The notes: generated by a model from the letters alone, not told the origin. A stretch of DNA of 64,000 nucleotides from Candidatus Brocadiia bacterium (GCA_050015075.1 JBEKCB010000025.1:18820-82819), one strand, 5' to 3'. Numbered from the stretch's first letter, positions 1-64,000 are shown. A program made the numbers and translations.

Positions 1-24
1 TCCGGCTCCTCGCTCGCTCTCCCG

Positions 25-172
25 ATTATAAGGGTGAAATTCCGCTCCGGAGCCGCGCGACAAAGTGAGTGCGCTTGCGAGTGGTTTCAGTGCGCTTCGG
101 AGTGGTTTGAGTGCGCTTCAGTGCGCTTCGCAGCGGTTTCAGTGCGCTTATTTTCGCGAGCTGGATTTGACA
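25..172 (-). promoter_or_regulatory. Putative activator-dependent promoter: five phased AAGCGCACT sites plus TATAAT (copy 1), pointing out of the left window edge
   Basis: AGTGCGCTT on + at 68, 89, 110, 120, 141; ATTATA (TATAAT on -) at 25-30; 62-172 is near-identical to 3311-3421. Confidence 0.6.
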
Positions 173-227
173 CCCCTCGGCAAACGAGCGCGGATTAGCA
201 TAATCAGGGATGCGCGCTCGGACTTCA

Positions 228-1913
228 TCATTCATCATTCTGCCCTCTGACTTCCAAGCCTCCGCCTCCCGCGAACGCGACGGCGAAATTGTTGCGCGGC
301 TGAAGGCGCATCAGCGGCTCGCGCGGTTTTCCGCCGGGGCGGGAATCCGTGAAAAGCCGGCGCGCCATCTCAAAAGCGTCCGGGCCGTCGTCGTGGACGC
401 CCGGCTTGCCGAAATCGAGGAACTGGTCGAGCAGCAGCCGCTGATCGCCCTCGCCCTCGTCGAAATAACAAAGGCCCCGCTCGAAGTCGGGCTGCAAGGA
501 AAGGATCCGGTCCTCCTTCGAGGCGGCGTTCGTGACCGGGAACAGCCCGACCCGGTTCACGCGCCCGCGGATCTCCTCATTCGCCTCGAGCAGGGGCCAG
601 AGGAACGCCTGGAAGCCGTTCGCCTCGCAGCCGATGCGGCCGGGCGAGAAGGCGTCGTACACGCGGAGGATCTCCGCGATCAGTTCGTTGGGCGAGGCGC
701 GGCGCAGCCAGGCGTGGAGGCAGCGCAGCTCGCGCGTGCCCCGCGGCCGCGCCAGGACGACGAGCGCCTTGTAGTCGCTGGTCTCCTTCGCCGTAGCGCT
801 CGGGTCCACGGCCGCGCGGACCTCGGCGGTCGAGCGGTCGAACTCCGCCGCGCGAAAATCGCGCACCCAGTCCGGGCGGAATACCTCGTCGTCGGAAAAC
901 GACTTGCCGAGCATCTCGCGGCCGTAGAGCCCGCGCCCCATGATCGCGGACATGCGCCGGAGGACGGCGGTCGGAAAACGCTCCGGCCAGGCGGATTCGC
1001 CGCGCTCGTCCTCGGCCAGGTACTCGACGTAGCGGCAGATCGGCCGGCCGGCCGCATCGCGCTGCGCGGCGGCTTCCTGGAAGCGCGCCTTCAGGCCGTG
1101 GCGCGTGCCATAGTTGTTCAGCAGGATCTCGCACCACGCGCCGCCGGTATTCACCGCAGAGGCGCGGAGGTCGCGGAGTGTTTCACCAGGAATAGGTTTT
1201 CCGTCTCCGTGCAGTTCTCCGCGTTCTCTGCGTCTCTGCGGTGAAACCGCGTGCTCAACGGAGAGCGCGGGGAAGACGTTGCCGAAGAGCCATTCCCAGA
1301 GATGCTTTTCGCGCTGCGGGTTCCGCGCGAGGAAGTCGTCCTCCAGGTCGTCGCCGAGAAAATCGTCCGGCCGGTGTGGGCCGTGGAGCAGGCCGCGGCA
1401 GGATTGCCCCGTGCCGCGCGCGAGCACGCGCGTCTCGACGGCGACAAAATCCGTGTCGGTGTCGCTGCCGCCGCGCGGGCCGATCCGGTCGCCGTAGTCC
1501 CGGCGCAGTCGCTGGTTGTTGACCAGTTCCAGCTTGATCAGGTCGAGCTTCTCCGCCGCGTTCTCCTCGGTCTGGCCGCCGACGATGATGAAATGCGCCC
1601 GGCGTTCGACGATCCGCCGGACGCGCCGCAGCAGCGCGCGCGTCGTCTTGCCGGCGCCGCGGAACCAGTACTCGGCGATCGGGATGCCCTTCTCCTCGAC
1701 GATCTCGTCGGCCGCCAGGTGCAGGGGCGAGGACTCGCAGAAGATGTAATGCGGGAAGTAGGCGTGGATCCACGCGTCGAACGGCAGCGCCCGGCGCGCA
1801 GCGATTGCCTTGTGGGACGAGTCCTCGAACGGCCGCGCCTCGCGCAGCACGGCGGCGAGAATCCTTCCGCGCTGCGCCTCATAAGCCTTTGTCCAGCGGT
1901 CAGCCACGTTCAC
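228..1913 (-). CDS. Phage terminase large subunit (Mu-like type)
   Basis: Walker A-like FRGAGKTT, Walker B-like FLGDDLED, RNase H-like nuclease motifs AVDPSA and HDDGPDA. Confidence 0.9.
   Translation of the reverse strand: MNVADRWTKAYEAQRGRILAAVLREARPFEDSSHKAIAARRALPFDAWIHAYFPHYIFCESSPLHLAADEIVEEKGIPIAEYWFRGAGKTTRALLRRVRRIVERRAHFIIVGGQTEENAAEKLDLIKLELVNNQRLRRDYGDRIGPRGGSDTDTDFVAVETRVLARGTGQSCRGLLHGPHRPDDFLGDDLEDDFLARNPQREKHLWEWLFGNVFPALSVEHAVSPQRRRERGELHGDGKPIPGETLRDLRASAVNTGGAWCEILLNNYGTRHGLKARFQEAAAQRDAAGRPICRYVEYLAEDERGESAWPERFPTAVLRRMSAIMGRGLYGREMLGKSFSDDEVFRPDWVRDFRAAEFDRSTAEVRAAVDPSATAKETSDYKALVVLARPRGTRELRCLHAWLRRASPNELIAEILRVYDAFSPGRIGCEANGFQAFLWPLLEANEEIRGRVNRVGLFPVTNAASKEDRILSLQPDFERGLCYFDEGEGDQRLLLDQFLDFGKPGVHDDGPDAFEMARRLFTDSRPGGKPREPLMRLQPRNNFAVAFAGGGGLEVRGQNDE
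1150..1245. repeat. 96-bp palindromic element inserted in frame in terL
   Basis: Terminal inverted repeats TTCACCGCAGAG (1150-1161) and CTCTGCGGTGAA (1234-1245); internal 9-bp-period units; length is 32 codons. Confidence 0.7.
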
Positions 1914-1995
1914 CTCACCACCAAGTCACCAAGACACCAAGGACGGCAACGCTTCACTTTTCATTTTGCATTTTGCATTTTGCACTATTCACGTT

Positions 1996-2250
1996 TCACT
2001 CCTCGCCCAGCGTCGCACGAAGCTCCTGCTTCTTCTTCAGCGCGCTGATGTACGCCTGGCGCGCGTCTCGGACGTCGGCCACGGCGGCCTCGACCACGTC
2101 GAGGTCAATGTCCATCGGCGAATTGAACAGCACTGTCGCCCGGCTGACGTGCCGGACCGCGTCGGCGGCGCGCTCCGTCGCGCGCTTCATGTCCGTATCG
2201 CACGCCGAAATTTGCCGCCGGATTTCAAGTTGCATCGCAATGTCTGCCAC
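1996..2250 (-). CDS. Small coiled-coil phage protein between small and large terminase genes
   Basis: 84-aa ORF with GAGGA RBS, co-oriented with terL. Confidence 0.7.
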   Translation of the reverse strand: MADIAMQLEIRRQISACDTDMKRATERAADAVRHVSRATVLFNSPMDIDLDVVEAAVADVRDARQAYISALKKKQELRATLGEE

Positions 2251-2300
2251 AATTTTTCCTCACCACGACGGGCACGACGGGACACGACGAAAAGTAAACC

Positions 2301-2744
2301 TTATGAGTGCTTGCGCCGCTGTTCATCGAGGAACTGCTCGGTCCACTTGTAGAGCACCGCACACTCCTCCGACTCGGCGCGCGCGCCGACGAACTGCGCG
2401 AAACGCTCGAGCGTGTCGAGCATCGGCCCGATCGCCTCGACGTGCGACTCCAGCCTCTCGACGAGCAGCGTGATCTTGTTCAGCGCCTCAAGCGCCTCTG
2501 GGGTGGCCGCGGCCTTCTTGCCGACGGCGTCCATATGGAACTGGCGCTGCTTCTTGAGGATATCGAGGGCGGCCCGCGGCGACTCGTACTGCCACTCCAG
2601 CCGTTTCCTCATCCAGTCGGCCTTGCTCGACCACCGGGCCAGCGTACGCCGGCTAAAGCCCGTCTGAAGAGCAATCTCGTCAAGGGTTTTCACCTCGCGC
2701 ACGAAAAGATGCTCAGCCGTCCGGCGGACCTCCTGCAGATTCAT
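2301..2744 (-). CDS. HTH protein, putative terminase small subunit (DUF1804-like)
   Basis: N-terminal HTH (TLDEIALQTGFSRRTLARW...W); position upstream of terL as in Mu-like phages. Confidence 0.7.
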   Translation of the reverse strand: MNLQEVRRTAEHLFVREVKTLDEIALQTGFSRRTLARWSSKADWMRKRLEWQYESPRAALDILKKQRQFHMDAVGKKAAATPEALEALNKITLLVERLESHVEAIGPMLDTLERFAQFVGARAESEECAVLYKWTEQFLDEQRRKHS

Positions 2745-2775
2745 CGCGCGCTCCCGAAAAAAACTCGGACCGTTC

Positions 2776-3183
2776 CTACAGGATGTGCAGCAGGCCCAGG
2801 AACCACGCCAGGCCTTTGCCGACGATCACGAGCGCGACGATGATGTAGACCGCCAGCACCGCCTTCTCCAGCTTCGCGAGGCGTCGGAAGATTTCCTTGA
2901 AATCCTCGCCGCCCTTATCGAGAGTGCGGTCCAGCTCGCTGCGCTCCTTGGCGATCTGCGCGGCCACCTCCTTCGGCAGTGCGACCACCAGCTCGCGCAG
3001 CTCGCCCACGAGCCGTTCGAGCGCCGCGTACTCCGCCGAGGCTTTCTGCTTGAACCCCTCGAACTCGATCTTGATCCGCGAGAGATTGATGCAATACGCC
3101 TCCGGCGGGCACCGACGGCGCTCCGGCCCGGCGTAATCCGCCGCGCGGTGGTTGTCAGCGTCGAGCGGAGCGTCATGTGGCAT
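2776..3183 (-). CDS. Phage coiled-coil protein with C-terminal TM helix (holin/XhlA-like architecture)
   Basis: GGAAGGAG RBS before ATG at 3183; hydrophobic C-terminus AVLAVYIIVALVIVGKGLAWFLGLL. Confidence 0.6.
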   Translation of the reverse strand: MPHDAPLDADNHRAADYAGPERRRCPPEAYCINLSRIKIEFEGFKQKASAEYAALERLVGELRELVVALPKEVAAQIAKERSELDRTLDKGGEDFKEIFRRLAKLEKAVLAVYIIVALVIVGKGLAWFLGLLHIL

Positions 3184-3273
3184 CAATAACTCCTTCCAGG
3201 CTTTGGAGCACCCTCTGCACCCGCCTTCGCTAAAGCTACGGCGGGCAAGCTCTGCACTCATGAAGCTCTCTGG

Positions 3274-3421
3274 ATTATAAGGCCGTATTTTCGCCGCGAT
3301 GGCCGCAGTGAAAGTGAGTGCGCTTGCGAGCGGTTTCAGTGCGCTTCGCAGCGGTTTGAGTGCGCTTGAGTGCGCTTCGGAGCGGTTTCAGTGCGCTTAT
3401 TTTCGCGAGCTGGATTTGACA
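3274..3421 (-). promoter_or_regulatory. Putative activator-dependent promoter (copy 2) heading the terminase operon
   Basis: AGTGCGCTT at 3317, 3338, 3359, 3369, 3390; ATTATA at 3274-3279; same 37-bp gap as copy 1. Confidence 0.65.
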
Positions 3422-3514
3422 GGCCCGCGGAAAATGCGAGAATTGCGGGGAGACCATGCCGGACTCATTCGGCTAATTGCGTATGGCGTCCGCAACTTCA
3501 AGGAGGAACGCCGT

Positions 3515-4681
3515 ATGGCCGGGAAAATGAGGCTGGGCGTTGCGGGCTGCGGCCCTCGGGGCACGTACATCGGCGGGCTTTTCAAGGACCATTCCGGATG
3601 TGAACTGACGGCCGTCATGGACAAATACCCGGCGCCGGCGCAGAAGGCCGCGGAAAAGCTACACCTGCCCGAGGCGCGCGTCTTCACCGACTTCGACCGG
3701 ATGCTCCGCGACGCGCCCATGGACGCCATCTATCTCGCGTGCGACCCGATGGTTCAGGTGGACATGGCCTGCCGCGCCATGGCGGCGGGAAAACATGTCT
3801 GCACCGACGTCCCCGCCGCATTCTCCATTGACGAGTGCTGGGAGCTGGTCCGAACGGTGGAAAAAACCGGGCGCAAGTACATGCTCATGGAGCAGGTGCG
3901 CTACAGCGGCTTCGCCGAAACCTGGAAACGGATGCGCGAACGGGGCGAGTTCGGCCACGTCTGCTTCGCGCAGGGCGAGTACATCCACTTCATCGAAAAC
4001 TGCAACTACTGGATTGACCCGGCGACGGGTGAGAACATCTGCGAACCGGCGCGCCCCACGGATCGGACCGTGATCCCGAGCTGGCGTCTCAAGCTGTTTG
4101 CCGATCCGATCTACTACCTGCCGCACACGCTGAGTCCCCTCCTTTACATCCTGGGCGATCGCGTCGATCGCGTCTCCTGCATGGGCACGCAGCAGATCAG
4201 TTACACCTGGCCCGACATCAACCTGCCCGTCAGGGACATCGAGTACGCGCTCATGCACACGGCCAAGGACACGGTGTTGGCCACAGGCGCGGGATTCAGT
4301 TTTCCTTATCCTCACCGGCACGCCGAAACGGAGCACCACTGGTACGAATTGCGCGGGACCAGGGCCAGCGTGGAATCGCCGCGGCGCCCGGACGACAAGT
4401 TCTGGCGCTGGCAGGAATCCACCTCCGCGCACGAGCCGATGGACCTGCATTCCTCCCCGCAGGATGCGACTGCGGAGCAACTGAAATCCGGACACGGAGG
4501 GCGGGACTTCAAGCCGGTGGACCTTTTCGTCACATGCGTTCTGAACGATACGCTTCCGGCGATGGACGTGTATCTGGCCGTCGAAACCGCCGCGCCGGCG
4601 ATCCTCGCCGCCGAATCGGCTCGACGCGACGGCGTCATGCTCACCGTGCCCGACTTCCGGCCCGGTGCGCGCCCCGCCTGA
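3515..4681 (+). CDS. Gfo/Idh/MocA family oxidoreductase
   Basis: Rossmann GVAGCGPRG, GKHVCTDVP, C-terminal GHGGRD; AGGAGG RBS. Confidence 0.9.
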   Translation: MAGKMRLGVAGCGPRGTYIGGLFKDHSGCELTAVMDKYPAPAQKAAEKLHLPEARVFTDFDRMLRDAPMDAIYLACDPMVQVDMACRAMAAGKHVCTDVPAAFSIDECWELVRTVEKTGRKYMLMEQVRYSGFAETWKRMRERGEFGHVCFAQGEYIHFIENCNYWIDPATGENICEPARPTDRTVIPSWRLKLFADPIYYLPHTLSPLLYILGDRVDRVSCMGTQQISYTWPDINLPVRDIEYALMHTAKDTVLATGAGFSFPYPHRHAETEHHWYELRGTRASVESPRRPDDKFWRWQESTSAHEPMDLHSSPQDATAEQLKSGHGGRDFKPVDLFVTCVLNDTLPAMDVYLAVETAAPAILAAESARRDGVMLTVPDFRPGARPA

Positions 4682-4913
4682 AAAATAGTGGACAGCCGCC
4701 TATTCCAGGAGCGAAGGACAGACGGCGACGGAAATGGTGTTGACAATGGCCGGCTCGGGCGTACAATCTCAACTGCGGGAGGTGGCCGTTCTCGGAGGGA
4801 CGGTCAAATGGCAAATGCCGAATCAGAGGCCCACGGCGGTCGTGGGCAGAGCCATCCGGGAAATCCCGGATCAGATAGTCCCGTACCGGTCAGTTTGAGC
4901 CAGGGAGAAAGCC

Positions 4914-5780
4914 ATGAATCCAATCACCGCGAAGATGCGTCGTACTGCAATGCCTGTTATCGCCGCGTTATTCCTGTCAATGATATGCGTATCGTGCGCC
5001 AATCGCGATCCGGGAGATACAACGGGTGCGCTTCCTCAGCAGGGAGGAGCTGTGAAACCGGCCCTCTTCCAGGATTTTAATCCGGGCTGGACCAACAATA
5101 CGTCGCAGGATGGCCTCTGGAAAATCAATGGGATTTGGGTAGGCACCGGGCAAAACACGTTCGACCCTGCCAACGTCACCTTTACGGAAACCTATCCTGG
5201 CGAGAAGAGCAAAGGCTTCATGCATTTCAAGTCCAAAGCCAATACGACTAATGGATCTGAAATACAGACGATCTCTTCGGGCCCGTGTTATGGCTACGGC
5301 TATTACGAGGTGAGGATGAAAGTAACCAGCGTCGGCGACCCTGCAACCAACCGGGGCGTTTGCGCTTCTTTTTTCTGGAAGAAAAAAGACTATGCCGCGG
5401 CCGAATGGGATTTCGAGTTCCTGACCAACGATAAATGGATCACCTCTCCCGACAGCGGCCAGGTCACCATGAACTATCACCTGGATGATAACCGGAGCAA
5501 AGTTCACTACCAGGAGCTTCCATTCAATCCCTCCAAGGGATTTCACCGGTACGGGTTTCTCTGGCAGCCGACCCGCCTGGACTGGACCGTTGACGGAAAA
5601 ATTGTCTACAGCTTCGAGGATCCGGGAGTCGCCAGCGAGCCCGGCTGGATCATGATGAACAGTTGGACCGGCAACAAAAACTGGGGCGGCCTGCCCCCGA
5701 CAGAAGATGCGGTGACGGTATACGACTGGGTAAAGTTCTATCCAAACGTTACCTCCGTGCCCAATGACGGGAAGGAATAA
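4914..5780 (+). CDS. Glycoside hydrolase family 16 lipoprotein
   Basis: YGYGYYEVRMK, catalytic EWDFE, FHRYGFLW; lipoprotein-like signal peptide. Confidence 0.85.
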   Translation: MNPITAKMRRTAMPVIAALFLSMICVSCANRDPGDTTGALPQQGGAVKPALFQDFNPGWTNNTSQDGLWKINGIWVGTGQNTFDPANVTFTETYPGEKSKGFMHFKSKANTTNGSEIQTISSGPCYGYGYYEVRMKVTSVGDPATNRGVCASFFWKKKDYAAAEWDFEFLTNDKWITSPDSGQVTMNYHLDDNRSKVHYQELPFNPSKGFHRYGFLWQPTRLDWTVDGKIVYSFEDPGVASEPGWIMMNSWTGNKNWGGLPPTEDAVTVYDWVKFYPNVTSVPNDGKE

Positions 5781-5954
5781 GCAGCTCGACGCGCGCGCCC
5801 GCTCGCGGGTCTTCCCGGATGACCGGCTTGATCCAGCGGGAGTTCCCGGGAAAGGCACAGTCGCTGAAACACTCAGATCAGAACGCAATTGGAGGAAGCG
5901 GCGCAAGTTATTTCCGGGACGCCGCACTGGGATGTCACGAGTTTCGGGGCGCGA

Positions 5955-7094
5955 ATGGATTCCAGAGAACGCGTTTTCCTGGCCCTGAATTTCGAGGAGC
6001 CGGACCGTGTGCCGGTGGATTTTTGGGGCTCGGAGGGGTTTTACCGGTCGCTTCAGCAGGGACTGGATAAGGCGGCGTTTCTCGACCGGCACGATGTGGA
6101 TTTCCGGTACATCGAGGGACCGCGCTACGTCGGGCCGCCGCCGGCGGTTTCCGCTGATGGAATCCGGACGGATATCTGGGGCGTGCCGAGGCAAACGGTG
6201 CGCGTGCCAACCCAGTTCGGCGAAGAAATCTACCAGGAGGTCGCACGCTCTCCGCTGGCCGCCGCGCAGACGGCCGAGGAGATTGACGCTTACGCCCACT
6301 GGCCTTCCCCTGACTGGTTCGACTATGGACCGGTCAAAGCGCAATGCGAGGCGATCCGCAGCAAGGGGCGCGTGGCCGTGTTCATGGGAGACCGGCTCAA
6401 CCGCGTCGCGCAGCTCAAGCCGGCCATGTACTTGCGCGGCGTGGAGCGGATCTTCATGGACCTGGCCGAAGCGCCGGAGATAGCCCAGGCCATTCTTCGC
6501 CACCTTCGGCGGTTCTATGTCGAATACCTTTCCCGCGTGCTGGAAGCCGCCGACGGCGGAGTTGACATCGTGGTCACCGGCGACGACTTCGGCTCGCAGA
6601 ATGCTCCGCTCTTGTCCCCCGCGATGTGGCGGCAATTCCTGGGCGATGGGTTCGAGGAGTACATGACGATCATCCGAACCGGCGGCGCGCGCTCCATGCA
6701 CCACACCTGCGGAAGGGTCACTCCGCTGGTCGGGGAGATGGCCGCCCGAGGCTTGCAGATCCTTCAATCACTCCAGCCGGAAGCGATGGCCGCCGATTAT
6801 GCCTTCCTGAAATCAACCTATGGCCGGCGCCTGGCCTTTCAGGGCGGCGTATCCATTCAACAGACGCTGCCTCGCGGCACCCCCGAGCAGGTGCGCGAAG
6901 AGGTCCGCCGGCGCGTTGAAACACTGGCCCCGGGCGGCGGGTATATCCTTTGCACCGCGCACAACATCCAGGCGGACTGTCCCCCTGCGAACGTCGAGGC
7001 CCTGCTGCAGGCGTATCGGCAGGAGGGCAAGCGGTGTCATCCCAGGCGAAACGGAACGGAGGAATATCACGTTCGGCAATCTGGGGACACATGA
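5955..7094 (+). CDS. Uroporphyrinogen decarboxylase / MtaA-like family protein
   Basis: MDSRERV...EPDRVP, GDDFGSQ, HHTCG, GGGYILCTAHNIQ. Confidence 0.85.
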   Translation: MDSRERVFLALNFEEPDRVPVDFWGSEGFYRSLQQGLDKAAFLDRHDVDFRYIEGPRYVGPPPAVSADGIRTDIWGVPRQTVRVPTQFGEEIYQEVARSPLAAAQTAEEIDAYAHWPSPDWFDYGPVKAQCEAIRSKGRVAVFMGDRLNRVAQLKPAMYLRGVERIFMDLAEAPEIAQAILRHLRRFYVEYLSRVLEAADGGVDIVVTGDDFGSQNAPLLSPAMWRQFLGDGFEEYMTIIRTGGARSMHHTCGRVTPLVGEMAARGLQILQSLQPEAMAADYAFLKSTYGRRLAFQGGVSIQQTLPRGTPEQVREEVRRRVETLAPGGGYILCTAHNIQADCPPANVEALLQAYRQEGKRCHPRRNGTEEYHVRQSGDT

Positions 7095-7161
7095 CCAGTT
7101 ATTTCCCCCTGCTGCAGCGCCAGGGCGCTCTTTCCGCGGGCGGCTGAGGTCCAAAACACGC

Positions 7162-7297
7162 CTGGCCATCCGGGTCCTCCGGTAAACCGCACCGGCTACT
7201 CTTTCCCATCAGGCGCGCGAGGGCCGCGCGTGGGCGTATCTTTTTACGAATGGCGGAGAAACCACTTGAAAGTAATCAGGCTTATGTCCCCGGCATT
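7162..7297 (+). repeat. Recurrent att-like element (CTGGCCA core plus CAGGCGCGCGAGGGCCGCGCGTGGGC box)
   Basis: Similar to 7996-8130, 41209-41290, 42949-43030 and 43931-44020; core-to-box distance is 48 bp in all five. Confidence 0.75.
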
Positions 7298-7451
7298 TGG
7301 GGCGTGAAACTGGGCTCAGCCGGTCAATGGTCAATAGGATCAGATGCGGTGAATGACGCTTTGACCCATGAGTTCGCCATTCCCGCGGCTTGACTTGCCG
7401 TGCTTACTAGTGTATTCTAAACGTAGCTATACGAATACAGGAGGACAAGCG

Positions 7452-7691
7452 ATGTCCAGGATGGTGACGCTGCGGCTGGACGATCCCGCTTACCGGATGT
7501 TCCGGGCGATGGCGGAGCGGGAGAACCGGCCGCTGTCGAACTTCATCGAGACGGCTGCGATGCGTTTCGTCGAGGAGCACGGCCTCGTGGACGAATTCGA
7601 GATGGCCGAAATCCTCGGCAACGTGGAATTGAACCGCAGCCTGAAGCGAGGGCTGGCTGATGCCGTGAGGAAGCGGGGCCGCTTTGTCTAA
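7452..7691 (+). CDS. Ribbon-helix-helix antitoxin
   Basis: VTLRLDD...AERENRPLSNFI; GGAGGA RBS; overlaps the downstream toxin gene. Confidence 0.8.
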   Translation: MSRMVTLRLDDPAYRMFRAMAERENRPLSNFIETAAMRFVEEHGLVDEFEMAEILGNVELNRSLKRGLADAVRKRGRFV

Positions 7692-7965
7692 GTTCCGCAT
7701 CTTCAAGACGTCCGAATTTCAGAAGGCGCTCGCAAGATTGCCCGCCGCGCAGTCGGCATTCCTCGAGAACAAACTCAACGCGCATGTCTATCCCCAGTTT
7801 CGCCAGCAACCATACTTCGGGCCGAACATCAAGAAACTGCGGGGCTATTCGCCGGAGACTTGGCGCTACCGACTAGGGCGCTATCGGCTTTTCTATCTGG
7901 TTGACGGAGATGAACGGATCATCTACCTGCTCACGCTTGATGACCGCAAAGACGCGTATCGGTAA
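7684..7965 (+). CDS. RelE/ParE family type II toxin
   Basis: IKKLRG...WRYRLGRYRLFY...DDRKDAYR. Confidence 0.85.
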   Translation: MSKFRIFKTSEFQKALARLPAAQSAFLENKLNAHVYPQFRQQPYFGPNIKKLRGYSPETWRYRLGRYRLFYLVDGDERIIYLLTLDDRKDAYR

Positions 7966-7995
7966 GGCTCCGGTTTGTCGTAACGCCATCAATAG

Positions 7996-8130
7996 CTGGC
8001 CACATAGGTCCTACAGTAAACCAATTAGGTTACTTGTCCACATCAGGCGCGCGAGGGCCGCGCGTGGGCATATCTCTTTACGAACGGCTGAGAAACCACT
8101 TGAAAATAATCAGGTTTATGTCCGCGGAAT
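7996..8130 (+). repeat. Second copy of the att-like element
   Basis: 8042-8130 closely matches 7208-7296. Confidence 0.8.
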
Positions 8131-8201
8131 ACCCCAGAACAGCCGCAAAACTTTGAAAACAGACGCTGTAAGAGTACAATACTGTCGGCGCGAGGGGAAA
8201 G

Positions 8202-8468
8202 GTGGTGCCTGCCGTGGCGACATGTCCAAGAAAGTATGCCGGTGCATTTATACTCGCGATTTCCATTACCTATGTGATATCCTATTTTGCTGTTTCTCGA
8301 ATCTACATCGGCAACGACGAAGGGGAGAGAATAACGTTTCGCCTTTTCGACCATGAATGGGAACGAGAACTATGGAGCCCATTGGCTGGTCTTGAAAACG
8401 CGCTTAGACAAGGGGAATTCGAAGGGCATACGAGAAATGGAGCGTCGTTGCCGCCCGCGGCTGAATAA
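8202..8468 (+). CDS. Small membrane-anchored hypothetical protein
   Basis: N-terminal TM with TYVISY; lower GC. Confidence 0.5.
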   Translation: MVPAVATCPRKYAGAFILAISITYVISYFAVSRIYIGNDEGERITFRLFDHEWERELWSPLAGLENALRQGEFEGHTRNGASLPPAAE

Positions 8469-8724
8469 TCACAGGAGCATTCGCGCATTACAGGCGCGAA
8501 GTGCAGACGGCGATGTAACCGGCGTCAGAAGAGGACAGCGTAACACAATAATAGGTCACCGCCCCTTATTATTCGCCCCCTATTATTAAGGCTCCTCATT
8601 CCATTCAGCCGCGCGTGGGGTGCGCTTGGGCGCATCATTTTCCGGAATAGCCGGTACAAACTTGAGGCCGGCCATTTCGAGCGTATGATGTAGTGCTTGG
8701 GGCTGGCGTCTTGAGGGAGCGCAA

Positions 8725-9150
8725 ATGGGAAAAGGCTGGCGGGCGAAGCTAAAGAAGTGCACCGCCATCCTCCTTGTCGGCCTCATCACATATATAGCGT
8801 CTTACTGCTTTTTGTCCCTTCGCGGCCAGTATTGTTTTGAACAGTCTGGCCGGCTGCGATGGAATTATGCTCTTTCGGCTAGCGACATGATTGAATGGCG
8901 ACCGCCCTGCATGTACTATCATCACTATCTGGACATCTACGGCAAAGAAGCAGTCCGAGAGGATGACATGGGGATTATCTTCTCGCCCCTTCTGAGACTT
9001 GACCGCAGGTTCGTGCATAAGACGCGCAAGGTGTTGGACGAGGAGGAAACGCTGGGGAGAAAAAAGGGACAGGCCCGTTTTCAGTGCGCGCAGAAAACGG
9101 GGCCTGTCCCGAATAAAACCGGCATGATCGGCCAGGGCCGGGAAGAATAA
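8725..9150 (+). CDS. Membrane-anchored hypothetical protein
   Basis: GAGGGAG RBS; TM with TYIASY; C-terminus runs into a palindromic repeat (9062-9110). Confidence 0.6.
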   Translation: MGKGWRAKLKKCTAILLVGLITYIASYCFLSLRGQYCFEQSGRLRWNYALSASDMIEWRPPCMYYHHYLDIYGKEAVREDDMGIIFSPLLRLDRRFVHKTRKVLDEEETLGRKKGQARFQCAQKTGPVPNKTGMIGQGREE

Positions 9151-9633
9151 TTACTGCCTGGATTCCTTGTCTTTGTCTTTAGACTCCTTGCTGTCCTTGG
9201 AACCCTTTGCGGGCGCCTTTTCCACGGGATGGGCAGGCTTGCCGGCTTGTGGATGGCCTCCGGTCTTTTTGTATTCGGTTGCGTGCTGCACCTTAATCCG
9301 CTCGCCGGCCCTCCGGTTTTCTTCGACGTTGACGTAGCGGTGTTCCCGGATATTGACGGTGACGATATCGCGGACGAAGACGTCGTGCGTGTAGCGACGC
9401 CCCCCATAAAAGTAGAAGCCCCCGTACAAATAACAACCCGGCGGATACCCCGTGTCGTAGATGTACACTCTATCGTCCGGCGGCGGCTCGACGACTTCCA
9501 CGTCGCCCGTGACGACTACTGCCGGCGCGGGCGCGACGAAGCCCACCCGCGGCCCCTGAATCACGCAGCCGCCGCAAAGAAGTGAAATAAAACCACTAGC
9601 GGCGCAGGCCACGACGACGACCCTGGACTTCAT
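9151..9633 (-). CDS. Hypothetical lipoprotein
   Basis: AGGAG RBS; lipobox-like LCGGC; Tyr/Gly-rich core and charged tail. Confidence 0.7.
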   Translation of the reverse strand: MKSRVVVVACAASGFISLLCGGCVIQGPRVGFVAPAPAVVVTGDVEVVEPPPDDRVYIYDTGYPPGCYLYGGFYFYGGRRYTHDVFVRDIVTVNIREHRYVNVEENRRAGERIKVQHATEYKKTGGHPQAGKPAHPVEKAPAKGSKDSKESKDKDKESRQ

Positions 9634-9915
9634 GATAGCTTCTCCTTTTTTTCAGCTTAACCGGGACTCGCCCCAGGCCAGCCCGTTCCCCGACGGTCGG
9701 GCATGAAGTGTCGTATTGTGACGACTGAACTCACGCGTGTCAACCGGGGTTTCCCATTTGGCCGCGCCATGCGGGAAGGCCGCCTGATCTAATTCGAAGG
9801 ACACCATGCGCAGTTGCGGATGAACTTCGAACACCCAACATCGGACGTCCAACGCCCAAGTGCTCGCGCGACCCGTTCCGCTGACTTGGATGTTGGGCGT
9901 TCGTCCGTTCTTGCC

Positions 9916-9944
9916 TTGACAAGCGGGATTCCGGCGGGCAGAAT
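9916..9944 (+). promoter_or_regulatory. Shared sigma70-type promoter, copy 1
   Basis: TTGACA-agcgggattccggcggg-CAGAAT (17-bp spacer). Confidence 0.75.
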
Positions 9945-9991
9945 GCGGCTGTGTCGGGCTCATCCGAGGCGGAACAAAAAGGAGGAGTATT

Positions 9992-11590
9992 ATGTTCGGA
10001 AAGATTTTAGCGGTCGGTCTTTCTGCGGCGGCGGTGGCGGGCCTGGCGGCTCCGGCCTGGAGCCAGGAAAAGCCGGTCGTCATTTACACGCAGGCCAACG
10101 CGCCGGCGGCGCCGAAGCTCGACGACCTGCCGATGAAGGACAGCGTGTCGCAGTACGGCATGACCTGGACGTTCGAGAAGCCGGCGCGCGTCGGGCAATT
10201 CGTCAACGGGGACTTTTACGTCGTCGGGCCGGTGACGATCGCCGCGATTGCGCCCAAGCCTCTTTACGGCGCCGAGATTCCCGCCAACCAGCTTGACGCC
10301 AGGGACAAAGAACACCCGGTGAACGACCGCGTCCGCAACGGCTTCATGCTCAACCCGCCCGCCGCGCAGAAGATCTCCTATGACAGCGGCGTCCGGAACT
10401 GGTTCGCCCCGTCCCTGATCCAGAAGCTGCCGGTCTCCATGAAGCCGGGCGATTCGCTCGTCTCGACCATCAGCATGCCGCTCGGGCTGTCGCTGCGGGC
10501 CGCGATCGCCAACGGGCCGGAAGTCCGCGGCGACGAGGATGCCAGCCCCATCAAGGACGCCGCCGTGCTGACGTGCGTCGCCGATCCGCAACCGCCCGAC
10601 GCCTTCCGCCCGGCGTTCTGCGACCGCACTCAGAAAATCTACCTGGCGCGCAACCTGAAGCGCGAGCTGCTGCCCGACCTGGTCCGCCCCGGCGACACGT
10701 CCAAAATCACGGACTACATCCGCTACACCCAGCGCCCTTGGGTGAATACCTGCTTCTTCGGCTTCGAAGAGCCCGTGGAGAACATGCCGTGGTACGGCCG
10801 CGAGGTCGGCCGCGTCGTCGGCAACGCGGGGCTGCTGCTGTGCTCGAACTTCGCGGCGCAGCAGAAAGAACCGCTCCTCGACAATCTCGTCCAGGTCGGC
10901 ATTGACTACGGCGGCATGATCCGCGCCGGGCATCCCGGGTTTGCCGGCTTCGGCGGCCACGGCACCGGCCGAAAGTTCCCCATCGTCTTCGCCGGATTGC
11001 TCCTCGGCGACGAGGAACTCGCGAACATTAATAAATCATTCCCCAAAGCCGCCTTCAGCGAAGATGAGCAGACCGCCTACGGCGACTCCTGGACCGGCGC
11101 CAAGGTCGTCTTCACCGGGCACTCCGGCATTGACGTAGTCACCGGGATCGGCCGCGACTACGCGCGTGGTCCCGGCGCCTGGGGCCCCTACGAGCACACG
11201 CCGCCCACCACTTGGGGACCGGGCCAGAACACCAGCGAAGGGTACCGCCGCACGAGCACCACGAACGGCTGGGTCTCGGAGGCCCTGGTGCTCCGCTTGC
11301 TGCACGCCGAAAAGGCCTGGAACCACGATCCGTTCCTCGATTACGTGGATCGCTGGATGTACGAAAAAGACGACGACTTCATTCAGAAGATCAAGGCCGC
11401 CACCGGCGGGAACTTCGACCATGACTGGTCCAAGCAAGGGTTCGCCTGGCCCGACGACAACTTCGTCAACGAGATGTGGCATGAATATCGCGCGGGGCCG
11501 GGCATGCCGCCGACCAACGGCTGGACGAAGCAGCACGACGACTCCTATTACAAAAACGCCATCGCAAAAGAACTCAAGAGACCCAACTAA
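9992..11590 (+). CDS. Secreted protein of unknown function, paralog 1
   Basis: Signal peptide; AGGAGG RBS; collinear with 19826 and 29388 proteins. Confidence 0.9.
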   Translation: MFGKILAVGLSAAAVAGLAAPAWSQEKPVVIYTQANAPAAPKLDDLPMKDSVSQYGMTWTFEKPARVGQFVNGDFYVVGPVTIAAIAPKPLYGAEIPANQLDARDKEHPVNDRVRNGFMLNPPAAQKISYDSGVRNWFAPSLIQKLPVSMKPGDSLVSTISMPLGLSLRAAIANGPEVRGDEDASPIKDAAVLTCVADPQPPDAFRPAFCDRTQKIYLARNLKRELLPDLVRPGDTSKITDYIRYTQRPWVNTCFFGFEEPVENMPWYGREVGRVVGNAGLLLCSNFAAQQKEPLLDNLVQVGIDYGGMIRAGHPGFAGFGGHGTGRKFPIVFAGLLLGDEELANINKSFPKAAFSEDEQTAYGDSWTGAKVVFTGHSGIDVVTGIGRDYARGPGAWGPYEHTPPTTWGPGQNTSEGYRRTSTTNGWVSEALVLRLLHAEKAWNHDPFLDYVDRWMYEKDDDFIQKIKAATGGNFDHDWSKQGFAWPDDNFVNEMWHEYRAGPGMPPTNGWTKQHDDSYYKNAIAKELKRPN

Positions 11591-11665
11591 AGCGGCAGGT
11601 CAAACCGCCGCCGTGGCGCCGGGCGCAGGTCGAATTCGCGATGCCGGGTGATCGCCGGGTCGTTA

Positions 11666-11829
11666 TGTGGAGCCGACGCGACACGGCGGCCGGGAAATGT
11701 TGAGAGCCGGCAACACAGGGCTGCCGCATGAATCGGCGGCAAGCTCGCCTTATCGCATCAACACTCCCGTATTCATTGAGCCAACCGGCTCCGCAACGCG
11801 CGAGCCCTGAGTCCGGCACGCGAATTGCA
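11666..11829 (+). promoter_or_regulatory. sigma54-type promoter with two TGT-N12-ACA enhancer-like sites
   Basis: CGGCACGCGAATTGCA (GG-N10-GC) at 11814-11829; TGT-N12-ACA at 11666-11683 and 11698-11715. Confidence 0.65.
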
Positions 11830-12055
11830 GCGGGAAATCCAGCTACTCGGCTGGGGTGCCGGGAGGCCTTCTGGGGAAGGCTCGAGTGGTATTCTTTGCC
11901 TGCGAACTCTGCGGGCATTTATTGGGAAAGGAAGCTGACGCGGAGATCCAGGATCTCGTAAAAGGGCAGCCACCGGGTTTTGCGGAACCTCTGATCAGCG
12001 TGGCGCGTTCGTCCATTTCGCTCTGAACCAGAACATGCAATGGGGGGCCAATGCA

Positions 12056-12895
12056 ATGAGCCGCAAAAATGGTTTCGTCGGTTCGATTCTCGCTCTCACC
12101 GTAATCCTCGCAGCCTTCGCGCCCGGCGCGCTTGGGATACCCATCGGCTACGTCGTGGACAACGAGGACAACCTTTACACCATAGACCTGTCCAACGCGA
12201 ATACGACCCTTATCGGCACTACAGGCGTCTTTTTTGAAGGCCTCGCCCTTTCGCCCGGCGGGACCCTCTACGGCACCGATACATCGGGCCAACTCTGGAC
12301 CATTAACACAACCACCGCGGCGCCCACCCTCATCGGCGGCACCGGATTAGGCGACCTCGAGGCCCTCGCTTTCGATGGCTCGACGCTCATCACCGCCACG
12401 AATGCAGGAGCCGGAGTCGTCCTTTACTCCCTTAACACCAGCACCGCCGCGCCGACCTTCCTGGCCAACACCAGCCCGCTCATTGTTGACCAGGGCGCCA
12501 CGGCCATGACCGACATCGACAGCACAAACGCCTACATCATTGCCGGGTATGAGCACACGCCGCAGACGCTTGATTCCGTTAACTTGAGCACCGGCGCCGT
12601 CACGACGATCGGCTCGACCGGCCTGACCGACGTCGCGGGGATCTTCGGACTAGCTTTATCCGGCGGCACGCTTTATGGAGTCGGCGACATCGGGAATGAA
12701 TATACCCTGAATCAGACAACCGGCGCCGCCACGCCCCTCGCCGAATCAAGTGGTGATCAGTTCTTCCTCGACCTCACCCTCGCCCCGGCAACCGGCCCGG
12801 CGGGCGGCGTTCCCGAACCGGCCACACTCAGCCTTCTCGGACTCGGGCTGGCCGGGCTGATCGGCCGCCGGATGCGTCGGAGCAGCGGCAGGTAA
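12056..12895 (+). CDS. PEP-CTERM protein with Thr/Gly-rich repeats
   Basis: Signal peptide; VPEPATLSLLGLGLAGLIGRRMRR C-terminus. Confidence 0.9.
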   Translation: MSRKNGFVGSILALTVILAAFAPGALGIPIGYVVDNEDNLYTIDLSNANTTLIGTTGVFFEGLALSPGGTLYGTDTSGQLWTINTTTAAPTLIGGTGLGDLEALAFDGSTLITATNAGAGVVLYSLNTSTAAPTFLANTSPLIVDQGATAMTDIDSTNAYIIAGYEHTPQTLDSVNLSTGAVTTIGSTGLTDVAGIFGLALSGGTLYGVGDIGNEYTLNQTTGAATPLAESSGDQFFLDLTLAPATGPAGGVPEPATLSLLGLGLAGLIGRRMRRSSGR

Positions 12896-13189
12896 CCGAC
12901 GCTTCGTTCTTTCGATCTGCGCCTTTTGCGCCGCGCGCTGTTCTCCAGGAACATCGCGCGGCGTTTTTTTGTAGGCGCTTACCGAGGAAACCATTCCTAT
13001 CCGATTTAGCCGGAACAAGGGATGTTGAAAAACCGCCATTCCGAACGAAGGGCCGTATCCTCTTGCGGAATATTGAGAGGATGGCTCATGGGTGGCTTGT
13101 ATTGCGCTGTTCGCATCGGCGTCTCGCGCAGGACCTAAAGGGGAAAAAAGATAAGTCGTGTTTCTCCGGAACTCGGAGGTCTGAAATCT

Positions 13190-14044
13190 ATGATCCATGA
13201 CGATGTGGACGCCGGGACCAGCATCACGGACATTTATTTTGTGGACGCCGATGAACTATTGCGGGAGAGGATGAAAACGGAACAACCCTTCTGGGCGAAG
13301 TACATGTGCATAGAGGGCGGCTTCTCCATCGTAGCGTTCTGCAGAGATACGGCCGTCGGCATCCTTTCCGTGAAATGGCAGGAACTCCCGCCGCCGCTGC
13401 CGCCCAGCCGCGAAGGATATATCAACGATATTGAGGTCGTCGCGGAGCACCGGCGTAAAGGCATCGCCCGGCGGCTCACAATCTTAGCGGCCACCCTTGT
13501 GGTAGGCTGCGGCATCGCGTGGACCGTTCAGCCAACCTTAATCATTCATGTGCTTTACAGGACCCCTCAGGATCAGGTACGCATGCTCGTCCAAGCGCTC
13601 CATAGCTATCAGCTCGACTACGGACGCTACCCGACACGCGAAGAGGGGTTGCGCGTACTCGTCGAAGGGCCGCCAAAATCGAGCGGTCAAGTACGCTGGA
13701 GCGGTCCGTACATTGACAACAAGCTTCTCAAGGACCCTTGGGGCCGTCCCTACGACTATCGTTGCCCCGGCCGCAACGGCAGGCCGTTCGACATATCTTC
13801 GCCGGGTAAGGACGGCATCTATGGGACAGATGACGATGTATACAGTTGGGAACTGGAGAAGCTGGACAAGATATATCCTAGTAGCGGCGTCCGCTGGCAG
13901 AGGGAAGCAGGGCCGATCAGCGACGTGTTCGCGCTGGGTTTCTGGCTGGGCGCAGGGACCTTGACGGTGCTTTGGATTCTGGCGCCGAGACTGAAGAATA
14001 AAAGTACGACGAAGGATAATAATTCGGGACAGTGGGGCCGTTGA
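13190..14044 (+). CDS. Chimeric ORF: partial GNAT acetyltransferase fused to a GspG-like pseudopilin domain
   Basis: VVAEHRRKGIARRL (GNAT motif A), then YQLDYGRYPT..EGL..L, W.GPY, DPWGRPY, S.GKDG..GTDDD. Confidence 0.6.
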   Translation: MIHDDVDAGTSITDIYFVDADELLRERMKTEQPFWAKYMCIEGGFSIVAFCRDTAVGILSVKWQELPPPLPPSREGYINDIEVVAEHRRKGIARRLTILAATLVVGCGIAWTVQPTLIIHVLYRTPQDQVRMLVQALHSYQLDYGRYPTREEGLRVLVEGPPKSSGQVRWSGPYIDNKLLKDPWGRPYDYRCPGRNGRPFDISSPGKDGIYGTDDDVYSWELEKLDKIYPSSGVRWQREAGPISDVFALGFWLGAGTLTVLWILAPRLKNKSTTKDNNSGQWGR

Positions 14045-14181
14045 AAAAGGCGTCGGACGCGCCAGGTCCGGCGCACATCTCCACTCGGTCATTCCCGCGC
14101 AAGCGGGAATCCAAGGTTTCAGCGCGCGGTTCCGGATTCCCGCCTTCGCGGGAATGACCAGGAGCATTTTTCAACAGCCCC
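14034..14181. repeat. MITE/REP-like element (GGGCNGTTGAAAAA ends, internal GTCATTCCCGC..GCGGGAATGAC palindrome)
   Basis: Nested inverted repeats; related copy at 21924-22028. Confidence 0.7.
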
Positions 14182-14302
14182 ACTGACGGTTGTTATAAAA
14201 AATCCACTTGACGGCGGCGAGTTAGAGAGTAGAATCTACCTTTGAAGGCCGACTGTCCTTTGGAGCACGGTCACATAGGGAATTCCGGCGAGGGGGTCGC
14301 AC

Positions 14303-14701
14303 ATGCCAAAAATCCGGTGCGAGTGCAAACGCGTTCTGGCGTATCGTGAGGACCAGGCCGGCAAACGCGTCAAGTGTCCGGCGTGCTCCGCGAAGATCGT
14401 CCTGCCCGGCGTCGCACCGGCGAAGGCGGAACCGCCCGGCGCGGCCGAGGCTTCCGCCCTGCTCAGCCGGCGGTTGTCGGCGCAAGTCGCCGCCTTGACG
14501 CCGACCCTGGCGCCGCGGAAACAGCCGCCGCTCGCCGCGCAGCCGGGTCGGACGACTCCAGCGCACGTCATGCCGAAAGACACCTTGAATGTGGAGCCGG
14601 CGGACGCAGACATCCCGCTCGCAGGAGACGTGCCGACTTGGGGAAGCGGACCGCAGCCCGACGCGCCGTCGGCGGAGCCCGGTCCGCGCGCAACTCCGTG
14701 A
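14303..14701 (+). CDS. Zinc-ribbon N-terminal protein, possibly truncated
   Basis: IRCECKRVL...AGKRVKCPAC followed only by a Pro/Ala-rich linker. Confidence 0.55.
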   Translation: MPKIRCECKRVLAYREDQAGKRVKCPACSAKIVLPGVAPAKAEPPGAAEASALLSRRLSAQVAALTPTLAPRKQPPLAAQPGRTTPAHVMPKDTLNVEPADADIPLAGDVPTWGSGPQPDAPSAEPGPRATP

Positions 14702-14770
14702 GCGTCCGTTCGGATCGGCCGCGCCGCTGAGCCGCGGAAGGTTGCGATGCGGTACGCCGCCGCGCCCGCC

Positions 14771-15037
14771 TCAAACCTGCACGATGCAGGCGTATTGAGC
14801 GCAGCCTTGCTCGTCGAGCCAGCCGAACACCCGCGCCGTCTCATTCTGGATGCGGCCCCGGATGTCCTCGATGCCTTCCGGCAACTCGTCAACGCCCAAC
14901 TCGTACAAGTCCGCAGGCGTGACGTCATTGCGCATGGCGTCCAGCAGGTCGCTCTCATCGTCCCATGCTTCGGCGTCGGACTCGCCCGCCTGATACTCGC
15001 CCGCGTACGGCAGTATGCGACACTCCTTATACGCCAT
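14771..15037 (-). CDS. Acidic hypothetical protein
   Basis: GGAGGA RBS; 88 aa. Confidence 0.6.
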   Translation of the reverse strand: MAYKECRILPYAGEYQAGESDAEAWDDESDLLDAMRNDVTPADLYELGVDELPEGIEDIRGRIQNETARVFGWLDEQGCAQYACIVQV

Positions 15038-15092
15038 CTTTCGTCCTCCTCATACTCTCCCGATGCCTTAATAAAGCAGCCGCACTGCGCGC

Positions 15093-16205
15093 TCAGCGAG
15101 CATAGAGCCGTTGGATCAGTTCCTTCGGCTGCGTGCTCTGTTGAATCGCATCCTCACGCGAGATCTGCCCTTGCCGATACAGGTAAAGCAGAGAGGCGTT
15201 GAGCGTGGTCATGCCCTCTGCGTTGCCGCCCTCCATGGCCGCATAGAGCTGCTGTATCTCGCCGGTCCGGATGAGGTTTCGCACCGCCGGCGTTGCGACG
15301 AGGAGTTCCATCGCCATCACGCGCCCCGGCTGGTCGCGCCGGCGCATGAGCCCCTGCGCCATGATCCCGGCCAGAACGAAAGACAACTGGGACCGGGCCA
15401 GGAGCTGCTGCTGGGGCGGATACGAATCAATGATGCGGTTCGCCGTCTGGATGGCGTCGGTCGTGTGAAGGGTCGAGAGCACCAGGTGCCCTGTTTCGGC
15501 CAGCGTCATGGCCATCTGAATGGTCTCGAGGTCCCGCAACTCGCCTACGAGTATGACATCGGGGTCCTGCCGCAGCACGCGCCGCAGCGCCTGGGCGAAG
15601 GACCGCGTGTCCTGGTTCATCTCGCGCTGGCTGATCAGCGCTCTCTTGTGTTTGTGCAGGAACTCGATCGGGTCCTCAATCGTGATGATGTTGCAGGACC
15701 TGCGCTCGTTGATCCAGTCCAACATGGCCGCGAGCGTCGTGGACTTGCCGCTGCCGGTGGGACCGGTGACCAGGAAGAGGCCGTGCTCCATCATGGCGAA
15801 CTTTTCCAGTTGCTTCGGCAGTCCCAGCTCCGCAAAGGTGGCGATGTGCTCGGGAATGAGCCGCAGCGCTATGGCCACCGAATCGCGCTGCCAGTAGAGG
15901 TTGGCCCGGAATCGCGCCAGGCCCGGGCGCGATACGGAGAAGTCCAGGTCGCGCTCCGCCACGAACTGTTCCCACTGCGCCTTGCTGGTCAACTCCTGAC
16001 CGGCCGCGGAGGTCTGCGCGGGCGACATGGGCGGCAATCCCTCCACCGCGACCATGTCTCCGTGAATGCGCATAATGGGGGCCTGGCCGGCCACCAGATG
16101 AATGTCGGACGCCTTCTTGCCGACAGCGTCGCGCATCAGGTCTTCGATGCGGATCGTTGCCTGCTCTTCGGCGTTCTGTGTCGCGATCATCTCCCTTGTC
16201 TCCAC
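15093..16205 (-). CDS. pilT: Type IV pilus retraction ATPase PilT
   Basis: GPTGSGKSTT, TIEDPIE, LRQDPDVILVGELRD, AETGHLVLSTLH, AVRNLIR. Confidence 0.92.
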   Translation of the reverse strand: METREMIATQNAEEQATIRIEDLMRDAVGKKASDIHLVAGQAPIMRIHGDMVAVEGLPPMSPAQTSAAGQELTSKAQWEQFVAERDLDFSVSRPGLARFRANLYWQRDSVAIALRLIPEHIATFAELGLPKQLEKFAMMEHGLFLVTGPTGSGKSTTLAAMLDWINERRSCNIITIEDPIEFLHKHKRALISQREMNQDTRSFAQALRRVLRQDPDVILVGELRDLETIQMAMTLAETGHLVLSTLHTTDAIQTANRIIDSYPPQQQLLARSQLSFVLAGIMAQGLMRRRDQPGRVMAMELLVATPAVRNLIRTGEIQQLYAAMEGGNAEGMTTLNASLLYLYRQGQISREDAIQQSTQPKELIQRLYAR

Positions 16206-16211
16206 AGGCCG

Positions 16212-17426
16212 CTACACGATTCCCGAGGCCGCCTCGAAGCTCCGCACAGCGTACTGCACCGCTTCCAGATAAAGCGCGGGCGGTTCGGTCTCCGGCGGCG
16301 CCACGGCCGCGCCTCGGTCCGCCAGCGCGTCCCAGTCTCCCGCTTCGTAGGCGATGACGTAGTCCAGGAAAACCCGCACGGGATTGTCTTCGCCCAGGAG
16401 CGCCGCCTTCACGTCCTCCTCCATCGGCAGAAATTCCAGGGCCTGCTCGATCGGACGGTCCACCACGGCATCCAGCAGAGAGAACATCCCCGCGAAGTAC
16501 AGGCTTTGACTGCGCTTCTTCAACCCCGTTCCACCGGCCAGCAGCTCGCAGAACTTTCCGCGGACGAGCGACTGCACGAGCAGCTCGTTGGGCTTGTCGT
16601 TGGCCATTCCCGCCATCGCCAGCAGCGTGGCCCAGCGCCGGACATCGTACAGCCCCAGCAGCGCCATGGCGTGCATGACCGACTTGACCTTGGTCCCCAG
16701 GCCGAAGAATGCGGAGTTGACATACTGAAGGAGCTTGTAGGAGAGCACGACGTCCCGTTTGACGATCTTCTCGACCTCCTCGAACTCCACGTTCGGCGAC
16801 AGCAGGGCGTTGATCATCTGCAAAAGGTTCAGTTTGTTTTCCGGCACGCTGCCGGTGGACAGGGCCAGCGGCTTGCAGAAGAAACGTCCCTCAAAGTAGT
16901 CATATCCCGCGTTCAGCGCCTCATGGAAGGCCTCGCGGGTCTCCACTCTTGTGGCCAGAAAGCGCGGGCTGGACAGCGATTGCCGAGGCAGAGCATGCTG
17001 CCGCGCCTCCGCAGAAGCGGAGAAGTCCACCCTCACGATATCGGCCGACTCCGCCAGTCCCTCATGACGGCCATCCGCGCCGTCGCCCAGGACCAGCGTG
17101 TAGCCTGAGTCCTTGAGCCTGCGGCAGGCCTCCGCCAACTCGGTCCCGGCATCGGCGGAGTCCCGCAACTCGATGGCCAGCCACTCGCGCGGCAGCAGCA
17201 CGGCGTAGTCGTTGAGCAGCGCGTCGCGCGTCGCGGGGATGAATGCCCGCTTGCCGGAACTCAGGGCCTGGACGTCTGCCAGCACCGAATCATTGACCAC
17301 CATCCCGGCGCCCGCCTGGTCCGATTGCGCAAAAAGGCTCATCGGCCCGGATCGGAGCCGCATCTCGTAGCCATAGACTTCCCGGCTCCGATCGAAGATC
17401 GGTTGGCGCGCAATGAACGACTTCAT
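16212..17426 (-). CDS. Degenerate EAL plus HDOD domain signalling protein
   Basis: FIARQPIFD, EGRFF (YuxH-like); LSYKLLQYVNSA and GMFSLLDA (HDOD). Confidence 0.85.
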   Translation of the reverse strand: MKSFIARQPIFDRSREVYGYEMRLRSGPMSLFAQSDQAGAGMVVNDSVLADVQALSSGKRAFIPATRDALLNDYAVLLPREWLAIELRDSADAGTELAEACRRLKDSGYTLVLGDGADGRHEGLAESADIVRVDFSASAEARQHALPRQSLSSPRFLATRVETREAFHEALNAGYDYFEGRFFCKPLALSTGSVPENKLNLLQMINALLSPNVEFEEVEKIVKRDVVLSYKLLQYVNSAFFGLGTKVKSVMHAMALLGLYDVRRWATLLAMAGMANDKPNELLVQSLVRGKFCELLAGGTGLKKRSQSLYFAGMFSLLDAVVDRPIEQALEFLPMEEDVKAALLGEDNPVRVFLDYVIAYEAGDWDALADRGAAVAPPETEPPALYLEAVQYAVRSFEAASGIV

Positions 17427-17579
17427 CGTGCGATGGCCCTTTCAGTCATGCGCGAGACTCCGGGGAGGAACGCTGCCTCAAGATTATCGAGGGATTTGCT
17501 GGAGAATTTAGCCGTCCGTCACGCCACCAGCGGAGAGGTGCGTCGGTCCAGCGCCCTTAGTTTGCCGCGCAGCGTCCTC

Positions 17580-17609
17580 TTGACAAGCAGGATTCTGAGG
17601 GTCAGAATC
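17580..17609 (+). promoter_or_regulatory. Shared promoter, copy 2, with perfect palindrome GATTCTGA-GGG-TCAGAATC
   Basis: TTGACA-N17-CAGAAT. Confidence 0.75.
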
Positions 17610-17683
17610 CGACAGTTGACGGCTGACCACAATATGGACGGCTTGCCCGCCGGTCGTGTGGCGGGTCGCGCGAAAGGCGGCAT

Positions 17684-18715
17684 ATGGAAAATTCCGGGCT
17701 GTCCGCAGGGACTGGAATGCCGAACGGAAGCATGGCGAAGGGTTGGGCATCGCCGGAGCGCCCGAAATGGACGTTCCTCGAAGTCGGCATCGGGGTCGGG
17801 CTGGTGATGGCCTTAGCTGCCTTTGCGTCCGTCCGCTGGAAATGGGTCGTGGCGGCGCCCGCCCTGACCTGGATTATCGCGGCGGTCGTTACTCACGCGT
17901 TTTTGCTTGCTTATCCGCTCGCCCTTGCGAAACGCCGCAGATTTACAGCCATATATGCCTGGCCCGGCTGGAGGAAAGTGCTGGTTGAGGCCGGCCTCTC
18001 GATCCCCATCGTCATCGGCATGCTGATCCTGCTCTGCGTCGCCACGTACTTGATCAGGCTTGCTTCGCCGGACACGTCGCTTACTACGGTATGGCAGCGT
18101 GCAGCTTCGGCTCCAATCACCTGGCAAATGGTTCTCATCTTGCTGATTGCCTTCACGCTTGGGCCGGTTACCGAAGAGATCTTTTTTCGCGGCTTCCTGC
18201 AGAACGCTTTGCGTTCGCGCCTGGCCGTGGTTCCGGCGACATTGCTTCAGGGGGCGATTTTCGCGCTCCTTCACATAGGTTACGGCCTGATGTATATGGT
18301 CGCTGTTTTCTTCATCGGCTTGATACTCACGGCCGTCTACGAGTGGCGAAAATCGCTTCTGACCCCGGTATTCGTTCATACGGGCTGGAACATGCTTTTC
18401 GCCGTCGGCATTTTTGTAATGATGATTGTCAACGCGAACAGCCCGCTGCTTGGAGTCGCCATGCAGGAGAGCTCAGACCGCTGCCTGGTCACCCAGGTCA
18501 TTCCTGAATCGGCGGCCGAAAAAGCCGGTCTCCGCCAAGGCGATGTAATAACGCAGCTTGGCAAGTATTCCGTCCGCAACTCTGAGGAACTGCTACAAGC
18601 GGTTCGTCTTTACCGGGTTGGAGACGCCGTCACCGTTGGGATCACCCGCAACGGAACTCCCATGGAATTGCAGGCAGTCCTGCAGAAGCGGTCGCAGGCA
18701 AGGCCGGTCCCGTAA
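17684..18715 (+). CDS. CPBP (CAAX/Abi) intramembrane protease with C-terminal PDZ domain
   Basis: EEIFFRG, FALLH, HTGWN; PDZ motif SAAEKAGLRQGDVI; start codon uncertain. Confidence 0.85.
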   Translation: MENSGLSAGTGMPNGSMAKGWASPERPKWTFLEVGIGVGLVMALAAFASVRWKWVVAAPALTWIIAAVVTHAFLLAYPLALAKRRRFTAIYAWPGWRKVLVEAGLSIPIVIGMLILLCVATYLIRLASPDTSLTTVWQRAASAPITWQMVLILLIAFTLGPVTEEIFFRGFLQNALRSRLAVVPATLLQGAIFALLHIGYGLMYMVAVFFIGLILTAVYEWRKSLLTPVFVHTGWNMLFAVGIFVMMIVNANSPLLGVAMQESSDRCLVTQVIPESAAEKAGLRQGDVITQLGKYSVRNSEELLQAVRLYRVGDAVTVGITRNGTPMELQAVLQKRSQARPVP

Positions 18716-18789
18716 CAATGCCGCCGCAGATGGTCGGCCGTGCACAATACCGGTTCTTTCTTGACGCTGGTGCGGAGCCGTGGTACGGT

Positions 18790-19001
18790 TCGCGCACGGG
18801 AAGAATCGCCAGAGTAGTCGTGCCGGCCTGCGCGTATCACATAACGCAACGGGGAGACCGTGCAGATCCGCGGTGTTTATCTCACGGCAGGAGCGGCGGA
18901 CGGGACGGCGGCTCGTGCCGAGCAGCGGTGGCCGGCCGCGCAAAGACGGCGCTGGCGCACGAAAAGGAGGAAAATAACTGGTATTGTGTCCTCACTTTCC
19001 C
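18790..19001 (+). pseudogene. Internally deleted RAYT (Y1 REP-associated tyrosine transposase) remnant
   Basis: RIARVVVPACAYHITQRG N-terminal motif joined to a GRPRK C-terminal motif, followed by AAATAACTGGTATTGTGTCC repeat. Confidence 0.65.
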
Positions 19002-19051
19002 TTGAAGTGGCGGCGTGGCTTGGGCTAGTTGCTTAAGACGATTGGGTACCA

Positions 19052-19528
19052 ATGATGAGCAGGACGCGAATGAGGCCAAGACCCGGAGATGTCTTTGAAC
19101 TCGCAACCTCGAAAGGGTACGCATACATCCAATGTTGTCTTAAGCATCCTCGATACACGTATCTGATCAGGATCCTTCCGGGCATGTACGAGACGCAACC
19201 TTCCTCATTAAAGGACCTGGCCACTCGGAGGGAAGCGTTCTTCGTATTTTTTCCCTTGGGTGCTGCCGCACGCCGTGGTATAGTGCGCTGGGTAACAAAT
19301 GAAGCCCTTCCTAAGTGGGCGCAGAAACAACCTCTGATGCGGCTTGAGGGCGGAAGTGCCCCTGGAGGGAAGGTTCTGAATTGGCGGCTATGGGATGGCG
19401 GGACGAAGGAAACGCTCGTTCAGAAGCTCACTGATGATCAAAAGAAGGTGTCCATTGCTGAAATATGGAACGACACATTATTGATTGAGCGGATATGTCA
19501 GGGGTGGAAGCCAGAAGTCGATGTGTGA
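19052..19528 (+). CDS. Imm26-like immunity protein
   Basis: PGDVFELATSKGYAYIQ N-terminus typical of Imm26; lower GC. Confidence 0.55.
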   Translation: MMSRTRMRPRPGDVFELATSKGYAYIQCCLKHPRYTYLIRILPGMYETQPSSLKDLATRREAFFVFFPLGAAARRGIVRWVTNEALPKWAQKQPLMRLEGGSAPGGKVLNWRLWDGGTKETLVQKLTDDQKKVSIAEIWNDTLLIERICQGWKPEVDV

Positions 19529-19758
19529 GAGCAAATCGCAAATGTAGATTCGCTGGGGATTCGCTGGGGACAGAATACCAGTTATTTCCTTCCTTAATAA
19601 TTGCCGCAACGTCTGCAGGATTCCCATGCCGGCCCGGAGCGCGAGGGCGACGCATGGGCGCGCCGTTTTCCAAAACAACGCGCTGAAGCCGGCCACGGCC
19701 TTGTCGCCGCAGTGCGGACGGCCGGAATTGAGGCCTTCGTCCGCCGTGCGACCTCTCC

Positions 19759-19787
19759 TTGACAAGCGGGATTCGGACGGTCAGAAT
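19759..19787 (+). promoter_or_regulatory. Shared promoter, copy 3
   Basis: TTGACA-agcgggattcggacggt-CAGAAT. Confidence 0.75.
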
Positions 19788-19825
19788 GCGGCATCGGTTG
19801 GCTGCCCTTGAAATGGAGGAACATC

Positions 19826-21442
19826 ATGCTCGCAAAGATTTTGGCGCTCGGTCTCTCTGCCGCGGCGGTCGCGGGGCTGGCGACTCCCTGTTGGAGCCAG
19901 GAAAAGACGGTCGTGATCTACACCCGGGACAATGCGCCGGCGGCGCCGAAGCTCGATGAGCTGCCGTTGAAGGACAGCGTGTCGCAGTACGGCATGACCT
20001 GGACGTTCGACAAGCCGGCGCGGGTCGGGCAGTTCGTCAACGGCGACTTCTACGTCGTCGGGCCGGTGACGATCACCGCGATCACGCCCAAGCCGCTTTA
20101 CGGCGCGGAAATCCCCGCCGCTCAACTGGACGCACAGGATAAGCGCCAGGCGGAGAAGGACCGCGTCCGCAACGGCTTCATGCTCAATCCGCCGGCCGCT
20201 CGAGAAGTCTCGTACGACAGCGGCGTCAAAAACTGGTTTCGCCCGTCGCTGATCCAGAAGCTCCCGGTCTCCATGAAGCCGGGCGATTCCCTCGTCTCGA
20301 CGATCAGCATGACGCTGGGAGTGGTCCTGCAGGCGCCGCTTCAGATGAATAGCGCCGAGACGGAATCCCGCGGCGTGGAGGACGCCAGTCCGGTCAAGGA
20401 CGCCGCCGTGCTGACCTGCGTAGCCGAGCCGCAACCGCCCGATGCGTTCCGCCCGGCGTTCTGCGACCGCACTCACAAAATCTACCTGGCGCGCAATCTG
20501 AAGCGCGAGCTGCTGCCCGCCGTCGCGGCGCCCGGCGACACGCCCAAACTCCAGCAATACATCGGCTGGACGCGGCGCCCGTGGGTCAACACCGGCTTCT
20601 TCGGCTTCGAGGAACCGGCCGACAACATGCCGTGGTACGGCCGCGAGGTCGGCCGCGTCGTCGGCAACGCGGCGCTGCTGCTGTGCTCCAACTTCACGCC
20701 GCAGGAAAAGGAACCGCTCCTCGACGATTTCGTCCAGGTGGGCATAGACCTGGGCGGCATGGTCCGCTCCGGACATCCCGGCTGGTACTGCTTCGGCGGC
20801 CACGGCAGCGGCCGCAAGCTGCCGATCGTCTTCGCAGGACTGCTCCTGGGCGACGAGGAACTTGCCCGCGTCAACAAGTCCTTCCCCAAAGCCTGTTTCG
20901 GCGAAGATGAGCAGACCGCCTACGGCGATTCCTGGACCGGGGCCAAGGTCGTCTTCACCGGCCACTCCGGGATAGATGGCCTCACCGGGATCGGCCGCGA
21001 CTACGCTCGAGGGCCTAACGCGTGGGGTCCCTACGAACACACGCCGCCAACCACGTGGGGCCCGGGCCAGAAAACCAGCGAAAGCTACCGCCGCGGCAGC
21101 ACCAGCGTCGGCTGGGTGGCGCAGGCGCTGGCCCTCCGCCTGCTGCACGCCGAAAAAGTCTGGGACCACGACGCGTTCTTCGATTACGTTGACCGCTGGA
21201 TGTACGAAAAGGACGACGGCTTCCGGCAGGCGATCAAGGCCGGCGCCGGTGTTGACTATCCCAGGATGGAGTGGTGCTGGCAAGGCCAATGCCCGGAACA
21301 GTTCGTCAACGAGATGTGGGCCAAATACCGCGTCGGCCCCGGCATGCCGCCGACCGACGGATGGAAACAGCAGCACGACGAGAGCTACTACAAGAACGCC
21401 ATCGCCAAAGAACTCAAAGGACCCGCGCAGAACGAGAGATAG
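19826..21442 (+). CDS. Secreted protein of unknown function, paralog 2
   Basis: GGAGGA RBS; signal peptide; collinear with paralogs 1 and 3. Confidence 0.9.
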   Translation: MLAKILALGLSAAAVAGLATPCWSQEKTVVIYTRDNAPAAPKLDELPLKDSVSQYGMTWTFDKPARVGQFVNGDFYVVGPVTITAITPKPLYGAEIPAAQLDAQDKRQAEKDRVRNGFMLNPPAAREVSYDSGVKNWFRPSLIQKLPVSMKPGDSLVSTISMTLGVVLQAPLQMNSAETESRGVEDASPVKDAAVLTCVAEPQPPDAFRPAFCDRTHKIYLARNLKRELLPAVAAPGDTPKLQQYIGWTRRPWVNTGFFGFEEPADNMPWYGREVGRVVGNAALLLCSNFTPQEKEPLLDDFVQVGIDLGGMVRSGHPGWYCFGGHGSGRKLPIVFAGLLLGDEELARVNKSFPKACFGEDEQTAYGDSWTGAKVVFTGHSGIDGLTGIGRDYARGPNAWGPYEHTPPTTWGPGQKTSESYRRGSTSVGWVAQALALRLLHAEKVWDHDAFFDYVDRWMYEKDDGFRQAIKAGAGVDYPRMEWCWQGQCPEQFVNEMWAKYRVGPGMPPTDGWKQQHDESYYKNAIAKELKGPAQNER

Positions 21443-21445
21443 CCT

Positions 21446-21922
21446 GTGACGATAATGGCGGAACTCATCCTGGTAAACCTGATCACAATAATAGTGATCG
21501 GGGCCGCGATGATTGCTGCCTGCCGTTCGATCTGCCGAGTCGCTCGCTGGATAAGTATGCCGAGCGCGCTCGTGGGGCTCCACGTGGTGGTTGTCGTCGC
21601 CACAATCATTCCTTCACTCTTCGGCGTGGGCGGCGTCCCGTTTGAGCCGCTGTACATCCCCTTCTTACTCTATCCTGGAGTGCTACTGGACTTTGCGAAT
21701 GGACGCTTCGCCTATCTTTTCTGGCCATGGTTGCAAGACAAGGTTGGCTTTCACCAAGCATGTTACCTGACCATCGTCGGAATTCCGGCTTCGTTGACAC
21801 TCCTCGCCGGCGCTGCAGCCTGGATGCTCGTTGCACGATTGCTCCAGCGGAGGCTGAAGAAGCCATCAGCCGACCAAGCACCGCACAGTATGATTCCCGG
21901 CGCGCCTGAGAATGGAGGATAG
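21446..21922 (+). CDS. Hypothetical membrane protein
   Basis: Three or four hydrophobic segments. Confidence 0.6.
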   Translation: MTIMAELILVNLITIIVIGAAMIAACRSICRVARWISMPSALVGLHVVVVVATIIPSLFGVGGVPFEPLYIPFLLYPGVLLDFANGRFAYLFWPWLQDKVGFHQACYLTIVGIPASLTLLAGAAAWMLVARLLQRRLKKPSADQAPHSMIPGAPENGG

Positions 21923-21923
21923 C

Positions 21924-22028
21924 GGGGCTGTTGGACAAGCCGGCGGGGAAGAGCCCGCTCCTCGCGCGTCTCCGCTGCGTCATTCCCGCGTTCGCGGGAA
22001 TGACAGAGAGGCTTTTTCAACAGCACCC
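21924..22028. repeat. MITE/REP-like element related to 14034-14181
   Basis: GGGGCTGTTGGA...GTCATTCCCGCGTTCGCGGGAATGAC...TTTTTCAACAGC. Confidence 0.65.
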
Positions 22029-22051
22029 ATCTTTCGCCGCGCGACTTTTCC

Positions 22052-22080
22052 TTGACAAGCGGGATTCGGAGGGTCAGAAT
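22052..22080 (+). promoter_or_regulatory. Shared promoter, copy 4
   Basis: TTGACA-agcgggattcggagggt-CAGAAT. Confidence 0.75.
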
Positions 22081-22155
22081 TCGATACTTGATGGCTGATT
22101 GTCATGCGAGCGGCCATCCGGGAAATGCCGGATTACCCGTTCAAGCGGGCGGCTC

Positions 22156-24855
22156 ATGTCTCGAAGAATGCTCGTCCTCCTCTGCACGCTGGTCCTGATC
22201 GGCTGCGCCGCGTGCTCGACTCCCGCCGGCAAAGGCGGCGCGCAGGACGGGCCGGCGCCGGCCGACAACGCTTCCACCCCGCCTGAAAAGCACGTTGAGA
22301 TCACCGACAGAGTCGCCCTGGCGCCGCTCCTTGACTACACGCGCCAGTCCGACGGCGCGCAGCGGACGGAGATTCTCTACGGCGCCTTCGCCTATCACAC
22401 TTCCGCCTCCGGCGAGACCGGCGGGAATCTCTTCCCGGTGTTCTGGGGCCGCGACTACTTTGACGTCTTCCCGCTCCTGTGGCATTGGGGCGGGAACACC
22501 GTCGTGTTCCCCGTGGTCTGGGTGATGGATTCCGGGCGCGTCATCGGGCCACTGATGTGGGGCGACGGCTACCTGTACGTCGTTCCGCTCTACTGGCGCT
22601 GGGACGGCAATCAACTGCTCTTCCCCATCGCATGGAAGATCGGCGACGATAAGGGGATCGGGCCGGTCTGGTGGGGCAAGGAATATTTCGACGTGTTTCC
22701 TCTCTATTGGAGCGTGGGCGGCAACAGGTTGCTTTTCCCGCTCGCCTGGGACACGGAGCGGGGCAACAAGGCCATCCTGCCGGTGCTCTGGGGCGAGAAC
22801 TATTTCCACGTGGTCCCGATTTACTGGAGTTGGGACGGCAACCAGGTCCTGTTCCCAATCGCGTGGAAAATCGGCGGCGGCAAGGGCGTCGGCCCGGTGT
22901 GGTGGGGCGAGGATTACTTCCACGTTTTCCCGGTTTGCTGGAACTGGGACGATAACCATCTGCTGCTCCCGCTCGCCTGGAAGATCGGCGACAGCAAAGG
23001 GATCGGGCCGGTCTGGTGGGGAAACGGTTACTTTGACGTGTTCCCCCTCTACTGGCGCTGGGGCGACAACCAGTTGCTGCTCCCGCTCGGCTGGGACATC
23101 GGCGACAGCAAAGGGATCGGGCCGGTCTGGTGGGGCAAGAGTTACTTTGACGTGTTCCCTCTTTACTGGCGCTGGGGCGATAACCAGTTGCTGCTCCCGC
23201 TCGGCTGGGACATCGGCCACAGCAAAGGGATCGGGCCGGTCTGGTGGGGCAAGGGCTACTTCGACGTGTTCCCTCTCTACTGGCGCTTGGGCGAGAATCA
23301 GTTGCTTATCCCGCTCGCCTGGGACATCGGCGGCAGCAAGGCCATCTTGCCGGCGTTCTGGGGCGAGGGGTATTTCCACGTGCTCCCGCTCTACTGGAGC
23401 TGGGGCGGCGACAGAGTCCTCTTCCCGATCGGCTGGAAGCTCGGCGACGACAAAGGAATCGGGCCGGTCTGGTGGGGCAAAGACTACTTCCACGTTTTCC
23501 CGGTTTACTGGAACTGGGACGGCAACCGTCTGCTCTTCCCGATCGCGTGGAAGATCGGCGATAACAAGGGCGTGGGGCCGGTCTGGTGGAGCGAAGATCA
23601 TTTTTACGTCTTCCCCATTTACTGGCGCTGGGGTGAGAACCAGGCGCTTTTCCCGCTCGCCTGGGACATCGGGGGCGACAAGGCCATCCTGCCGGTGTTC
23701 TGGGGCGAAGGCTATTTCCACGTCGCCCCGCTTTACTGGAGCTGGGGGAGCAACAGTATCCTCTTCCCGATCGGCTGGAAGATCGGGGACGACAAAGGCG
23801 TCGGCCCAGTCTGGTGGGGCAAGAATTACTTCGACGTGTTTCCGCTCTACTGGAAATGGAAGCAGAACCAATTGCTCCTGCCCATCGCATGGAAGATCGG
23901 CGACGACAAGGGCGTCGGTCCGGTCTGGTGGGGTAAGGATTACTTCGACGTGTTTCCGCTTTACTGGAAATGGAACCACAACCAACTGCTCCTGCCCGCC
24001 GCCTGGAAGATCGGCGACAGCAAAGGGATCGGTCCGGTCTGGTGGGGCAAGGATTATTTTGACGTGTTCCCGCTTTACTGGAAATGGAGGCAGAACCAAT
24101 TGCTCCTGCCCATCGCATGGAAGATCGGCGAGGACAAGGGCGTCGGTCCGGTCTGGTGGGGCAAGGATTACTTCGACGTGTTCCCGCTTTACTGGAAATG
24201 GAAGCAGAACCAATTGCTCCTGCCCATCGCATGGAAGATCGGCGACAGCAAAGGGATCGGTCCGGTCTGGTGGGGCAAGGATTACTTCGACGTGTTCCCG
24301 CTTTACTGGCACTGGCGGGATAACCATCTGCTGCTGCCCATCGGCTGGAGCATCAACGGCAACAAAGGGATCGGCCCGGTCTGGTGGGGCAAGGACTACG
24401 TCAACGTCTTCCCCCTTTACTGGAAGTCGGGAAACGATCAGGCCCTCTTTCCGCTCGCGTGGAACGTTTCGGGGAACAAGGGCATCGGCCCGGTCTGGTG
24501 GGGCCGGAACTACTTTCACGTGTTCCCGCTCTACTGGCAATGGAACGACAAGAAACTCATCCTTCCGTTCATCTACGAGCAGGCCGGGAAAGACAGCTAC
24601 GACTTCCGTTTTCTCTGGCGGTTGGTGCACTATCAGCGCGACGCCGACGGGCGGCTGTTCGAGCTTCAGCCGCTGATGACCTCCGAACGCACGGAGACAA
24701 CCCGGCGCTTTTCCGTCCTAGGGATCGGTTGGGAGAAAACCCCGTCCGGCCGCGCGCTGACGATCCTCTGGTGGAAAATCCCCCTCGGTGGCGCGAGCCA
24801 GGACCCGCCGAAGAAGCCGGTGACGCTGATGAGCAATCCCGCCTCCGGCGGGTGA
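22156..24855 (+). CDS. Trp-rich tandem-repeat lipoprotein (19 x ~38 aa)
   Basis: Lipobox-like LIGCAAC; unit KGIGPVWWGKDYFDVFPLYWKWKQNQLLLPIAWKIGDS. Confidence 0.85.
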   Translation: MSRRMLVLLCTLVLIGCAACSTPAGKGGAQDGPAPADNASTPPEKHVEITDRVALAPLLDYTRQSDGAQRTEILYGAFAYHTSASGETGGNLFPVFWGRDYFDVFPLLWHWGGNTVVFPVVWVMDSGRVIGPLMWGDGYLYVVPLYWRWDGNQLLFPIAWKIGDDKGIGPVWWGKEYFDVFPLYWSVGGNRLLFPLAWDTERGNKAILPVLWGENYFHVVPIYWSWDGNQVLFPIAWKIGGGKGVGPVWWGEDYFHVFPVCWNWDDNHLLLPLAWKIGDSKGIGPVWWGNGYFDVFPLYWRWGDNQLLLPLGWDIGDSKGIGPVWWGKSYFDVFPLYWRWGDNQLLLPLGWDIGHSKGIGPVWWGKGYFDVFPLYWRLGENQLLIPLAWDIGGSKAILPAFWGEGYFHVLPLYWSWGGDRVLFPIGWKLGDDKGIGPVWWGKDYFHVFPVYWNWDGNRLLFPIAWKIGDNKGVGPVWWSEDHFYVFPIYWRWGENQALFPLAWDIGGDKAILPVFWGEGYFHVAPLYWSWGSNSILFPIGWKIGDDKGVGPVWWGKNYFDVFPLYWKWKQNQLLLPIAWKIGDDKGVGPVWWGKDYFDVFPLYWKWNHNQLLLPAAWKIGDSKGIGPVWWGKDYFDVFPLYWKWRQNQLLLPIAWKIGEDKGVGPVWWGKDYFDVFPLYWKWKQNQLLLPIAWKIGDSKGIGPVWWGKDYFDVFPLYWHWRDNHLLLPIGWSINGNKGIGPVWWGKDYVNVFPLYWKSGNDQALFPLAWNVSGNKGIGPVWWGRNYFHVFPLYWQWNDKKLILPFIYEQAGKDSYDFRFLWRLVHYQRDADGRLFELQPLMTSERTETTRRFSVLGIGWEKTPSGRALTILWWKIPLGGASQDPPKKPVTLMSNPASGG

Positions 24856-24895
24856 AGTCATTCATGACCGCCGCGCCGGCGCAACCTTTTTGCGC

Positions 24896-27800
24896 TCACC
24901 GGAGATCCCCGGTGTGGGGCGCTTGCGGGCTGGCCGGAGTCCCCTTCGCCTTTTCCGCCGGCGGAGCCTCCATGGGGTTTTCGGGCACTGCGTTCACATC
25001 CGATACCGTCGCTGTAACGCTGACTCCTGCCGCGTCGAAAGACTCGGCCAGGTGGTCCAGAATCCAGGCCTTTCCGCCCAACGTGGTGAACCTCATGTCG
25101 AATTCCGCGACTCCGTGGGTGTCTGGATAGCTCGGCGGCAGAGAGACCGTAACGTGCGTCGGCGCTCTTCCTCCATCGGGGAGCGCCTCCCAATCACCGT
25201 ATTCGATAACGAATTCGCACCGGCCCTCAAGAAATCCTTCCTCTCGAAGCACGTCGCCGGTTTCCTTGTCAATCCAAACCTGATCAAGATCCGCATGGCT
25301 GTCCCTGAATCCATACCAACGATCCCAGATTCCGCAGGCTACGCGCATCGGCAAAGTCAATTTCGGCCCGGGATTCCTGGCCTTGAGCTCACGGTAGTAT
25401 GCTTCGTTCATCATCCGCTCGCCTTCCCCCAGAAACAAATCCGGCGTGCCGTTTTCTCCGCCGGCCCAGTAGTTTAGGACTGTGATTGAGCTCTTGCCGG
25501 TAAACTTTAGATTATACTCCCGGACGATGACGGGGCGAGTCTCGCCGTGCAAATCGCGCATGCTTAAACTGATGATCTCCTCACCCCATTCGATGCGCGC
25601 GGGATTCGCACGCTGAGCGGCCAGGAGTGCCTTCCAGCTTGGCCCTTCCTCGCGGAGGCACTTCAGCCCGATTACAGTTCGTTTCACTCCCCCGATCTCC
25701 TGCTCGGCCGGGAAAAACTCGTATTCATACTTGGCCCCTGTGGCCGCCGCCCTCAGACCTGCGTCCCACTGCTGGATTGCTTTTTCGCTGGGCCGGCCGA
25801 TGGGCTTGATGTGCAGCACGAACGCCTCCCTGCCGGAGGCCGCCTCTTCGCCGATCATGGAGACGCCATAACGCTGAGGGGCTGCCTGAAATTCCTCCAG
25901 GGGCGAGACGAAGGTCACGCCTTGAACAATAGTGCGCAGCCCGATCGGGTAGGGAGTGTTGCGCGGGTCGTAAGTGTCGTCCGCCTTGCCGCTGTAGATC
26001 TTCTCTTTGGGGAAAGCTATGGTGAGGTCGTTCGGCGCGGTGTACGCCACTTCGGCCTCCCATGTGTTGTCCTTGCCCGTATGCGCCATTGAAAACGTAT
26101 ACGCTAGGCTCCTCAACGGCGGCCTGAGCCACGGGCTGTTCTCTTTCAGCATCTTTGAGATCAGTTCCTGCGACGCGGGTTGTCCGGGCCCCTGCTTCAG
26201 AATTGCGTCTAACCCGATCGTTTTCGCTTCCTTCGTCCCTGTGAGGTTACTGCCGCCTTCCGCCGGCTTTTCCGTTGACGCCGGCGGGGAACTGCTCGGC
26301 AGCGGTGAAGCGCTCTGAGGCTTTCCCATTGTGCTGCGCAGTTCGAGGTTGGAGGCTATGTCCGAAAGAAAGACATAGTCCGGCCCCTTCCAATAATATG
26401 GTCCTCTACGCAACGCCTCCGGGGTTTCATCGCTGACGCCGCCGTGGTCCACGTTGTCCTCTCCAACGCTCCAAACCTTCCAGCCGGTCTCCGTCCGCGC
26501 ATAGCGCATCGGCTCGCCGGAGAAGGGGTCAATCCGCCTCGAGGGCAGGATGCCGGGACAGAGCAAGTCAAGGCTGTCGGGCGGCGCGCCATGGGCCTTT
26601 TGATAAAGTGCAATCGCGGCCCGAATCTCCGTCGCGCGCAGACGCACGTCCAGTCTGCCGAGTTCGCCGAAAGCCCGAACAATGGGCCGAAATATGGGAT
26701 CGGGAACCGCGCCAGGCTCTTTCGTCCCAATCTCCACGATCTCCTTTGCCGTGTTCTGCTGGAGCAGTTCCGCAAGAGTTTTCTTCTCGATGATCCGGGA
26801 CAATGCGGCGCGCTGCTTGCGCCACTGGTCGTAGATGATGGCATTGCCCGCCGGATTCTTCTCCAGCGACATCAAGACTTCACCGTAAGCGACCTCCGTC
26901 GCCCAACACGTCGCCGGTTCGTCCGGACGGACCTCAGCCTCGCGGCACTGGCGGATAACCGTTCGCAAAGCCGCCTCGTCGAGTCCGCCGTTCGCGACCA
27001 ACGCGTCCATGTTTCTCTGGCCGATCGCCATGATGGCCATGGCGACGAGTTCCTGGATCAGTGGGCCGTGCTGCCGCAGCGCTGTTCCCAGTTGCAGGCA
27101 CTCTGCGTACGTCCTCGCCGCGTCGTCGGGCCTTCCTTGCAGTTCCGCCAGAAAGCCGGCGTCCGCGCAGGTCCGGGCCAGGTTCCTCACCGCGGCGAGG
27201 AACTCGACGTCGGCTACGGGCTGTCCCTCCTTCTTCGAGATAAGGAAGATGGGACGATAGACTTTCTGCTTGAGCCCTTCTCGCATGAGTTTGAACGCGG
27301 GCTGATTCAACTCCACCCACTTTTCGAACGCCGCGACGTTGCCGGTATATGGCTCGATTCCCCTCAATGACCCGGCCGGCCTTTCCTCAAAGGGCGCGAC
27401 TGCCTTCGCGGCCTTCGCAAAGTAATACGCCGCATTCTGCTCCGCCGGGACGTCCGGCCAAAGAGCGCCGAATTTTCTGATCTCCTCCGGCGTCGGCGCG
27501 CGCAGCGCGTCGTCGGTCGCCGGCACCTCATGCAGGCGGGAATACTCATCGAGCGGCGTTACTATCTCGCTGCCATTCGCCGCCGGCGCTTCCGCCTTCT
27601 GCTCGCCGCCGGCCTTCGACGCGCCCAGGGCGACGACGCACGCCAGCAAGGCGGCGATCAGCACCGTCCCGCCCACCCACACGGATGCGCGGCGGTCTCG
27701 GCGCGCGTCCGCCGACAGAAGCCGCCGTATTCGCCCAAGCAGTTGCCCGCCTGCGGCCGGGACAAGTCTCGGAGCGGCGACGCTCATCTCGGCGAGCCGG

Positions 27801-28699
27801 GCCAGCGCGCGGGCGTAGAGGGCGGGATCGCCGCAGGCGGAGACGGCCAGGTCGTCGCAACAATGCTCGCGCTCGACGCGCACGCGGCGCGAGACCCAGT
27901 GCACGGCGGGATGGTAGAAGAGGAGCGTTTCGGCGACGGTCTGGAAAAGGTTGACGAGGTAGTCATGGCGGCGGACGTGCGCCAGCTCATGGGCCAGGAT
28001 CGCCTCCAACTGCTGCGGCGACAATTGAGTCAGGACGCTGGCGGGGAAGAGGATCACGGGCCGGAACCAGCCGATCACGACCGGCGCGTCGGCGATGGCG
28101 GATGTCAGCAGGCGGACGGGGCGCGCTACGCTCAGTTTGCGGGTGAGATCTTTCAGGCGATCCTGGAGCGTTTCGGACGCCCCGACGCCGGACCGCCGGA
28201 TTCGCCTCACGCCGCTCCAGCCGAAGAGCAGACGGATCGAAAGGCACAGCACGCCACAGAACCACGCGCCGACGAACCATCGCAGGTTGGCCTCGATCCA
28301 ATGCATCGCCCGCGCTTGCCAGGGGCGAGGCGCGGCCGGCGGGAGAAGCGGCGGCGGCCTGGGAGAAACACGCGCCGCAGAAGGATCAGCGGCCGGCGCG
28401 GAAACGGCGACGTTTCCCGATGGAGCGTTATCCGGCAGTTCAGGAAGTCCGGCCAACGCTCGCTGCGGGCTTCCCGGCAGCGGCGCGAGATGCCAATACG
28501 TGAGGACCGGCGCGGCGGTCATGAGCAGCAGCGCGCCGCACGCGGCCACGTATCGCGCGCCGGCGGTTGCGCGACGCAGCAGAAGCAGCGTCAGCGTCAG
28601 CAGCACCGCAACCGCCGCACCCTGCCACAGGAAGTGAATCAACGCCCAGCCGAACCGCACGACCGCCGGATGCGACAGGAGAGATTGCAGCCCGCTCAT
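24896..28699 (-). CDS. BlaR1/M56 family metallopeptidase with large extracytoplasmic region
   Basis: HFLWQG, HELAHVRRHD, REHCCDD. Confidence 0.9.
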   Translation of the reverse strand: MSGLQSLLSHPAVVRFGWALIHFLWQGAAVAVLLTLTLLLLRRATAGARYVAACGALLLMTAAPVLTYWHLAPLPGSPQRALAGLPELPDNAPSGNVAVSAPAADPSAARVSPRPPPLLPPAAPRPWQARAMHWIEANLRWFVGAWFCGVLCLSIRLLFGWSGVRRIRRSGVGASETLQDRLKDLTRKLSVARPVRLLTSAIADAPVVIGWFRPVILFPASVLTQLSPQQLEAILAHELAHVRRHDYLVNLFQTVAETLLFYHPAVHWVSRRVRVEREHCCDDLAVSACGDPALYARALARLAEMSVAAPRLVPAAGGQLLGRIRRLLSADARRDRRASVWVGGTVLIAALLACVVALGASKAGGEQKAEAPAANGSEIVTPLDEYSRLHEVPATDDALRAPTPEEIRKFGALWPDVPAEQNAAYYFAKAAKAVAPFEERPAGSLRGIEPYTGNVAAFEKWVELNQPAFKLMREGLKQKVYRPIFLISKKEGQPVADVEFLAAVRNLARTCADAGFLAELQGRPDDAARTYAECLQLGTALRQHGPLIQELVAMAIMAIGQRNMDALVANGGLDEAALRTVIRQCREAEVRPDEPATCWATEVAYGEVLMSLEKNPAGNAIIYDQWRKQRAALSRIIEKKTLAELLQQNTAKEIVEIGTKEPGAVPDPIFRPIVRAFGELGRLDVRLRATEIRAAIALYQKAHGAPPDSLDLLCPGILPSRRIDPFSGEPMRYARTETGWKVWSVGEDNVDHGGVSDETPEALRRGPYYWKGPDYVFLSDIASNLELRSTMGKPQSASPLPSSSPPASTEKPAEGGSNLTGTKEAKTIGLDAILKQGPGQPASQELISKMLKENSPWLRPPLRSLAYTFSMAHTGKDNTWEAEVAYTAPNDLTIAFPKEKIYSGKADDTYDPRNTPYPIGLRTIVQGVTFVSPLEEFQAAPQRYGVSMIGEEAASGREAFVLHIKPIGRPSEKAIQQWDAGLRAAATGAKYEYEFFPAEQEIGGVKRTVIGLKCLREEGPSWKALLAAQRANPARIEWGEEIISLSMRDLHGETRPVIVREYNLKFTGKSSITVLNYWAGGENGTPDLFLGEGERMMNEAYYRELKARNPGPKLTLPMRVACGIWDRWYGFRDSHADLDQVWIDKETGDVLREEGFLEGRCEFVIEYGDWEALPDGGRAPTHVTVSLPPSYPDTHGVAEFDMRFTTLGGKAWILDHLAESFDAAGVSVTATVSDVNAVPENPMEAPPAEKAKGTPASPQAPHTGDLR

Positions 28700-29088
28700 T
28701 TTCGGCCCTCCTCGAATTCATCCAGAAGCTTGCGGATTCTCGCGATCTCGCCGCGCGACATCTTCCTGGCATGGAGCGCGTGCATCAGGAGCTTCTCCGC
28801 CGATCCCCCGAAGGCGCGCTCGAGCATGTCCTCAGCCAGCCGGCGAAGGGTTCGTTCCCTGGGCATGGCCGCGCGGCAGACGTGCGCGCGCTGCGACTCG
28901 TCGCGCAGCACCAGGCCCTTCTCCGTCATGATCTGGATGAGCTTGAGCGTGGTCGTATAGCGCGTGTCGCGGTCCGCGCTGAGCGCCTCGTGCACGTCCC
29001 GGACCGTGCACGGGCCGCGCTCCCAAAGCACGTTGAGGATCTCGAGTTCCGCGTCGGTGGGTCGCCGCAAACCCCTCTCGGCCATCAT
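28696..29088 (-). CDS. BlaI/MecI/CopY family repressor
   Basis: PTDAELEILNVLW, YTTTLKLIQIMTEKG; 4-bp overlap with the M56 gene. Confidence 0.92.
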   Translation of the reverse strand: MMAERGLRRPTDAELEILNVLWERGPCTVRDVHEALSADRDTRYTTTLKLIQIMTEKGLVLRDESQRAHVCRAAMPRERTLRRLAEDMLERAFGGSAEKLLMHALHARKMSRGEIARIRKLLDEFEEGRK

Positions 29089-29119
29089 CGTTCCTCCCCT
29101 GGAATCATCACCTGACGGA

Positions 29120-29164
29120 ATTATATACGACGAGCTTCGTATTGTCAACGAAGATTTTCGTATT
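29120..29164 (-). promoter_or_regulatory. Consensus promoter of blaI-M56 with palindromic operator(s)
   Basis: TTGACA (29148-29143)-N17-TATAAT (29125-29120); ATACGA-N6-TCGTAT in the spacer; a second ACGAA..TTCGT adjacent. Confidence 0.8.
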
Positions 29165-29309
29165 TCTTAACCGCGTTGCGCCTTTTGCCGTCGCCGGTCC
29201 ACCGGAAAGCCCCGGCTCCGGCCTCATCAACGGCGCGACGTGACGAGCGCGCAGGGGCCGATCGTTTTCCAGTGTCGCCTTAGTCCGGGCGGCCGGAGAA
29301 GAGGCCTCC

Positions 29310-29338
29310 TTGACAAGCGAGATTCCGAGGGTCAGAAT
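29310..29338 (+). promoter_or_regulatory. Shared promoter, copy 5
   Basis: TTGACA-agcgagattccgagggt-CAGAAT. Confidence 0.75.
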
Positions 29339-29387
29339 GCGACGCGGGATGGCTGACCGTCGAGGTGCAAAGGAACGGAGGAATATC

Positions 29388-30989
29388 ATGTTCAGAAAGA
29401 TCTTAGCGTTCGGTCTCTCTGCGGCGGCAGTCGCGTGTCTGGCGACTCCGGGTTGGAGCCAGGAGAAGCCGGTCGTCATTTACACCAGGGACAACGCCCC
29501 GGCGGCGCCGAAGCTCGATGAGCTGCCGTTGAAAGACAGCCTCTCGCAATACGGCATGACCTGGACGTTCGCCAAGCCGGCGCGGGTCGGGCAATTCGTC
29601 AACGGCGACTTCTACGTCGTCGGCGTCGTGACGATCACCGCGATCGCGCCCCGGCCTCTTTACGGCGCCGAGATCCCCGCGGACCAGCTCGACCCGACCG
29701 ACAAGGAGGTGCGGGAAAAGGACCGCGTCCGCAACGGCTTCATGATCAATCCGCCCGCCGAGGAAAAAGTCGCTTACGACAGCGGCGTCAAGCACTTTTT
29801 CGACCCGGCGCTGGTCCGGAAGCTCCCGGTCTCCATGAAGCCGGGCGATTGCCTCGTCTCGACGATCAGCATGCCGATGGGCCTGGCGCTTCCGGTCTGG
29901 CTGAGGAACGCGACCGAACACCGCGCCGAGTCGGATTACAGCCCCGTCAAAGACGCTGCCGTGCTGACCTGCGTCGCCGAGCCGCAGCCGCTCGACGCGT
30001 TCCGCCCGGCGTTCTGCGACCGCACTCAGAAAATCTACCTGGCCCGCAACCTGAAGCGCGAGCTGCTGCCCGCCCTCGCCGCTCCCGCCGACATGCCCAA
30101 GCCCGAGGAATATGTCCGCTACACGCAGCGGCCGTGGGTCAACACGTGCTACTTCGGCTTCGAGGAACCTAATAACAACATGCCCTCGTACGGCCGCGAG
30201 ATCGGCCGCGTCGTCGGCAATTCGGCGCTGCTCCTGTGCTCGAACCTCACGCCTCAGCAGAAAGAACCGCTCCTCGACAACCTCGTCCAGATCGGGATAG
30301 ACCTCGGCGGCATCATCCGCGGCGGACATTCCGGATGGCCCTGCTGGGGCGGACACGGCACCGGCCGCAAGCTTCCCATCGTCTTTGCCGGATTCCTTCT
30401 CGGCGACGAGGAGCTTGCCCATATCAATAAATCCTTCCCCAAAGCCAGCTTCAGCGAAGACGAACAGACCGCCTACGGCGACTGCTGGACCGGCGCCAAG
30501 GTCGTGTTCACCGGGCACTCCGGCATTGAAGAAGCCACCGGGATCGGCCGCGACTACGTCCGGGAATCCAGAACCTGGGGCCCCTACGAACACACGCAGC
30601 CTTCGACCTGGGGAAGCGGCCAGGTGACCAGCGAAAACTATCGCCGCAGCAGCACCACCCACGGCTGGGTCGCGCAGGCGTTGGCCCTCCGCCTGCTGCA
30701 CGCCGAAAAAGCCTGGGACCACGACGCGTTCTTCGACTACGTTGACCGCTGGATGTACGAGAACGACGACTCGCCGATCAAGGTCCTCAAAGCCGCCGGC
30801 CATGACTACGACCAGGACTGGTCGCGACAAGGCTCATGCTGGGAACAGTTCGTCAACGAAATGTGGGCGCAATACCGCGCCGCTCCCGGCATGCCGCCGA
30901 CCGACGGCTGGAAGCAGCAGCACGACGATAGCTATTACAGGAACGCCATCGCCAAGGAACTCAAAGGCCCTGCGCAGCGCGGCAGATAG
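29388..30989 (+). CDS. Secreted protein of unknown function, paralog 3
   Basis: GGAGGA RBS; signal peptide; collinear with paralogs 1 and 2. Confidence 0.9.
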   Translation: MFRKILAFGLSAAAVACLATPGWSQEKPVVIYTRDNAPAAPKLDELPLKDSLSQYGMTWTFAKPARVGQFVNGDFYVVGVVTITAIAPRPLYGAEIPADQLDPTDKEVREKDRVRNGFMINPPAEEKVAYDSGVKHFFDPALVRKLPVSMKPGDCLVSTISMPMGLALPVWLRNATEHRAESDYSPVKDAAVLTCVAEPQPLDAFRPAFCDRTQKIYLARNLKRELLPALAAPADMPKPEEYVRYTQRPWVNTCYFGFEEPNNNMPSYGREIGRVVGNSALLLCSNLTPQQKEPLLDNLVQIGIDLGGIIRGGHSGWPCWGGHGTGRKLPIVFAGFLLGDEELAHINKSFPKASFSEDEQTAYGDCWTGAKVVFTGHSGIEEATGIGRDYVRESRTWGPYEHTQPSTWGSGQVTSENYRRSSTTHGWVAQALALRLLHAEKAWDHDAFFDYVDRWMYENDDSPIKVLKAAGHDYDQDWSRQGSCWEQFVNEMWAQYRAAPGMPPTDGWKQQHDDSYYRNAIAKELKGPAQRGR

Positions 30990-31147
30990 CTTCTGATGAT
31001 GCGAACGGAGCCATTTGAAAAACTCCAGTCCAATGGGCTATTCTAGGCAGGATGCTCCTGTGGAGCGCTGTTGCCGCTCAATCCCTGCGCCCATCGGCCG
31101 AACATTAATGCAGGGCTGTTGACCGCGCCGGACTGGAGGAAAAGTCG

Positions 31148-32599
31148 TTGCTCTTCACCGAACCTGCATTCCTGTTCTTCTTCCTGCCCATCGTGCTGGC
31201 CATTTATTTCATCCCGATGCGCTGGCACCGCAACGCGGTGCTGCTGCTGTCGAGCCTGCTCTTCTACGCCTGGGGCGAGCCGCGGTTCGTGGTCGTGCTG
31301 TTCGGCTCGTTCATCCTGAATTACTTCATGGGATTGTGGGTCGGCCGGACGCTCGGCACGCCGCGCGCCAAAAAGGTCCTGGCCCTCGCCGTCGCGCTCA
31401 ACCTCCTGATCCTGGCCACGTGGAAATACGCGAACTTCTTCGTGGCCAACCTCGACGCGGCGCTGATCGCCGCCGGCGTCCGCCCGTTCCACCTCGCGCA
31501 CATCACCCTGCCGCTCGGCATTTCGTTCTTCACGTTCCACGCGATGTCCTACGTAATTGACGTCTACCGCCGGAACGCGCCGGCGCAGAAGAACCCGCTG
31601 AACATCGCGATGTATCTCTCGCTCTTCCCGCAGCTCATCGCCGGGCCGATCGTGCGGTACAAGGACATCGCCGGCCAGCTCGACGAAAGGACCGTGACCG
31701 CGGAGCGCTTCGCGTACGGCATCCAGCGCTTTGTGCTGGGGCTGGGCAAGAAGATGCTCATCGCGAATACGGTGGCCGTCGTCGCGGACAAGGTCTTCGC
31801 GCTGCCGACCGGCCAGATGACCGCCGCCCTGGCGTGGCTGGGCGCGGTCTGCTACGCGCTGCAGATCTATTTCGACTTCTCCGGCTATTCCGACATGGCC
31901 GTCGGGCTCGGGCACATGTTCGGGTTCAAGTTCATCGAGAACTTCAACTACCCGTACATCTCGCGCTCGATCACGGAATTCTGGCGGCGGTGGCACATCT
32001 CGCTCTCGACCTGGTTCCGCGATTATCTCTACATACCGCTCGGCGGGAACCGCTGCGCGCCGTGGCGGGTATACTTCAACCTCGTCACCGTCTTCGCGCT
32101 CTGCGGACTGTGGCACGGAGCGAGCTGGACCTTCCTCGTCTGGGGGCTTTTCCACGGCGCGTTCCTGGTGATCGAGCGCGTGGGATTCGGCCGCGTGCTG
32201 GAGAAGCTCTGGTCGCCGTTGAGCCACGTCTACGCCATGCTCGCGGTCCTGGTCGGCTGGGTGCTCTTCCGCTCCGACACGCTCGGTTACGCGTTGAGCT
32301 ATCTTAAAGTCATGGCCGGCCTCGCGCAGCCGTCGCCCGTCCACGACACCGTGGGCATGTATCTCGATCGCGAACTGGCGCAGGCGCTTTGCGCGGGAAT
32401 CCTCTTCAGCACGCCGGTGGTGCCGGCGCTGATCGGATGGTGGCAGCGCACCTCGGAAAAAATCCCTGTGGCCGTCCGGCCGTGGGCTGGAATCGCCGCC
32501 ACGTCCACCGGGATGTTCTGCCTTGGCGCCATTTTCGTGCTGTGCGCGATCCTGACGGCCGCCGGCACGTACAACCCGTTCATCTACTTCAGGTTTTAG
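31148..32599 (+). CDS. MBOAT polysaccharide O-acetyltransferase (AlgI/PatA-like)
   Basis: LPLGISFFTF, FPQLIAGPI, DFSGYSDMA, FWRRWHISLS, GLWHGA, YNPFIYFRF. Confidence 0.92.
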   Translation: MLFTEPAFLFFFLPIVLAIYFIPMRWHRNAVLLLSSLLFYAWGEPRFVVVLFGSFILNYFMGLWVGRTLGTPRAKKVLALAVALNLLILATWKYANFFVANLDAALIAAGVRPFHLAHITLPLGISFFTFHAMSYVIDVYRRNAPAQKNPLNIAMYLSLFPQLIAGPIVRYKDIAGQLDERTVTAERFAYGIQRFVLGLGKKMLIANTVAVVADKVFALPTGQMTAALAWLGAVCYALQIYFDFSGYSDMAVGLGHMFGFKFIENFNYPYISRSITEFWRRWHISLSTWFRDYLYIPLGGNRCAPWRVYFNLVTVFALCGLWHGASWTFLVWGLFHGAFLVIERVGFGRVLEKLWSPLSHVYAMLAVLVGWVLFRSDTLGYALSYLKVMAGLAQPSPVHDTVGMYLDRELAQALCAGILFSTPVVPALIGWWQRTSEKIPVAVRPWAGIAATSTGMFCLGAIFVLCAILTAAGTYNPFIYFRF

Positions 32600-32776
32600 C
32601 ACGGCGGGCCGGAAAAAAGATGCGTAATCTCTGGTCATTCCGAGCGGAGCGAGGAATCTCATGCGCTGCTTGTAATGGCGCCGTCAGGCGCTACTTCGTA
32701 TGCCCTGACGGGCACACTACGAGCAGCATGACGCAGGTTGAACTTACGTGAGTAATTTGCAGGACGCGATACCAGC

Positions 32777-33946
32777 ATGGGCGAGAGACAGAACCGAATC
32801 GGCCGCGGCGCGCGGAACTACGTCCTGATCGCCGCATTCGTCGCGGCGACCTGGCTGCCGATGGCCGGCATGCTCTTCCGCCCGACGACGGCGCGCCCGC
32901 TTTCCGAAAACCGGGAGATGGCGCCCCTGCCGAAATTCGGCTGGCGCCCGGCTGCTTTGAAGTTATTCGTGTTCGACCTCAAGCCTTATCTGCGCGACAA
33001 CTTCGGCTTCCGGCCCGAACTGATCCATTGGTACCACCTCCTCAAGGGCCGGCTGCTGGGCGCGTCCTCCTCGCCGCTGGTCCTGTTCGGGAAACAGGGT
33101 TGGCTTTTCTATGCCGGCGAGCACGCCGTGGACGACTACCGGTGCGTGACGCCCTACACAAACGAGGAACTCGACGGCATGCAGCGGCAGTTCGAGCAGG
33201 AACGCGACTGGCTTGCCCAGCGCGGCATCAAGTACCTTCTCGTCTTCGTCCCGAACAACCAGACGCTCTACCCGGAATTCCTTCCGGACGGGTTGACGCG
33301 ACTGCGCCCTGAATCCCGCCTGGACCAGTTTGTCGCTCACATGCGCAAGAACTCCACGGTCGAACTCCTCGACCTGCGGCCGGTTCTGCTGGAAGCCAAG
33401 GAGAAGATGCGCGTCTCCCGCCGCACGGACTCGCACTGGACCGAGTACGGCGCGTTCATCGGCTACCAGGCCATCATGCAGAAACTCTGCGCCTGGTTCC
33501 CGGCGCTGAAACCGCCCCGGATCGAAGACTTCACCATCGTGACCCGAATGCGCCCGGGCGGCGACCTCACGGAAATGATTGACGCCGAAGACGAGCGCCA
33601 GGAGGAAAGCATCGAGTTGATTCCGCTTACGCCGCGGCGAGCCGTCCAGAGCAAAATCCGCGACACGGCGCGGGTGAACGGCAAGCTGGTCCCCGCCATC
33701 AGCGTCGCTGAAGTCCCGCAGCCCGGCTGGCCGAGGGCCGTCATGTTGCACGACTCCAGCGGCGGCATGCGCGGCCTGATGCCGTTCCTTTCCGAGGACT
33801 TCAGCCGCATCGCCTTCGTGGCCACGAGGCGGTTTCAGCGCAAAATCATCGAGGCCGAAAAGCCCGACGTGGTCATCCGCCAATTCACGGAACGGTTTTT
33901 GATGTTGGACCTGGAGAACTTTCTCGACCAGGACGACGCGCCCTGA
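32777..33946 (+). CDS. AlgJ/AlgX-like SGNH O-acetyltransferase
   Basis: SENREMAP, DNFGFR, GKQGWLF, TDSHWT. Confidence 0.85.
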   Translation: MGERQNRIGRGARNYVLIAAFVAATWLPMAGMLFRPTTARPLSENREMAPLPKFGWRPAALKLFVFDLKPYLRDNFGFRPELIHWYHLLKGRLLGASSSPLVLFGKQGWLFYAGEHAVDDYRCVTPYTNEELDGMQRQFEQERDWLAQRGIKYLLVFVPNNQTLYPEFLPDGLTRLRPESRLDQFVAHMRKNSTVELLDLRPVLLEAKEKMRVSRRTDSHWTEYGAFIGYQAIMQKLCAWFPALKPPRIEDFTIVTRMRPGGDLTEMIDAEDERQEESIELIPLTPRRAVQSKIRDTARVNGKLVPAISVAEVPQPGWPRAVMLHDSSGGMRGLMPFLSEDFSRIAFVATRRFQRKIIEAEKPDVVIRQFTERFLMLDLENFLDQDDAP

Positions 33947-34049
33947 GCCTCCCAGGGCCAACGCCTGCCGGCCTTTTTCCCACGCGCTCCGAACTTGTGA
34001 GTTCCGGGGCGAGTTCCAGAACTCCCCGCGGCGTCTGCAGCCGCTCCTG

Positions 34050-35231
34050 TCACGCGAGCGGTATCTCCGTCTCTTTCCCCTTTCGCTCGTCGGAGAGATA
34101 CGCCGCGTAGATCGAGCTGATCGTGTCGCAGGCGAGTCCCAGGTCGGACTGCGGCACGCGCTTCTCCACCACGCACGCCAGGAAATCCTGCATCTCCGCG
34201 ATGTATCCCAGGGTGATATTCTCGTCGGGGCTGATGGCGGTCCAGCCTTCCTTGGTGCTGATCTTCTCGACGGTGTAGATGTCCTTGAACTGCTCCGCCT
34301 TCGGATTGAACGCATCCACCATGTTGATCGGGCTGAGATTGCAGCGCGTCCGGTGGTTGTTGGCGAAAATCTCGACGTAGTTGTGGATGCCGCCCAGGAC
34401 GATCTCGCCGCTGATGACGTCGGCCACGGTTCCATCTTCAAAGGTGATATGCATCCACCCCTGGTCTTCGGTATCGTGGTACTTGGTCCGGATAAATCCT
34501 CGGTCCTGGTAGCCGGGCAGGCGCGTGATCCGCTCGCAGCGCGAAGTCACGCTCTTCGGGCGGATGGGTTTGCCGTTGCGATGGAGGCCCTCCACGCGTT
34601 TCAGGTACAGCGCGGCGGAAAGCGGGTGGCAGATTTTGCCCATGAGCGACCCGCCGCCCTGAAAGCGCCAGATGCCATAGAAGGCGGAGCCGGAGCCGTT
34701 GTGCGATTCCTCGCCCAGGATGCGCAGCACCTGGGCGCCGGTTTTCTCGATGATCTCGCGCTCTTTCTGGATGGCCGGCGCATAGACGAAGTTCTCCGCG
34801 TAGCAGAAGACGACGCCCGACCGGCGGATGGTCTCGGCGAGTCTCGCCAGACTCCGGCCGACCTTCTTCAGCATCGGCCCTTTGGGGTCCCGGTCGCCGC
34901 GATACTCCTGCCCGCAGCCTTTCGGCCCGAAGTAGCCGGTGAGCGGCTTTTCGCAGATGATGTGGACTCCGCGTTCGGCGGCGAGGAGCATCCCTTCCTC
35001 GTGCGCGGCCGGCGGCGAGACGATGTCCAGCACGTCAACGTGCGGCAGCATTGAGGCGACGTCGTCGAAGGCCGGAATGCCGTGCCGTTTGCCGAAGGCC
35101 TTGCGGCTCTCCGGACGCAACGAGGTCACACCCGTCATTTGCACCTGCACACCGTGCACTTGAAGCAGCGATTCCAGATGAAACTTTGCCGCGACCCCAG
35201 CGCCCACGAGGCCCACGCGGATGGTTTCCAC
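34050..35231 (-). CDS. Gfo/Idh/MocA family oxidoreductase
   Basis: VGLVGAG, ICEKP, YAENFVYAP. Confidence 0.9.
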   Translation of the reverse strand: METIRVGLVGAGVAAKFHLESLLQVHGVQVQMTGVTSLRPESRKAFGKRHGIPAFDDVASMLPHVDVLDIVSPPAAHEEGMLLAAERGVHIICEKPLTGYFGPKGCGQEYRGDRDPKGPMLKKVGRSLARLAETIRRSGVVFCYAENFVYAPAIQKEREIIEKTGAQVLRILGEESHNGSGSAFYGIWRFQGGGSLMGKICHPLSAALYLKRVEGLHRNGKPIRPKSVTSRCERITRLPGYQDRGFIRTKYHDTEDQGWMHITFEDGTVADVISGEIVLGGIHNYVEIFANNHRTRCNLSPINMVDAFNPKAEQFKDIYTVEKISTKEGWTAISPDENITLGYIAEMQDFLACVVEKRVPQSDLGLACDTISSIYAAYLSDERKGKETEIPLA

Positions 35232-35382
35232 GGATTTTCCCTTTCATTGCGGAGCATGAAAGGCATTAATGTAATCGCAGAAGGGAGAACCTGTCAAAGG
35301 CCGCGCCGACCCGCAGCCGCGCCTCCATCAGCTTTCGGCCGCGCCGTCCACTTTGCAGAACTTCCGGATCAGGCGCGCGCTC

Positions 35383-35528
35383 CTAGTGCTTCCTTGCGGA
35401 AATAGGCGTCCTATTTCCGCAAGGAAGCATGACGGCAATAAACCGCGTCGTTATACCGAGTTATGAGTTCCGTTGGGCCATGTTTAGTTGCGTAAATTGG
35501 TACGCCAATTTACGCAACTAAACACTAG
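35383..35528. mobile_element. MITE-like element with a perfect 20-bp-arm hairpin at each end
   Basis: Hairpins 35387-35429 and 35481-35524; outer ends CTAGTG...CACTAG; the two hairpins resemble each other. Confidence 0.6.
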
Positions 35529-36880
35529 GGCGGGAAGAGTTCGTTGATCGCCATGAGCGTCTCCGCGACGAGTTGCGCGCCGCCCTCGGGGCCGACGGAG
35601 GAAACCGCAGGAATGACGCTGTATCCGCCTCCCTGCATGGAGCGCGCGGTGGGCAGGTACATGCCGTGCCCGACGAGCTGGATCAGCATCGTCTGCGCGG
35701 CGGGGCTGCGCGCTTTGATCTGCAGGCCGTAGTCGAGGAACAGCTCAAACGGGTTCGTCGCAATCGCCATGTCGCCCAGTCGCAGGATGTGCAGATCCAC
35801 CGGAACGGGCATGAGTTCGCGCGGGTGATCGAAGGCGTCCACCACCGCCTGCTGACGGCTCGGCCACCAGGACTGCGACTCGGCCTTCTTCGCGATCCAC
35901 TCCGCGCGGGTCTTCTCGGCCCAGTCGCGCTCGGCGCGGGTGATCCGGCGCGGGGCCAGGCCCGGCCGCCGCGTGCGGAATGTCAGCGGCCACTCCTTGT
36001 CTTTCTCCGGCCGCGTACAGGCGAGCGCGCGCCCCATCGCGTCGGCCACGCGCTGGGCGATCTCCTGCCGCTCCGTCAGGCCGCGCCGCTGGAGCATCTC
36101 GAGTTCCTGCTCCTGGTAAAGCAGCATGTGCGGCGACTGGTCGCCGGCGGGACTGCACAGGCCGACGACGTGCAGGCGCTCGCCGAAGCGCCGCCGCAGC
36201 TCCAGGCGGACATCGTGCCAGTAGTCGGCGGAGAATTCCTCAAGCTGCTCAGTCACCTGCGAGGAGCACGGGATCGCCAGGACCGCGCCGGCGAGGGTGC
36301 CATCCGGCTCATAGACGAAGAGCATGTCCAGGCTGTGGTCCTCGTAGCCGGCGATGCAGACGAAGTCGTCGCGGTGCGTCCGGCCGTACATCTGCGCGCT
36401 GCCGTCGGCGTAGACCGCCAGGCGATTGTGGCCGACGACGGCATGCCCGAAGGCGCGGGCGAGGAGGCGCGGCTTGCGCGTTTCCCATGCCTCGACGACG
36501 GCCTGCGCGACGCGCTCGGCGATCCAGTCGCGGCATTCCGTCGGCGTCATCACCTCGCCGCCGGGGTGGTCGTAAGAGCCATCCTCGAAGACGAAGGAGG
36601 TGTGCGTGTGGGTGCCGGCCAGGATCACGCGGTCGGCGAGGACCGCCGGCGCGCGCGCGGCCAGCAGGTCGCGCACGGCGCGGAGGAGTCCGTCCGAGGA
36701 AGAGACCAGGTCGCAGGAGACGAGGACGGCGCTTCCGCCGGACTTCGCGTCCTCCAGCGCCAGCGCATTGACCGTGACCGGATCGAGCGCTTTCGTCGCA
36801 ACCCGCCGGTGCATCTGTCCGGCCAGCATCGCCGGCCGGGTCGGCGTCATGTCCCGCGAAGCGAAACCTATGTTCAGCAT
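35525..36880 (-). CDS. Neutral ceramidase N-terminal-like hypothetical hydrolase
   Basis: GFASRDMTP, VSCDL, THTHTS, GDQSP, PFELF, YLPT. Confidence 0.7.
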   Translation of the reverse strand: MLNIGFASRDMTPTRPAMLAGQMHRRVATKALDPVTVNALALEDAKSGGSAVLVSCDLVSSSDGLLRAVRDLLAARAPAVLADRVILAGTHTHTSFVFEDGSYDHPGGEVMTPTECRDWIAERVAQAVVEAWETRKPRLLARAFGHAVVGHNRLAVYADGSAQMYGRTHRDDFVCIAGYEDHSLDMLFVYEPDGTLAGAVLAIPCSSQVTEQLEEFSADYWHDVRLELRRRFGERLHVVGLCSPAGDQSPHMLLYQEQELEMLQRRGLTERQEIAQRVADAMGRALACTRPEKDKEWPLTFRTRRPGLAPRRITRAERDWAEKTRAEWIAKKAESQSWWPSRQQAVVDAFDHPRELMPVPVDLHILRLGDMAIATNPFELFLDYGLQIKARSPAAQTMLIQLVGHGMYLPTARSMQGGGYSVIPAVSSVGPEGGAQLVAETLMAINELFPP

Positions 36881-37243
36881 GAACCTTATCCCCAATCCAC
36901 AATTTTCCACGCGCCTGGCGGTTCACGCCCACCGTGAACCTGCTGGCTGGTATCATCCGGAATTTGCCAGAGCGTCGCCTTCCACGCGACAGCCAGGCAT
37001 CCCAGCCGTATTTTGACAACCAGGGTCACCGCAATCAAGCAAGTCTTCTGCGGAGTCCGGCAGGACTTCCGGAGTTCGGCCGGAGTTCGAGTTCCGGTTT
37101 GCTGCGGACCGGTCCGCTTCTCCCCAGTCCTGGAACCCTGTACAAGACCTGTAGCCCGCCGAAAATTTCCCTGACATACGGGTGGACTCGGTCCACGGGC
37201 TTAAGAGGGACAAGCCCGTTTCCACGCGAGAGGTGCAGTAAAC

Positions 37244-37417
37244 TGTTGAGTATCCTGAACACGGCGAATATCGTCCTGAGGAGATTTCTCAACACAGGAT
37301 CCCCACTTTGGCGAAACAGATTGGGCATTCTTCTGGTCGTAAGATACGAGAAGTAATGCGATTAGGCCTGAATGTGGAGATTCTGAAACTGGGTGTATAG
37401 GCGGCACGGCGATTGCT
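37244..37417 (+). promoter_or_regulatory. sigma54-type promoter with enhancer-like site
   Basis: CGGCACGGCGATTGCT at 37402-37417; TGTTGAG-N7-AACAC at 37244-37262, the same motif as at 11698-11716. Confidence 0.65.
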
Positions 37418-37473
37418 GTGCTTCACGCGCATATTACAAGATCGTTTATGCTATTCTTTTTGGAGGGATGCGT

Positions 37474-38157
37474 ATGCCTAGTCTGCGCCGAGGTGTTCTG
37501 GCTGTCGCGTTCGTGGCGGCGCTTCTCGGCCTCTTGGCGAGCAACGCCGTTGCCGTTGTCATCGCGGACCAGCCGTGGGATGGGACGTCGCAGGCTGTCG
37601 TCGCACAAGTTTTTCCCGACAACCCAACCTTTTCAACGTACCAGTTCGACAATTTCGCGACCGGCGTTCCGTACGACATAACAACCCTGACGATCTACGG
37701 CGATGAGCTGGGCGACCCTACGGGCAACGTGGCCGTGACCGGGGAAATCTGGACGAACCTTCCGGACAAGGGCGGCACGCTCGTGATGAGCGGCACCGGA
37801 ACCGAGGATGCGAGCCATAATCTCGACATCAGCTTCGCCGACCAACTCCTTGGCCCGGGCAGCTACTTCGTCACCGCCTACGTGACCCGACCCATCTCGA
37901 GCGGACAGTGGTTCTGGTATCAGACAACTCCGGTTAATGCTCCGGAGGAATACTTCTATAACCCCGGCGGCGGGTTTGGCGCGGGTACCAGTTCGATTCC
38001 GGCTTCTGAATTCTTTGGTGGATCGCCGGCCGATATGGCCTTTACCCTCGACGGCGACACCGCCGGCGCGTTCGTCCCCGAGCCGGCGACGATGACGTTG
38101 CTCGGCCTCGGCCTGACAGGACTCGTCGCAAAAGTCGCAAGGCGGAGGAATCGGTAG
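37474..38157 (+). CDS. PEP-CTERM protein
   Basis: Signal peptide; VPEPATMTLLGLGLTGLVAKVARRRNR. Confidence 0.9.
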   Translation: MPSLRRGVLAVAFVAALLGLLASNAVAVVIADQPWDGTSQAVVAQVFPDNPTFSTYQFDNFATGVPYDITTLTIYGDELGDPTGNVAVTGEIWTNLPDKGGTLVMSGTGTEDASHNLDISFADQLLGPGSYFVTAYVTRPISSGQWFWYQTTPVNAPEEYFYNPGGGFGAGTSSIPASEFFGGSPADMAFTLDGDTAGAFVPEPATMTLLGLGLTGLVAKVARRRNR

Positions 38158-38195
38158 TCCGGCGATCCGTGCAGTCTTCTCGCCGCTCTGTTTCT

Positions 38196-38231
38196 AAAGA
38201 AGCGCTCCTTTCGGGGAGCGCTTCTTTTTTT
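38196..38231 (+). terminator. Rho-independent terminator
   Basis: AAAGAAGCGCTCC-TTTCGG-GGAGCGCTTCTTTTTTT. Confidence 0.85.
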
Positions 38232-38471
38232 GGCGCGCGCCGGCGCATCGTTTTCCAGAACACCGAGAACGCAGTTGACTGCCGGCACTTTAAGCGTAGA
38301 ATCTCACTTTCGAATGCGGACTGTCCTCCGGCGGACGGGCAAGGCAAACCCCGGCTGATGTCCGACCGTTCGGGCAGTGCGGCGATATGGAAAACTCCGG
38401 GTAAAATCATGGCAACTCCCGGTGGCGGTTGTCGCCGCGGAATCTTGAGGAGAAGCGCAATAAAGGCGATA

Positions 38472-39350
38472 GTGCCCGTCAAATCGGCTTGTGCGGTCCT
38501 GGCGATGGTGTGGATGTGCTCCGCCGCAGCCCCGGCCGCCGACACGGCGCCGGCGGTCGGCGCACAACCTGCCGTCACCCCGCAGCCGGAGTTGCGGCCG
38601 GGACGGACCTTCGCCATCCAGTTCCCCGAACTGCCGCCGACCTTTGAGGAACTGGTGGATGCCAAGGGCATCCAGCCGCAGATGACGGTCTTTCTGCCCA
38701 GGAACTACGACCCCGCCCGCAAGCACCCGCTGCTGATTTTCCTCAACGGCGGCGCCGGCGGGCGCGGGGGTAATCCCGGTGTAGCCCGCGGGCTGACCGG
38801 GGAGATGGACTTCATCTGTTTGAGCCTGCCGCTGTTCCATAAGCTCGCCCCGGGTTCCGCCGGCTACGATTTCCTCATTCGCGATACCGACGGCAAGTAC
38901 ATGTGGCCGCTCCACAAGCGGATGCTGGCGGAACTGGAACGGATCGTGCCCAACATTGATCCGGGCCGCCGGATCATCGGCGGCTTCTCCAACGGCGCCC
39001 ACGCTACGCAGGCGATGATCGAGCAATCGGACGGCGAGGCGGCCCGCATGTTCTCGGCATTTCTTTTCGTCAACGGCGGCGGGCGGATGGGGCGGTATGA
39101 CCTGATCAAGAACAAGCCGCTGCTGATTGCCTATGGCGGCGCCGCCCTCCGCCCGCAGCGGCTGGCGGAGATCGTCGCAGCGGCCCAGGCCGGCGGCGTG
39201 GAGCTGACCACGTACGAGATGAAGGATATCGGCCACGCCTTTCCCGAGTCGGAGTACCCGGCCGTGCGCAAGTGGCTCTTCGGGCCGGCGATCGGCCTGC
39301 CGACGCCGGCGACTTCTTCCCGGCCGCCGCCAGGGCCGGCCGGTCCGTAG
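38472..39350 (+). CDS. Secreted alpha/beta hydrolase (esterase-like)
   Basis: GGFSNGA nucleophile elbow; GHAF; start codon uncertain. Confidence 0.75.
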   Translation: MPVKSACAVLAMVWMCSAAAPAADTAPAVGAQPAVTPQPELRPGRTFAIQFPELPPTFEELVDAKGIQPQMTVFLPRNYDPARKHPLLIFLNGGAGGRGGNPGVARGLTGEMDFICLSLPLFHKLAPGSAGYDFLIRDTDGKYMWPLHKRMLAELERIVPNIDPGRRIIGGFSNGAHATQAMIEQSDGEAARMFSAFLFVNGGGRMGRYDLIKNKPLLIAYGGAALRPQRLAEIVAAAQAGGVELTTYEMKDIGHAFPESEYPAVRKWLFGPAIGLPTPATSSRPPPGPAGP

Positions 39351-39430
39351 GGCGACGGCGCGGGGCCGCGGCTTCTGCGCGCCGGCGACGGAGACAATCC
39401 GGTCTCAGAATTCCCCGGGATGGATTTTCC

Positions 39431-40936
39431 ATGGCTCAACGAACCCTTTGCTGCGCGGCCGCCCTCCTTCTCACAGTCGTTCTCAAAGTTGCAGGCGCCG
39501 ATCTGTCGCCGGCGGCCGGGGAAGTGTCGGTCAGGGTCGCCGAGCCCGCCATGAATGAGGTCTTCGCTGAAGGCGCGACGATGACGCTCATCGCCGAAGC
39601 AAGCGCCCCGCCGGGGCGGATCGCTAAAGTGGAATTCTACAACAACGATCAGCTCATCGGCGTCAGTGCGACGGCGCCCTACCAGCTCTCATACGGCCGC
39701 GGCGGTCTGTTGCCAGGCAACTACAGCATCCACGCCAAGGCGTACGACGACCGGGGCCGATCGGCCGTTTCTCCGGCGGTCACGGTCACGGCCAGGCGCC
39801 GCGCTCAGTGGACGGCCAGGAGCTACGACTATGAGGAAACGAACGAAGGGGCGCTCAAGCAGGCGCGCCTCACCATTCCCGACGGGCTTGGCGTAGTGCG
39901 CGGAGTCCTGGTCTTTTCCAACGCAGCCGGCGGCGACACGCGAGAGGCCTGGAAGCAAAGCTGGTGCCGGGAGTTCCTTTATATGCACGACTTCGCCTTT
40001 CTCGGCACCAAGGCGTTCAACTCGCATTCTGAAACCTTGATCGTCTTCCACAACGCCCTCCGGCAGTTTGCCGGGGACAGCGGCCACCGGGAGATCGAGT
40101 CGGCGCCCTTCGCCATCTTCGGCTTCTCCGCCGGCGCCGGGTTTGCCATGACGCTCCTGGACGACAGGCCCGATCGCGTGATCGCCTGCGCGGCGGTATC
40201 GGCAAGGAACGTCAGGATGGACTCCAACGATGCCGTGGCTGCCACGCCTCTTTGCCTGATCTCCGGAGAGATGGAGACAACCCTGAACGCATGGATCGTG
40301 CCCCTGATGGAAGCGAGCCGGCCGAAAGGCGCGCTCTTCTCATGGATGAGCGTCCAGGGCTTTGCCCACCGGTTCGCGGGGCAACAGGTGCTTGCGATTC
40401 CCTTGCTCGATCAAGCCATTCGCCTGCGGTATCCCGTCGGCCAGGACCCGCTCAAGGGCCCGGTCCAGCTCTTGCCGGTTGATCCCAGGAACGGCTGGAT
40501 AGCGGATCACACGACCTGGAAAAGCGGGCTGACAACGATCACTCCTTATGCGGACTTCAAAGGCCCTCTGGGCACGTCCAGTTGGCTTTTGAATAAGGAC
40601 ATTGCCTTCATCTACCGGGCCTTCGCCACCTATGACAACCCGTTGAAGATCACATCCCTGCCGCCAACCACCGGCGAGCCGCCGGTCCTTGATCCCGGCG
40701 CGCGCCTGACTCTGCTCGTTGACGACAGCGCCTTCCCCCACTGGCGGAGCATGGAGTTCTTCGCGGGCGCGCAGAAGCTGGGCGAAGCGCATGCGCCCCC
40801 GGCCCGGTTCACCGTGTCCGACCTCAAGACAGGGGTCTATGCGTTCACCGTCCTGGCGACGGACGCCAAGGGGATCGCAAGGACGTCGAATCCGGCGCTG
40901 GTTCTCGTGCGAAAACTGCCGAAAGAAGCGCCGTGA
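39431..40936 (+). CDS. Secreted Ig-like domain plus alpha/beta hydrolase protein
   Basis: IAKVEFY...APY...GNYSIHAKAYDD Ig-like domain; GFSAGA; second Ig-like domain at the C-terminus. Confidence 0.75.
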   Translation: MAQRTLCCAAALLLTVVLKVAGADLSPAAGEVSVRVAEPAMNEVFAEGATMTLIAEASAPPGRIAKVEFYNNDQLIGVSATAPYQLSYGRGGLLPGNYSIHAKAYDDRGRSAVSPAVTVTARRRAQWTARSYDYEETNEGALKQARLTIPDGLGVVRGVLVFSNAAGGDTREAWKQSWCREFLYMHDFAFLGTKAFNSHSETLIVFHNALRQFAGDSGHREIESAPFAIFGFSAGAGFAMTLLDDRPDRVIACAAVSARNVRMDSNDAVAATPLCLISGEMETTLNAWIVPLMEASRPKGALFSWMSVQGFAHRFAGQQVLAIPLLDQAIRLRYPVGQDPLKGPVQLLPVDPRNGWIADHTTWKSGLTTITPYADFKGPLGTSSWLLNKDIAFIYRAFATYDNPLKITSLPPTTGEPPVLDPGARLTLLVDDSAFPHWRSMEFFAGAQKLGEAHAPPARFTVSDLKTGVYAFTVLATDAKGIARTSNPALVLVRKLPKEAP

Positions 40937-41095
40937 GAGACAGGCGGGCCGGTCCGCGAGTTCCGGCAAAGCACAACCTGTCCTCGCGACGGTCGCCTCG
41001 CCTTCGCCAGGTCCGTTTTCACATCCGCAAGTGCCGGTCGTTGCGACAAGCAGACGATCCCCAACCCGAAGTCTGCGACGACCGTATACGGATAA

Positions 41096-41196
41096 ACATC
41101 GAACGCTCAACATCGAACTTCCAACGCCCAAGTATTTCCGCGCTCGGAGCCGAGGGACTTGGACGTTGGGCGTTTGGCGTTGGATGTTGGGCGTTC
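41096..41196. repeat. Inverted heptamer-repeat element (AACATCG/AACGCTC-type); related copy at 9822-9902
   Basis: AACATCG AACGCTC AACATCG ... mirrored by GGACGTT GGGCGTT GGATGTT. Confidence 0.6.
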
Positions 41197-41206
41197 ATCC
41201 GTTCAC

Positions 41207-41384
41207 GGCTGGCCAAATAAGTCCTAGGACAAACCGATCCGGCGCCTCTTTCCAATCAGCCGCGCGAGGGCCGCGCGTGGGCGTACCTACTATAGAACAA
41301 CGGCTTACGCGCTTTTTCACCGACAACTCCCCGGAATACCACGCGCGAATTTCGCTTGACAAGCGGGATTCTCGCGGGCAGAAT
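41207..41384 (+). repeat. Complete att-like element: core, box and shared promoter copy 6 (41356-41384)
   Basis: GGCTGGCCA at 41207; box at 41257; TTGACA-N17-CAGAAT. Confidence 0.75.
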
Positions 41385-41484
41385 CCGATGTTTGATGACT
41401 GACCATCGTGTGGGCGGCGGCCATCTGGCAAATCCCGAACCACCTATTATTCGCCCCTGCTGCAGGGACAGGAGGGCAACTCAG

Positions 41485-42834
41485 ATGCTCAAGATCGAAT
41501 TCTGTGCTGCGGCGGTTTTCGCGGCGCTGGTCGCAACGGCCGCTCGCGGCGGCGAAGAGAAGAGCGTTCTCCCGCGCTCGGACAACGCGGCCATCCTGTA
41601 TCTGGAGGGCGCTGCGACACGAGCAGTCCCGCAATCGGCGGGGGAACTGGAAGCGCTCAAGTTCATGGACGAGGAGTTCGGCAAGCTGCCGCCCGCCGCG
41701 CTGAGCGACAGACCCGACGCCGTGGCCCTGCTCTCGCGCGACCTGGATTCCGACGGCGCCATGAGCCTGCTTCACGACGGCGCCCAACGGGGACCCTGCG
41801 CCTTCGACCTGAACTGGGATGCCGGCCCCGATATGGAAATGCCGCATCTCGGGCTTTTGAGGCTGTTCGCGTTCCGCTGCGTCGCGGCGGCCAAGTGCGC
41901 GGAGTTCCGAGGCGATCCCGTTCGCGCCGCCGAAATCTGCGGGGACCTCGCTCGGATGGGCGCGCACGTCGGCCGGGAGCCGGTCCTCATGTCCGGCCTC
42001 GTCGCGGCGCTAATTCAGAATGTGGCCGCGTCCGAGGCGGAGGGCTTGCTCTCGCGCAGTCCGGGCCGCGAGTCCGTGGAGAAACTGCTCCGGGCGCTCC
42101 AGAGCCTGCCCGAGCCGCTCAGGATGGATTCCTACTGCCGCGTCGACGCCGAATTCTGGGGAGAATGGGTCATTCGCAAGGCCCAAGCGCCTGAGAAGGA
42201 ACTAATGGACTTCATCCGGGATTACCTGCACGGCGAGGGTCCCCCTTCGAAAATGGCGACTCATGAGCTGGAAGGCCTGAAGGAGCCGGAAATCAGGGCT
42301 CGTATCCTTGAATGGGCACGCGGCTACCAGCAGCACATGCGACGGTTGGCCAGAAATGTCGCCGGCCCCTACCATGAGGCAGCGCCGGCCATCACGGATG
42401 AAGAGCGCGGACTGAATAACACGATTCTTGAAATGACGTCCCGTGAGCTCCAGGGGGATCGGGACTTAGGGAACCCACTCCTGCAGATCTTCGTGCCGGC
42501 GTTGACAGTCAGCGCCCTGCCCTCTCTCGCCAATGCCGAGGCCCGGATCGGGATGATGCGCGTGTTGTGCGCCGCGATGCTGCTGAAAGAGGAGACCGGC
42601 AGCTATCCGGCGAACCTCGAGGAGCTTCGCCGCTACTTCCCCGATGGCTTTCCCAAAGACCCGTTCACGGGCAAAGACTACACGCTATCCATGAGCGGCG
42701 GCCTTCCCGCCGTAAGCTGCGGCGCGCCGGAGGAGGTCAGGAAGAAATCGCCGAATGACTTCTCGTTTGACCTCGCGCGACAGCGCAGACTGGACGCCGA
42801 AGCCTTGAAGAATTTCCGGGGCCACGCGAGGTAA
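41485..42834 (+). CDS. Secreted helical hypothetical protein
   Basis: GGAGGG RBS; signal peptide; DNAAILY...YPANLEEL...KDPFTG, similar to a domain of the M56 protein. Confidence 0.8.
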   Translation: MLKIEFCAAAVFAALVATAARGGEEKSVLPRSDNAAILYLEGAATRAVPQSAGELEALKFMDEEFGKLPPAALSDRPDAVALLSRDLDSDGAMSLLHDGAQRGPCAFDLNWDAGPDMEMPHLGLLRLFAFRCVAAAKCAEFRGDPVRAAEICGDLARMGAHVGREPVLMSGLVAALIQNVAASEAEGLLSRSPGRESVEKLLRALQSLPEPLRMDSYCRVDAEFWGEWVIRKAQAPEKELMDFIRDYLHGEGPPSKMATHELEGLKEPEIRARILEWARGYQQHMRRLARNVAGPYHEAAPAITDEERGLNNTILEMTSRELQGDRDLGNPLLQIFVPALTVSALPSLANAEARIGMMRVLCAAMLLKEETGSYPANLEELRRYFPDGFPKDPFTGKDYTLSMSGGLPAVSCGAPEEVRKKSPNDFSFDLARQRRLDAEALKNFRGHAR

Positions 42835-43203
42835 GACTCAGAGCCAACCAAGCCCGCCCGCGAAGACGCGAAAGATCTCCGGGGGATTCGCTGGGGAAAT
42901 AATACCAATTATTTCCTGCCCAGCGGGGCATATGATCTGGTCGTTTGGCTGGCCATACCATACCTACAGCAAACCGCTCCGGCTCCTGGTGCCCTTCAGC
43001 CGTGTCAAAATGGCACACGGACGCATCGGTTTCCATAGCAAGGGCACGCTGCAATTCACCTGACAAATGACTCCGACGGATTGAACCGCCAGGACGCCAA
43101 GAGGGCTAGGGCCCTGGTTGACGCTTCTATGCGTCGAGCGTAGAATGCCAGCTCTACGAGGAAGCGCTCGTGGAGAGACGGTCAATGCAGGAGCCCGACG
43201 GAA

Positions 43204-43842
43204 ATGATCAGAGTCGGTGGCGCACGAATCGGTTGGGTTAACGCTACCTGGCCGTTTGCAATACTGACTGTACAACGGGATCGGCTTGTGTTGAACGCCA
43301 CGCTGATCGGCAAGTACTCTTTTTGTCCCGACCAGGTTGTGGGGATTGAAAGGTACTCAATCATACCCTTTCTTGGCTGGGGCATCAGGATTCAACACAA
43401 CGTCTCGACCTACCCCAAGAGGATAGTCTACTGGTGTTTCGGCAGTCCCGCTTCGCTTCTCCGAAGAATCCGAGAAAGCGGATTTGTCCCCACGGCATGC
43501 CCGGATTCGGTTCCGGCTGGACGGGGGCTACCCGTCAGATGGCAGGCAATCGTGGCAATGGTCCTTTTGTGGAACGGCTTGTGCTTCTTAGACATGTACA
43601 CCGTTCTAGGCCGGCTCGCCTGGCAAGCGACGTGGAAGCCAGGGATTTTTGCTCTCCTCGCGCTGCTCTTTGTGTTCGCGGGTTCGCTCGCAATATGGCG
43701 GTCTCGCGTCCTGCAACACTTGATCCTAAGACCGGGGCACAGTTGCAGCGAGATTAAGGCATGGCTCTACCTGCTTGCCGAGGTTTCGTGCGGCCTGGTT
43801 ATATTCTTCACCTACTTTTCGTTTGTTGGTCGCAATCAGTAA
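43204..43842 (+). CDS. Hypothetical membrane protein
   Basis: Three C-terminal TM helices; TTGACG-N17-TAGAAT at 43118-43146; lower GC. Confidence 0.65.
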   Translation: MIRVGGARIGWVNATWPFAILTVQRDRLVLNATLIGKYSFCPDQVVGIERYSIIPFLGWGIRIQHNVSTYPKRIVYWCFGSPASLLRRIRESGFVPTACPDSVPAGRGLPVRWQAIVAMVLLWNGLCFLDMYTVLGRLAWQATWKPGIFALLALLFVFAGSLAIWRSRVLQHLILRPGHSCSEIKAWLYLLAEVSCGLVIFFTYFSFVGRNQ

Positions 43843-43930
43843 CGCCCCTCGTGAGTTCCGCGGACGCACGACTTATCCGTACGTCCGTCTTGCAGCCGCT
43901 ACAACAACTGGGTTCGACCGGAGAGAGACG

Positions 43931-44107
43931 TTGGCCAAATAGGTCCTACGCCGAACCACTCAGGATTCTCGTCCCAATCAGGCGCGCGAGGGGCGCGCAC
44001 GGGCGTATCGTCTTACAGGACGGGGGTTTACGCGCCTGCTGATAGACAACACTCAGGAGAGCCGCGTGCAACTTCCGCTTGACAGGCGGGCTTCTGATGG
44101 TCAAAAT
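43931..44107 (+). repeat. att-like element plus shared promoter copy 7 (44079-44107)
   Basis: TTGGCCA at 43931; box at 43979; TTGACA-ggcgggcttctgatggt-CAAAAT. Confidence 0.7.
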
Positions 44108-44157
44108 CCTAGAGCGGACCGCAAGCACAATTGAACAAAGGGGAGATGAGAAGGAAC

Positions 44158-45657
44158 ATGATGAACCGGATTGCCGCTTGCGCGGCGGTCGTACTGAGCT
44201 TGCTGGCGACAACATCCTGCCGTCCTGCCAGGTACAAGGTTCAAGAGACTCGGCTCGGGCCTTGCGACAAGAGTGTGGACTTGGCCTATATTGCAGCCTT
44301 TTCCAGGGATAGCTCTCATCTGGCGTACTTTCTTAGACATGGCGCAAAGGTTCGTGTCGTCGCCGACGGCCGGCCGGACACGGAGTACGATGAGATCGCT
44401 GAGGGAAGTCTGACATTCAGTCCCGATGGCGGACGGCTGGCTTATGCGGCCAGGACGGGCTCTAAGTGGTTCGCCGTCGTGGACGGTCAAACGAGTGTGG
44501 GATACGACAAGATTGGACCGAGGCATGGGATACACTTCTTCGCCGTTCAATTCAGCCCCGATGGCAAGCGCGTTGCGTATGTGGCGCAGAAGGGTGAGAA
44601 GTCGTTGATGGTGGTGGATGGCCAAGCAGGCCCGGAATATGACGATGTCGGTTACCAACAATTCAGCCCCGACAGTAATCACGTGGCATATGCGGCCAGC
44701 AAGGGGCAAAAGTGGACCGTGGTGGAGGACGGCCAACCGGGCGCAGAGTACGACGGAATCGGTTTTGGCTACATGGTGACGTTCAGCAACGACGGCAAAC
44801 ACCTGGCGTACACTGCTCGAAAGGATAAGAAGGTTATTGCTGTAGTTGACGGTCGCCCTGCCGTGGAGTACGACGAAATCCTTTACGATGACCTGACCTT
44901 TAGCCCCGACAGCAAGCACATAACCTATGCAGCCAAGAAGGACGGGAAGTGGTTTGTGGTTGTGGATGGCCAGCCAGGCTTGGAATACGACAAAGTTTCT
45001 GTTCCTGTCTTCAGCACGGACGGCAAGCGGATGGCATATGTGGCCGACAAAGGCGGAAAGAGCCGGCTTGTTATGGACGGCAAGCCGGGCGCAGAGTACA
45101 ACCATGTTGACCGGCCATTCTTCAGCCCTGATGGCGAACGCTTCGCTTACGCGGCCACAAGGGGAACAAAGAGCTTCGCCGTCGTGGACAATCGAGCGGA
45201 CACGGAATATGACAAAGTTGCGGTTCTAGCACCCTTCAGCCCTGACAGTAAGCATGTGGCGTATGTGGCCAAGAAGGGCGAGAAGTGGACTGCCGTGGTT
45301 GATGGCATTCCATCAGTCGAATATGACCAAATAAACTTTGCTCCCACCTTTAGCCCCGATAGCAAGCGCATTGCGTATGAAGTCAAAAGTGGGGAGAAGT
45401 GGTTTGAGGTGGTAGACGGCAAAGTGAGCGCGGAATGCAGCTACGATTTGGGGCCTGCTTTCAGTCAGGACAGCAGGCACATTATGTACCTGGACGATAA
45501 AGGCGCGAAGTGCTCACTGGTGCTGGATGGTCAGCCTGGCGCTGAGTATGACAAGATACTCGTGGCCGATTGTGCTTTCGGCCGCGACGACAATGTGGAA
45601 TTTCTCGGGATCAGCGAGAATTCCCTCTACCGCGTGAAATACATCCCGGCACCGTGA
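44158..45657 (+). CDS. TolB/PD40-like beta-propeller repeat lipoprotein
   Basis: About 11 repeats of FSPDxKxxAYxA..G.KW..VVDG....EYD; lipobox-like TTSC. Confidence 0.8.
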   Translation: MMNRIAACAAVVLSLLATTSCRPARYKVQETRLGPCDKSVDLAYIAAFSRDSSHLAYFLRHGAKVRVVADGRPDTEYDEIAEGSLTFSPDGGRLAYAARTGSKWFAVVDGQTSVGYDKIGPRHGIHFFAVQFSPDGKRVAYVAQKGEKSLMVVDGQAGPEYDDVGYQQFSPDSNHVAYAASKGQKWTVVEDGQPGAEYDGIGFGYMVTFSNDGKHLAYTARKDKKVIAVVDGRPAVEYDEILYDDLTFSPDSKHITYAAKKDGKWFVVVDGQPGLEYDKVSVPVFSTDGKRMAYVADKGGKSRLVMDGKPGAEYNHVDRPFFSPDGERFAYAATRGTKSFAVVDNRADTEYDKVAVLAPFSPDSKHVAYVAKKGEKWTAVVDGIPSVEYDQINFAPTFSPDSKRIAYEVKSGEKWFEVVDGKVSAECSYDLGPAFSQDSRHIMYLDDKGAKCSLVLDGQPGAEYDKILVADCAFGRDDNVEFLGISENSLYRVKYIPAP

Positions 45658-45683
45658 GGCTGGTTTACTGTAACGCATAAAAC

Positions 45684-45730
45684 GGCTGGCCATCCAGGAC
45701 TCGAACCTGAAACGCCTAATCCAGCGTCAG
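45684..45730 (-). pseudogene. Degenerate 3' half of tRNA-Gln(CTG), probable att scar
   Basis: Minus strand reads CTGA-CGCTGGA-TTAG (anticodon arm, CTG), TCAGG-TTCGAGT-CCTGG (T arm), ATGGCCA-GCC; no matching 5' acceptor strand or D arm. Confidence 0.6.
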
Positions 45731-45866
45731 TTGTGTTTTCATCGGCCGTCCCGCCGGCGACGCTCCTTGGAATGGCGAAGTGCCGGGTGGTATACTGCGT
45801 ACGTTAGCAGCCTTGCCTATTGAAGTTCGCGATAGCAATGGAATGCGCGTTTGAAGGAGCCGATCT

Positions 45867-46679
45867 ATGATTATGCACGTCAACAGGACACGGCGCGCGG
45901 TGAATCTTTGGCCGGGCGCGGCGCCGACGCCGGATGGGGTGAGTTCCGGCGTGGAACCGTTCATCGTTCCGCACACCGTCCGCGGCAAGCCGCGCGGCGC
46001 GGTGGTCGTCTGCCCCGGCGGCGGATATGGAGCGCTGGCCGCGCATGAGGGATTCCCCATCGCGGAATGGCTCAACGAGGCGGGCATCGGCGCGTTCGTG
46101 CTGCGCTATCGCCATTCGCCGCATCGCTACCCGGTCCCGTTGATGGACGCGCAGCGGGCGATCCGCCTGGTGCGCGCGCGGGCGAAGGAGTGGAACGTCA
46201 AGCCGAACCATGTGGCCATCCTCGGCTTCTCCGCGGGCGGGCACCTGACGGCGTCGGCGGCGACGCATTTCGCCGCGGGCCGCGCCGCCGCGAAGGACCC
46301 GGTCGAGCGGCAGAGCTGCCGGCCCGACGCGGCGATCCTCTGCTACCCGGTGATCACCTTCGCCGGCGGCTTGAACCAGGGCACGCGGACGAACTTGCTC
46401 GGCCGGAAGCCGCCGCAAAAGCTGGTCCGTTCGCTCTCGAACGAACTCCAGGTCACGCCGCGCACGCCGCCGGCGTTCCTGTGGCACACCGCCGACGACA
46501 ACACGGTCAGCGTGCAGGACAGCCTGCTCTTCGCGAAGGCGCTGAGCCTGAACAAGGTCCCGTTCGAGCTGCACGTCTTCCCGCATGGGCGGCACGGCCT
46601 GGGCCTGGCGACGGATGATCCGGTCGTCGGCCAGTGGCCTGCGCTCTGCGCGAAGTGGCTCATCGGCCTGGGCTTCTGA
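45867..46679 (+). CDS. Alpha/beta hydrolase (acetyl/xylan esterase-like)
   Basis: CPGGGY, GFSAGGHL, HTADD, HGRHGLGL. Confidence 0.88.
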   Translation: MIMHVNRTRRAVNLWPGAAPTPDGVSSGVEPFIVPHTVRGKPRGAVVVCPGGGYGALAAHEGFPIAEWLNEAGIGAFVLRYRHSPHRYPVPLMDAQRAIRLVRARAKEWNVKPNHVAILGFSAGGHLTASAATHFAAGRAAAKDPVERQSCRPDAAILCYPVITFAGGLNQGTRTNLLGRKPPQKLVRSLSNELQVTPRTPPAFLWHTADDNTVSVQDSLLFAKALSLNKVPFELHVFPHGRHGLGLATDDPVVGQWPALCAKWLIGLGF

Positions 46680-46697
46680 AACGACAACGGGATAGTT

Positions 46698-46823
46698 GCC
46701 ACGGATTAACGAAAGAAGCGACGGCGACGACGAAATTTTTGGCCACGGATTTCCACGGATTAACGAAAAGCAAGGATTTAAGTTCGTCGCCGGTAATCCG
46801 TGTAAATCCGTGAAATCCGTGGC
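46698..46823. repeat. Palindromic CCACGGAT/ATCCGTG repeat element
   Basis: CCACGGAT x3 mirrored by ATCCGTG x3. Confidence 0.65.
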
Positions 46824-46853
46824 GAAAAACTCTGTTTCTGTGAAGATCAGAAT

Positions 46854-48452
46854 ATGAAACCTCGTCGGAAGGCTGCGCGGGCGGATGCGTTTCCGGTCTG
46901 CCGCGCGCTGATCGGTCCCAGGGCGTGGCCGCGCCTGCTGAAGGCCTGCGGCGGGATGGCCAGGCCGGAATCGCTGCCGGACCGCCTGGCTGCGATGAAG
47001 GACGCGCCCGGCGCGCCCGATTTTCTCGCCGAGCTGGCGCGGCTGGAATGGGCGCGCCATGAAGTCTCTCAGGCGGCGACGCCGGCCGCGAACGAGACGG
47101 ACCGGTTCGAGGTCAACCCGACGCTGGACCTGCTGCCGCTTTCCTGGCGGCTGTGCGGGCTGGTGAGCCCGAACGTGGCCTCTGCACCTGCGGCGCCGCG
47201 GGCCGGCGCGGAACACGCAATGGTCTGGCGCGATCCCGTCACGGGCGGGACGCGCGTCCAGGCCGCCGAGGATGCCGAGCTGCTGGCATTGAAGGTGGTG
47301 GTCGAAGAGATCCCGATCGCGAAGGCGGCGCGGGCGGCGAAGGTGGCCGTTCCGGTCGTGGAAAACGCGCTCTGGCGCGCGGCGGAGAAGGGCATCCTTC
47401 TGCCGCCATGCTCGCGCATCCGGCGCGACCCGGCGCTCTTTCCGATCCCCGCGGAGACGCCCGCGGCGTTCACGTCGTCTCCGGCGTTCCTGCTCCAGTG
47501 GCATATCACTCAGGCCTGCGACCTGCGCTGCAAGCATTGTTACGACCGCAGCAAGCGGTCGCCGCTGACGCTCGAACAGGGCGTGAAGGTCCTCGATGAC
47601 CTGCGCCGCTTCTGCGCCGATCGCCGCGTGCGCGGGCACGTGTGCTTCACGGGCGGAAACCCGTTCCTGTATCCGTACTTCGTCGGGCTCTGGCGCGCGG
47701 CGGCGGAACGCGGGTTCCCGCTTTCGATCCTGGGCAACCCGGTCCCGCGCGCGGCGCTGGAAGAGCTGCTCGCCATCAAGCGCCCGCAGTATTACCAGGT
47801 CAGCCTGGAAGGGCTGCCGGAGTACAACGACCGGATCCGCGGCGCCGGGCACTTCGCGCGCACGATCGAGTTCTTCGGGGTGCTGCGCGACCTGGAGATC
47901 GAGTCCACCGTCATGCTCACGGTCGCGCGCGACAACCTGGAGCAGGTGCTGCCGCTGGCCGAACGGCTCCGCGGCCACACGAGGCACTTCAACTTCAACC
48001 GCCTCTCGCAGGTCGGCGAAGGCGCCGCGCTGACGATGCCGTCGCGCGCGGCTTACGCGGCGTTCCTCGAAATGTACCTCACGGTGGCGAAGAGCAACCC
48101 GATCCTGCATCTGAAGGATAACCTGTTCAACATCGTCCGGCGGCGCCGGGGCGAGGCGCCGTTCGACGGCTGCACCGGCTACGGATGCGGCGCGGCGTTC
48201 AACTTCGTCGCGGTGCTGCCCGACGGCGAGACGCACGCCTGCCGGAAATTCCCTTCGCCGATCGGCAACCTGCTCCGACAGGACCTGGGCGAAATCTACG
48301 ACTCCGAGGCGGCCCGCCGATACCGCGCCGGCTGCCGCGCCTGCGCGGAGTGCCCGCTGCGCCCGACCTGCGGCGGCTGCATGGCCATCGCCTTCGCGCG
48401 CGGTCTGAATGCCTTCGAGGAGCGCGACCCGTATTGCTTCATGGACGAATAA
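46854..48452 (+). CDS. Radical SAM/SPASM peptide maturase, SbtM (selenobiotic-family) like
   Basis: N-terminal accessory domain; LQWHITQACDLRCKHCYDRS; GCTGYGCGAAFNF; CRACAECPLRPTCGGC. Confidence 0.75.
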   Translation: MKPRRKAARADAFPVCRALIGPRAWPRLLKACGGMARPESLPDRLAAMKDAPGAPDFLAELARLEWARHEVSQAATPAANETDRFEVNPTLDLLPLSWRLCGLVSPNVASAPAAPRAGAEHAMVWRDPVTGGTRVQAAEDAELLALKVVVEEIPIAKAARAAKVAVPVVENALWRAAEKGILLPPCSRIRRDPALFPIPAETPAAFTSSPAFLLQWHITQACDLRCKHCYDRSKRSPLTLEQGVKVLDDLRRFCADRRVRGHVCFTGGNPFLYPYFVGLWRAAAERGFPLSILGNPVPRAALEELLAIKRPQYYQVSLEGLPEYNDRIRGAGHFARTIEFFGVLRDLEIESTVMLTVARDNLEQVLPLAERLRGHTRHFNFNRLSQVGEGAALTMPSRAAYAAFLEMYLTVAKSNPILHLKDNLFNIVRRRRGEAPFDGCTGYGCGAAFNFVAVLPDGETHACRKFPSPIGNLLRQDLGEIYDSEAARRYRAGCRACAECPLRPTCGGCMAIAFARGLNAFEERDPYCFMDE

Positions 48453-48530
48453 TGCTTCCACGGGGTTCCCGAGTGTTTGCGGGGCGGCTGGCATCGCATT
48501 CGGGAAGTAACACGCTTAAGTCCAGACCGC

Positions 48531-48617
48531 GTCACCCTGAGCGCAGCGAAGGGTCTCATACCCTAAACCGTTGTCCGCACGCTGCGTATGAGATTCTTCG
48601 CTTCGCTCAGAATGACA
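48531..48617. repeat. REP-like palindrome (GTCACCCTGAGCGCAGCGAAGG...CTTCGCTTCGCTCAGAATGAC); partial copy near 32635
   Basis: Inverted repeat arms. Confidence 0.65.
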
Positions 48618-48654
48618 GCCTGTTTACGTTCTGGAACGCTGCGCCCGGAACCGG

Positions 48655-48693
48655 CTCACGCATTTCTCGCGCCAAGCTCACCGCGAGTTTACA
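48655..48693 (+). promoter_or_regulatory. Pho-box-like array upstream of phoB
   Basis: CTCAC/CTCGC/CTCAC/TTTAC at 48655, 48666, 48677, 48688 (11-bp period). Confidence 0.55.
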
Positions 48694-48769
48694 TTTTCCT
48701 GACGGAAGGCTAATGTATTCCCGGTAAAAGGGATGTTACGAGGCCGGTTTCGCCTCGAAGGAAGAGGCC

Positions 48770-49453
48770 ATGACCAACGAATCCATACTGGTCGTTGACG
48801 ACGAGAAGGACATCCTGGAACTGGTGACGTACAACCTGACCAAAGGCGGGTACAAGGTCACCGGCGTCACCAGCGCCGAGGAAGCGCTGAAGCTGGCGCG
48901 GTCGAAGCCGCCCGACCTGATCGTGCTCGACCTGATGCTGCCGGGCATGGACGGGCTCGAGGCGTGCAAAATCCTCAAGCGCGAGGACAAGACGGCGCAC
49001 ATCCCCATCGTCATGCTGACCGCGCGCGGCGAGGAGGCCGACGTGGTCACCGGCCTGGAGCTGGGCGCGGACGACTATATCACCAAGCCGTTCAGCCCGC
49101 GCGTTCTGCTCGCGCGGGTCAAGACCGTGCTGCGGCGCCGGGGGCAGGAGCCGATGGACGACAGCTCCACCGTCTCGGTGCGCGGCATCGTCATCCATCC
49201 GGGCCGGCACGAGGTGCTCGTCCACGGCAAGCGAGTCGAGCTGACGCATACCGAATTCCTGCTGCTGAACCTGCTCGCGCGCCGGCCCGGCTGGGTGTTC
49301 ACGCGCCAGCAGATGATTGACGCCGCGCGCGGACACACGGCGGTCACGGACCGGTCGGTGGACGTGCACATCGTCGGCCTGCGCAAGAAAATCGCGCCGT
49401 GCGGGAACTGCATCGAGACCGTGCGCGGTGTCGGCTATCGCTTCAAGGAGTAG
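48770..49453 (+). CDS. phoB: OmpR-family response regulator PhoB
   Basis: Receiver domain (LDLMLP, TKPF) plus wHTH (RSVDVHI, TVRGVGY); context with pst genes. Confidence 0.85.
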   Translation: MTNESILVVDDEKDILELVTYNLTKGGYKVTGVTSAEEALKLARSKPPDLIVLDLMLPGMDGLEACKILKREDKTAHIPIVMLTARGEEADVVTGLELGADDYITKPFSPRVLLARVKTVLRRRGQEPMDDSSTVSVRGIVIHPGRHEVLVHGKRVELTHTEFLLLNLLARRPGWVFTRQQMIDAARGHTAVTDRSVDVHIVGLRKKIAPCGNCIETVRGVGYRFKE

Positions 49454-49456
49454 CGG

Positions 49457-51268
49457 GTGCGACGGAAGCGGCTGCTCTGGCAACTGTATCCCTCCTACCT
49501 GCTCGTGATGGTTCTGTCCCTGCTGGTGGTCACGCTCTACGCCTCCGAGGCCACGCGCCGGTTCTTCCGCGAGCAGACCGAGCAGATCCTCGAATCCCGC
49601 GCGCGCGTCCTCGGCCGCGACATGGCCAACGGCCTGCTGCCCACCGCCCCGGCGAAGATAGACGCCTTCTGCAAAGAGGTGGGCCAGATCACCGACACGC
49701 GCATCACCGTGATCAGGCCGGACGGTGTGGTGCTCGGCGACACCGACTCGACTCCCGAGAGGATGGAAAACCACGCGGGCCGGCCCGAGATTCAACAAGC
49801 CCTCGCCAGCCCGGGCAGTGTCGGGCGCGCGGTCCGCGAGAGCCCGACCCTCGGCGTCACCACGATGTACGCGGCCATCGCCGCGCAGGACCCGCGCGGG
49901 AACCTGCTCGTCCTGCGCGCGGCCATGTCGCTGAGCCACATTGACCATGCGGTGCGCGACCTGCAGATCCAGATCGCCCTGGTGGGCGTGCTGATCGCCA
50001 TCGCGGCGGCCATCGTCTGCCTGGCCGTCTCGGGGCGCATCGCGCGGCCGATCGAGGAGATGAAACGCGGCGTGGAGCGCCTGGCCGCCGGCGAACTCGA
50101 CCACCGCCTGTACGTGCCGGCTTCCGCGGAGATCGGCAGCCTGGCGGTGGTGATCAACGAGATGGCCGCGCAGCTCGAGGACCGCATCCGGCTCATCACC
50201 GCGCAGCGCAACGAGCAGGAGGCCGTCTTCCTGAGCATGGTCGAGGGCGTGCTGGCCGTGGACATGGGCGAGCGCGTGCTGCGCATGAACCAGGCGGCCG
50301 GCGCGCTGCTCGGCGCCAGCCCCGCCGAAGCGCAGGGCAAGATGATCCAGGAAGTCGTCCGGAACCCGGAGCTTCAGAAGTTCGTCGCGCAGACGCTCGC
50401 GAGCGGAAAAACGCCGACGGAAAGCGAAATCCTCCTCCGCGAAGAGGGCGAGCGCTGGCTGCAGGCGCACGGCGCGGTGCTGCACGACGCGTCCGGCCGG
50501 CAGATGGGCGCGGTGGTGGTCCTGAACGACATGACGCGCATCCGCCGGCTCGAAAATTTCCGGCGCGATTTCGTGGCGAACGTTTCCCACGAGCTGCGCA
50601 CGCCGATCACCGCGATCAAGGGGTTCGTGGAGACGCTGCTCGACGGCGCGATGCGCGAGCCGGAGTCCGCCGAGAAATTCCTCGGCATCATCGCCCGCCA
50701 GGCGGACCGGCTCAACGCCATCATCAACGACCTGCTGCTCCTCTCGAAGCTCGAGCAGCAGGGCGAGCGAGGGACGGTCATGACCGAGACGGCCTCCATC
50801 CGCGCCGTGCTCGACGCGGCGATCGAGCTCTGCGCGTTCAAGGCCGACCGGAAAAACATCCCCATCCGGGTGCGCTGCGAGGAGACGCTCCGCGCGAAGG
50901 TCAACGTGCCGCTGCTCGAACAGGCGCTCGTCAACCTCGTGGACAACGCGGTGAAGTACAGCGAGCCGGGCAAGCCGGTGACGGTGGAAGCGGCGCTGCG
51001 CAACGGCTCGCTGGTCATCCAGGTCCGCGACGAGGGGCCCGGCATCGAGCGCGAGCATCTGCCGCGCATCTTCGAGCGGTTCTACCGCGTGGACAAGGGG
51101 CGCAGCCGCGACATGGGCGGCACCGGGCTGGGCCTCTCGATCGTCAAGCACATCGCCCAGGCCCACGGCGGCTCGGTGGCCGTGCAGAGCGAGCCGGGCA
51201 AGGGCAGCCTGTTCACCATCACCCTTCCGGCCCGGCCCCCCGAAAACGGATCCCCGGCCGCCGCGTAG
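49457..51268 (+). CDS. phoR: Sensor histidine kinase PhoR (HAMP-PAS-HisKA-HATPase)
   Basis: MENHAGRPE, DFVANVSHELRTP, FYRVDKGRSRDMGGTGLGL. Confidence 0.88.
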   Translation: MRRKRLLWQLYPSYLLVMVLSLLVVTLYASEATRRFFREQTEQILESRARVLGRDMANGLLPTAPAKIDAFCKEVGQITDTRITVIRPDGVVLGDTDSTPERMENHAGRPEIQQALASPGSVGRAVRESPTLGVTTMYAAIAAQDPRGNLLVLRAAMSLSHIDHAVRDLQIQIALVGVLIAIAAAIVCLAVSGRIARPIEEMKRGVERLAAGELDHRLYVPASAEIGSLAVVINEMAAQLEDRIRLITAQRNEQEAVFLSMVEGVLAVDMGERVLRMNQAAGALLGASPAEAQGKMIQEVVRNPELQKFVAQTLASGKTPTESEILLREEGERWLQAHGAVLHDASGRQMGAVVVLNDMTRIRRLENFRRDFVANVSHELRTPITAIKGFVETLLDGAMREPESAEKFLGIIARQADRLNAIINDLLLLSKLEQQGERGTVMTETASIRAVLDAAIELCAFKADRKNIPIRVRCEETLRAKVNVPLLEQALVNLVDNAVKYSEPGKPVTVEAALRNGSLVIQVRDEGPGIEREHLPRIFERFYRVDKGRSRDMGGTGLGLSIVKHIAQAHGGSVAVQSEPGKGSLFTITLPARPPENGSPAAA

Positions 51269-51288
51269 CCGGCCGCGCGACGGCGGCG

Positions 51289-52842
51289 CTACTGGGCGGC
51301 AGGCAATGCCGCGCCCGCGCGGGACGTGACCAATTCGATGGGCGGGCTGATGCCGGGCGCCGGCGGAGGCGTCTCGCCGCCGGGCATGGAGATTTCCCAC
51401 CCGCGTCCCAATGCCTTGTTGAGCGCCGCCCAGTCCACGAGCGCGGATTCCTGCGATGCCGCCGCCTGGTCCTGCAGTTCGTAGAGTTGCCGCTGGGCAT
51501 CCAGGACGTTGAGGAAATCGGCGAGCCCGTCGTTGTAACGCGCCGTGGCCAGCTCGGTGGCGCGCTGGCTCGCGCGGACGGCGGCCTGCAGCCGCTGGAA
51601 GCGATCCTGCTCGGACGCAAACTGCCCCAGCGAATCGTCCACGTCTTTGACGGCGAGCTGAACGGTTTCGCGATACGTCAGCAAGGCGCGCCGGGTGCGC
51701 CAGTCCTGGACCTGCTTGGCCGCCTCCAGCCGCCCGAAATCCAGAATCGGCCAACTGGCGCCGGGGCCTGCGGAGTAAATGTAGCGCTGGTCCCAGCCGA
51801 AGAAGGGCCGCCCTTCCGCTTGCACGCCCAGAGCGCCGCTGAGGGTGACGCGCGGGAAAAACGTGGCGACGGCGACGCCGATGCGGGCGGTCTCGGCGGC
51901 CAGTTGCCGCTCGGCCTGGCGGACGTCCGGCCGGTGGCGGAGCAGGTCCGACGGATTTTCCAAAGCGACCGCCGTGGGCGGCTGCGGCAGCGGTACGATG
52001 GGGCCCAGTTCGTCGTAAAGCGCCTGCGGATCGCCGCCGAGGAGCACGGCGATCTGGCGCTGCGTGTTGGCCACCTCGGCGGTCAGCGGCGGCACCACGG
52101 CCTGGGTCGTTTCGAGCTGGCGCTCCGCCAGGGCCACGTCGAGTTCGTTCGTCAGAAAGAGGGCCAAGCGGCGGCGCACCAGGTCCAGCGTGCGCTGCTG
52201 AAGGGTGACGTTCTGCCGGGCGATTTCCAGGCGGCGCTGCGTGCCCCGCAGGTGAACGTAGGCCCTGACGACGTCCGCAACCACGGTGAGCCGAACCAGG
52301 TTGCGGGCCTCGGCGGCGGCCTGGCTGTCGGCGTTGGCGGCTTCGACCGCGCGCCGCACGTGGCCGAAAAAGTCCAGTTCCCACGAGGCGTCAAAACCGG
52401 CCGCCTGGGTGATCTCTTTCACCCCGTGAGTGGTGTCGCTGGCGGCGTTCAAGGGAGAGTCCACGCGTCCGCGGGTGGCGTTGTTGCCGGAGGAGCGCGC
52501 CGCGGCCCCGCTGAGGCTAAGCGTCGGCCAAAGGTCCGCCGCCACGACGTACCGGAAACTCCGCGCCTCATTCAGCCGTGTCAGCGCGATGGCCAGGTCA
52601 TAATTGGCCTGCATGGCGCGTTCGACGAGCGAACCCAGTTCCGGGTCCGCAAGGGCGGTCCACCAGCGTTGCTCCTCCGCCGGTTGCGCCGCCGGCGGCG
52701 GGATGCCGGCGACGGCGCCGGCGTTAAAGCTCGCGGGCGTCTCGGATTGCGGCGGATGGTAATCGGGGCCGACGGCGCAGCCGGCAAAGCCCGCCAGGAC
52801 GCCGGCCAGCAGAGCGAGGGCAAATCGGCGCGGTTTCATCAT
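51289..52842 (-). CDS. RND outer membrane factor lipoprotein (NodT/OprM family)
   Basis: FAGCAVGPDY, SWELDFFG, RPDVRQAE, KALGRGW. Confidence 0.92.
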   Translation of the reverse strand: MMKPRRFALALLAGVLAGFAGCAVGPDYHPPQSETPASFNAGAVAGIPPPAAQPAEEQRWWTALADPELGSLVERAMQANYDLAIALTRLNEARSFRYVVAADLWPTLSLSGAAARSSGNNATRGRVDSPLNAASDTTHGVKEITQAAGFDASWELDFFGHVRRAVEAANADSQAAAEARNLVRLTVVADVVRAYVHLRGTQRRLEIARQNVTLQQRTLDLVRRRLALFLTNELDVALAERQLETTQAVVPPLTAEVANTQRQIAVLLGGDPQALYDELGPIVPLPQPPTAVALENPSDLLRHRPDVRQAERQLAAETARIGVAVATFFPRVTLSGALGVQAEGRPFFGWDQRYIYSAGPGASWPILDFGRLEAAKQVQDWRTRRALLTYRETVQLAVKDVDDSLGQFASEQDRFQRLQAAVRASQRATELATARYNDGLADFLNVLDAQRQLYELQDQAAASQESALVDWAALNKALGRGWEISMPGGETPPPAPGISPPIELVTSRAGAALPAAQ

Positions 52843-54215
52843 TCTCCTCCTCCGCCCATCACCGGGGCGGAACCGGCGGCCGTTTTTCCGGGCAGGTCGG
52901 CGACCATGGGCGCCACCTTCTGGCCGTCCGTGATTTGATTGCTGATGTTCAGGGCGACGTTCTCGCCGCTGGAAAGACCGTCCGAAACCTCGATGATGTC
53001 TCCCATGTCGCGGCCGATCTTAATGGGGCGGAAATGCACGCAACTGTCCGCGCCCACGACGGCGACGTGCGGTCCATCCACCAGGAGCAGGAGCGCACCG
53101 GCCGGGATTCGGACGGCGGGGTGGACATTCCGGCAGTGGAAAGTGACCTGGGCGTACATGCCCGGCACCAACGCGCCATCCGGGTTGGGCGCCAGCACTT
53201 CGACCCGCAGCGTGCCCGAGGCCGGATCAATCGCCTCGGCGGTGCGGTCCACCTGGCCCTGGAACACGCGGCCCGGGTACTCCGGCGCGGTCACCTCGGC
53301 CTGCAGGCCGGCGTGGATGCTCGCCCGCGCCACCTGGGGCACCTCCACGAAGACGCGCGCCGTCGCCGTGGTGCAGACGGTGAAAAGAGTGGTGTCGCCG
53401 GCGGTGCTGCCGGCGGTGACCAGGTCGCCGATGTCCACGAGCCGCCGGGTGACGACGCCGTCGAAAGGCGCCACGACCTGTTTGAAGCCGACCAGGTCCT
53501 CGAGCCGGCGGACTTCCGCCTCGCCCAGCGCCACCTGGGCCTTGGCCGCTTCCACCTTGGCCAGACTGACGTCCAGGTCCGATTTCTTCTCGTCGGCCTC
53601 TTGTCGCGACACGATGCCTTCGGGCGCGGCGGCCGCAAACCGCCCGTGGGTGATCCGCGCGAAATCGGCCGCGGCCTCGGCCAGCTTCACGTCGGCCTTC
53701 AGTGACACGAGCCTGGCCTGGGCGACCCGGAGTTCCTCGTCGAGGTCCGGCGTGTCAATGGAAGCGAGGACGTCGCCGGCCTTCACGTGGTCGCCGATAT
53801 CGAAATTCCAAATCCGGACGTAGCCGTTCACCCGGGCGAAAAGCTTGGCTTCATAAAAGGCGCGGCATTCGCCCGGCAGCGTGAGCGGGCTCTCCGGGTT
53901 GCCGGCCTCGACCTGGGCGAGGCGGACGACGGGCGGCTGTTCGAGTTCCTGCTGAACGCCCTCCGCCAGCGCCGCCCGGGCCTGATTCTTCAGGTGAGAG
54001 CGGACCCTCTGGGCGATGATCAGCCCGGCGGCCACGACCAGGACCGCCAGCACGACGATCAGGCCGGTCCGATGGTGGAAGTGCACCGGGACGGGGACGT
54101 GCGAGGCCTCCGGATGCGGCGCTGCGCCGGGCGGACCGGCGGGCGCGGCGGGCGCGGGATTCGGCGCGCCGGCCGAATCGGAAAGAGATTTTGGTTTCGG
54201 ATCGGGTTTGTTCAT
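52839..54215 (-). CDS. RND periplasmic adaptor subunit
   Basis: ARVNGY, APFDGVVT, PGMYA. Confidence 0.92.
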   Translation of the reverse strand: MNKPDPKPKSLSDSAGAPNPAPAAPAGPPGAAPHPEASHVPVPVHFHHRTGLIVVLAVLVVAAGLIIAQRVRSHLKNQARAALAEGVQQELEQPPVVRLAQVEAGNPESPLTLPGECRAFYEAKLFARVNGYVRIWNFDIGDHVKAGDVLASIDTPDLDEELRVAQARLVSLKADVKLAEAAADFARITHGRFAAAAPEGIVSRQEADEKKSDLDVSLAKVEAAKAQVALGEAEVRRLEDLVGFKQVVAPFDGVVTRRLVDIGDLVTAGSTAGDTTLFTVCTTATARVFVEVPQVARASIHAGLQAEVTAPEYPGRVFQGQVDRTAEAIDPASGTLRVEVLAPNPDGALVPGMYAQVTFHCRNVHPAVRIPAGALLLLVDGPHVAVVGADSCVHFRPIKIGRDMGDIIEVSDGLSSGENVALNISNQITDGQKVAPMVADLPGKTAAGSAPVMGGGGE

Positions 54216-57200
54216 AGTCCGCTTCCTTCACTCGGTGGATCGTTCTGCGGGGAACCATGCAGCAGCCGGAAAACCGACGGCACAAAAATCAAGGTGGCAA
54301 AGGTGGCGAAGAGCAAGCCGCCGATGACGGCGCGCGCGAGCGGGGCGTTCTGCTCGCCGCCCTCTCCGATGCCCAACGACATCGGGATCATCCCGAGGAT
54401 CATGGCGCCGGCGGTCATGAGGACCGGGCGGATTCTCGTATAGCCTGCGGCGACCGCCGCCGTAACCGAGTCGTCGCCGGCGGCCAGTCGCTGGCGGGCG
54501 AAGACTACGACCAGGATGCTGTTGGCGGTGGTCAGGCCGATGCACATCAGCGTCCCCATGAGGGCCGGAACGCTCAAGTGGGTGCGCGTGAGGTAGAGCA
54601 TCCACGCGACGCCGGCCAGCGCGCAGGGGACGGCCATCAGCACGATCAGCGGATCGAGCCAACTCTGGAAGTTGATCACCATCAGCAGGTAGACCAGCAC
54701 AATGGCGAAAGCCATGCCGCCGGCGATCCCGGCAAAACTGACGCGCATCGTCTCCACCTGGCCGGCCAGCGAGACCTTGATGCCGGACCCTTCGGGCGGC
54801 CGATCGGCATTGAGCACGCGGTCAATGTCCGCCGCCGCGCCGGACAGGTCGCGCGCCTCGACGTCGGCGTTCACGTCGAAGACGGGGATGATGTTGGCCT
54901 CGGAAATCAGCATGGGCACCTGCGTCCGCGACACGTCGGCGACATTCATGAGCATCTGGTCGCCGCGAGCGCCTCCGGTCAGCGGCAGCCGCTGCACGTC
55001 CGCCACGGAGGTGACCTTGTATTGCGGAGTCTGCACGACGAGCAGGTAGCTGATCTGGTTGCGGGGATTGATCCAGAAGTTGGGCAACACGACCGCGCTG
55101 GAACTGAGCGACAGGAGGACGTTGCGCGCCACGTCGCCCTGGGTCATATCGGTCTGCTGGGCCATGACGCGATCCACGGAGATGCCGAGGGCGGGCGCGG
55201 CGGGGACCTGGAACAGGTGCACGTCCACCACGCCGGGGATGCGGCGCAAATCGCGCTCGATCTTCCGGGCCACCTCAAGGTCGGCGGCTTCTTTGGCGCC
55301 CTGCACGCGGATGTCAATCGGCGAAGGTTGTCCGAAGTTGAGGACCTGCTTGATGATGTCCGCCGGCTGGAAGAAGAACTGCATTTCCGGGAAACGCTTC
55401 GGCAGCTCGCGCCGCAGCGCGGCCATGTGTTCGGCGGTGGGCCGGTGCTTTTCCTTGAGCGAGATGAGGATCTCGCCGTCCATCGGCCCTGCGGTGGCCG
55501 TGTCGCTCAGGGCGATATTGATGCCGCTGTACGGCAGGCCGATGTTGTCCAGGAGTACGTCCACCTCGTCGCGGCCGACGATCTCACGAATGGCGCCCTC
55601 GACTCTCGCGAACAACTGCTGGGTTTTTTCCAGGCGCGTGCCGTCGGGCGCGCGCACGTGCAGCCGCATCTGCCCCGCGTCCACCGTCGGGAAGAAATCC
55701 ATCCCGATGCGCGGGAACAGAAGGCAGGAAAGGCCTGCCGCGCCGACGAACAGCAGCGCACAGGCAACCGGGTGATGCACGCTCCAGGCCAGGTAGTGGC
55801 GGTATCCGCCGCGGAACGCAACGAAATGCCGGTTGAACGCATGGTCCGACGGCACGTAGGAGTTCGACGGCGCCTGGAGACCGAGGGCTTCTGCGCCGGG
55901 GCCGCGGCCGGGATGAGCATGAGCGACGGCCGCATGCTGCACGTCGTGCCCGCGCGCGTACTTTTTCATCAGGATCTTGAAGAGCAGGGGCACGAGTGTG
56001 AAGGAGATCAGCAGGCTGGCCAGGAGCGCGGTGACGACCGACACGGCCAGCGGCGAGAAAAGGTACTTGGAGGTGCCCTGCAGGAGGAAGATCGGAAAGA
56101 ACACGATGCAGATCGCCAACGTCGAGACCATCGTGGGGAAGCCGACTTCATGCGCGCCCCGGACGATGGAATCCTCCAAATCGTTTTTCAGACTAAGGTG
56201 GCGTTCGACGTTCTCGATCACGACGGTGGCGTTATCCACCAGAATGCCCACGGCGAGGGCGAAGCCGCCCAACGTCATCACGTTGAACGTTTCTCCGATG
56301 GCATACATGACGATGACGGCCGCGAGCATCGAGAGCGGGAGCGAGACGAGGATGATCGAGGTGAGCCGCCAGTTGCCGAGGAAGAGCAGGATCATCAGGC
56401 CGGTGAGCACCGCGGCCATCAGGCCGCCCATCTCCACGCTGCGCAGCGCCGCCTTGACGAACACCGCCTGGTTGAAGATGGGCTTGATCGTCATCCCCTC
56501 AGGCAGCAACAGGCGGACGTCGGGCAAGGCCGCCAGGACGTCGTCAATGATTCTCAGCGTCGAGACTCCGCCGGTTTTCCGGATGATCATCAGGCTGCCG
56601 GCCACGCCGTTCACGCTGACCGAATTGGTCTGAACCTGGTAGCCGTTGTGGACGTGGGCCACGTCGCGGAGGAACACCATGGCGCCGCCGACCCGCTTGA
56701 CCGGGAAGTCGTTCATCGCCTCGATTGCGTCGGTGCTGTTGTTCAACTGGATCGCGTACTCGATGTCGCCGATCTTGGCCGTGCCGGTCGGCAGAATCAG
56801 GTTCTGGTCGAGCAGCGCCTGGGTGACGTCGTTCGGGGTCAGGTTTTTGGCGCGAAGCGCGTCATTGTCCAGGTCCGCCATGATCAAGCGCGGCTTGCCG
56901 CCGTAGGGGAACGGCACCTGCGCGCCCTGGACCGTGGCCAGGTACGGGCGAATCACGTTCTGCCCGTAATCGTTGAGCTTGACGTCCGGGAGCGTATCGC
57001 TGGCCAGGCTCAACTGGATGATCGGCACGTCCGTGGCGCTGTAGCGGACGACCAGCGGCGGGGTGATGTTGCGCGGCATGTACTTGAGCACGGTCAGGGC
57101 GCTGCTGGTGATCTGCGAGACGGCGGCGCTGATGCTGGCGCCTTCGTGCAGATAGACCTTGATCACGCCCACGCCGTTGTAACTGTTCGACTCGATGCGC

Positions 57201-57436
57201 GCGATGTCGTCCACCAGCGAGGCCAATTGGCGCTCGTGCTGGTCTATGATGCGGGCCTGGATTTCCCGCGCGACCATGCCGTTGTAGGACCAGACCACGC
57301 TGACGACGGGGATGTTGATTTCAGGGAAAATATCCGTGGGCGTCCGCCGCGCGGAGAAGACGCCGAACAGGCACACCAAGGCCGTCATGGCCGCAATGGT
57401 GTACGGCCGGCGCAGTGCGAATTTGGCGAGCCACAT
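54212..57436 (-). CDS. RND efflux permease
   Basis: DIFPEINIP, AVGILVDNATVVIEN, TRIRPVLMTA, PLARAVIGG. Confidence 0.95.
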   Translation of the reverse strand: MWLAKFALRRPYTIAAMTALVCLFGVFSARRTPTDIFPEINIPVVSVVWSYNGMVAREIQARIIDQHERQLASLVDDIARIESNSYNGVGVIKVYLHEGASISAAVSQITSSALTVLKYMPRNITPPLVVRYSATDVPIIQLSLASDTLPDVKLNDYGQNVIRPYLATVQGAQVPFPYGGKPRLIMADLDNDALRAKNLTPNDVTQALLDQNLILPTGTAKIGDIEYAIQLNNSTDAIEAMNDFPVKRVGGAMVFLRDVAHVHNGYQVQTNSVSVNGVAGSLMIIRKTGGVSTLRIIDDVLAALPDVRLLLPEGMTIKPIFNQAVFVKAALRSVEMGGLMAAVLTGLMILLFLGNWRLTSIILVSLPLSMLAAVIVMYAIGETFNVMTLGGFALAVGILVDNATVVIENVERHLSLKNDLEDSIVRGAHEVGFPTMVSTLAICIVFFPIFLLQGTSKYLFSPLAVSVVTALLASLLISFTLVPLLFKILMKKYARGHDVQHAAVAHAHPGRGPGAEALGLQAPSNSYVPSDHAFNRHFVAFRGGYRHYLAWSVHHPVACALLFVGAAGLSCLLFPRIGMDFFPTVDAGQMRLHVRAPDGTRLEKTQQLFARVEGAIREIVGRDEVDVLLDNIGLPYSGINIALSDTATAGPMDGEILISLKEKHRPTAEHMAALRRELPKRFPEMQFFFQPADIIKQVLNFGQPSPIDIRVQGAKEAADLEVARKIERDLRRIPGVVDVHLFQVPAAPALGISVDRVMAQQTDMTQGDVARNVLLSLSSSAVVLPNFWINPRNQISYLLVVQTPQYKVTSVADVQRLPLTGGARGDQMLMNVADVSRTQVPMLISEANIIPVFDVNADVEARDLSGAAADIDRVLNADRPPEGSGIKVSLAGQVETMRVSFAGIAGGMAFAIVLVYLLMVINFQSWLDPLIVLMAVPCALAGVAWMLYLTRTHLSVPALMGTLMCIGLTTANSILVVVFARQRLAAGDDSVTAAVAAGYTRIRPVLMTAGAMILGMIPMSLGIGEGGEQNAPLARAVIGGLLFATFATLIFVPSVFRLLHGSPQNDPPSEGSGL

Positions 57437-57547
57437 AGGGTTGTACCGATTAATGGGGCCTAATGAAACGTGAGCAGCACACGGTCAGTCTGTGGATAGA
57501 TTCCGGCCGGGCTTGCAGCGGCCGGCAGCGCCGCCGAAAGGCGGCTT

Positions 57548-57913
57548 CTAGCGAAGGAGTCTGGGAGGAGGAGCTTCCGGCGCCGCGACCGGTGAAGTGA
57601 TTGAAGCCGGCGCGACGGTGAGGAGCGGCAGTTGGACGTGAATCGCGGCGGTGGGCGGCGGAACGAACATGAGGCTGGGATAGTGTCCGTGCCGGGCGGG
57701 AGAGAAAAATGGCGTGGAGGTTGCGCACGCGGGCGCGGCGCCTGTGGCGTCGGCCCAGGCCGAAAAGCTGAAAGCTCGCGCGCCGGAAGCCGTGTCCGGC
57801 GCAGCCGGTTTGCCCGCTGCATACCCCGCCCCAACAGCCGTACACAGAAGCGCCGCCGCCAGCGCCAGGACGGCTGCTTCGGGAAGGTGAGCGAAAGATA
57901 AAACCCGACTCAT
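57548..57913 (-). CDS. Small leader-like ORF upstream of the RND operon
   Basis: N-terminal hydrophobic segment, Pro-rich C-terminus ending PEAPPPRLLR. Confidence 0.4.
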   Translation of the reverse strand: MSRVLSFAHLPEAAVLALAAALLCTAVGAGYAAGKPAAPDTASGARAFSFSAWADATGAAPACATSTPFFSPARHGHYPSLMFVPPPTAAIHVQLPLLTVAPASITSPVAAPEAPPPRLLR

Positions 57914-58090
57914 CCGATGCACGGATAACACCCTCTCGCGCCGGCAGCGCGTAAACTTTCCACTTGCCGGCGGAAACCGCCCCGCTTCAACAATTCTATC
58001 ACGCTCTGCTCCACCTGTAAAGCGTCTTCCCCCCGAAATCGCAATTCTCGCCGCCATTCCGCTCCGTCCGAACGCGGGCCTGGCGCGTTC

Positions 58091-58150
58091 TTAGCGAAGT
58101 TCTAATCGTCATCTCGCGCTCATTTAGCGGGCGGCTCACGCCGGCCTAAC
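58091..58150 (+). promoter_or_regulatory. Pho-box-like array upstream of the porin gene
   Basis: TTAGC, CTAAT, CTCGC, TTAGC, CTCAC, CTAAC at 58091, 58102, 58113, 58124, 58135, 58146 (11-bp period). Confidence 0.55.
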
Positions 58151-58215
58151 GGCCTCTCTTTAGATTATGCCGACCATGCGGCACGTGTCCATTTATTTCA
58201 GTGGAGGGTCGGCTG

Positions 58216-59802
58216 ATGAGACGACGATTGGCGGCGGGAGTCGTGGCGCTGACGGCGGTGCTGGCGCTCTCGGGCGCCGCGGCGCACGCCCAGGATCAGG
58301 ATAATACCAAGGCCGAGATGGAGAAGTACAAGCAGCGGATGGACGAGATGGAGAAGAAGCTCGATCAGCTCGAGGCCGAGAAGGCCCAGAGAGCCGCCAC
58401 GGAGAGTGAAGCGGACCGGCAGAAGGAGCGGCAGCGGATGGAGGATCTGGAGAAGAAGATCGAGGATCTCCAGGCGGTCCAGAAGACCTACCAGGAAGAG
58501 AAGGGACTGGACGTGCACGGCTTCCGCGGGTACTGGAAAGACCACCTCTATCTGGAGACGAACGACAAGAACATCGTCCTGGGCATCGGCGCCCGGTTCA
58601 ACCTGGATGCGGCCTCCATCAACGGGAATCAGAACCTCAATGAGGCCCTCAAGGGCAAGCAGACGGACGGCACCGAAGTGCGGCGTTTCCGCCTGCACCT
58701 GTATGGCACGTTCTACGACGACATCTTCTTCAAATTACAGCCGGACTTCTCCGTTCAGAGCAGCACCGAGCAGAAGACCACCAGCGTGCCCGCCGGCTTC
58801 ACGTCCACCCCGAACCAGGGGGCGACGGTTGCCTTGAAAGACGCGTATATCGCCGACTTGCACGATATCCCGTACACGACGCTGCGCCTCGGTCATTTTC
58901 AGGAGCCGTTCAACCTTGAAGAGATTGACAACGACCAGGACTACACGTTTATGGAGCGCGGACTCAACGACGCCTTCGCGCCTTCGTACCAGATCGGCAT
59001 TATGGCGTACCATCCGATTCTCGATCAACGCATGACGTGGTGGGCCGGCTTCTTCCGCGGCACCGACAACCCTGAAAACCTCCAGGACAGCGGCACCGTG
59101 GCCGGCAGCAACTTCGGTTTCAGCCAGTTCGACGGCGGCTACGACGCTGCCGCCCGCGTGACCGGTTGTCCCATCTACGCGGACAACGGCAACGAAGTCC
59201 TGCACCTCGGCGCTTCGGCGGTCGTCCGCGATCCGAAGACGCCCGTTGATTTCGCCGCGAGACCCGAAATGCACCTGGCGAGCAATTTCGCGAATACCGG
59301 TCCGCTCGTCAACAAGGCCGGTTCTTCCAACGCCAGCCAGGTCGAACTCGAGAACGGCGAATTCAGAGCCATCTACGGTCCGTATGCGGTCCTGAGCGAA
59401 GTCACGGCGGTCCAGGTCAACCGGTTGGGCGCCGGGGACTGCTACTTCGACGGCGGCTACGTTACTGCCAGCTATATGCTCACCGGCGAACATCTCGGTT
59501 ACGACCGGACGACCGGCTACGATGACCGCCTGATCCCCTTCCGCAACATCGGCAGCTACAAGGACGGCAAGCGCGGCTGGGGCGCCTGGCAACTCGCCGC
59601 GCGGTTCTCCTGGATTGATCTTAACAGCAACTCGGTCCGCGGCGGCAGGCTGGAGGACGAGACCCTCGGCCTCAACTGGTACCTCGGCCCGAACATCCGG
59701 CTCATGTTCAACTACGTGCTGGCCAACCTCTATGACGCGCCGGTGAAGCCGCACAACGGCGTCTGCAATATGTTCGGCATGCGCTTAGGCATGGACTTCT
59801 AA
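58216..59802 (+). CDS. Phosphate-selective porin (OprO/OprP family)
   Basis: EVRRFRL, GHFQEPF, FMER, GAWQLAAR, GLNWY, terminal Phe. Confidence 0.9.
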   Translation: MRRRLAAGVVALTAVLALSGAAAHAQDQDNTKAEMEKYKQRMDEMEKKLDQLEAEKAQRAATESEADRQKERQRMEDLEKKIEDLQAVQKTYQEEKGLDVHGFRGYWKDHLYLETNDKNIVLGIGARFNLDAASINGNQNLNEALKGKQTDGTEVRRFRLHLYGTFYDDIFFKLQPDFSVQSSTEQKTTSVPAGFTSTPNQGATVALKDAYIADLHDIPYTTLRLGHFQEPFNLEEIDNDQDYTFMERGLNDAFAPSYQIGIMAYHPILDQRMTWWAGFFRGTDNPENLQDSGTVAGSNFGFSQFDGGYDAAARVTGCPIYADNGNEVLHLGASAVVRDPKTPVDFAARPEMHLASNFANTGPLVNKAGSSNASQVELENGEFRAIYGPYAVLSEVTAVQVNRLGAGDCYFDGGYVTASYMLTGEHLGYDRTTGYDDRLIPFRNIGSYKDGKRGWGAWQLAARFSWIDLNSNSVRGGRLEDETLGLNWYLGPNIRLMFNYVLANLYDAPVKPHNGVCNMFGMRLGMDF

Positions 59803-59830
59803 AGGCGCGCGACGTCCGCTCGATCCGCAT

Positions 59831-59863
59831 GGGAGCGGCCTTCCCGCAAGGAGGGCCGCTCCC
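59831..59863 (+). terminator. GC-rich hairpin after the porin gene
   Basis: GGGAGCGGCCTTCC-CGCAA-GGAGGGCCGCTCCC; no U-tract. Confidence 0.5.
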
Positions 59864-59941
59864 GAAGTTAGCGGGGGCATAACACAAATCAAATTTGTTC
59901 CTAACAGTCTTATTGTCTAGTGATAGTGGAAGGGCAAAGTC

Positions 59942-60991
59942 ATGCGAAAGAACTTGCTGGGACTCACAGGCGCGGTGGCGCTCGTCGCCGCGATGGCGGC
60001 CTCGCCGGCGACGGCCGATGACCTGACGATCAACGGCGCGGGCGCGACCTTTCCGTATCCGCTGTATATGAAGTGGGCGGACATGTACCACGGCCTCACC
60101 GGGATGAAGATGAACTACCAGTCCATCGGCTCCGGCGGCGGCATCCAGCAGATCAAGAAGAACACGGTGGACTTCGGCGCCTCCGACGCGCCGCTGACGA
60201 AGGAAGACCTCGACGCGGCCGGCCTGATGCAGTTCCCGATGATCATCGGCGGCGTGGTCCCCGTCCTGAACGTCGAGGGCATCCAGCCGGGCCGGTTGAA
60301 ATTGACGGGCAAGGTGCTCGCCGAGATCTACCTGGGCAAGGTGGAGAAGTGGAACGATCCCGCGATCGCGGAACTCAACCCGGGCCTGGCGCTGCCCGGC
60401 CAGGCGATCACGGTGGTGCACCGCGCCGACGGCTCCGGGACGACCTGGGTCTTCACCAACTACCTCTGCAAGAGATCTCCGGAATGGAAGGAGAAGGCCG
60501 GGTCCGCGACTTCCGTCAAGTGGCCGACCGGAGTGGGCGCCAAGGGCAACGAGGGCGTCTCGCGGAACGTGCTGGAGTTGCCCGGGGCTATCGGATACGT
60601 GGAGTTCGCCTACGCGCTGGAGACGAAGATGTGCTACGCGCAACTGCAGAACCAGGCCGGCAAATTCGTGGAGCCGACCTTTGAAGCCTTTTCGTCGGCG
60701 GCCGCCGGGGCCGACTGGAAGAACGCGGCCGGGATGTACATGGTCCTGACCGACCAGCCGGGCGAGAAGAGCTGGCCGATCACCGGCGCTTCGTTCATTC
60801 TCATCTACAAGGAACAGAAGGACCGAGGCAAGGCCGAAGGGATGCTGAAGTTCTTCGACTGGTGCTACCGGAGCGGCGCCGAGGCGGCCAAGACGCTGTA
60901 CTACGTGCCGATTCCTGGGGCTGTATACGGACTGGTCGAATCGCGGTGGCACGACGACCTGGCCTCGGGCGGGCAGAAGGTCTGGAAGTAA
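59942..60991 (+). CDS. pstS: Phosphate ABC transporter substrate-binding protein
   Basis: GAGATFPYP, YQSIGSGGG, RADGSGTT; TAACA repeats 22 bp apart upstream (59880, 59902). Confidence 0.97.
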   Translation: MRKNLLGLTGAVALVAAMAASPATADDLTINGAGATFPYPLYMKWADMYHGLTGMKMNYQSIGSGGGIQQIKKNTVDFGASDAPLTKEDLDAAGLMQFPMIIGGVVPVLNVEGIQPGRLKLTGKVLAEIYLGKVEKWNDPAIAELNPGLALPGQAITVVHRADGSGTTWVFTNYLCKRSPEWKEKAGSATSVKWPTGVGAKGNEGVSRNVLELPGAIGYVEFAYALETKMCYAQLQNQAGKFVEPTFEAFSSAAAGADWKNAAGMYMVLTDQPGEKSWPITGASFILIYKEQKDRGKAEGMLKFFDWCYRSGAEAAKTLYYVPIPGAVYGLVESRWHDDLASGGQKVWK

Positions 60992-61087
60992 ATCGTTGCC
61001 GCTCCTTGAGATACGCAGCCGGTTGAAGGGCTGAGGCCTGCGCTCTTTGACCGGCGCATGCCGTCAGAGGTGCCAGTGGCAATCCGA

Positions 61088-62065
61088 ATGAAGCCGGGCG
61101 AGCAGCGCAAGAGCGACCCGTTCGACCACGCTCAGGGTCGCCCTGGGCAAGGTCGAATGGGCGACCGGACGTTCCGTTGGATCACGACGTCCTGCGCGGC
61201 GGTCGTGTTGCTGCTGGTCGCGGGCTTCTTCGTCTGCCTGGTGCTGAGCTGCCGGCCCTCGCTGGCGCAGTTCGGCTGGCGGTTCCTCGTCACGAGCGAC
61301 TGGGACCCGGTCACCGGGCAGTTCGGCGCGCTCAGCAGCATTTTCGGAACGCTGGTTTCCACGGTGATTGCCATGCTGATCGCCGTTCCGCTGAGCCTGG
61401 TCATTGCCCTGTTCCTGACGGAACTCGCCCCGCCGATGCTCCGCCGCGTCACCGGCACGGCCATCGAGCTGCTGGCGGCGGTGCCGAGCATCATCTTCGG
61501 AATGTGGGGGCTCTTCGTCTTCGCGCCGTTCATGGCCCGGCACGTCGAGCCGGCCCTCGGCAAAGGCCTGGGCTTCCTGCCCCTGTTCCACGGACCGCCG
61601 ATGGGGATCGGCATGCTCACCGCCGGGATCATTCTGGCGCTGATGATTCTGCCTTTCATCAGCTCGGTGATGCGGGACGTCTTCCAGATGGTGCCGCCGG
61701 TGGTGAAAGAGTCCGCGTACGGCATGGGCGCGACGACCTGGGAAGTCACGCGCAAGATCACGATGCGCTACGGCGTCCGCGGGCTGCTCGGCGCCTGCTT
61801 CCTGGGACTGGGCCGCGCGGTCGGCGAGACGATGGCGGTGACCTTCGTCATCGGCAACAACCACGACATCTCCGCCTCGTTGTTCGCCGCCGGAAACAGC
61901 ATCGCCTCGACGCTGGCCAACGAGTTCACCGAGGCGAACGGGAAACTCTACCTGAGTTCGCTCGTCGAGCTCGGCCTGATCCTGTTCGTGGTCTCGTTCT
62001 TCCTCCAGGTCTTTGCGCACCTGTGGCTGAAATCCCTGACCCGCAGCATGGGAGCCGGCCTATGA
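61088..62065 (+). CDS. pstC: Phosphate ABC transporter permease
   Basis: ELLAAVPSIIFGMWG, GLGRAVGETMAV; start may be 61157. Confidence 0.95.
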   Translation: MKPGEQRKSDPFDHAQGRPGQGRMGDRTFRWITTSCAAVVLLLVAGFFVCLVLSCRPSLAQFGWRFLVTSDWDPVTGQFGALSSIFGTLVSTVIAMLIAVPLSLVIALFLTELAPPMLRRVTGTAIELLAAVPSIIFGMWGLFVFAPFMARHVEPALGKGLGFLPLFHGPPMGIGMLTAGIILALMILPFISSVMRDVFQMVPPVVKESAYGMGATTWEVTRKITMRYGVRGLLGACFLGLGRAVGETMAVTFVIGNNHDISASLFAAGNSIASTLANEFTEANGKLYLSSLVELGLILFVVSFFLQVFAHLWLKSLTRSMGAGL

Positions 62066-62910
62066 TCCACCGCCCTGCGACCGGCAGAAAGCTGACCAAT
62101 CAACTGGTCAAGGTCGTCTCGGCCTGCGGTGCGTCTGTGGGGATACTGGCGCTGGCCTGGATTCTCCTGGTGGTGATCGGGAAAGGCGCGGCGGCGATCA
62201 ATTGGGATTTCTTTTTCCACCGGACGCTGCCGACCGGCGAAGCGGGCGGCGGCATCGGCAATGCCATCGTCGGGTCGGCGGTGCTGGTCGGACTGGCCAT
62301 AGCGTTCGGGGTGCCGATCGGGCTGATGGTGGGCGTTTACCTCGCGGAATTCGGGCGGGACACGCGGCTCGGGGCGGCGGTGCGCTTCTCGGCGAACGTT
62401 ATGATGGGCATCCCTTCGATCATTGTCGGCTTGTTCGTCTACACGCTGATCGTCGTGCCGACGCACTCGTTTTCGGGCTGGGCCGGCGCGGTTGCGCTGG
62501 CGATCCTGATGCTGCCGGTCGTCGCGCGCACGAGCGAGGACATGCTACAGCTCGTGCCGAACGCGCTGCGCGAATCGGCCCTGGCCCTCGGCGCGCCGCG
62601 CTGGAAGGTCACCTTCCAGATCGTGTTCCGCGCCGCCCGGGTCGGCCTGCTCACCGGCGTGCTGCTGGCCATCGCCCGCGTCAGCGGCGAGACCGCCCCG
62701 CTTCTGTTCACGGCCCTGAACAGCCCGTACTGGCCCACCACGCTCAACGACTCGGTTGCGAACCTCCCGGTAACGATCTTCAATTACGCCATGTCGCCGT
62801 ACGAAGACTGGGTGCGCCTGGCCTGGGGCGCCTCGCTGCTCATCACGGTCGGTGTCCTGGCGCTGAACATCTCCAGCCGGCTCATCCTGCGCAGGAGCGC
62901 CCATGAATAG
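62062..62910 (+). CDS. pstA: Phosphate ABC transporter permease
   Basis: [21 protein letters not shown]; ATGA overlap with pstC. Confidence 0.95.
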
Positions 62911-62999
62911 CGGAGGGATGCCACATGCTGAACGCGGAACGCAGTGTGAACAACGGAAGGATGATCCAACATGCCGTTAATCGGCGGAGGTTGCTGAGG

Positions 63000-63830
63000 A
63001 TGGAACGCCTGATGGCCTCGACGCCCGAATCCGGCCAGGTCCGCGCCGCCGCGGACCCGCCGCCCGCGCCGAAGCCGCCGCCGAAAGTCTCCGTGCGGAA
63101 TCTCAATTTCTATTACGGCAAGAACCAGGCGCTTGTGGACAACTCGATTGACATCGCCGCCAACCAGGTGACCGCCATCATCGGGCCTTCCGGCTGCGGC
63201 AAGTCCACGCACATCCGCATCTACAACCGCATCTTCGAACTCTACCGCGACCAGCGCGCGGAAGGGACCGTGCTCCTGGACGGCGAGAACGTCCTCTCGC
63301 CCGAGGTGGACGTGATCGAGCTGCGGCGGAAGGTCGGCATGATCTTCCAGAAGCCCACGCCGTTCCCGCTGAGCATCTTCGAGAACGTGGCGTACGGGCT
63401 GCGGATGCACTACCGCATGAATCGGAACGAGCTCTCCGGCCGCGTCGAGGCCGCGCTCAAGCAGGCGGCGCTGTGGGACGAGGTCAAGGACCTTCTCGAC
63501 CGGCCGGGCATGGCGCTCTCCGGCGGCCAGCAGCAGCGCCTCTGCATCGCGCGCGCCGTCGCCGTCGAGCCGGAGGTGATCCTGATGGACGAGCCGACCG
63601 CCGCGATTGACCCGATCGCGACCTCCAAGATCGAGGATTTGATCGAGGAGCTGGAGGAGAAGTACACTATCGTCATCGTCACCCACAACATGCAGCAGGC
63701 CGCGCGCATCAGCGATTTCACCGCCTTCTTCTACCAGGGCCGGATCGTGGAGTTCGGGCCGACCGAGATGATCTTCACGAAGCCGGTGATGAAGCAGACG
63801 GAGGACTACGTCACCGGCCGGTTCGGATAG
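63000..63830 (+). CDS. pstB: Phosphate ABC transporter ATPase
   Basis: [32 protein letters not shown]. Confidence 0.97.
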
Positions 63831-64000
63831 GCTTCGTGCGCGGAATACAGGCATGGCGTCCCGCAAGTAGCGTCGTCATGCTGCTATGAGGCCATTCCTC
63901 AAGTGAGACGTTCGGAGAACCTGTGAAATCGAGTTCCGGCTGCTATTCGTGCTCTAAGGCACCCGTTCTGGTATCCGACGTATTCGCATCGGAGCGCCGC

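Follow-up and report, generated by a model that had tools for sequence, protein, structure and literature searches.

The window, by which we mean the whole 64,000 nt stretch of DNA analysed here from the genome designated G000, carries a family of repeats, hereafter E, that alternate with small cargo genes in two short arrays (7162 to ~9120 and 41209-45692). A (C/T)TGGCCA core lies at positions 7162, 7996, 41209, 42949 and 43931 and a box begins 48 nt further on, counted start to start; four boxes, at 7210, 8044, 41257 and 43979, match exactly, and the one at 42997 is diverged. A repeat search of the window places the five core-plus-box copies in one 85 nt family with 61-100% identity, and a profile built from these copies re-finds all five with E-values of 1e-20 to 1e-25. 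The features are listed below.

7162-7296, plus strand: first E copy, with core, P′-type half-site, GC hairpin box and conserved downstream part (E-value 4e-25)
7453-7965, plus strand: cargo, an RHH antitoxin (PF01402; ORF 7368-7691, likely start 7453) and a ParE-family toxin (PF05016; 7684-7965)
7952-7995, plus strand: remnant of a large serine recombinase (LSR) gene, its last ~15 codons, forming left flank type i with the P-type half-site GGTTTGTCGTAAC
7996-8130, plus strand: second E copy (E-value 1e-25)
8587-8645, plus strand: partial E, box and downstream part without core (profile positions 42-100, E-value 1.6e-8)
19616-19810, plus strand: degenerate E, with a weak box and a clear promoter-side part (E-value 0.08)
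9913-9967, 17577-17631, 22049-22103 and 29307-29361: promoter-side remnants like that of 19616-19810
41100-41205, no strand assigned: long palindromic repeat, left flank type ii of the third E copy
41209-41420, plus strand: third E copy, full-length type B, with promoter-like TTGACAAGCGGGATTC..CAGAAT at 41353-41385
41356-42834, plus strand: cargo ORF, listed at 492 aa but with its true start likely around 41486, without a Pfam family
42949-43037, plus strand: fourth E copy, diverged (E-value 1.4e-20)
43204-43842, plus strand: cargo ORF of 212 aa, without a Pfam family
43931-44125, plus strand: fifth E copy, promoter-like part at 44076-44106, left flank type iv (E-value 3e-24)
44131-45657, plus strand: cargo, a PD40/WD40-like beta-propeller protein of 508 aa
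45662-45686, plus strand: second remnant of the LSR gene 3′ end, flank type i
45683-45737, minus strand: 5′-truncated tRNA-Gln(CTG) fragment closing the array

Repeats, flanks and the closing tRNA fragment

Much of what the first-pass annotation had described from the sequence holds: the five cores with their boxes, the peptide conserved among the copies, the left flank common to 7972-8002 and 45662-45692, and cassettes that travel without a recombinase, no recombinase domain being found by domain search in the 47 ORFs of the window. Its proposal of further boxes fared unevenly, since the partial copy near 8606 is real, the candidate near 19636 is marginal and the one near 29231 is non-significant (E-value 8.1) against the profile of the five copies. 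The bare 14-mer box is itself weakly above chance: allowing two mismatches, 12 are found against 6.45 expected, a count reached in 4 of 100 shuffles. The single 38.5 kb array that had been proposed from 7162 to 45730 gives way to the two short ones, the interval ~9121-33944 being largely collinear with the sister genome G001, the other genome of the genus, and holding no full core-plus-box copy, only degenerate promoter-side remnants.

Each repeat holds a conserved hairpin (89% of cells paired), kept in the fourth copy by changes in both arms (CCGTGT..ACACGG). The RNAalifold consensus of 41 E copies has just 5 weak pairs (-2.2 kcal/mol) and no long imperfect palindrome. Mean column identity among copies is 78%, so many may be fossils. 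A TTGACA-16/17-TAGAAT-like motif, read from the sequence as a putative promoter, stands at the downstream end of many copies, and promoter-only remnants of E precede three paralogous genes. The left edge of E equals the CCA end of a tRNA-like sequence. The palindromic repeat of flank type ii also precedes other copies of E and of the tRNA fragment.

That fragment was identified by BLAST of the tRNA-Gln(CTG) of G000 (46 nt at 45692-45737, minus strand, 89% identity, E-value 6e-8), in line with the earlier suggestion that the sites derive from tRNA-Gln. It is a fragment only and not a cloverleaf tRNA gene: ARAGORN calls no tRNA in the window, and between 41000 and 46000 Rfam finds nothing for RF00005 at E ≤ 10. 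Twelve pattern matches in G000 resolve into eight tRNA-Gln-like fragments, the real tRNA-Gln, two tRNA-Val and one likely chance match.

A recombinase gene that runs into the core

Whether the peptide or flank belongs to the C-terminus of a recombinase had been set beforehand as a test, and the answer is an LSR gene running into the att core. The flanks left of the core at 7952-7995 and 45662-45686 are the last codons of such a gene; this identity is shown for type i flanks only, and flank type iv gave no protein match. Intact relatives (425-540 aa) have the Resolvase, Recombinase and Zn-ribbon architecture and end exactly at the core. Searching 1.84e9 proteins with an E-peptide profile returned 18 matches, in most of which the peptide is at the extreme C-terminus. 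In one of them, P0004, the 84 residues ahead of the E peptide are 80-93% identical to the LSR C-termini of P0019, P0020 and P0021, all three of which have PF00239, PF07508 and PF13408. P0020 and P0021 end in ...RNALNG and ...RNALDG, directly before the core, while P0019 continues into tRNA-like sequence and P0004 into E. Relatives thus stop at the core or run on into one or the other, and by state the gene tails are a stop at TGA in true tRNA acceptor sequence, a tRNA-derived tail or a 35-aa E tail.

A tblastn search with P0019 places a remnant against the core at C1:198472-198320 (51 aa, 67%, E-value 3e-13), beside a tRNA-Gln fragment, with further core-abutting remnants at C9:60264-60347 and at 7952-8002 of the window, and DNA alignment agrees. 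P0019-type LSRs are present in the window and in G000 as 3′ remnants only. As for a cognate enzyme, G000 has no close homologue, its best match (40% identity) being the enzyme of a tRNA-Ala element, and G001 yields nothing at E ≤ 1e-20, the two MAGs being incomplete (94% for G000, 91% for G001). The two intact LSR genes of G000 end inside tRNA-Ala and tRNA-Met and share the same layout. Near-identical LSR genes (94%) occur in metagenome contigs. On metagenome contig L058 the core comes directly after an intact 540-aa LSR (L058:7049-8671), and restriction/defence genes form the cargo upstream of it.

The core ATGGCYRGCCAT (ATGGC-TG-GCCAT) is a near-palindrome. Of 37 left arms, 8 match the mirror image of the E right arm in at least 10 of 17 positions, a level that marks the 99th percentile among 5000 random arms; the copy at 7996 scores highest (12/17), and this ungapped signal is driven by flank type i. 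A gapped inverted-repeat test put 0 of 28 above the 99th percentile. TACGACAAACC occurs in both arms ~15-25 bp from the centre, a spacing that fits the 25-bp LSR half-sites described in PMC3783163. Measured from the centre, the distal AACC of E stands 5 bp farther out than that of the tRNA fragment; read post hoc, this recalls by analogy the zinc-ribbon motif, which according to the same paper is displaced by 5 bp when attP and attB are compared.

Distribution and breakpoints between sister genomes

The repeat is specific to the genus: among the 41 genomes compared, E was found in two, G000 and G001, and a T-arm pattern is found five times in each of them against 0-2 times in each of the other 39. 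The five-copy profile yields 34 matches (E ≤ 1.6e-6) on 18 contigs of G000, co-oriented with the next gene in 25 of 34 according to a crude GC3 gene caller. Several copies are solitary beside ordinary genes (ABC permease, glycosyltransferases, amidase). The elements are nonetheless clustered in arrays ending at tRNA fragments and not evenly spread, an even scatter being what the first-pass annotation had expected of a common REP: in seven of eight cases a tRNA-Gln fragment lies 1.1-5.1 kb downstream of a same-strand E, with ~2% expected by chance on a rough estimate.

The earlier prediction that orthology would break at the core is borne out at three loci, where orthologous right sides and unrelated left sides join there. 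Homology with G001 begins at the T of TGGCCA at 45687, breaks likewise at C8:149463, and shows the same break, by reading, in a third ortholog pair (C3 against G001 L039). The prediction does not hold for several genes common to both species, whose breakpoints fall inside E or just past the stop codon. The RHH/ParE pair is 83% identical in a G001 array, where it is inverted. A 453-aa gene is 92% identical in the two species from the E promoter part to ~15 nt past the stop, and the core-to-box part of E beside it is much less alike, roughly 60% by eye. A second common block breaks inside a gene, with neither E nor the tRNA fragment at that G001 junction. No counterpart of the cargo ORF at 41356-42834 was found in G001. 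Neither the circular junctions that had been suggested as a check nor a clean empty orthologous site was seen (one contig joint, 43888 to 45687, gives too little evidence to be counted), so mobilisation in trans is something we infer rather than observe.

Proposed tandem accretion and its alternatives

The array architecture, the LSR remnants, the intact relatives of this LSR that finish at the core, and the core breaks between species lead us to consider it probable that the repeats are att junctions left by LSR integrative elements inserting at the 3′ end of a tRNA-Gln(CTG)-like sequence. The cassettes are best read as LSR-less derivatives of such elements, accreted in tandem. A complete element would consist of E, supplying a P′ half-site and an inward promoter, then cargo, then the LSR gene, whose final codons would contain the P half-site and continue into the core. 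Exchange would take place at or beside the central TG of ATGGC-TG-GCCAT. Sites of the genus may then have collected one to five small derivatives lacking the recombinase, each made of E, one to few genes and a short right-end flank, some still with LSR codons, which would leave the arrays in the observed order [flank-core-E-cargo]n-flank-core-tRNA fragment. An LSR as the maker of these junctions, the exact crossover, continued movement of the mini-elements in trans and a functional change of the LSR tail are presumed parts of this model. Several things sit less easily with it, among them the lack of a close homologue of the cognate LSR in either MAG, common cargo that breaks away from the core, the negative gapped test and the divergence of the E copies. 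Fragments in at least eight unrelated unique contexts count against reading the repeats as LSR junctions, and LSRs normally recombine attP with attB only, according to PMC3783163, so the internal attP-like junctions of a tandem array need an extra explanation.

The alternative that survives best, if still rather unlikely, is that the arrays are fossil scars of decayed LSR elements whose cargo was later shuffled by homologous recombination or gene conversion between the 100-250 nt E repeats. Breakpoints of common cargo inside E or just past stop codons suit it, the divergence of the core-to-box part beside well-conserved cargo is the pattern expected from gene conversion, and the cognate LSR was not found in either assembly while E copies are diverged. 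However, the tRNA fragments share ~9-18 nt with E, too short for RecA-type exchange, yet orthologous breakpoints fall exactly there, and the near-identical LSR genes in metagenome contigs speak against mere decay. This alternative overlaps with the LSR-accretion reading, having the same origin and denying only present activity.

A further alternative, which we find improbable, makes E a common repeat scattered between genes, a mobile promoter of MITE or REP kind spread or kept for regulation, beside which arrays and tRNA scraps would be incidental. Its dispersal over 18 contigs with several solitary copies, the promoter-like motif and the promoter-only remnants are what such a repeat would leave, and promoter reuse has been described (PMC3575422). 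Against this, the E edge matches a tRNA-like CCA end, LSR-gene remnants abut the core, seven of the eight tRNA fragments close an E array and orthology breaks at the core. A MITE proper was rejected, as an inverted repeat joining both ends was found in none of the four window copies tested and no target-site duplication was seen at the edges of the window copies.

A chromosomal integron or CALIN (attC cluster without integrase) has next to no chance of being correct: small co-oriented cassettes with a toxin-antitoxin pair, many proteins of unknown function and a conserved hairpin per repeat recall one, but no IntI was found in G000 (TIGR02249 reaches 85.1 bits at best, the cut-off being 265, with 0 matches above it), E departs from attC, judged on structure and position only, in its weak consensus fold and its place 5′ of the cargo, the cassettes carry putative promoters instead of being promoterless, and the linked recombinase is a serine and not a tyrosine enzyme. 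The earlier label of an integron-like array therefore fails as a statement of membership. As a likeness it keeps some value, integrons too having co-oriented one-gene cassettes, a conserved structured repeat, toxin-antitoxin genes and unknowns, and a recombinase that acts on the cassettes in trans, as is proposed for the arrays here; attI and attC are not part of the present system, which is spread over many loci.

Among known systems, SCC composite islands and CIME accretion come nearest. SCC elements that lack a recombinase are mobilised by CcrAB acting in trans. According to 10.1101/336396 and PMC13739063, LSRs place SCC elements in a conserved gene, at its 3′ end, and the elements stack in tandem, some without a recombinase, with repeated att sites between them, an arrangement that the present arrays would parallel. 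SCC elements target rlmH, a single site, whereas the target in G000 is tRNA-Gln-like with at least eight sites per genome; our units are also far smaller (~0.8-5 kb), each starts with a conserved promoter-bearing arm, and the LSR gene itself runs into the core.

CIMEs of Streptococcus are non-autonomous, att-bounded elements that pile up at the site of an autonomous element, whose recombinase could move them. They would resemble the arrays in this accretion and differ in their tyrosine integrases, conjugative partners, single locus and much larger units. Phage-type large serine integrases (A118/LI, phiC31, Bxb1) usually target protein-coding genes. They share the Resolvase, Recombinase and Zn-ribbon architecture, and the attP × attB selectivity of these enzymes predicts no tandem arrays with internal attP-like junctions such as those seen here. 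Their pseudo-palindromic site, central dinucleotide and motifs out to ~25 bp (PMC3783163) may have a counterpart in the core and its two arms.

In SSV-type integrases and in mycobacteriophage integration-dependent immunity, attP lies inside the gene and the C-terminus is swapped on integration. The LSR described here would behave alike, judging from its sequence: with the att core in its last codons, the C-terminal tail would differ between a free element and one integrated, and also between the core variants at which integration takes place. We offer as a doubtful but attractive extension that the system is a serine-recombinase counterpart of the integron, with many tRNA-Gln-derived pads at which promoter-equipped cassettes of one or two genes are captured, stacked and exchanged by a trans-acting LSR from rarer autonomous elements, and with an LSR tail whose changes of state could switch stability or activity.

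Tandem stacking of recombinase-less elements by an LSR is familiar chiefly from SCCmec, where it is tied to a single locus and to one pathogen genus; an uncultured peat planctomycete, whose sister MAG is labelled Candidatus Brocadiia, here shows the same principle with three differences, namely at least eight pseudo-tRNA landing sites per genome, single-gene units and, for every unit, a conserved promoter arm. Should the cassettes remain mobile, they would amount to integron-like gene capture built on a different chemistry and would furnish naturally occurring LSR att sites whose half-sites are defined. For a bacterium of peat, this would be an unusual way of building up a store of accessory genes. 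The order E, cargo, LSR codon remnant, core, tRNA scrap provides a search signature for other MAGs, and the arrays account for contig breaks and hypervariable segments in the genus.

Repeat E and the tRNA-Gln fragments that close its arrays

A repeat search of the window places the five core-and-box units recorded in the first-pass annotation, at the coordinates it gave, in one 85-nt family (repeat E). A profile built from these five retrieved 34 copies (E ≤ 1.6e-6) on 18 contigs of the source genome (G000, 4.64 Mb in 66 contigs, the window lying on C25). Runs are frequent, with five copies on C32, three apiece on C8 and C9 and six on the window's own contig. As read from alignments, the conserved part of E extends from the core through the GC hairpin (the box), and many copies continue to a TTGACA-16/17-TAGAAT-like motif; long copies of up to about 250 nt (type B) end in a TTGACAAGCGGGATTC..CAGAAT module that is also found solitary at window 9913, 17577, 19756, 22049 and 29307. 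Conserved columns fall in the core, in the hairpin and in an AAACC that lies some 20-25 nt from the centre. E and the next gene are co-oriented in 25 of 34 copies by a crude GC3-based gene call. Terminal inverted repeats were absent in all four copies tested, and Rfam returned no match.

By BLAST, E is present in two of 41 related genomes: G000 and the MAG of a sister species (G001). A T-arm pattern has five occurrences per genome in this pair and zero to two in each of the other 39. Exact-pattern scans of wider genome contigs returned zero loci and one locus and are uninformative on spread outside the genus.

ARAGORN predicts no tRNA gene in the window. The tRNA-Gln remnant suspected earlier is a 46-nt minus-strand stretch at 45692-45737 with 89% identity to the genome's own tRNA-Gln(CTG) (E 6e-8), and the intact gene, which the first-pass annotation had proposed locating, lies at C6:148851-148924. 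Of the 12 matches to a fuzzy T-arm search of G000, one is the intact tRNA-Gln(CTG) gene, two are tRNA-Val genes, one is probably due to chance and eight are tRNA-Gln(CTG)-like fragments (FRAG; on C1, C3, C8, C18, C21, C25, C32 and C33). Seven of the eight fragments sit 1.1-5.1 kb downstream of a same-strand E copy, so that arrays read [E-gene(s)]n-FRAG. The layout is the same in G001, where six of seven fragments in fetched loci have a same-strand E upstream, a count biased by the ten loci picked for holding E.

A motif of about 25 nt (...GAGCGAAGCGAGTCGAA) stands directly 3′ of several different tRNA genes in G000 (C6:148922-148949, C6:124225-124250, C15:4153-4180 and C26:62117-62140) and one E copy (C9:61590) has it ahead of its core.

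URO-D-like genes (PF01208) have at least 21 paralogues by tblastn, and their placement by E or tRNA-Gln(CTG) is about 10 times our estimate for random placement.

URO-D-like genes beside E copies or the real tRNA-Gln(CTG) gene
window 5889-7094, directly adjoining E
C4:206386-207477, directly adjoining E
C17:33-647, directly adjoining E
C32:60677-61870, directly adjoining E
C6:149051-150043, at a distance of 127 nt from the intact tRNA-Gln(CTG) gene

Link to a large serine recombinase

Translated in the frame proposed in the first-pass annotation, 32 of 35 gap-free E copies are open, and these give the consensus WPxRSxxKPLRLLxPIRRARGARGRIxxQNx. A profile of the 32 peptides matched only 18 among 1.84 billion representative proteins, many of them obviously read across repeats, and in most the E peptide is the extreme C-terminus. 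The database protein P0004 carries 84 extra residues upstream of it, which match three large serine recombinases (LSRs; P0019-P0021, 425-540 aa) with 80-93% identity, all three bearing Resolvase, Recombinase and zinc-ribbon domains. The earlier proposal that the peptide might be a recombinase C-terminus is supported through P0004, for the large serine class. P0004 continues into E, and P0019 as ...DGWPFGTRTW, an antisense tRNA arm; P0020 and P0021 end in ...FLGKAPVCRNALNG and ...FLGKSPVYRNALDG, and the GGTTT-N4-TAACGC flank noted earlier translates to this ending. In DNA alignments, the core is preceded by 25-70 nt of the LSR gene 3′ end at two window positions (7996 and 45684) and also on C1, C9 and C4.

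LSR remnants abutting cores, retrieved by tblastn of P0019 against G000
C1, 51 aa, 67% identity, E 3e-13, adjoining FRAG
C9, 28 aa, adjoining E
window 7952-8002, 17 aa, abutting the core

Metagenome contigs show similar junctions: an intact 540-aa LSR, 94% identical to P0019 and followed by the core, on L058 (GmrSD, helicase and Eco57I-type methylase genes upstream), and, on L059, an LSR end with a 26-nt piece of tRNA after it. The two intact LSR genes of G000 end inside tRNA-Ala and tRNA-Met, so the LSR-into-tRNA layout is native to the organism.

Among the flank types left of the core, type i alone is, judging from these alignments, the LSR gene 3′ end. Type iv had no protein match in a search in 'longer' mode and was dropped as a protein remnant. 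A long GC-rich palindromic repeat (GGACGTTGGGCGTT... pairing with ...AACGCCCAAG; type ii) is a recurrent left neighbour of cores, at window 41100-41205 and 9820-9905 and ahead of the fragments on C8 and C33; at 9900 it is directly joined to the promoter module, core and box being absent there.

The cognate LSR is in neither assembly, G000 or G001. Recombinase matches in G000 comprise seven tyrosine recombinases, three serine recombinases and two Y1 transposases, and none adjoins an E array, the nearest being a Y1 gene 3 kb from a solitary copy on C44.

We consider it likely that the repeats are att junctions of LSR elements targeting a tRNA-Gln-like sequence, the 'cassettes' being derivatives that lack the recombinase and are stacked at a number of these sites. 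Strict attP × attB selectivity does not by itself account for stacked units, and the unique, mutually unrelated contexts of FRAG, the flank types other than i and the absence of the cognate LSR from both assemblies fit the model poorly. The central idea of the first-pass annotation, tRNA-Gln-derived att sites with recombinase-less cassettes, is supported, with the recombinase class now identified; its single array across 7162..45730 gives way to two short arrays, and integron membership is rejected.

Anatomy of the proposed attachment site and other readings of the repeat

The core ATGGCYRGCCAT is a near-palindrome. Some 15-25 bp to either side of its central TG, TACGACAAACC occurs in the type i flank and, mirrored, in E. 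When arms were compared in mirror image without gaps, 8 of the 37 left arms scored at or above the 99th percentile for a set of 5000 random arms (best 12/17, window 7996); a gapped inverted-repeat test gave a negative result (0 of 28). Serine integrase sites are described in PMC3783163 as 25-bp half-sites with a central dinucleotide, and the conserved columns of E fit this description, a correspondence noticed post hoc.

As for the hairpin, the box helix is 89% paired with double changes in five of seven pairs, and a second proposed helix is 51% paired. Covariation over the whole structure only modestly exceeds shuffles (14 to 18 of 500 reach it) and weakly backs one hairpin only. That E is a stand-alone gene might be suggested by a W-P frame open in 35 of 41 copies, with a slightly higher third-position entropy (0.85 vs 0.67 and 0.61). 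This candidate was rejected on stops in 3 of 35 translated copies, ATG positions in differing frames and a diverged copy that conserves the hairpin, not the residues; we read the frame as what is left of an LSR tail rather than as a gene. E is not a whole antisense tRNA because only its first 9-18 nt are tRNA-like: a local alignment of the E consensus with reverse-complemented tRNA-Gln reached a score of only 12, against a mean of 16.6 for shuffles, and the Rfam tRNA model gave no match.

Comparison with the sister genome

Window segments collinear with G001:C14
16-3422
9121-11613
14278-18723
about 19759-24809
31065-33944
45687 onwards

The main differing segments, 3422-9121 and 33944-45687, are where the E copies lie. 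Homology resumes at the T of TGGCCA (45687), cargo and flanks to its left differing between the genomes, and the same core breakpoint is seen between the C8 fragment and G001:C138 and, by reading, between C3 and G001:C118. The prediction that breakpoints fall at the core holds at these three orthologous loci but fails for some shared cargo. A 453-aa gene common to both genomes is 92% identical over a stretch that starts in the promoter part of E and ends about 15 nt beyond the stop; the core-to-box part of E before it is much more diverged (roughly 60% by eye), and no E follows the gene in G001. In another shared block the break falls inside a gene. None of the three cassettes of 41209-45657 was found in G001, and the toxin-antitoxin pair at 7405-7961 is inverted inside a G001 cassette. 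Cargo turnover is high.

Junctions were searched on Logan contigs only, placed at 90% likeness, and this contig-level placement gave no usable joint. Joint 43888 -> 45687, on one contig of X13 with a side of 24 (below the tool's reliability advice), would be consistent with an allele lacking the last cassette but is unreliable. Joint 43945 -> 41262 is another E copy, and a further joint, 45649 -> 44145, was seen on one contig.

The first variable segment begins (3422) where the second of two 157-nt direct repeats ends (16-172 and 3265-3421, 85% alike; many copies in G001); the 3.1 kb flanked by these repeats carry a DUF1804 gene and, at 228-1913, a terminase-like gene (PF17289). At the right edge of the variable segment G001 has a second tRNA-Gln-like fragment (G001:C14:23770-23799, or L036:7771-7800 in the fetched locus), followed by a terminator-like hairpin common to both genomes; the window has the hairpin (about 9040-9070) and no fragment. 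A repeat of about 150 nt at 35383-35540, MITE-like with inverted ends of about 45 nt that match on opposite strands, has more than 40 near-identical copies (87-94%) in G001.

A BlaR1-like M56 protein (1267 aa) and a BlaI-like repressor are encoded at 24896-29148, with no match in the collinear stretch of G001:C14. Three paralogous genes of about 540 aa with no Pfam family (9992-11590, 19808-21442 and 29310-30989) are each preceded by the TTGACAAGCGGGATTC..CAGAAT module, and G001 has at least five more paralogues. A 918-aa ORF (22099-24855) contains 16 tandem 114-nt (38-codon) repeats at 22421-24547, and its G001 ortholog has the same repeats in another register or number.
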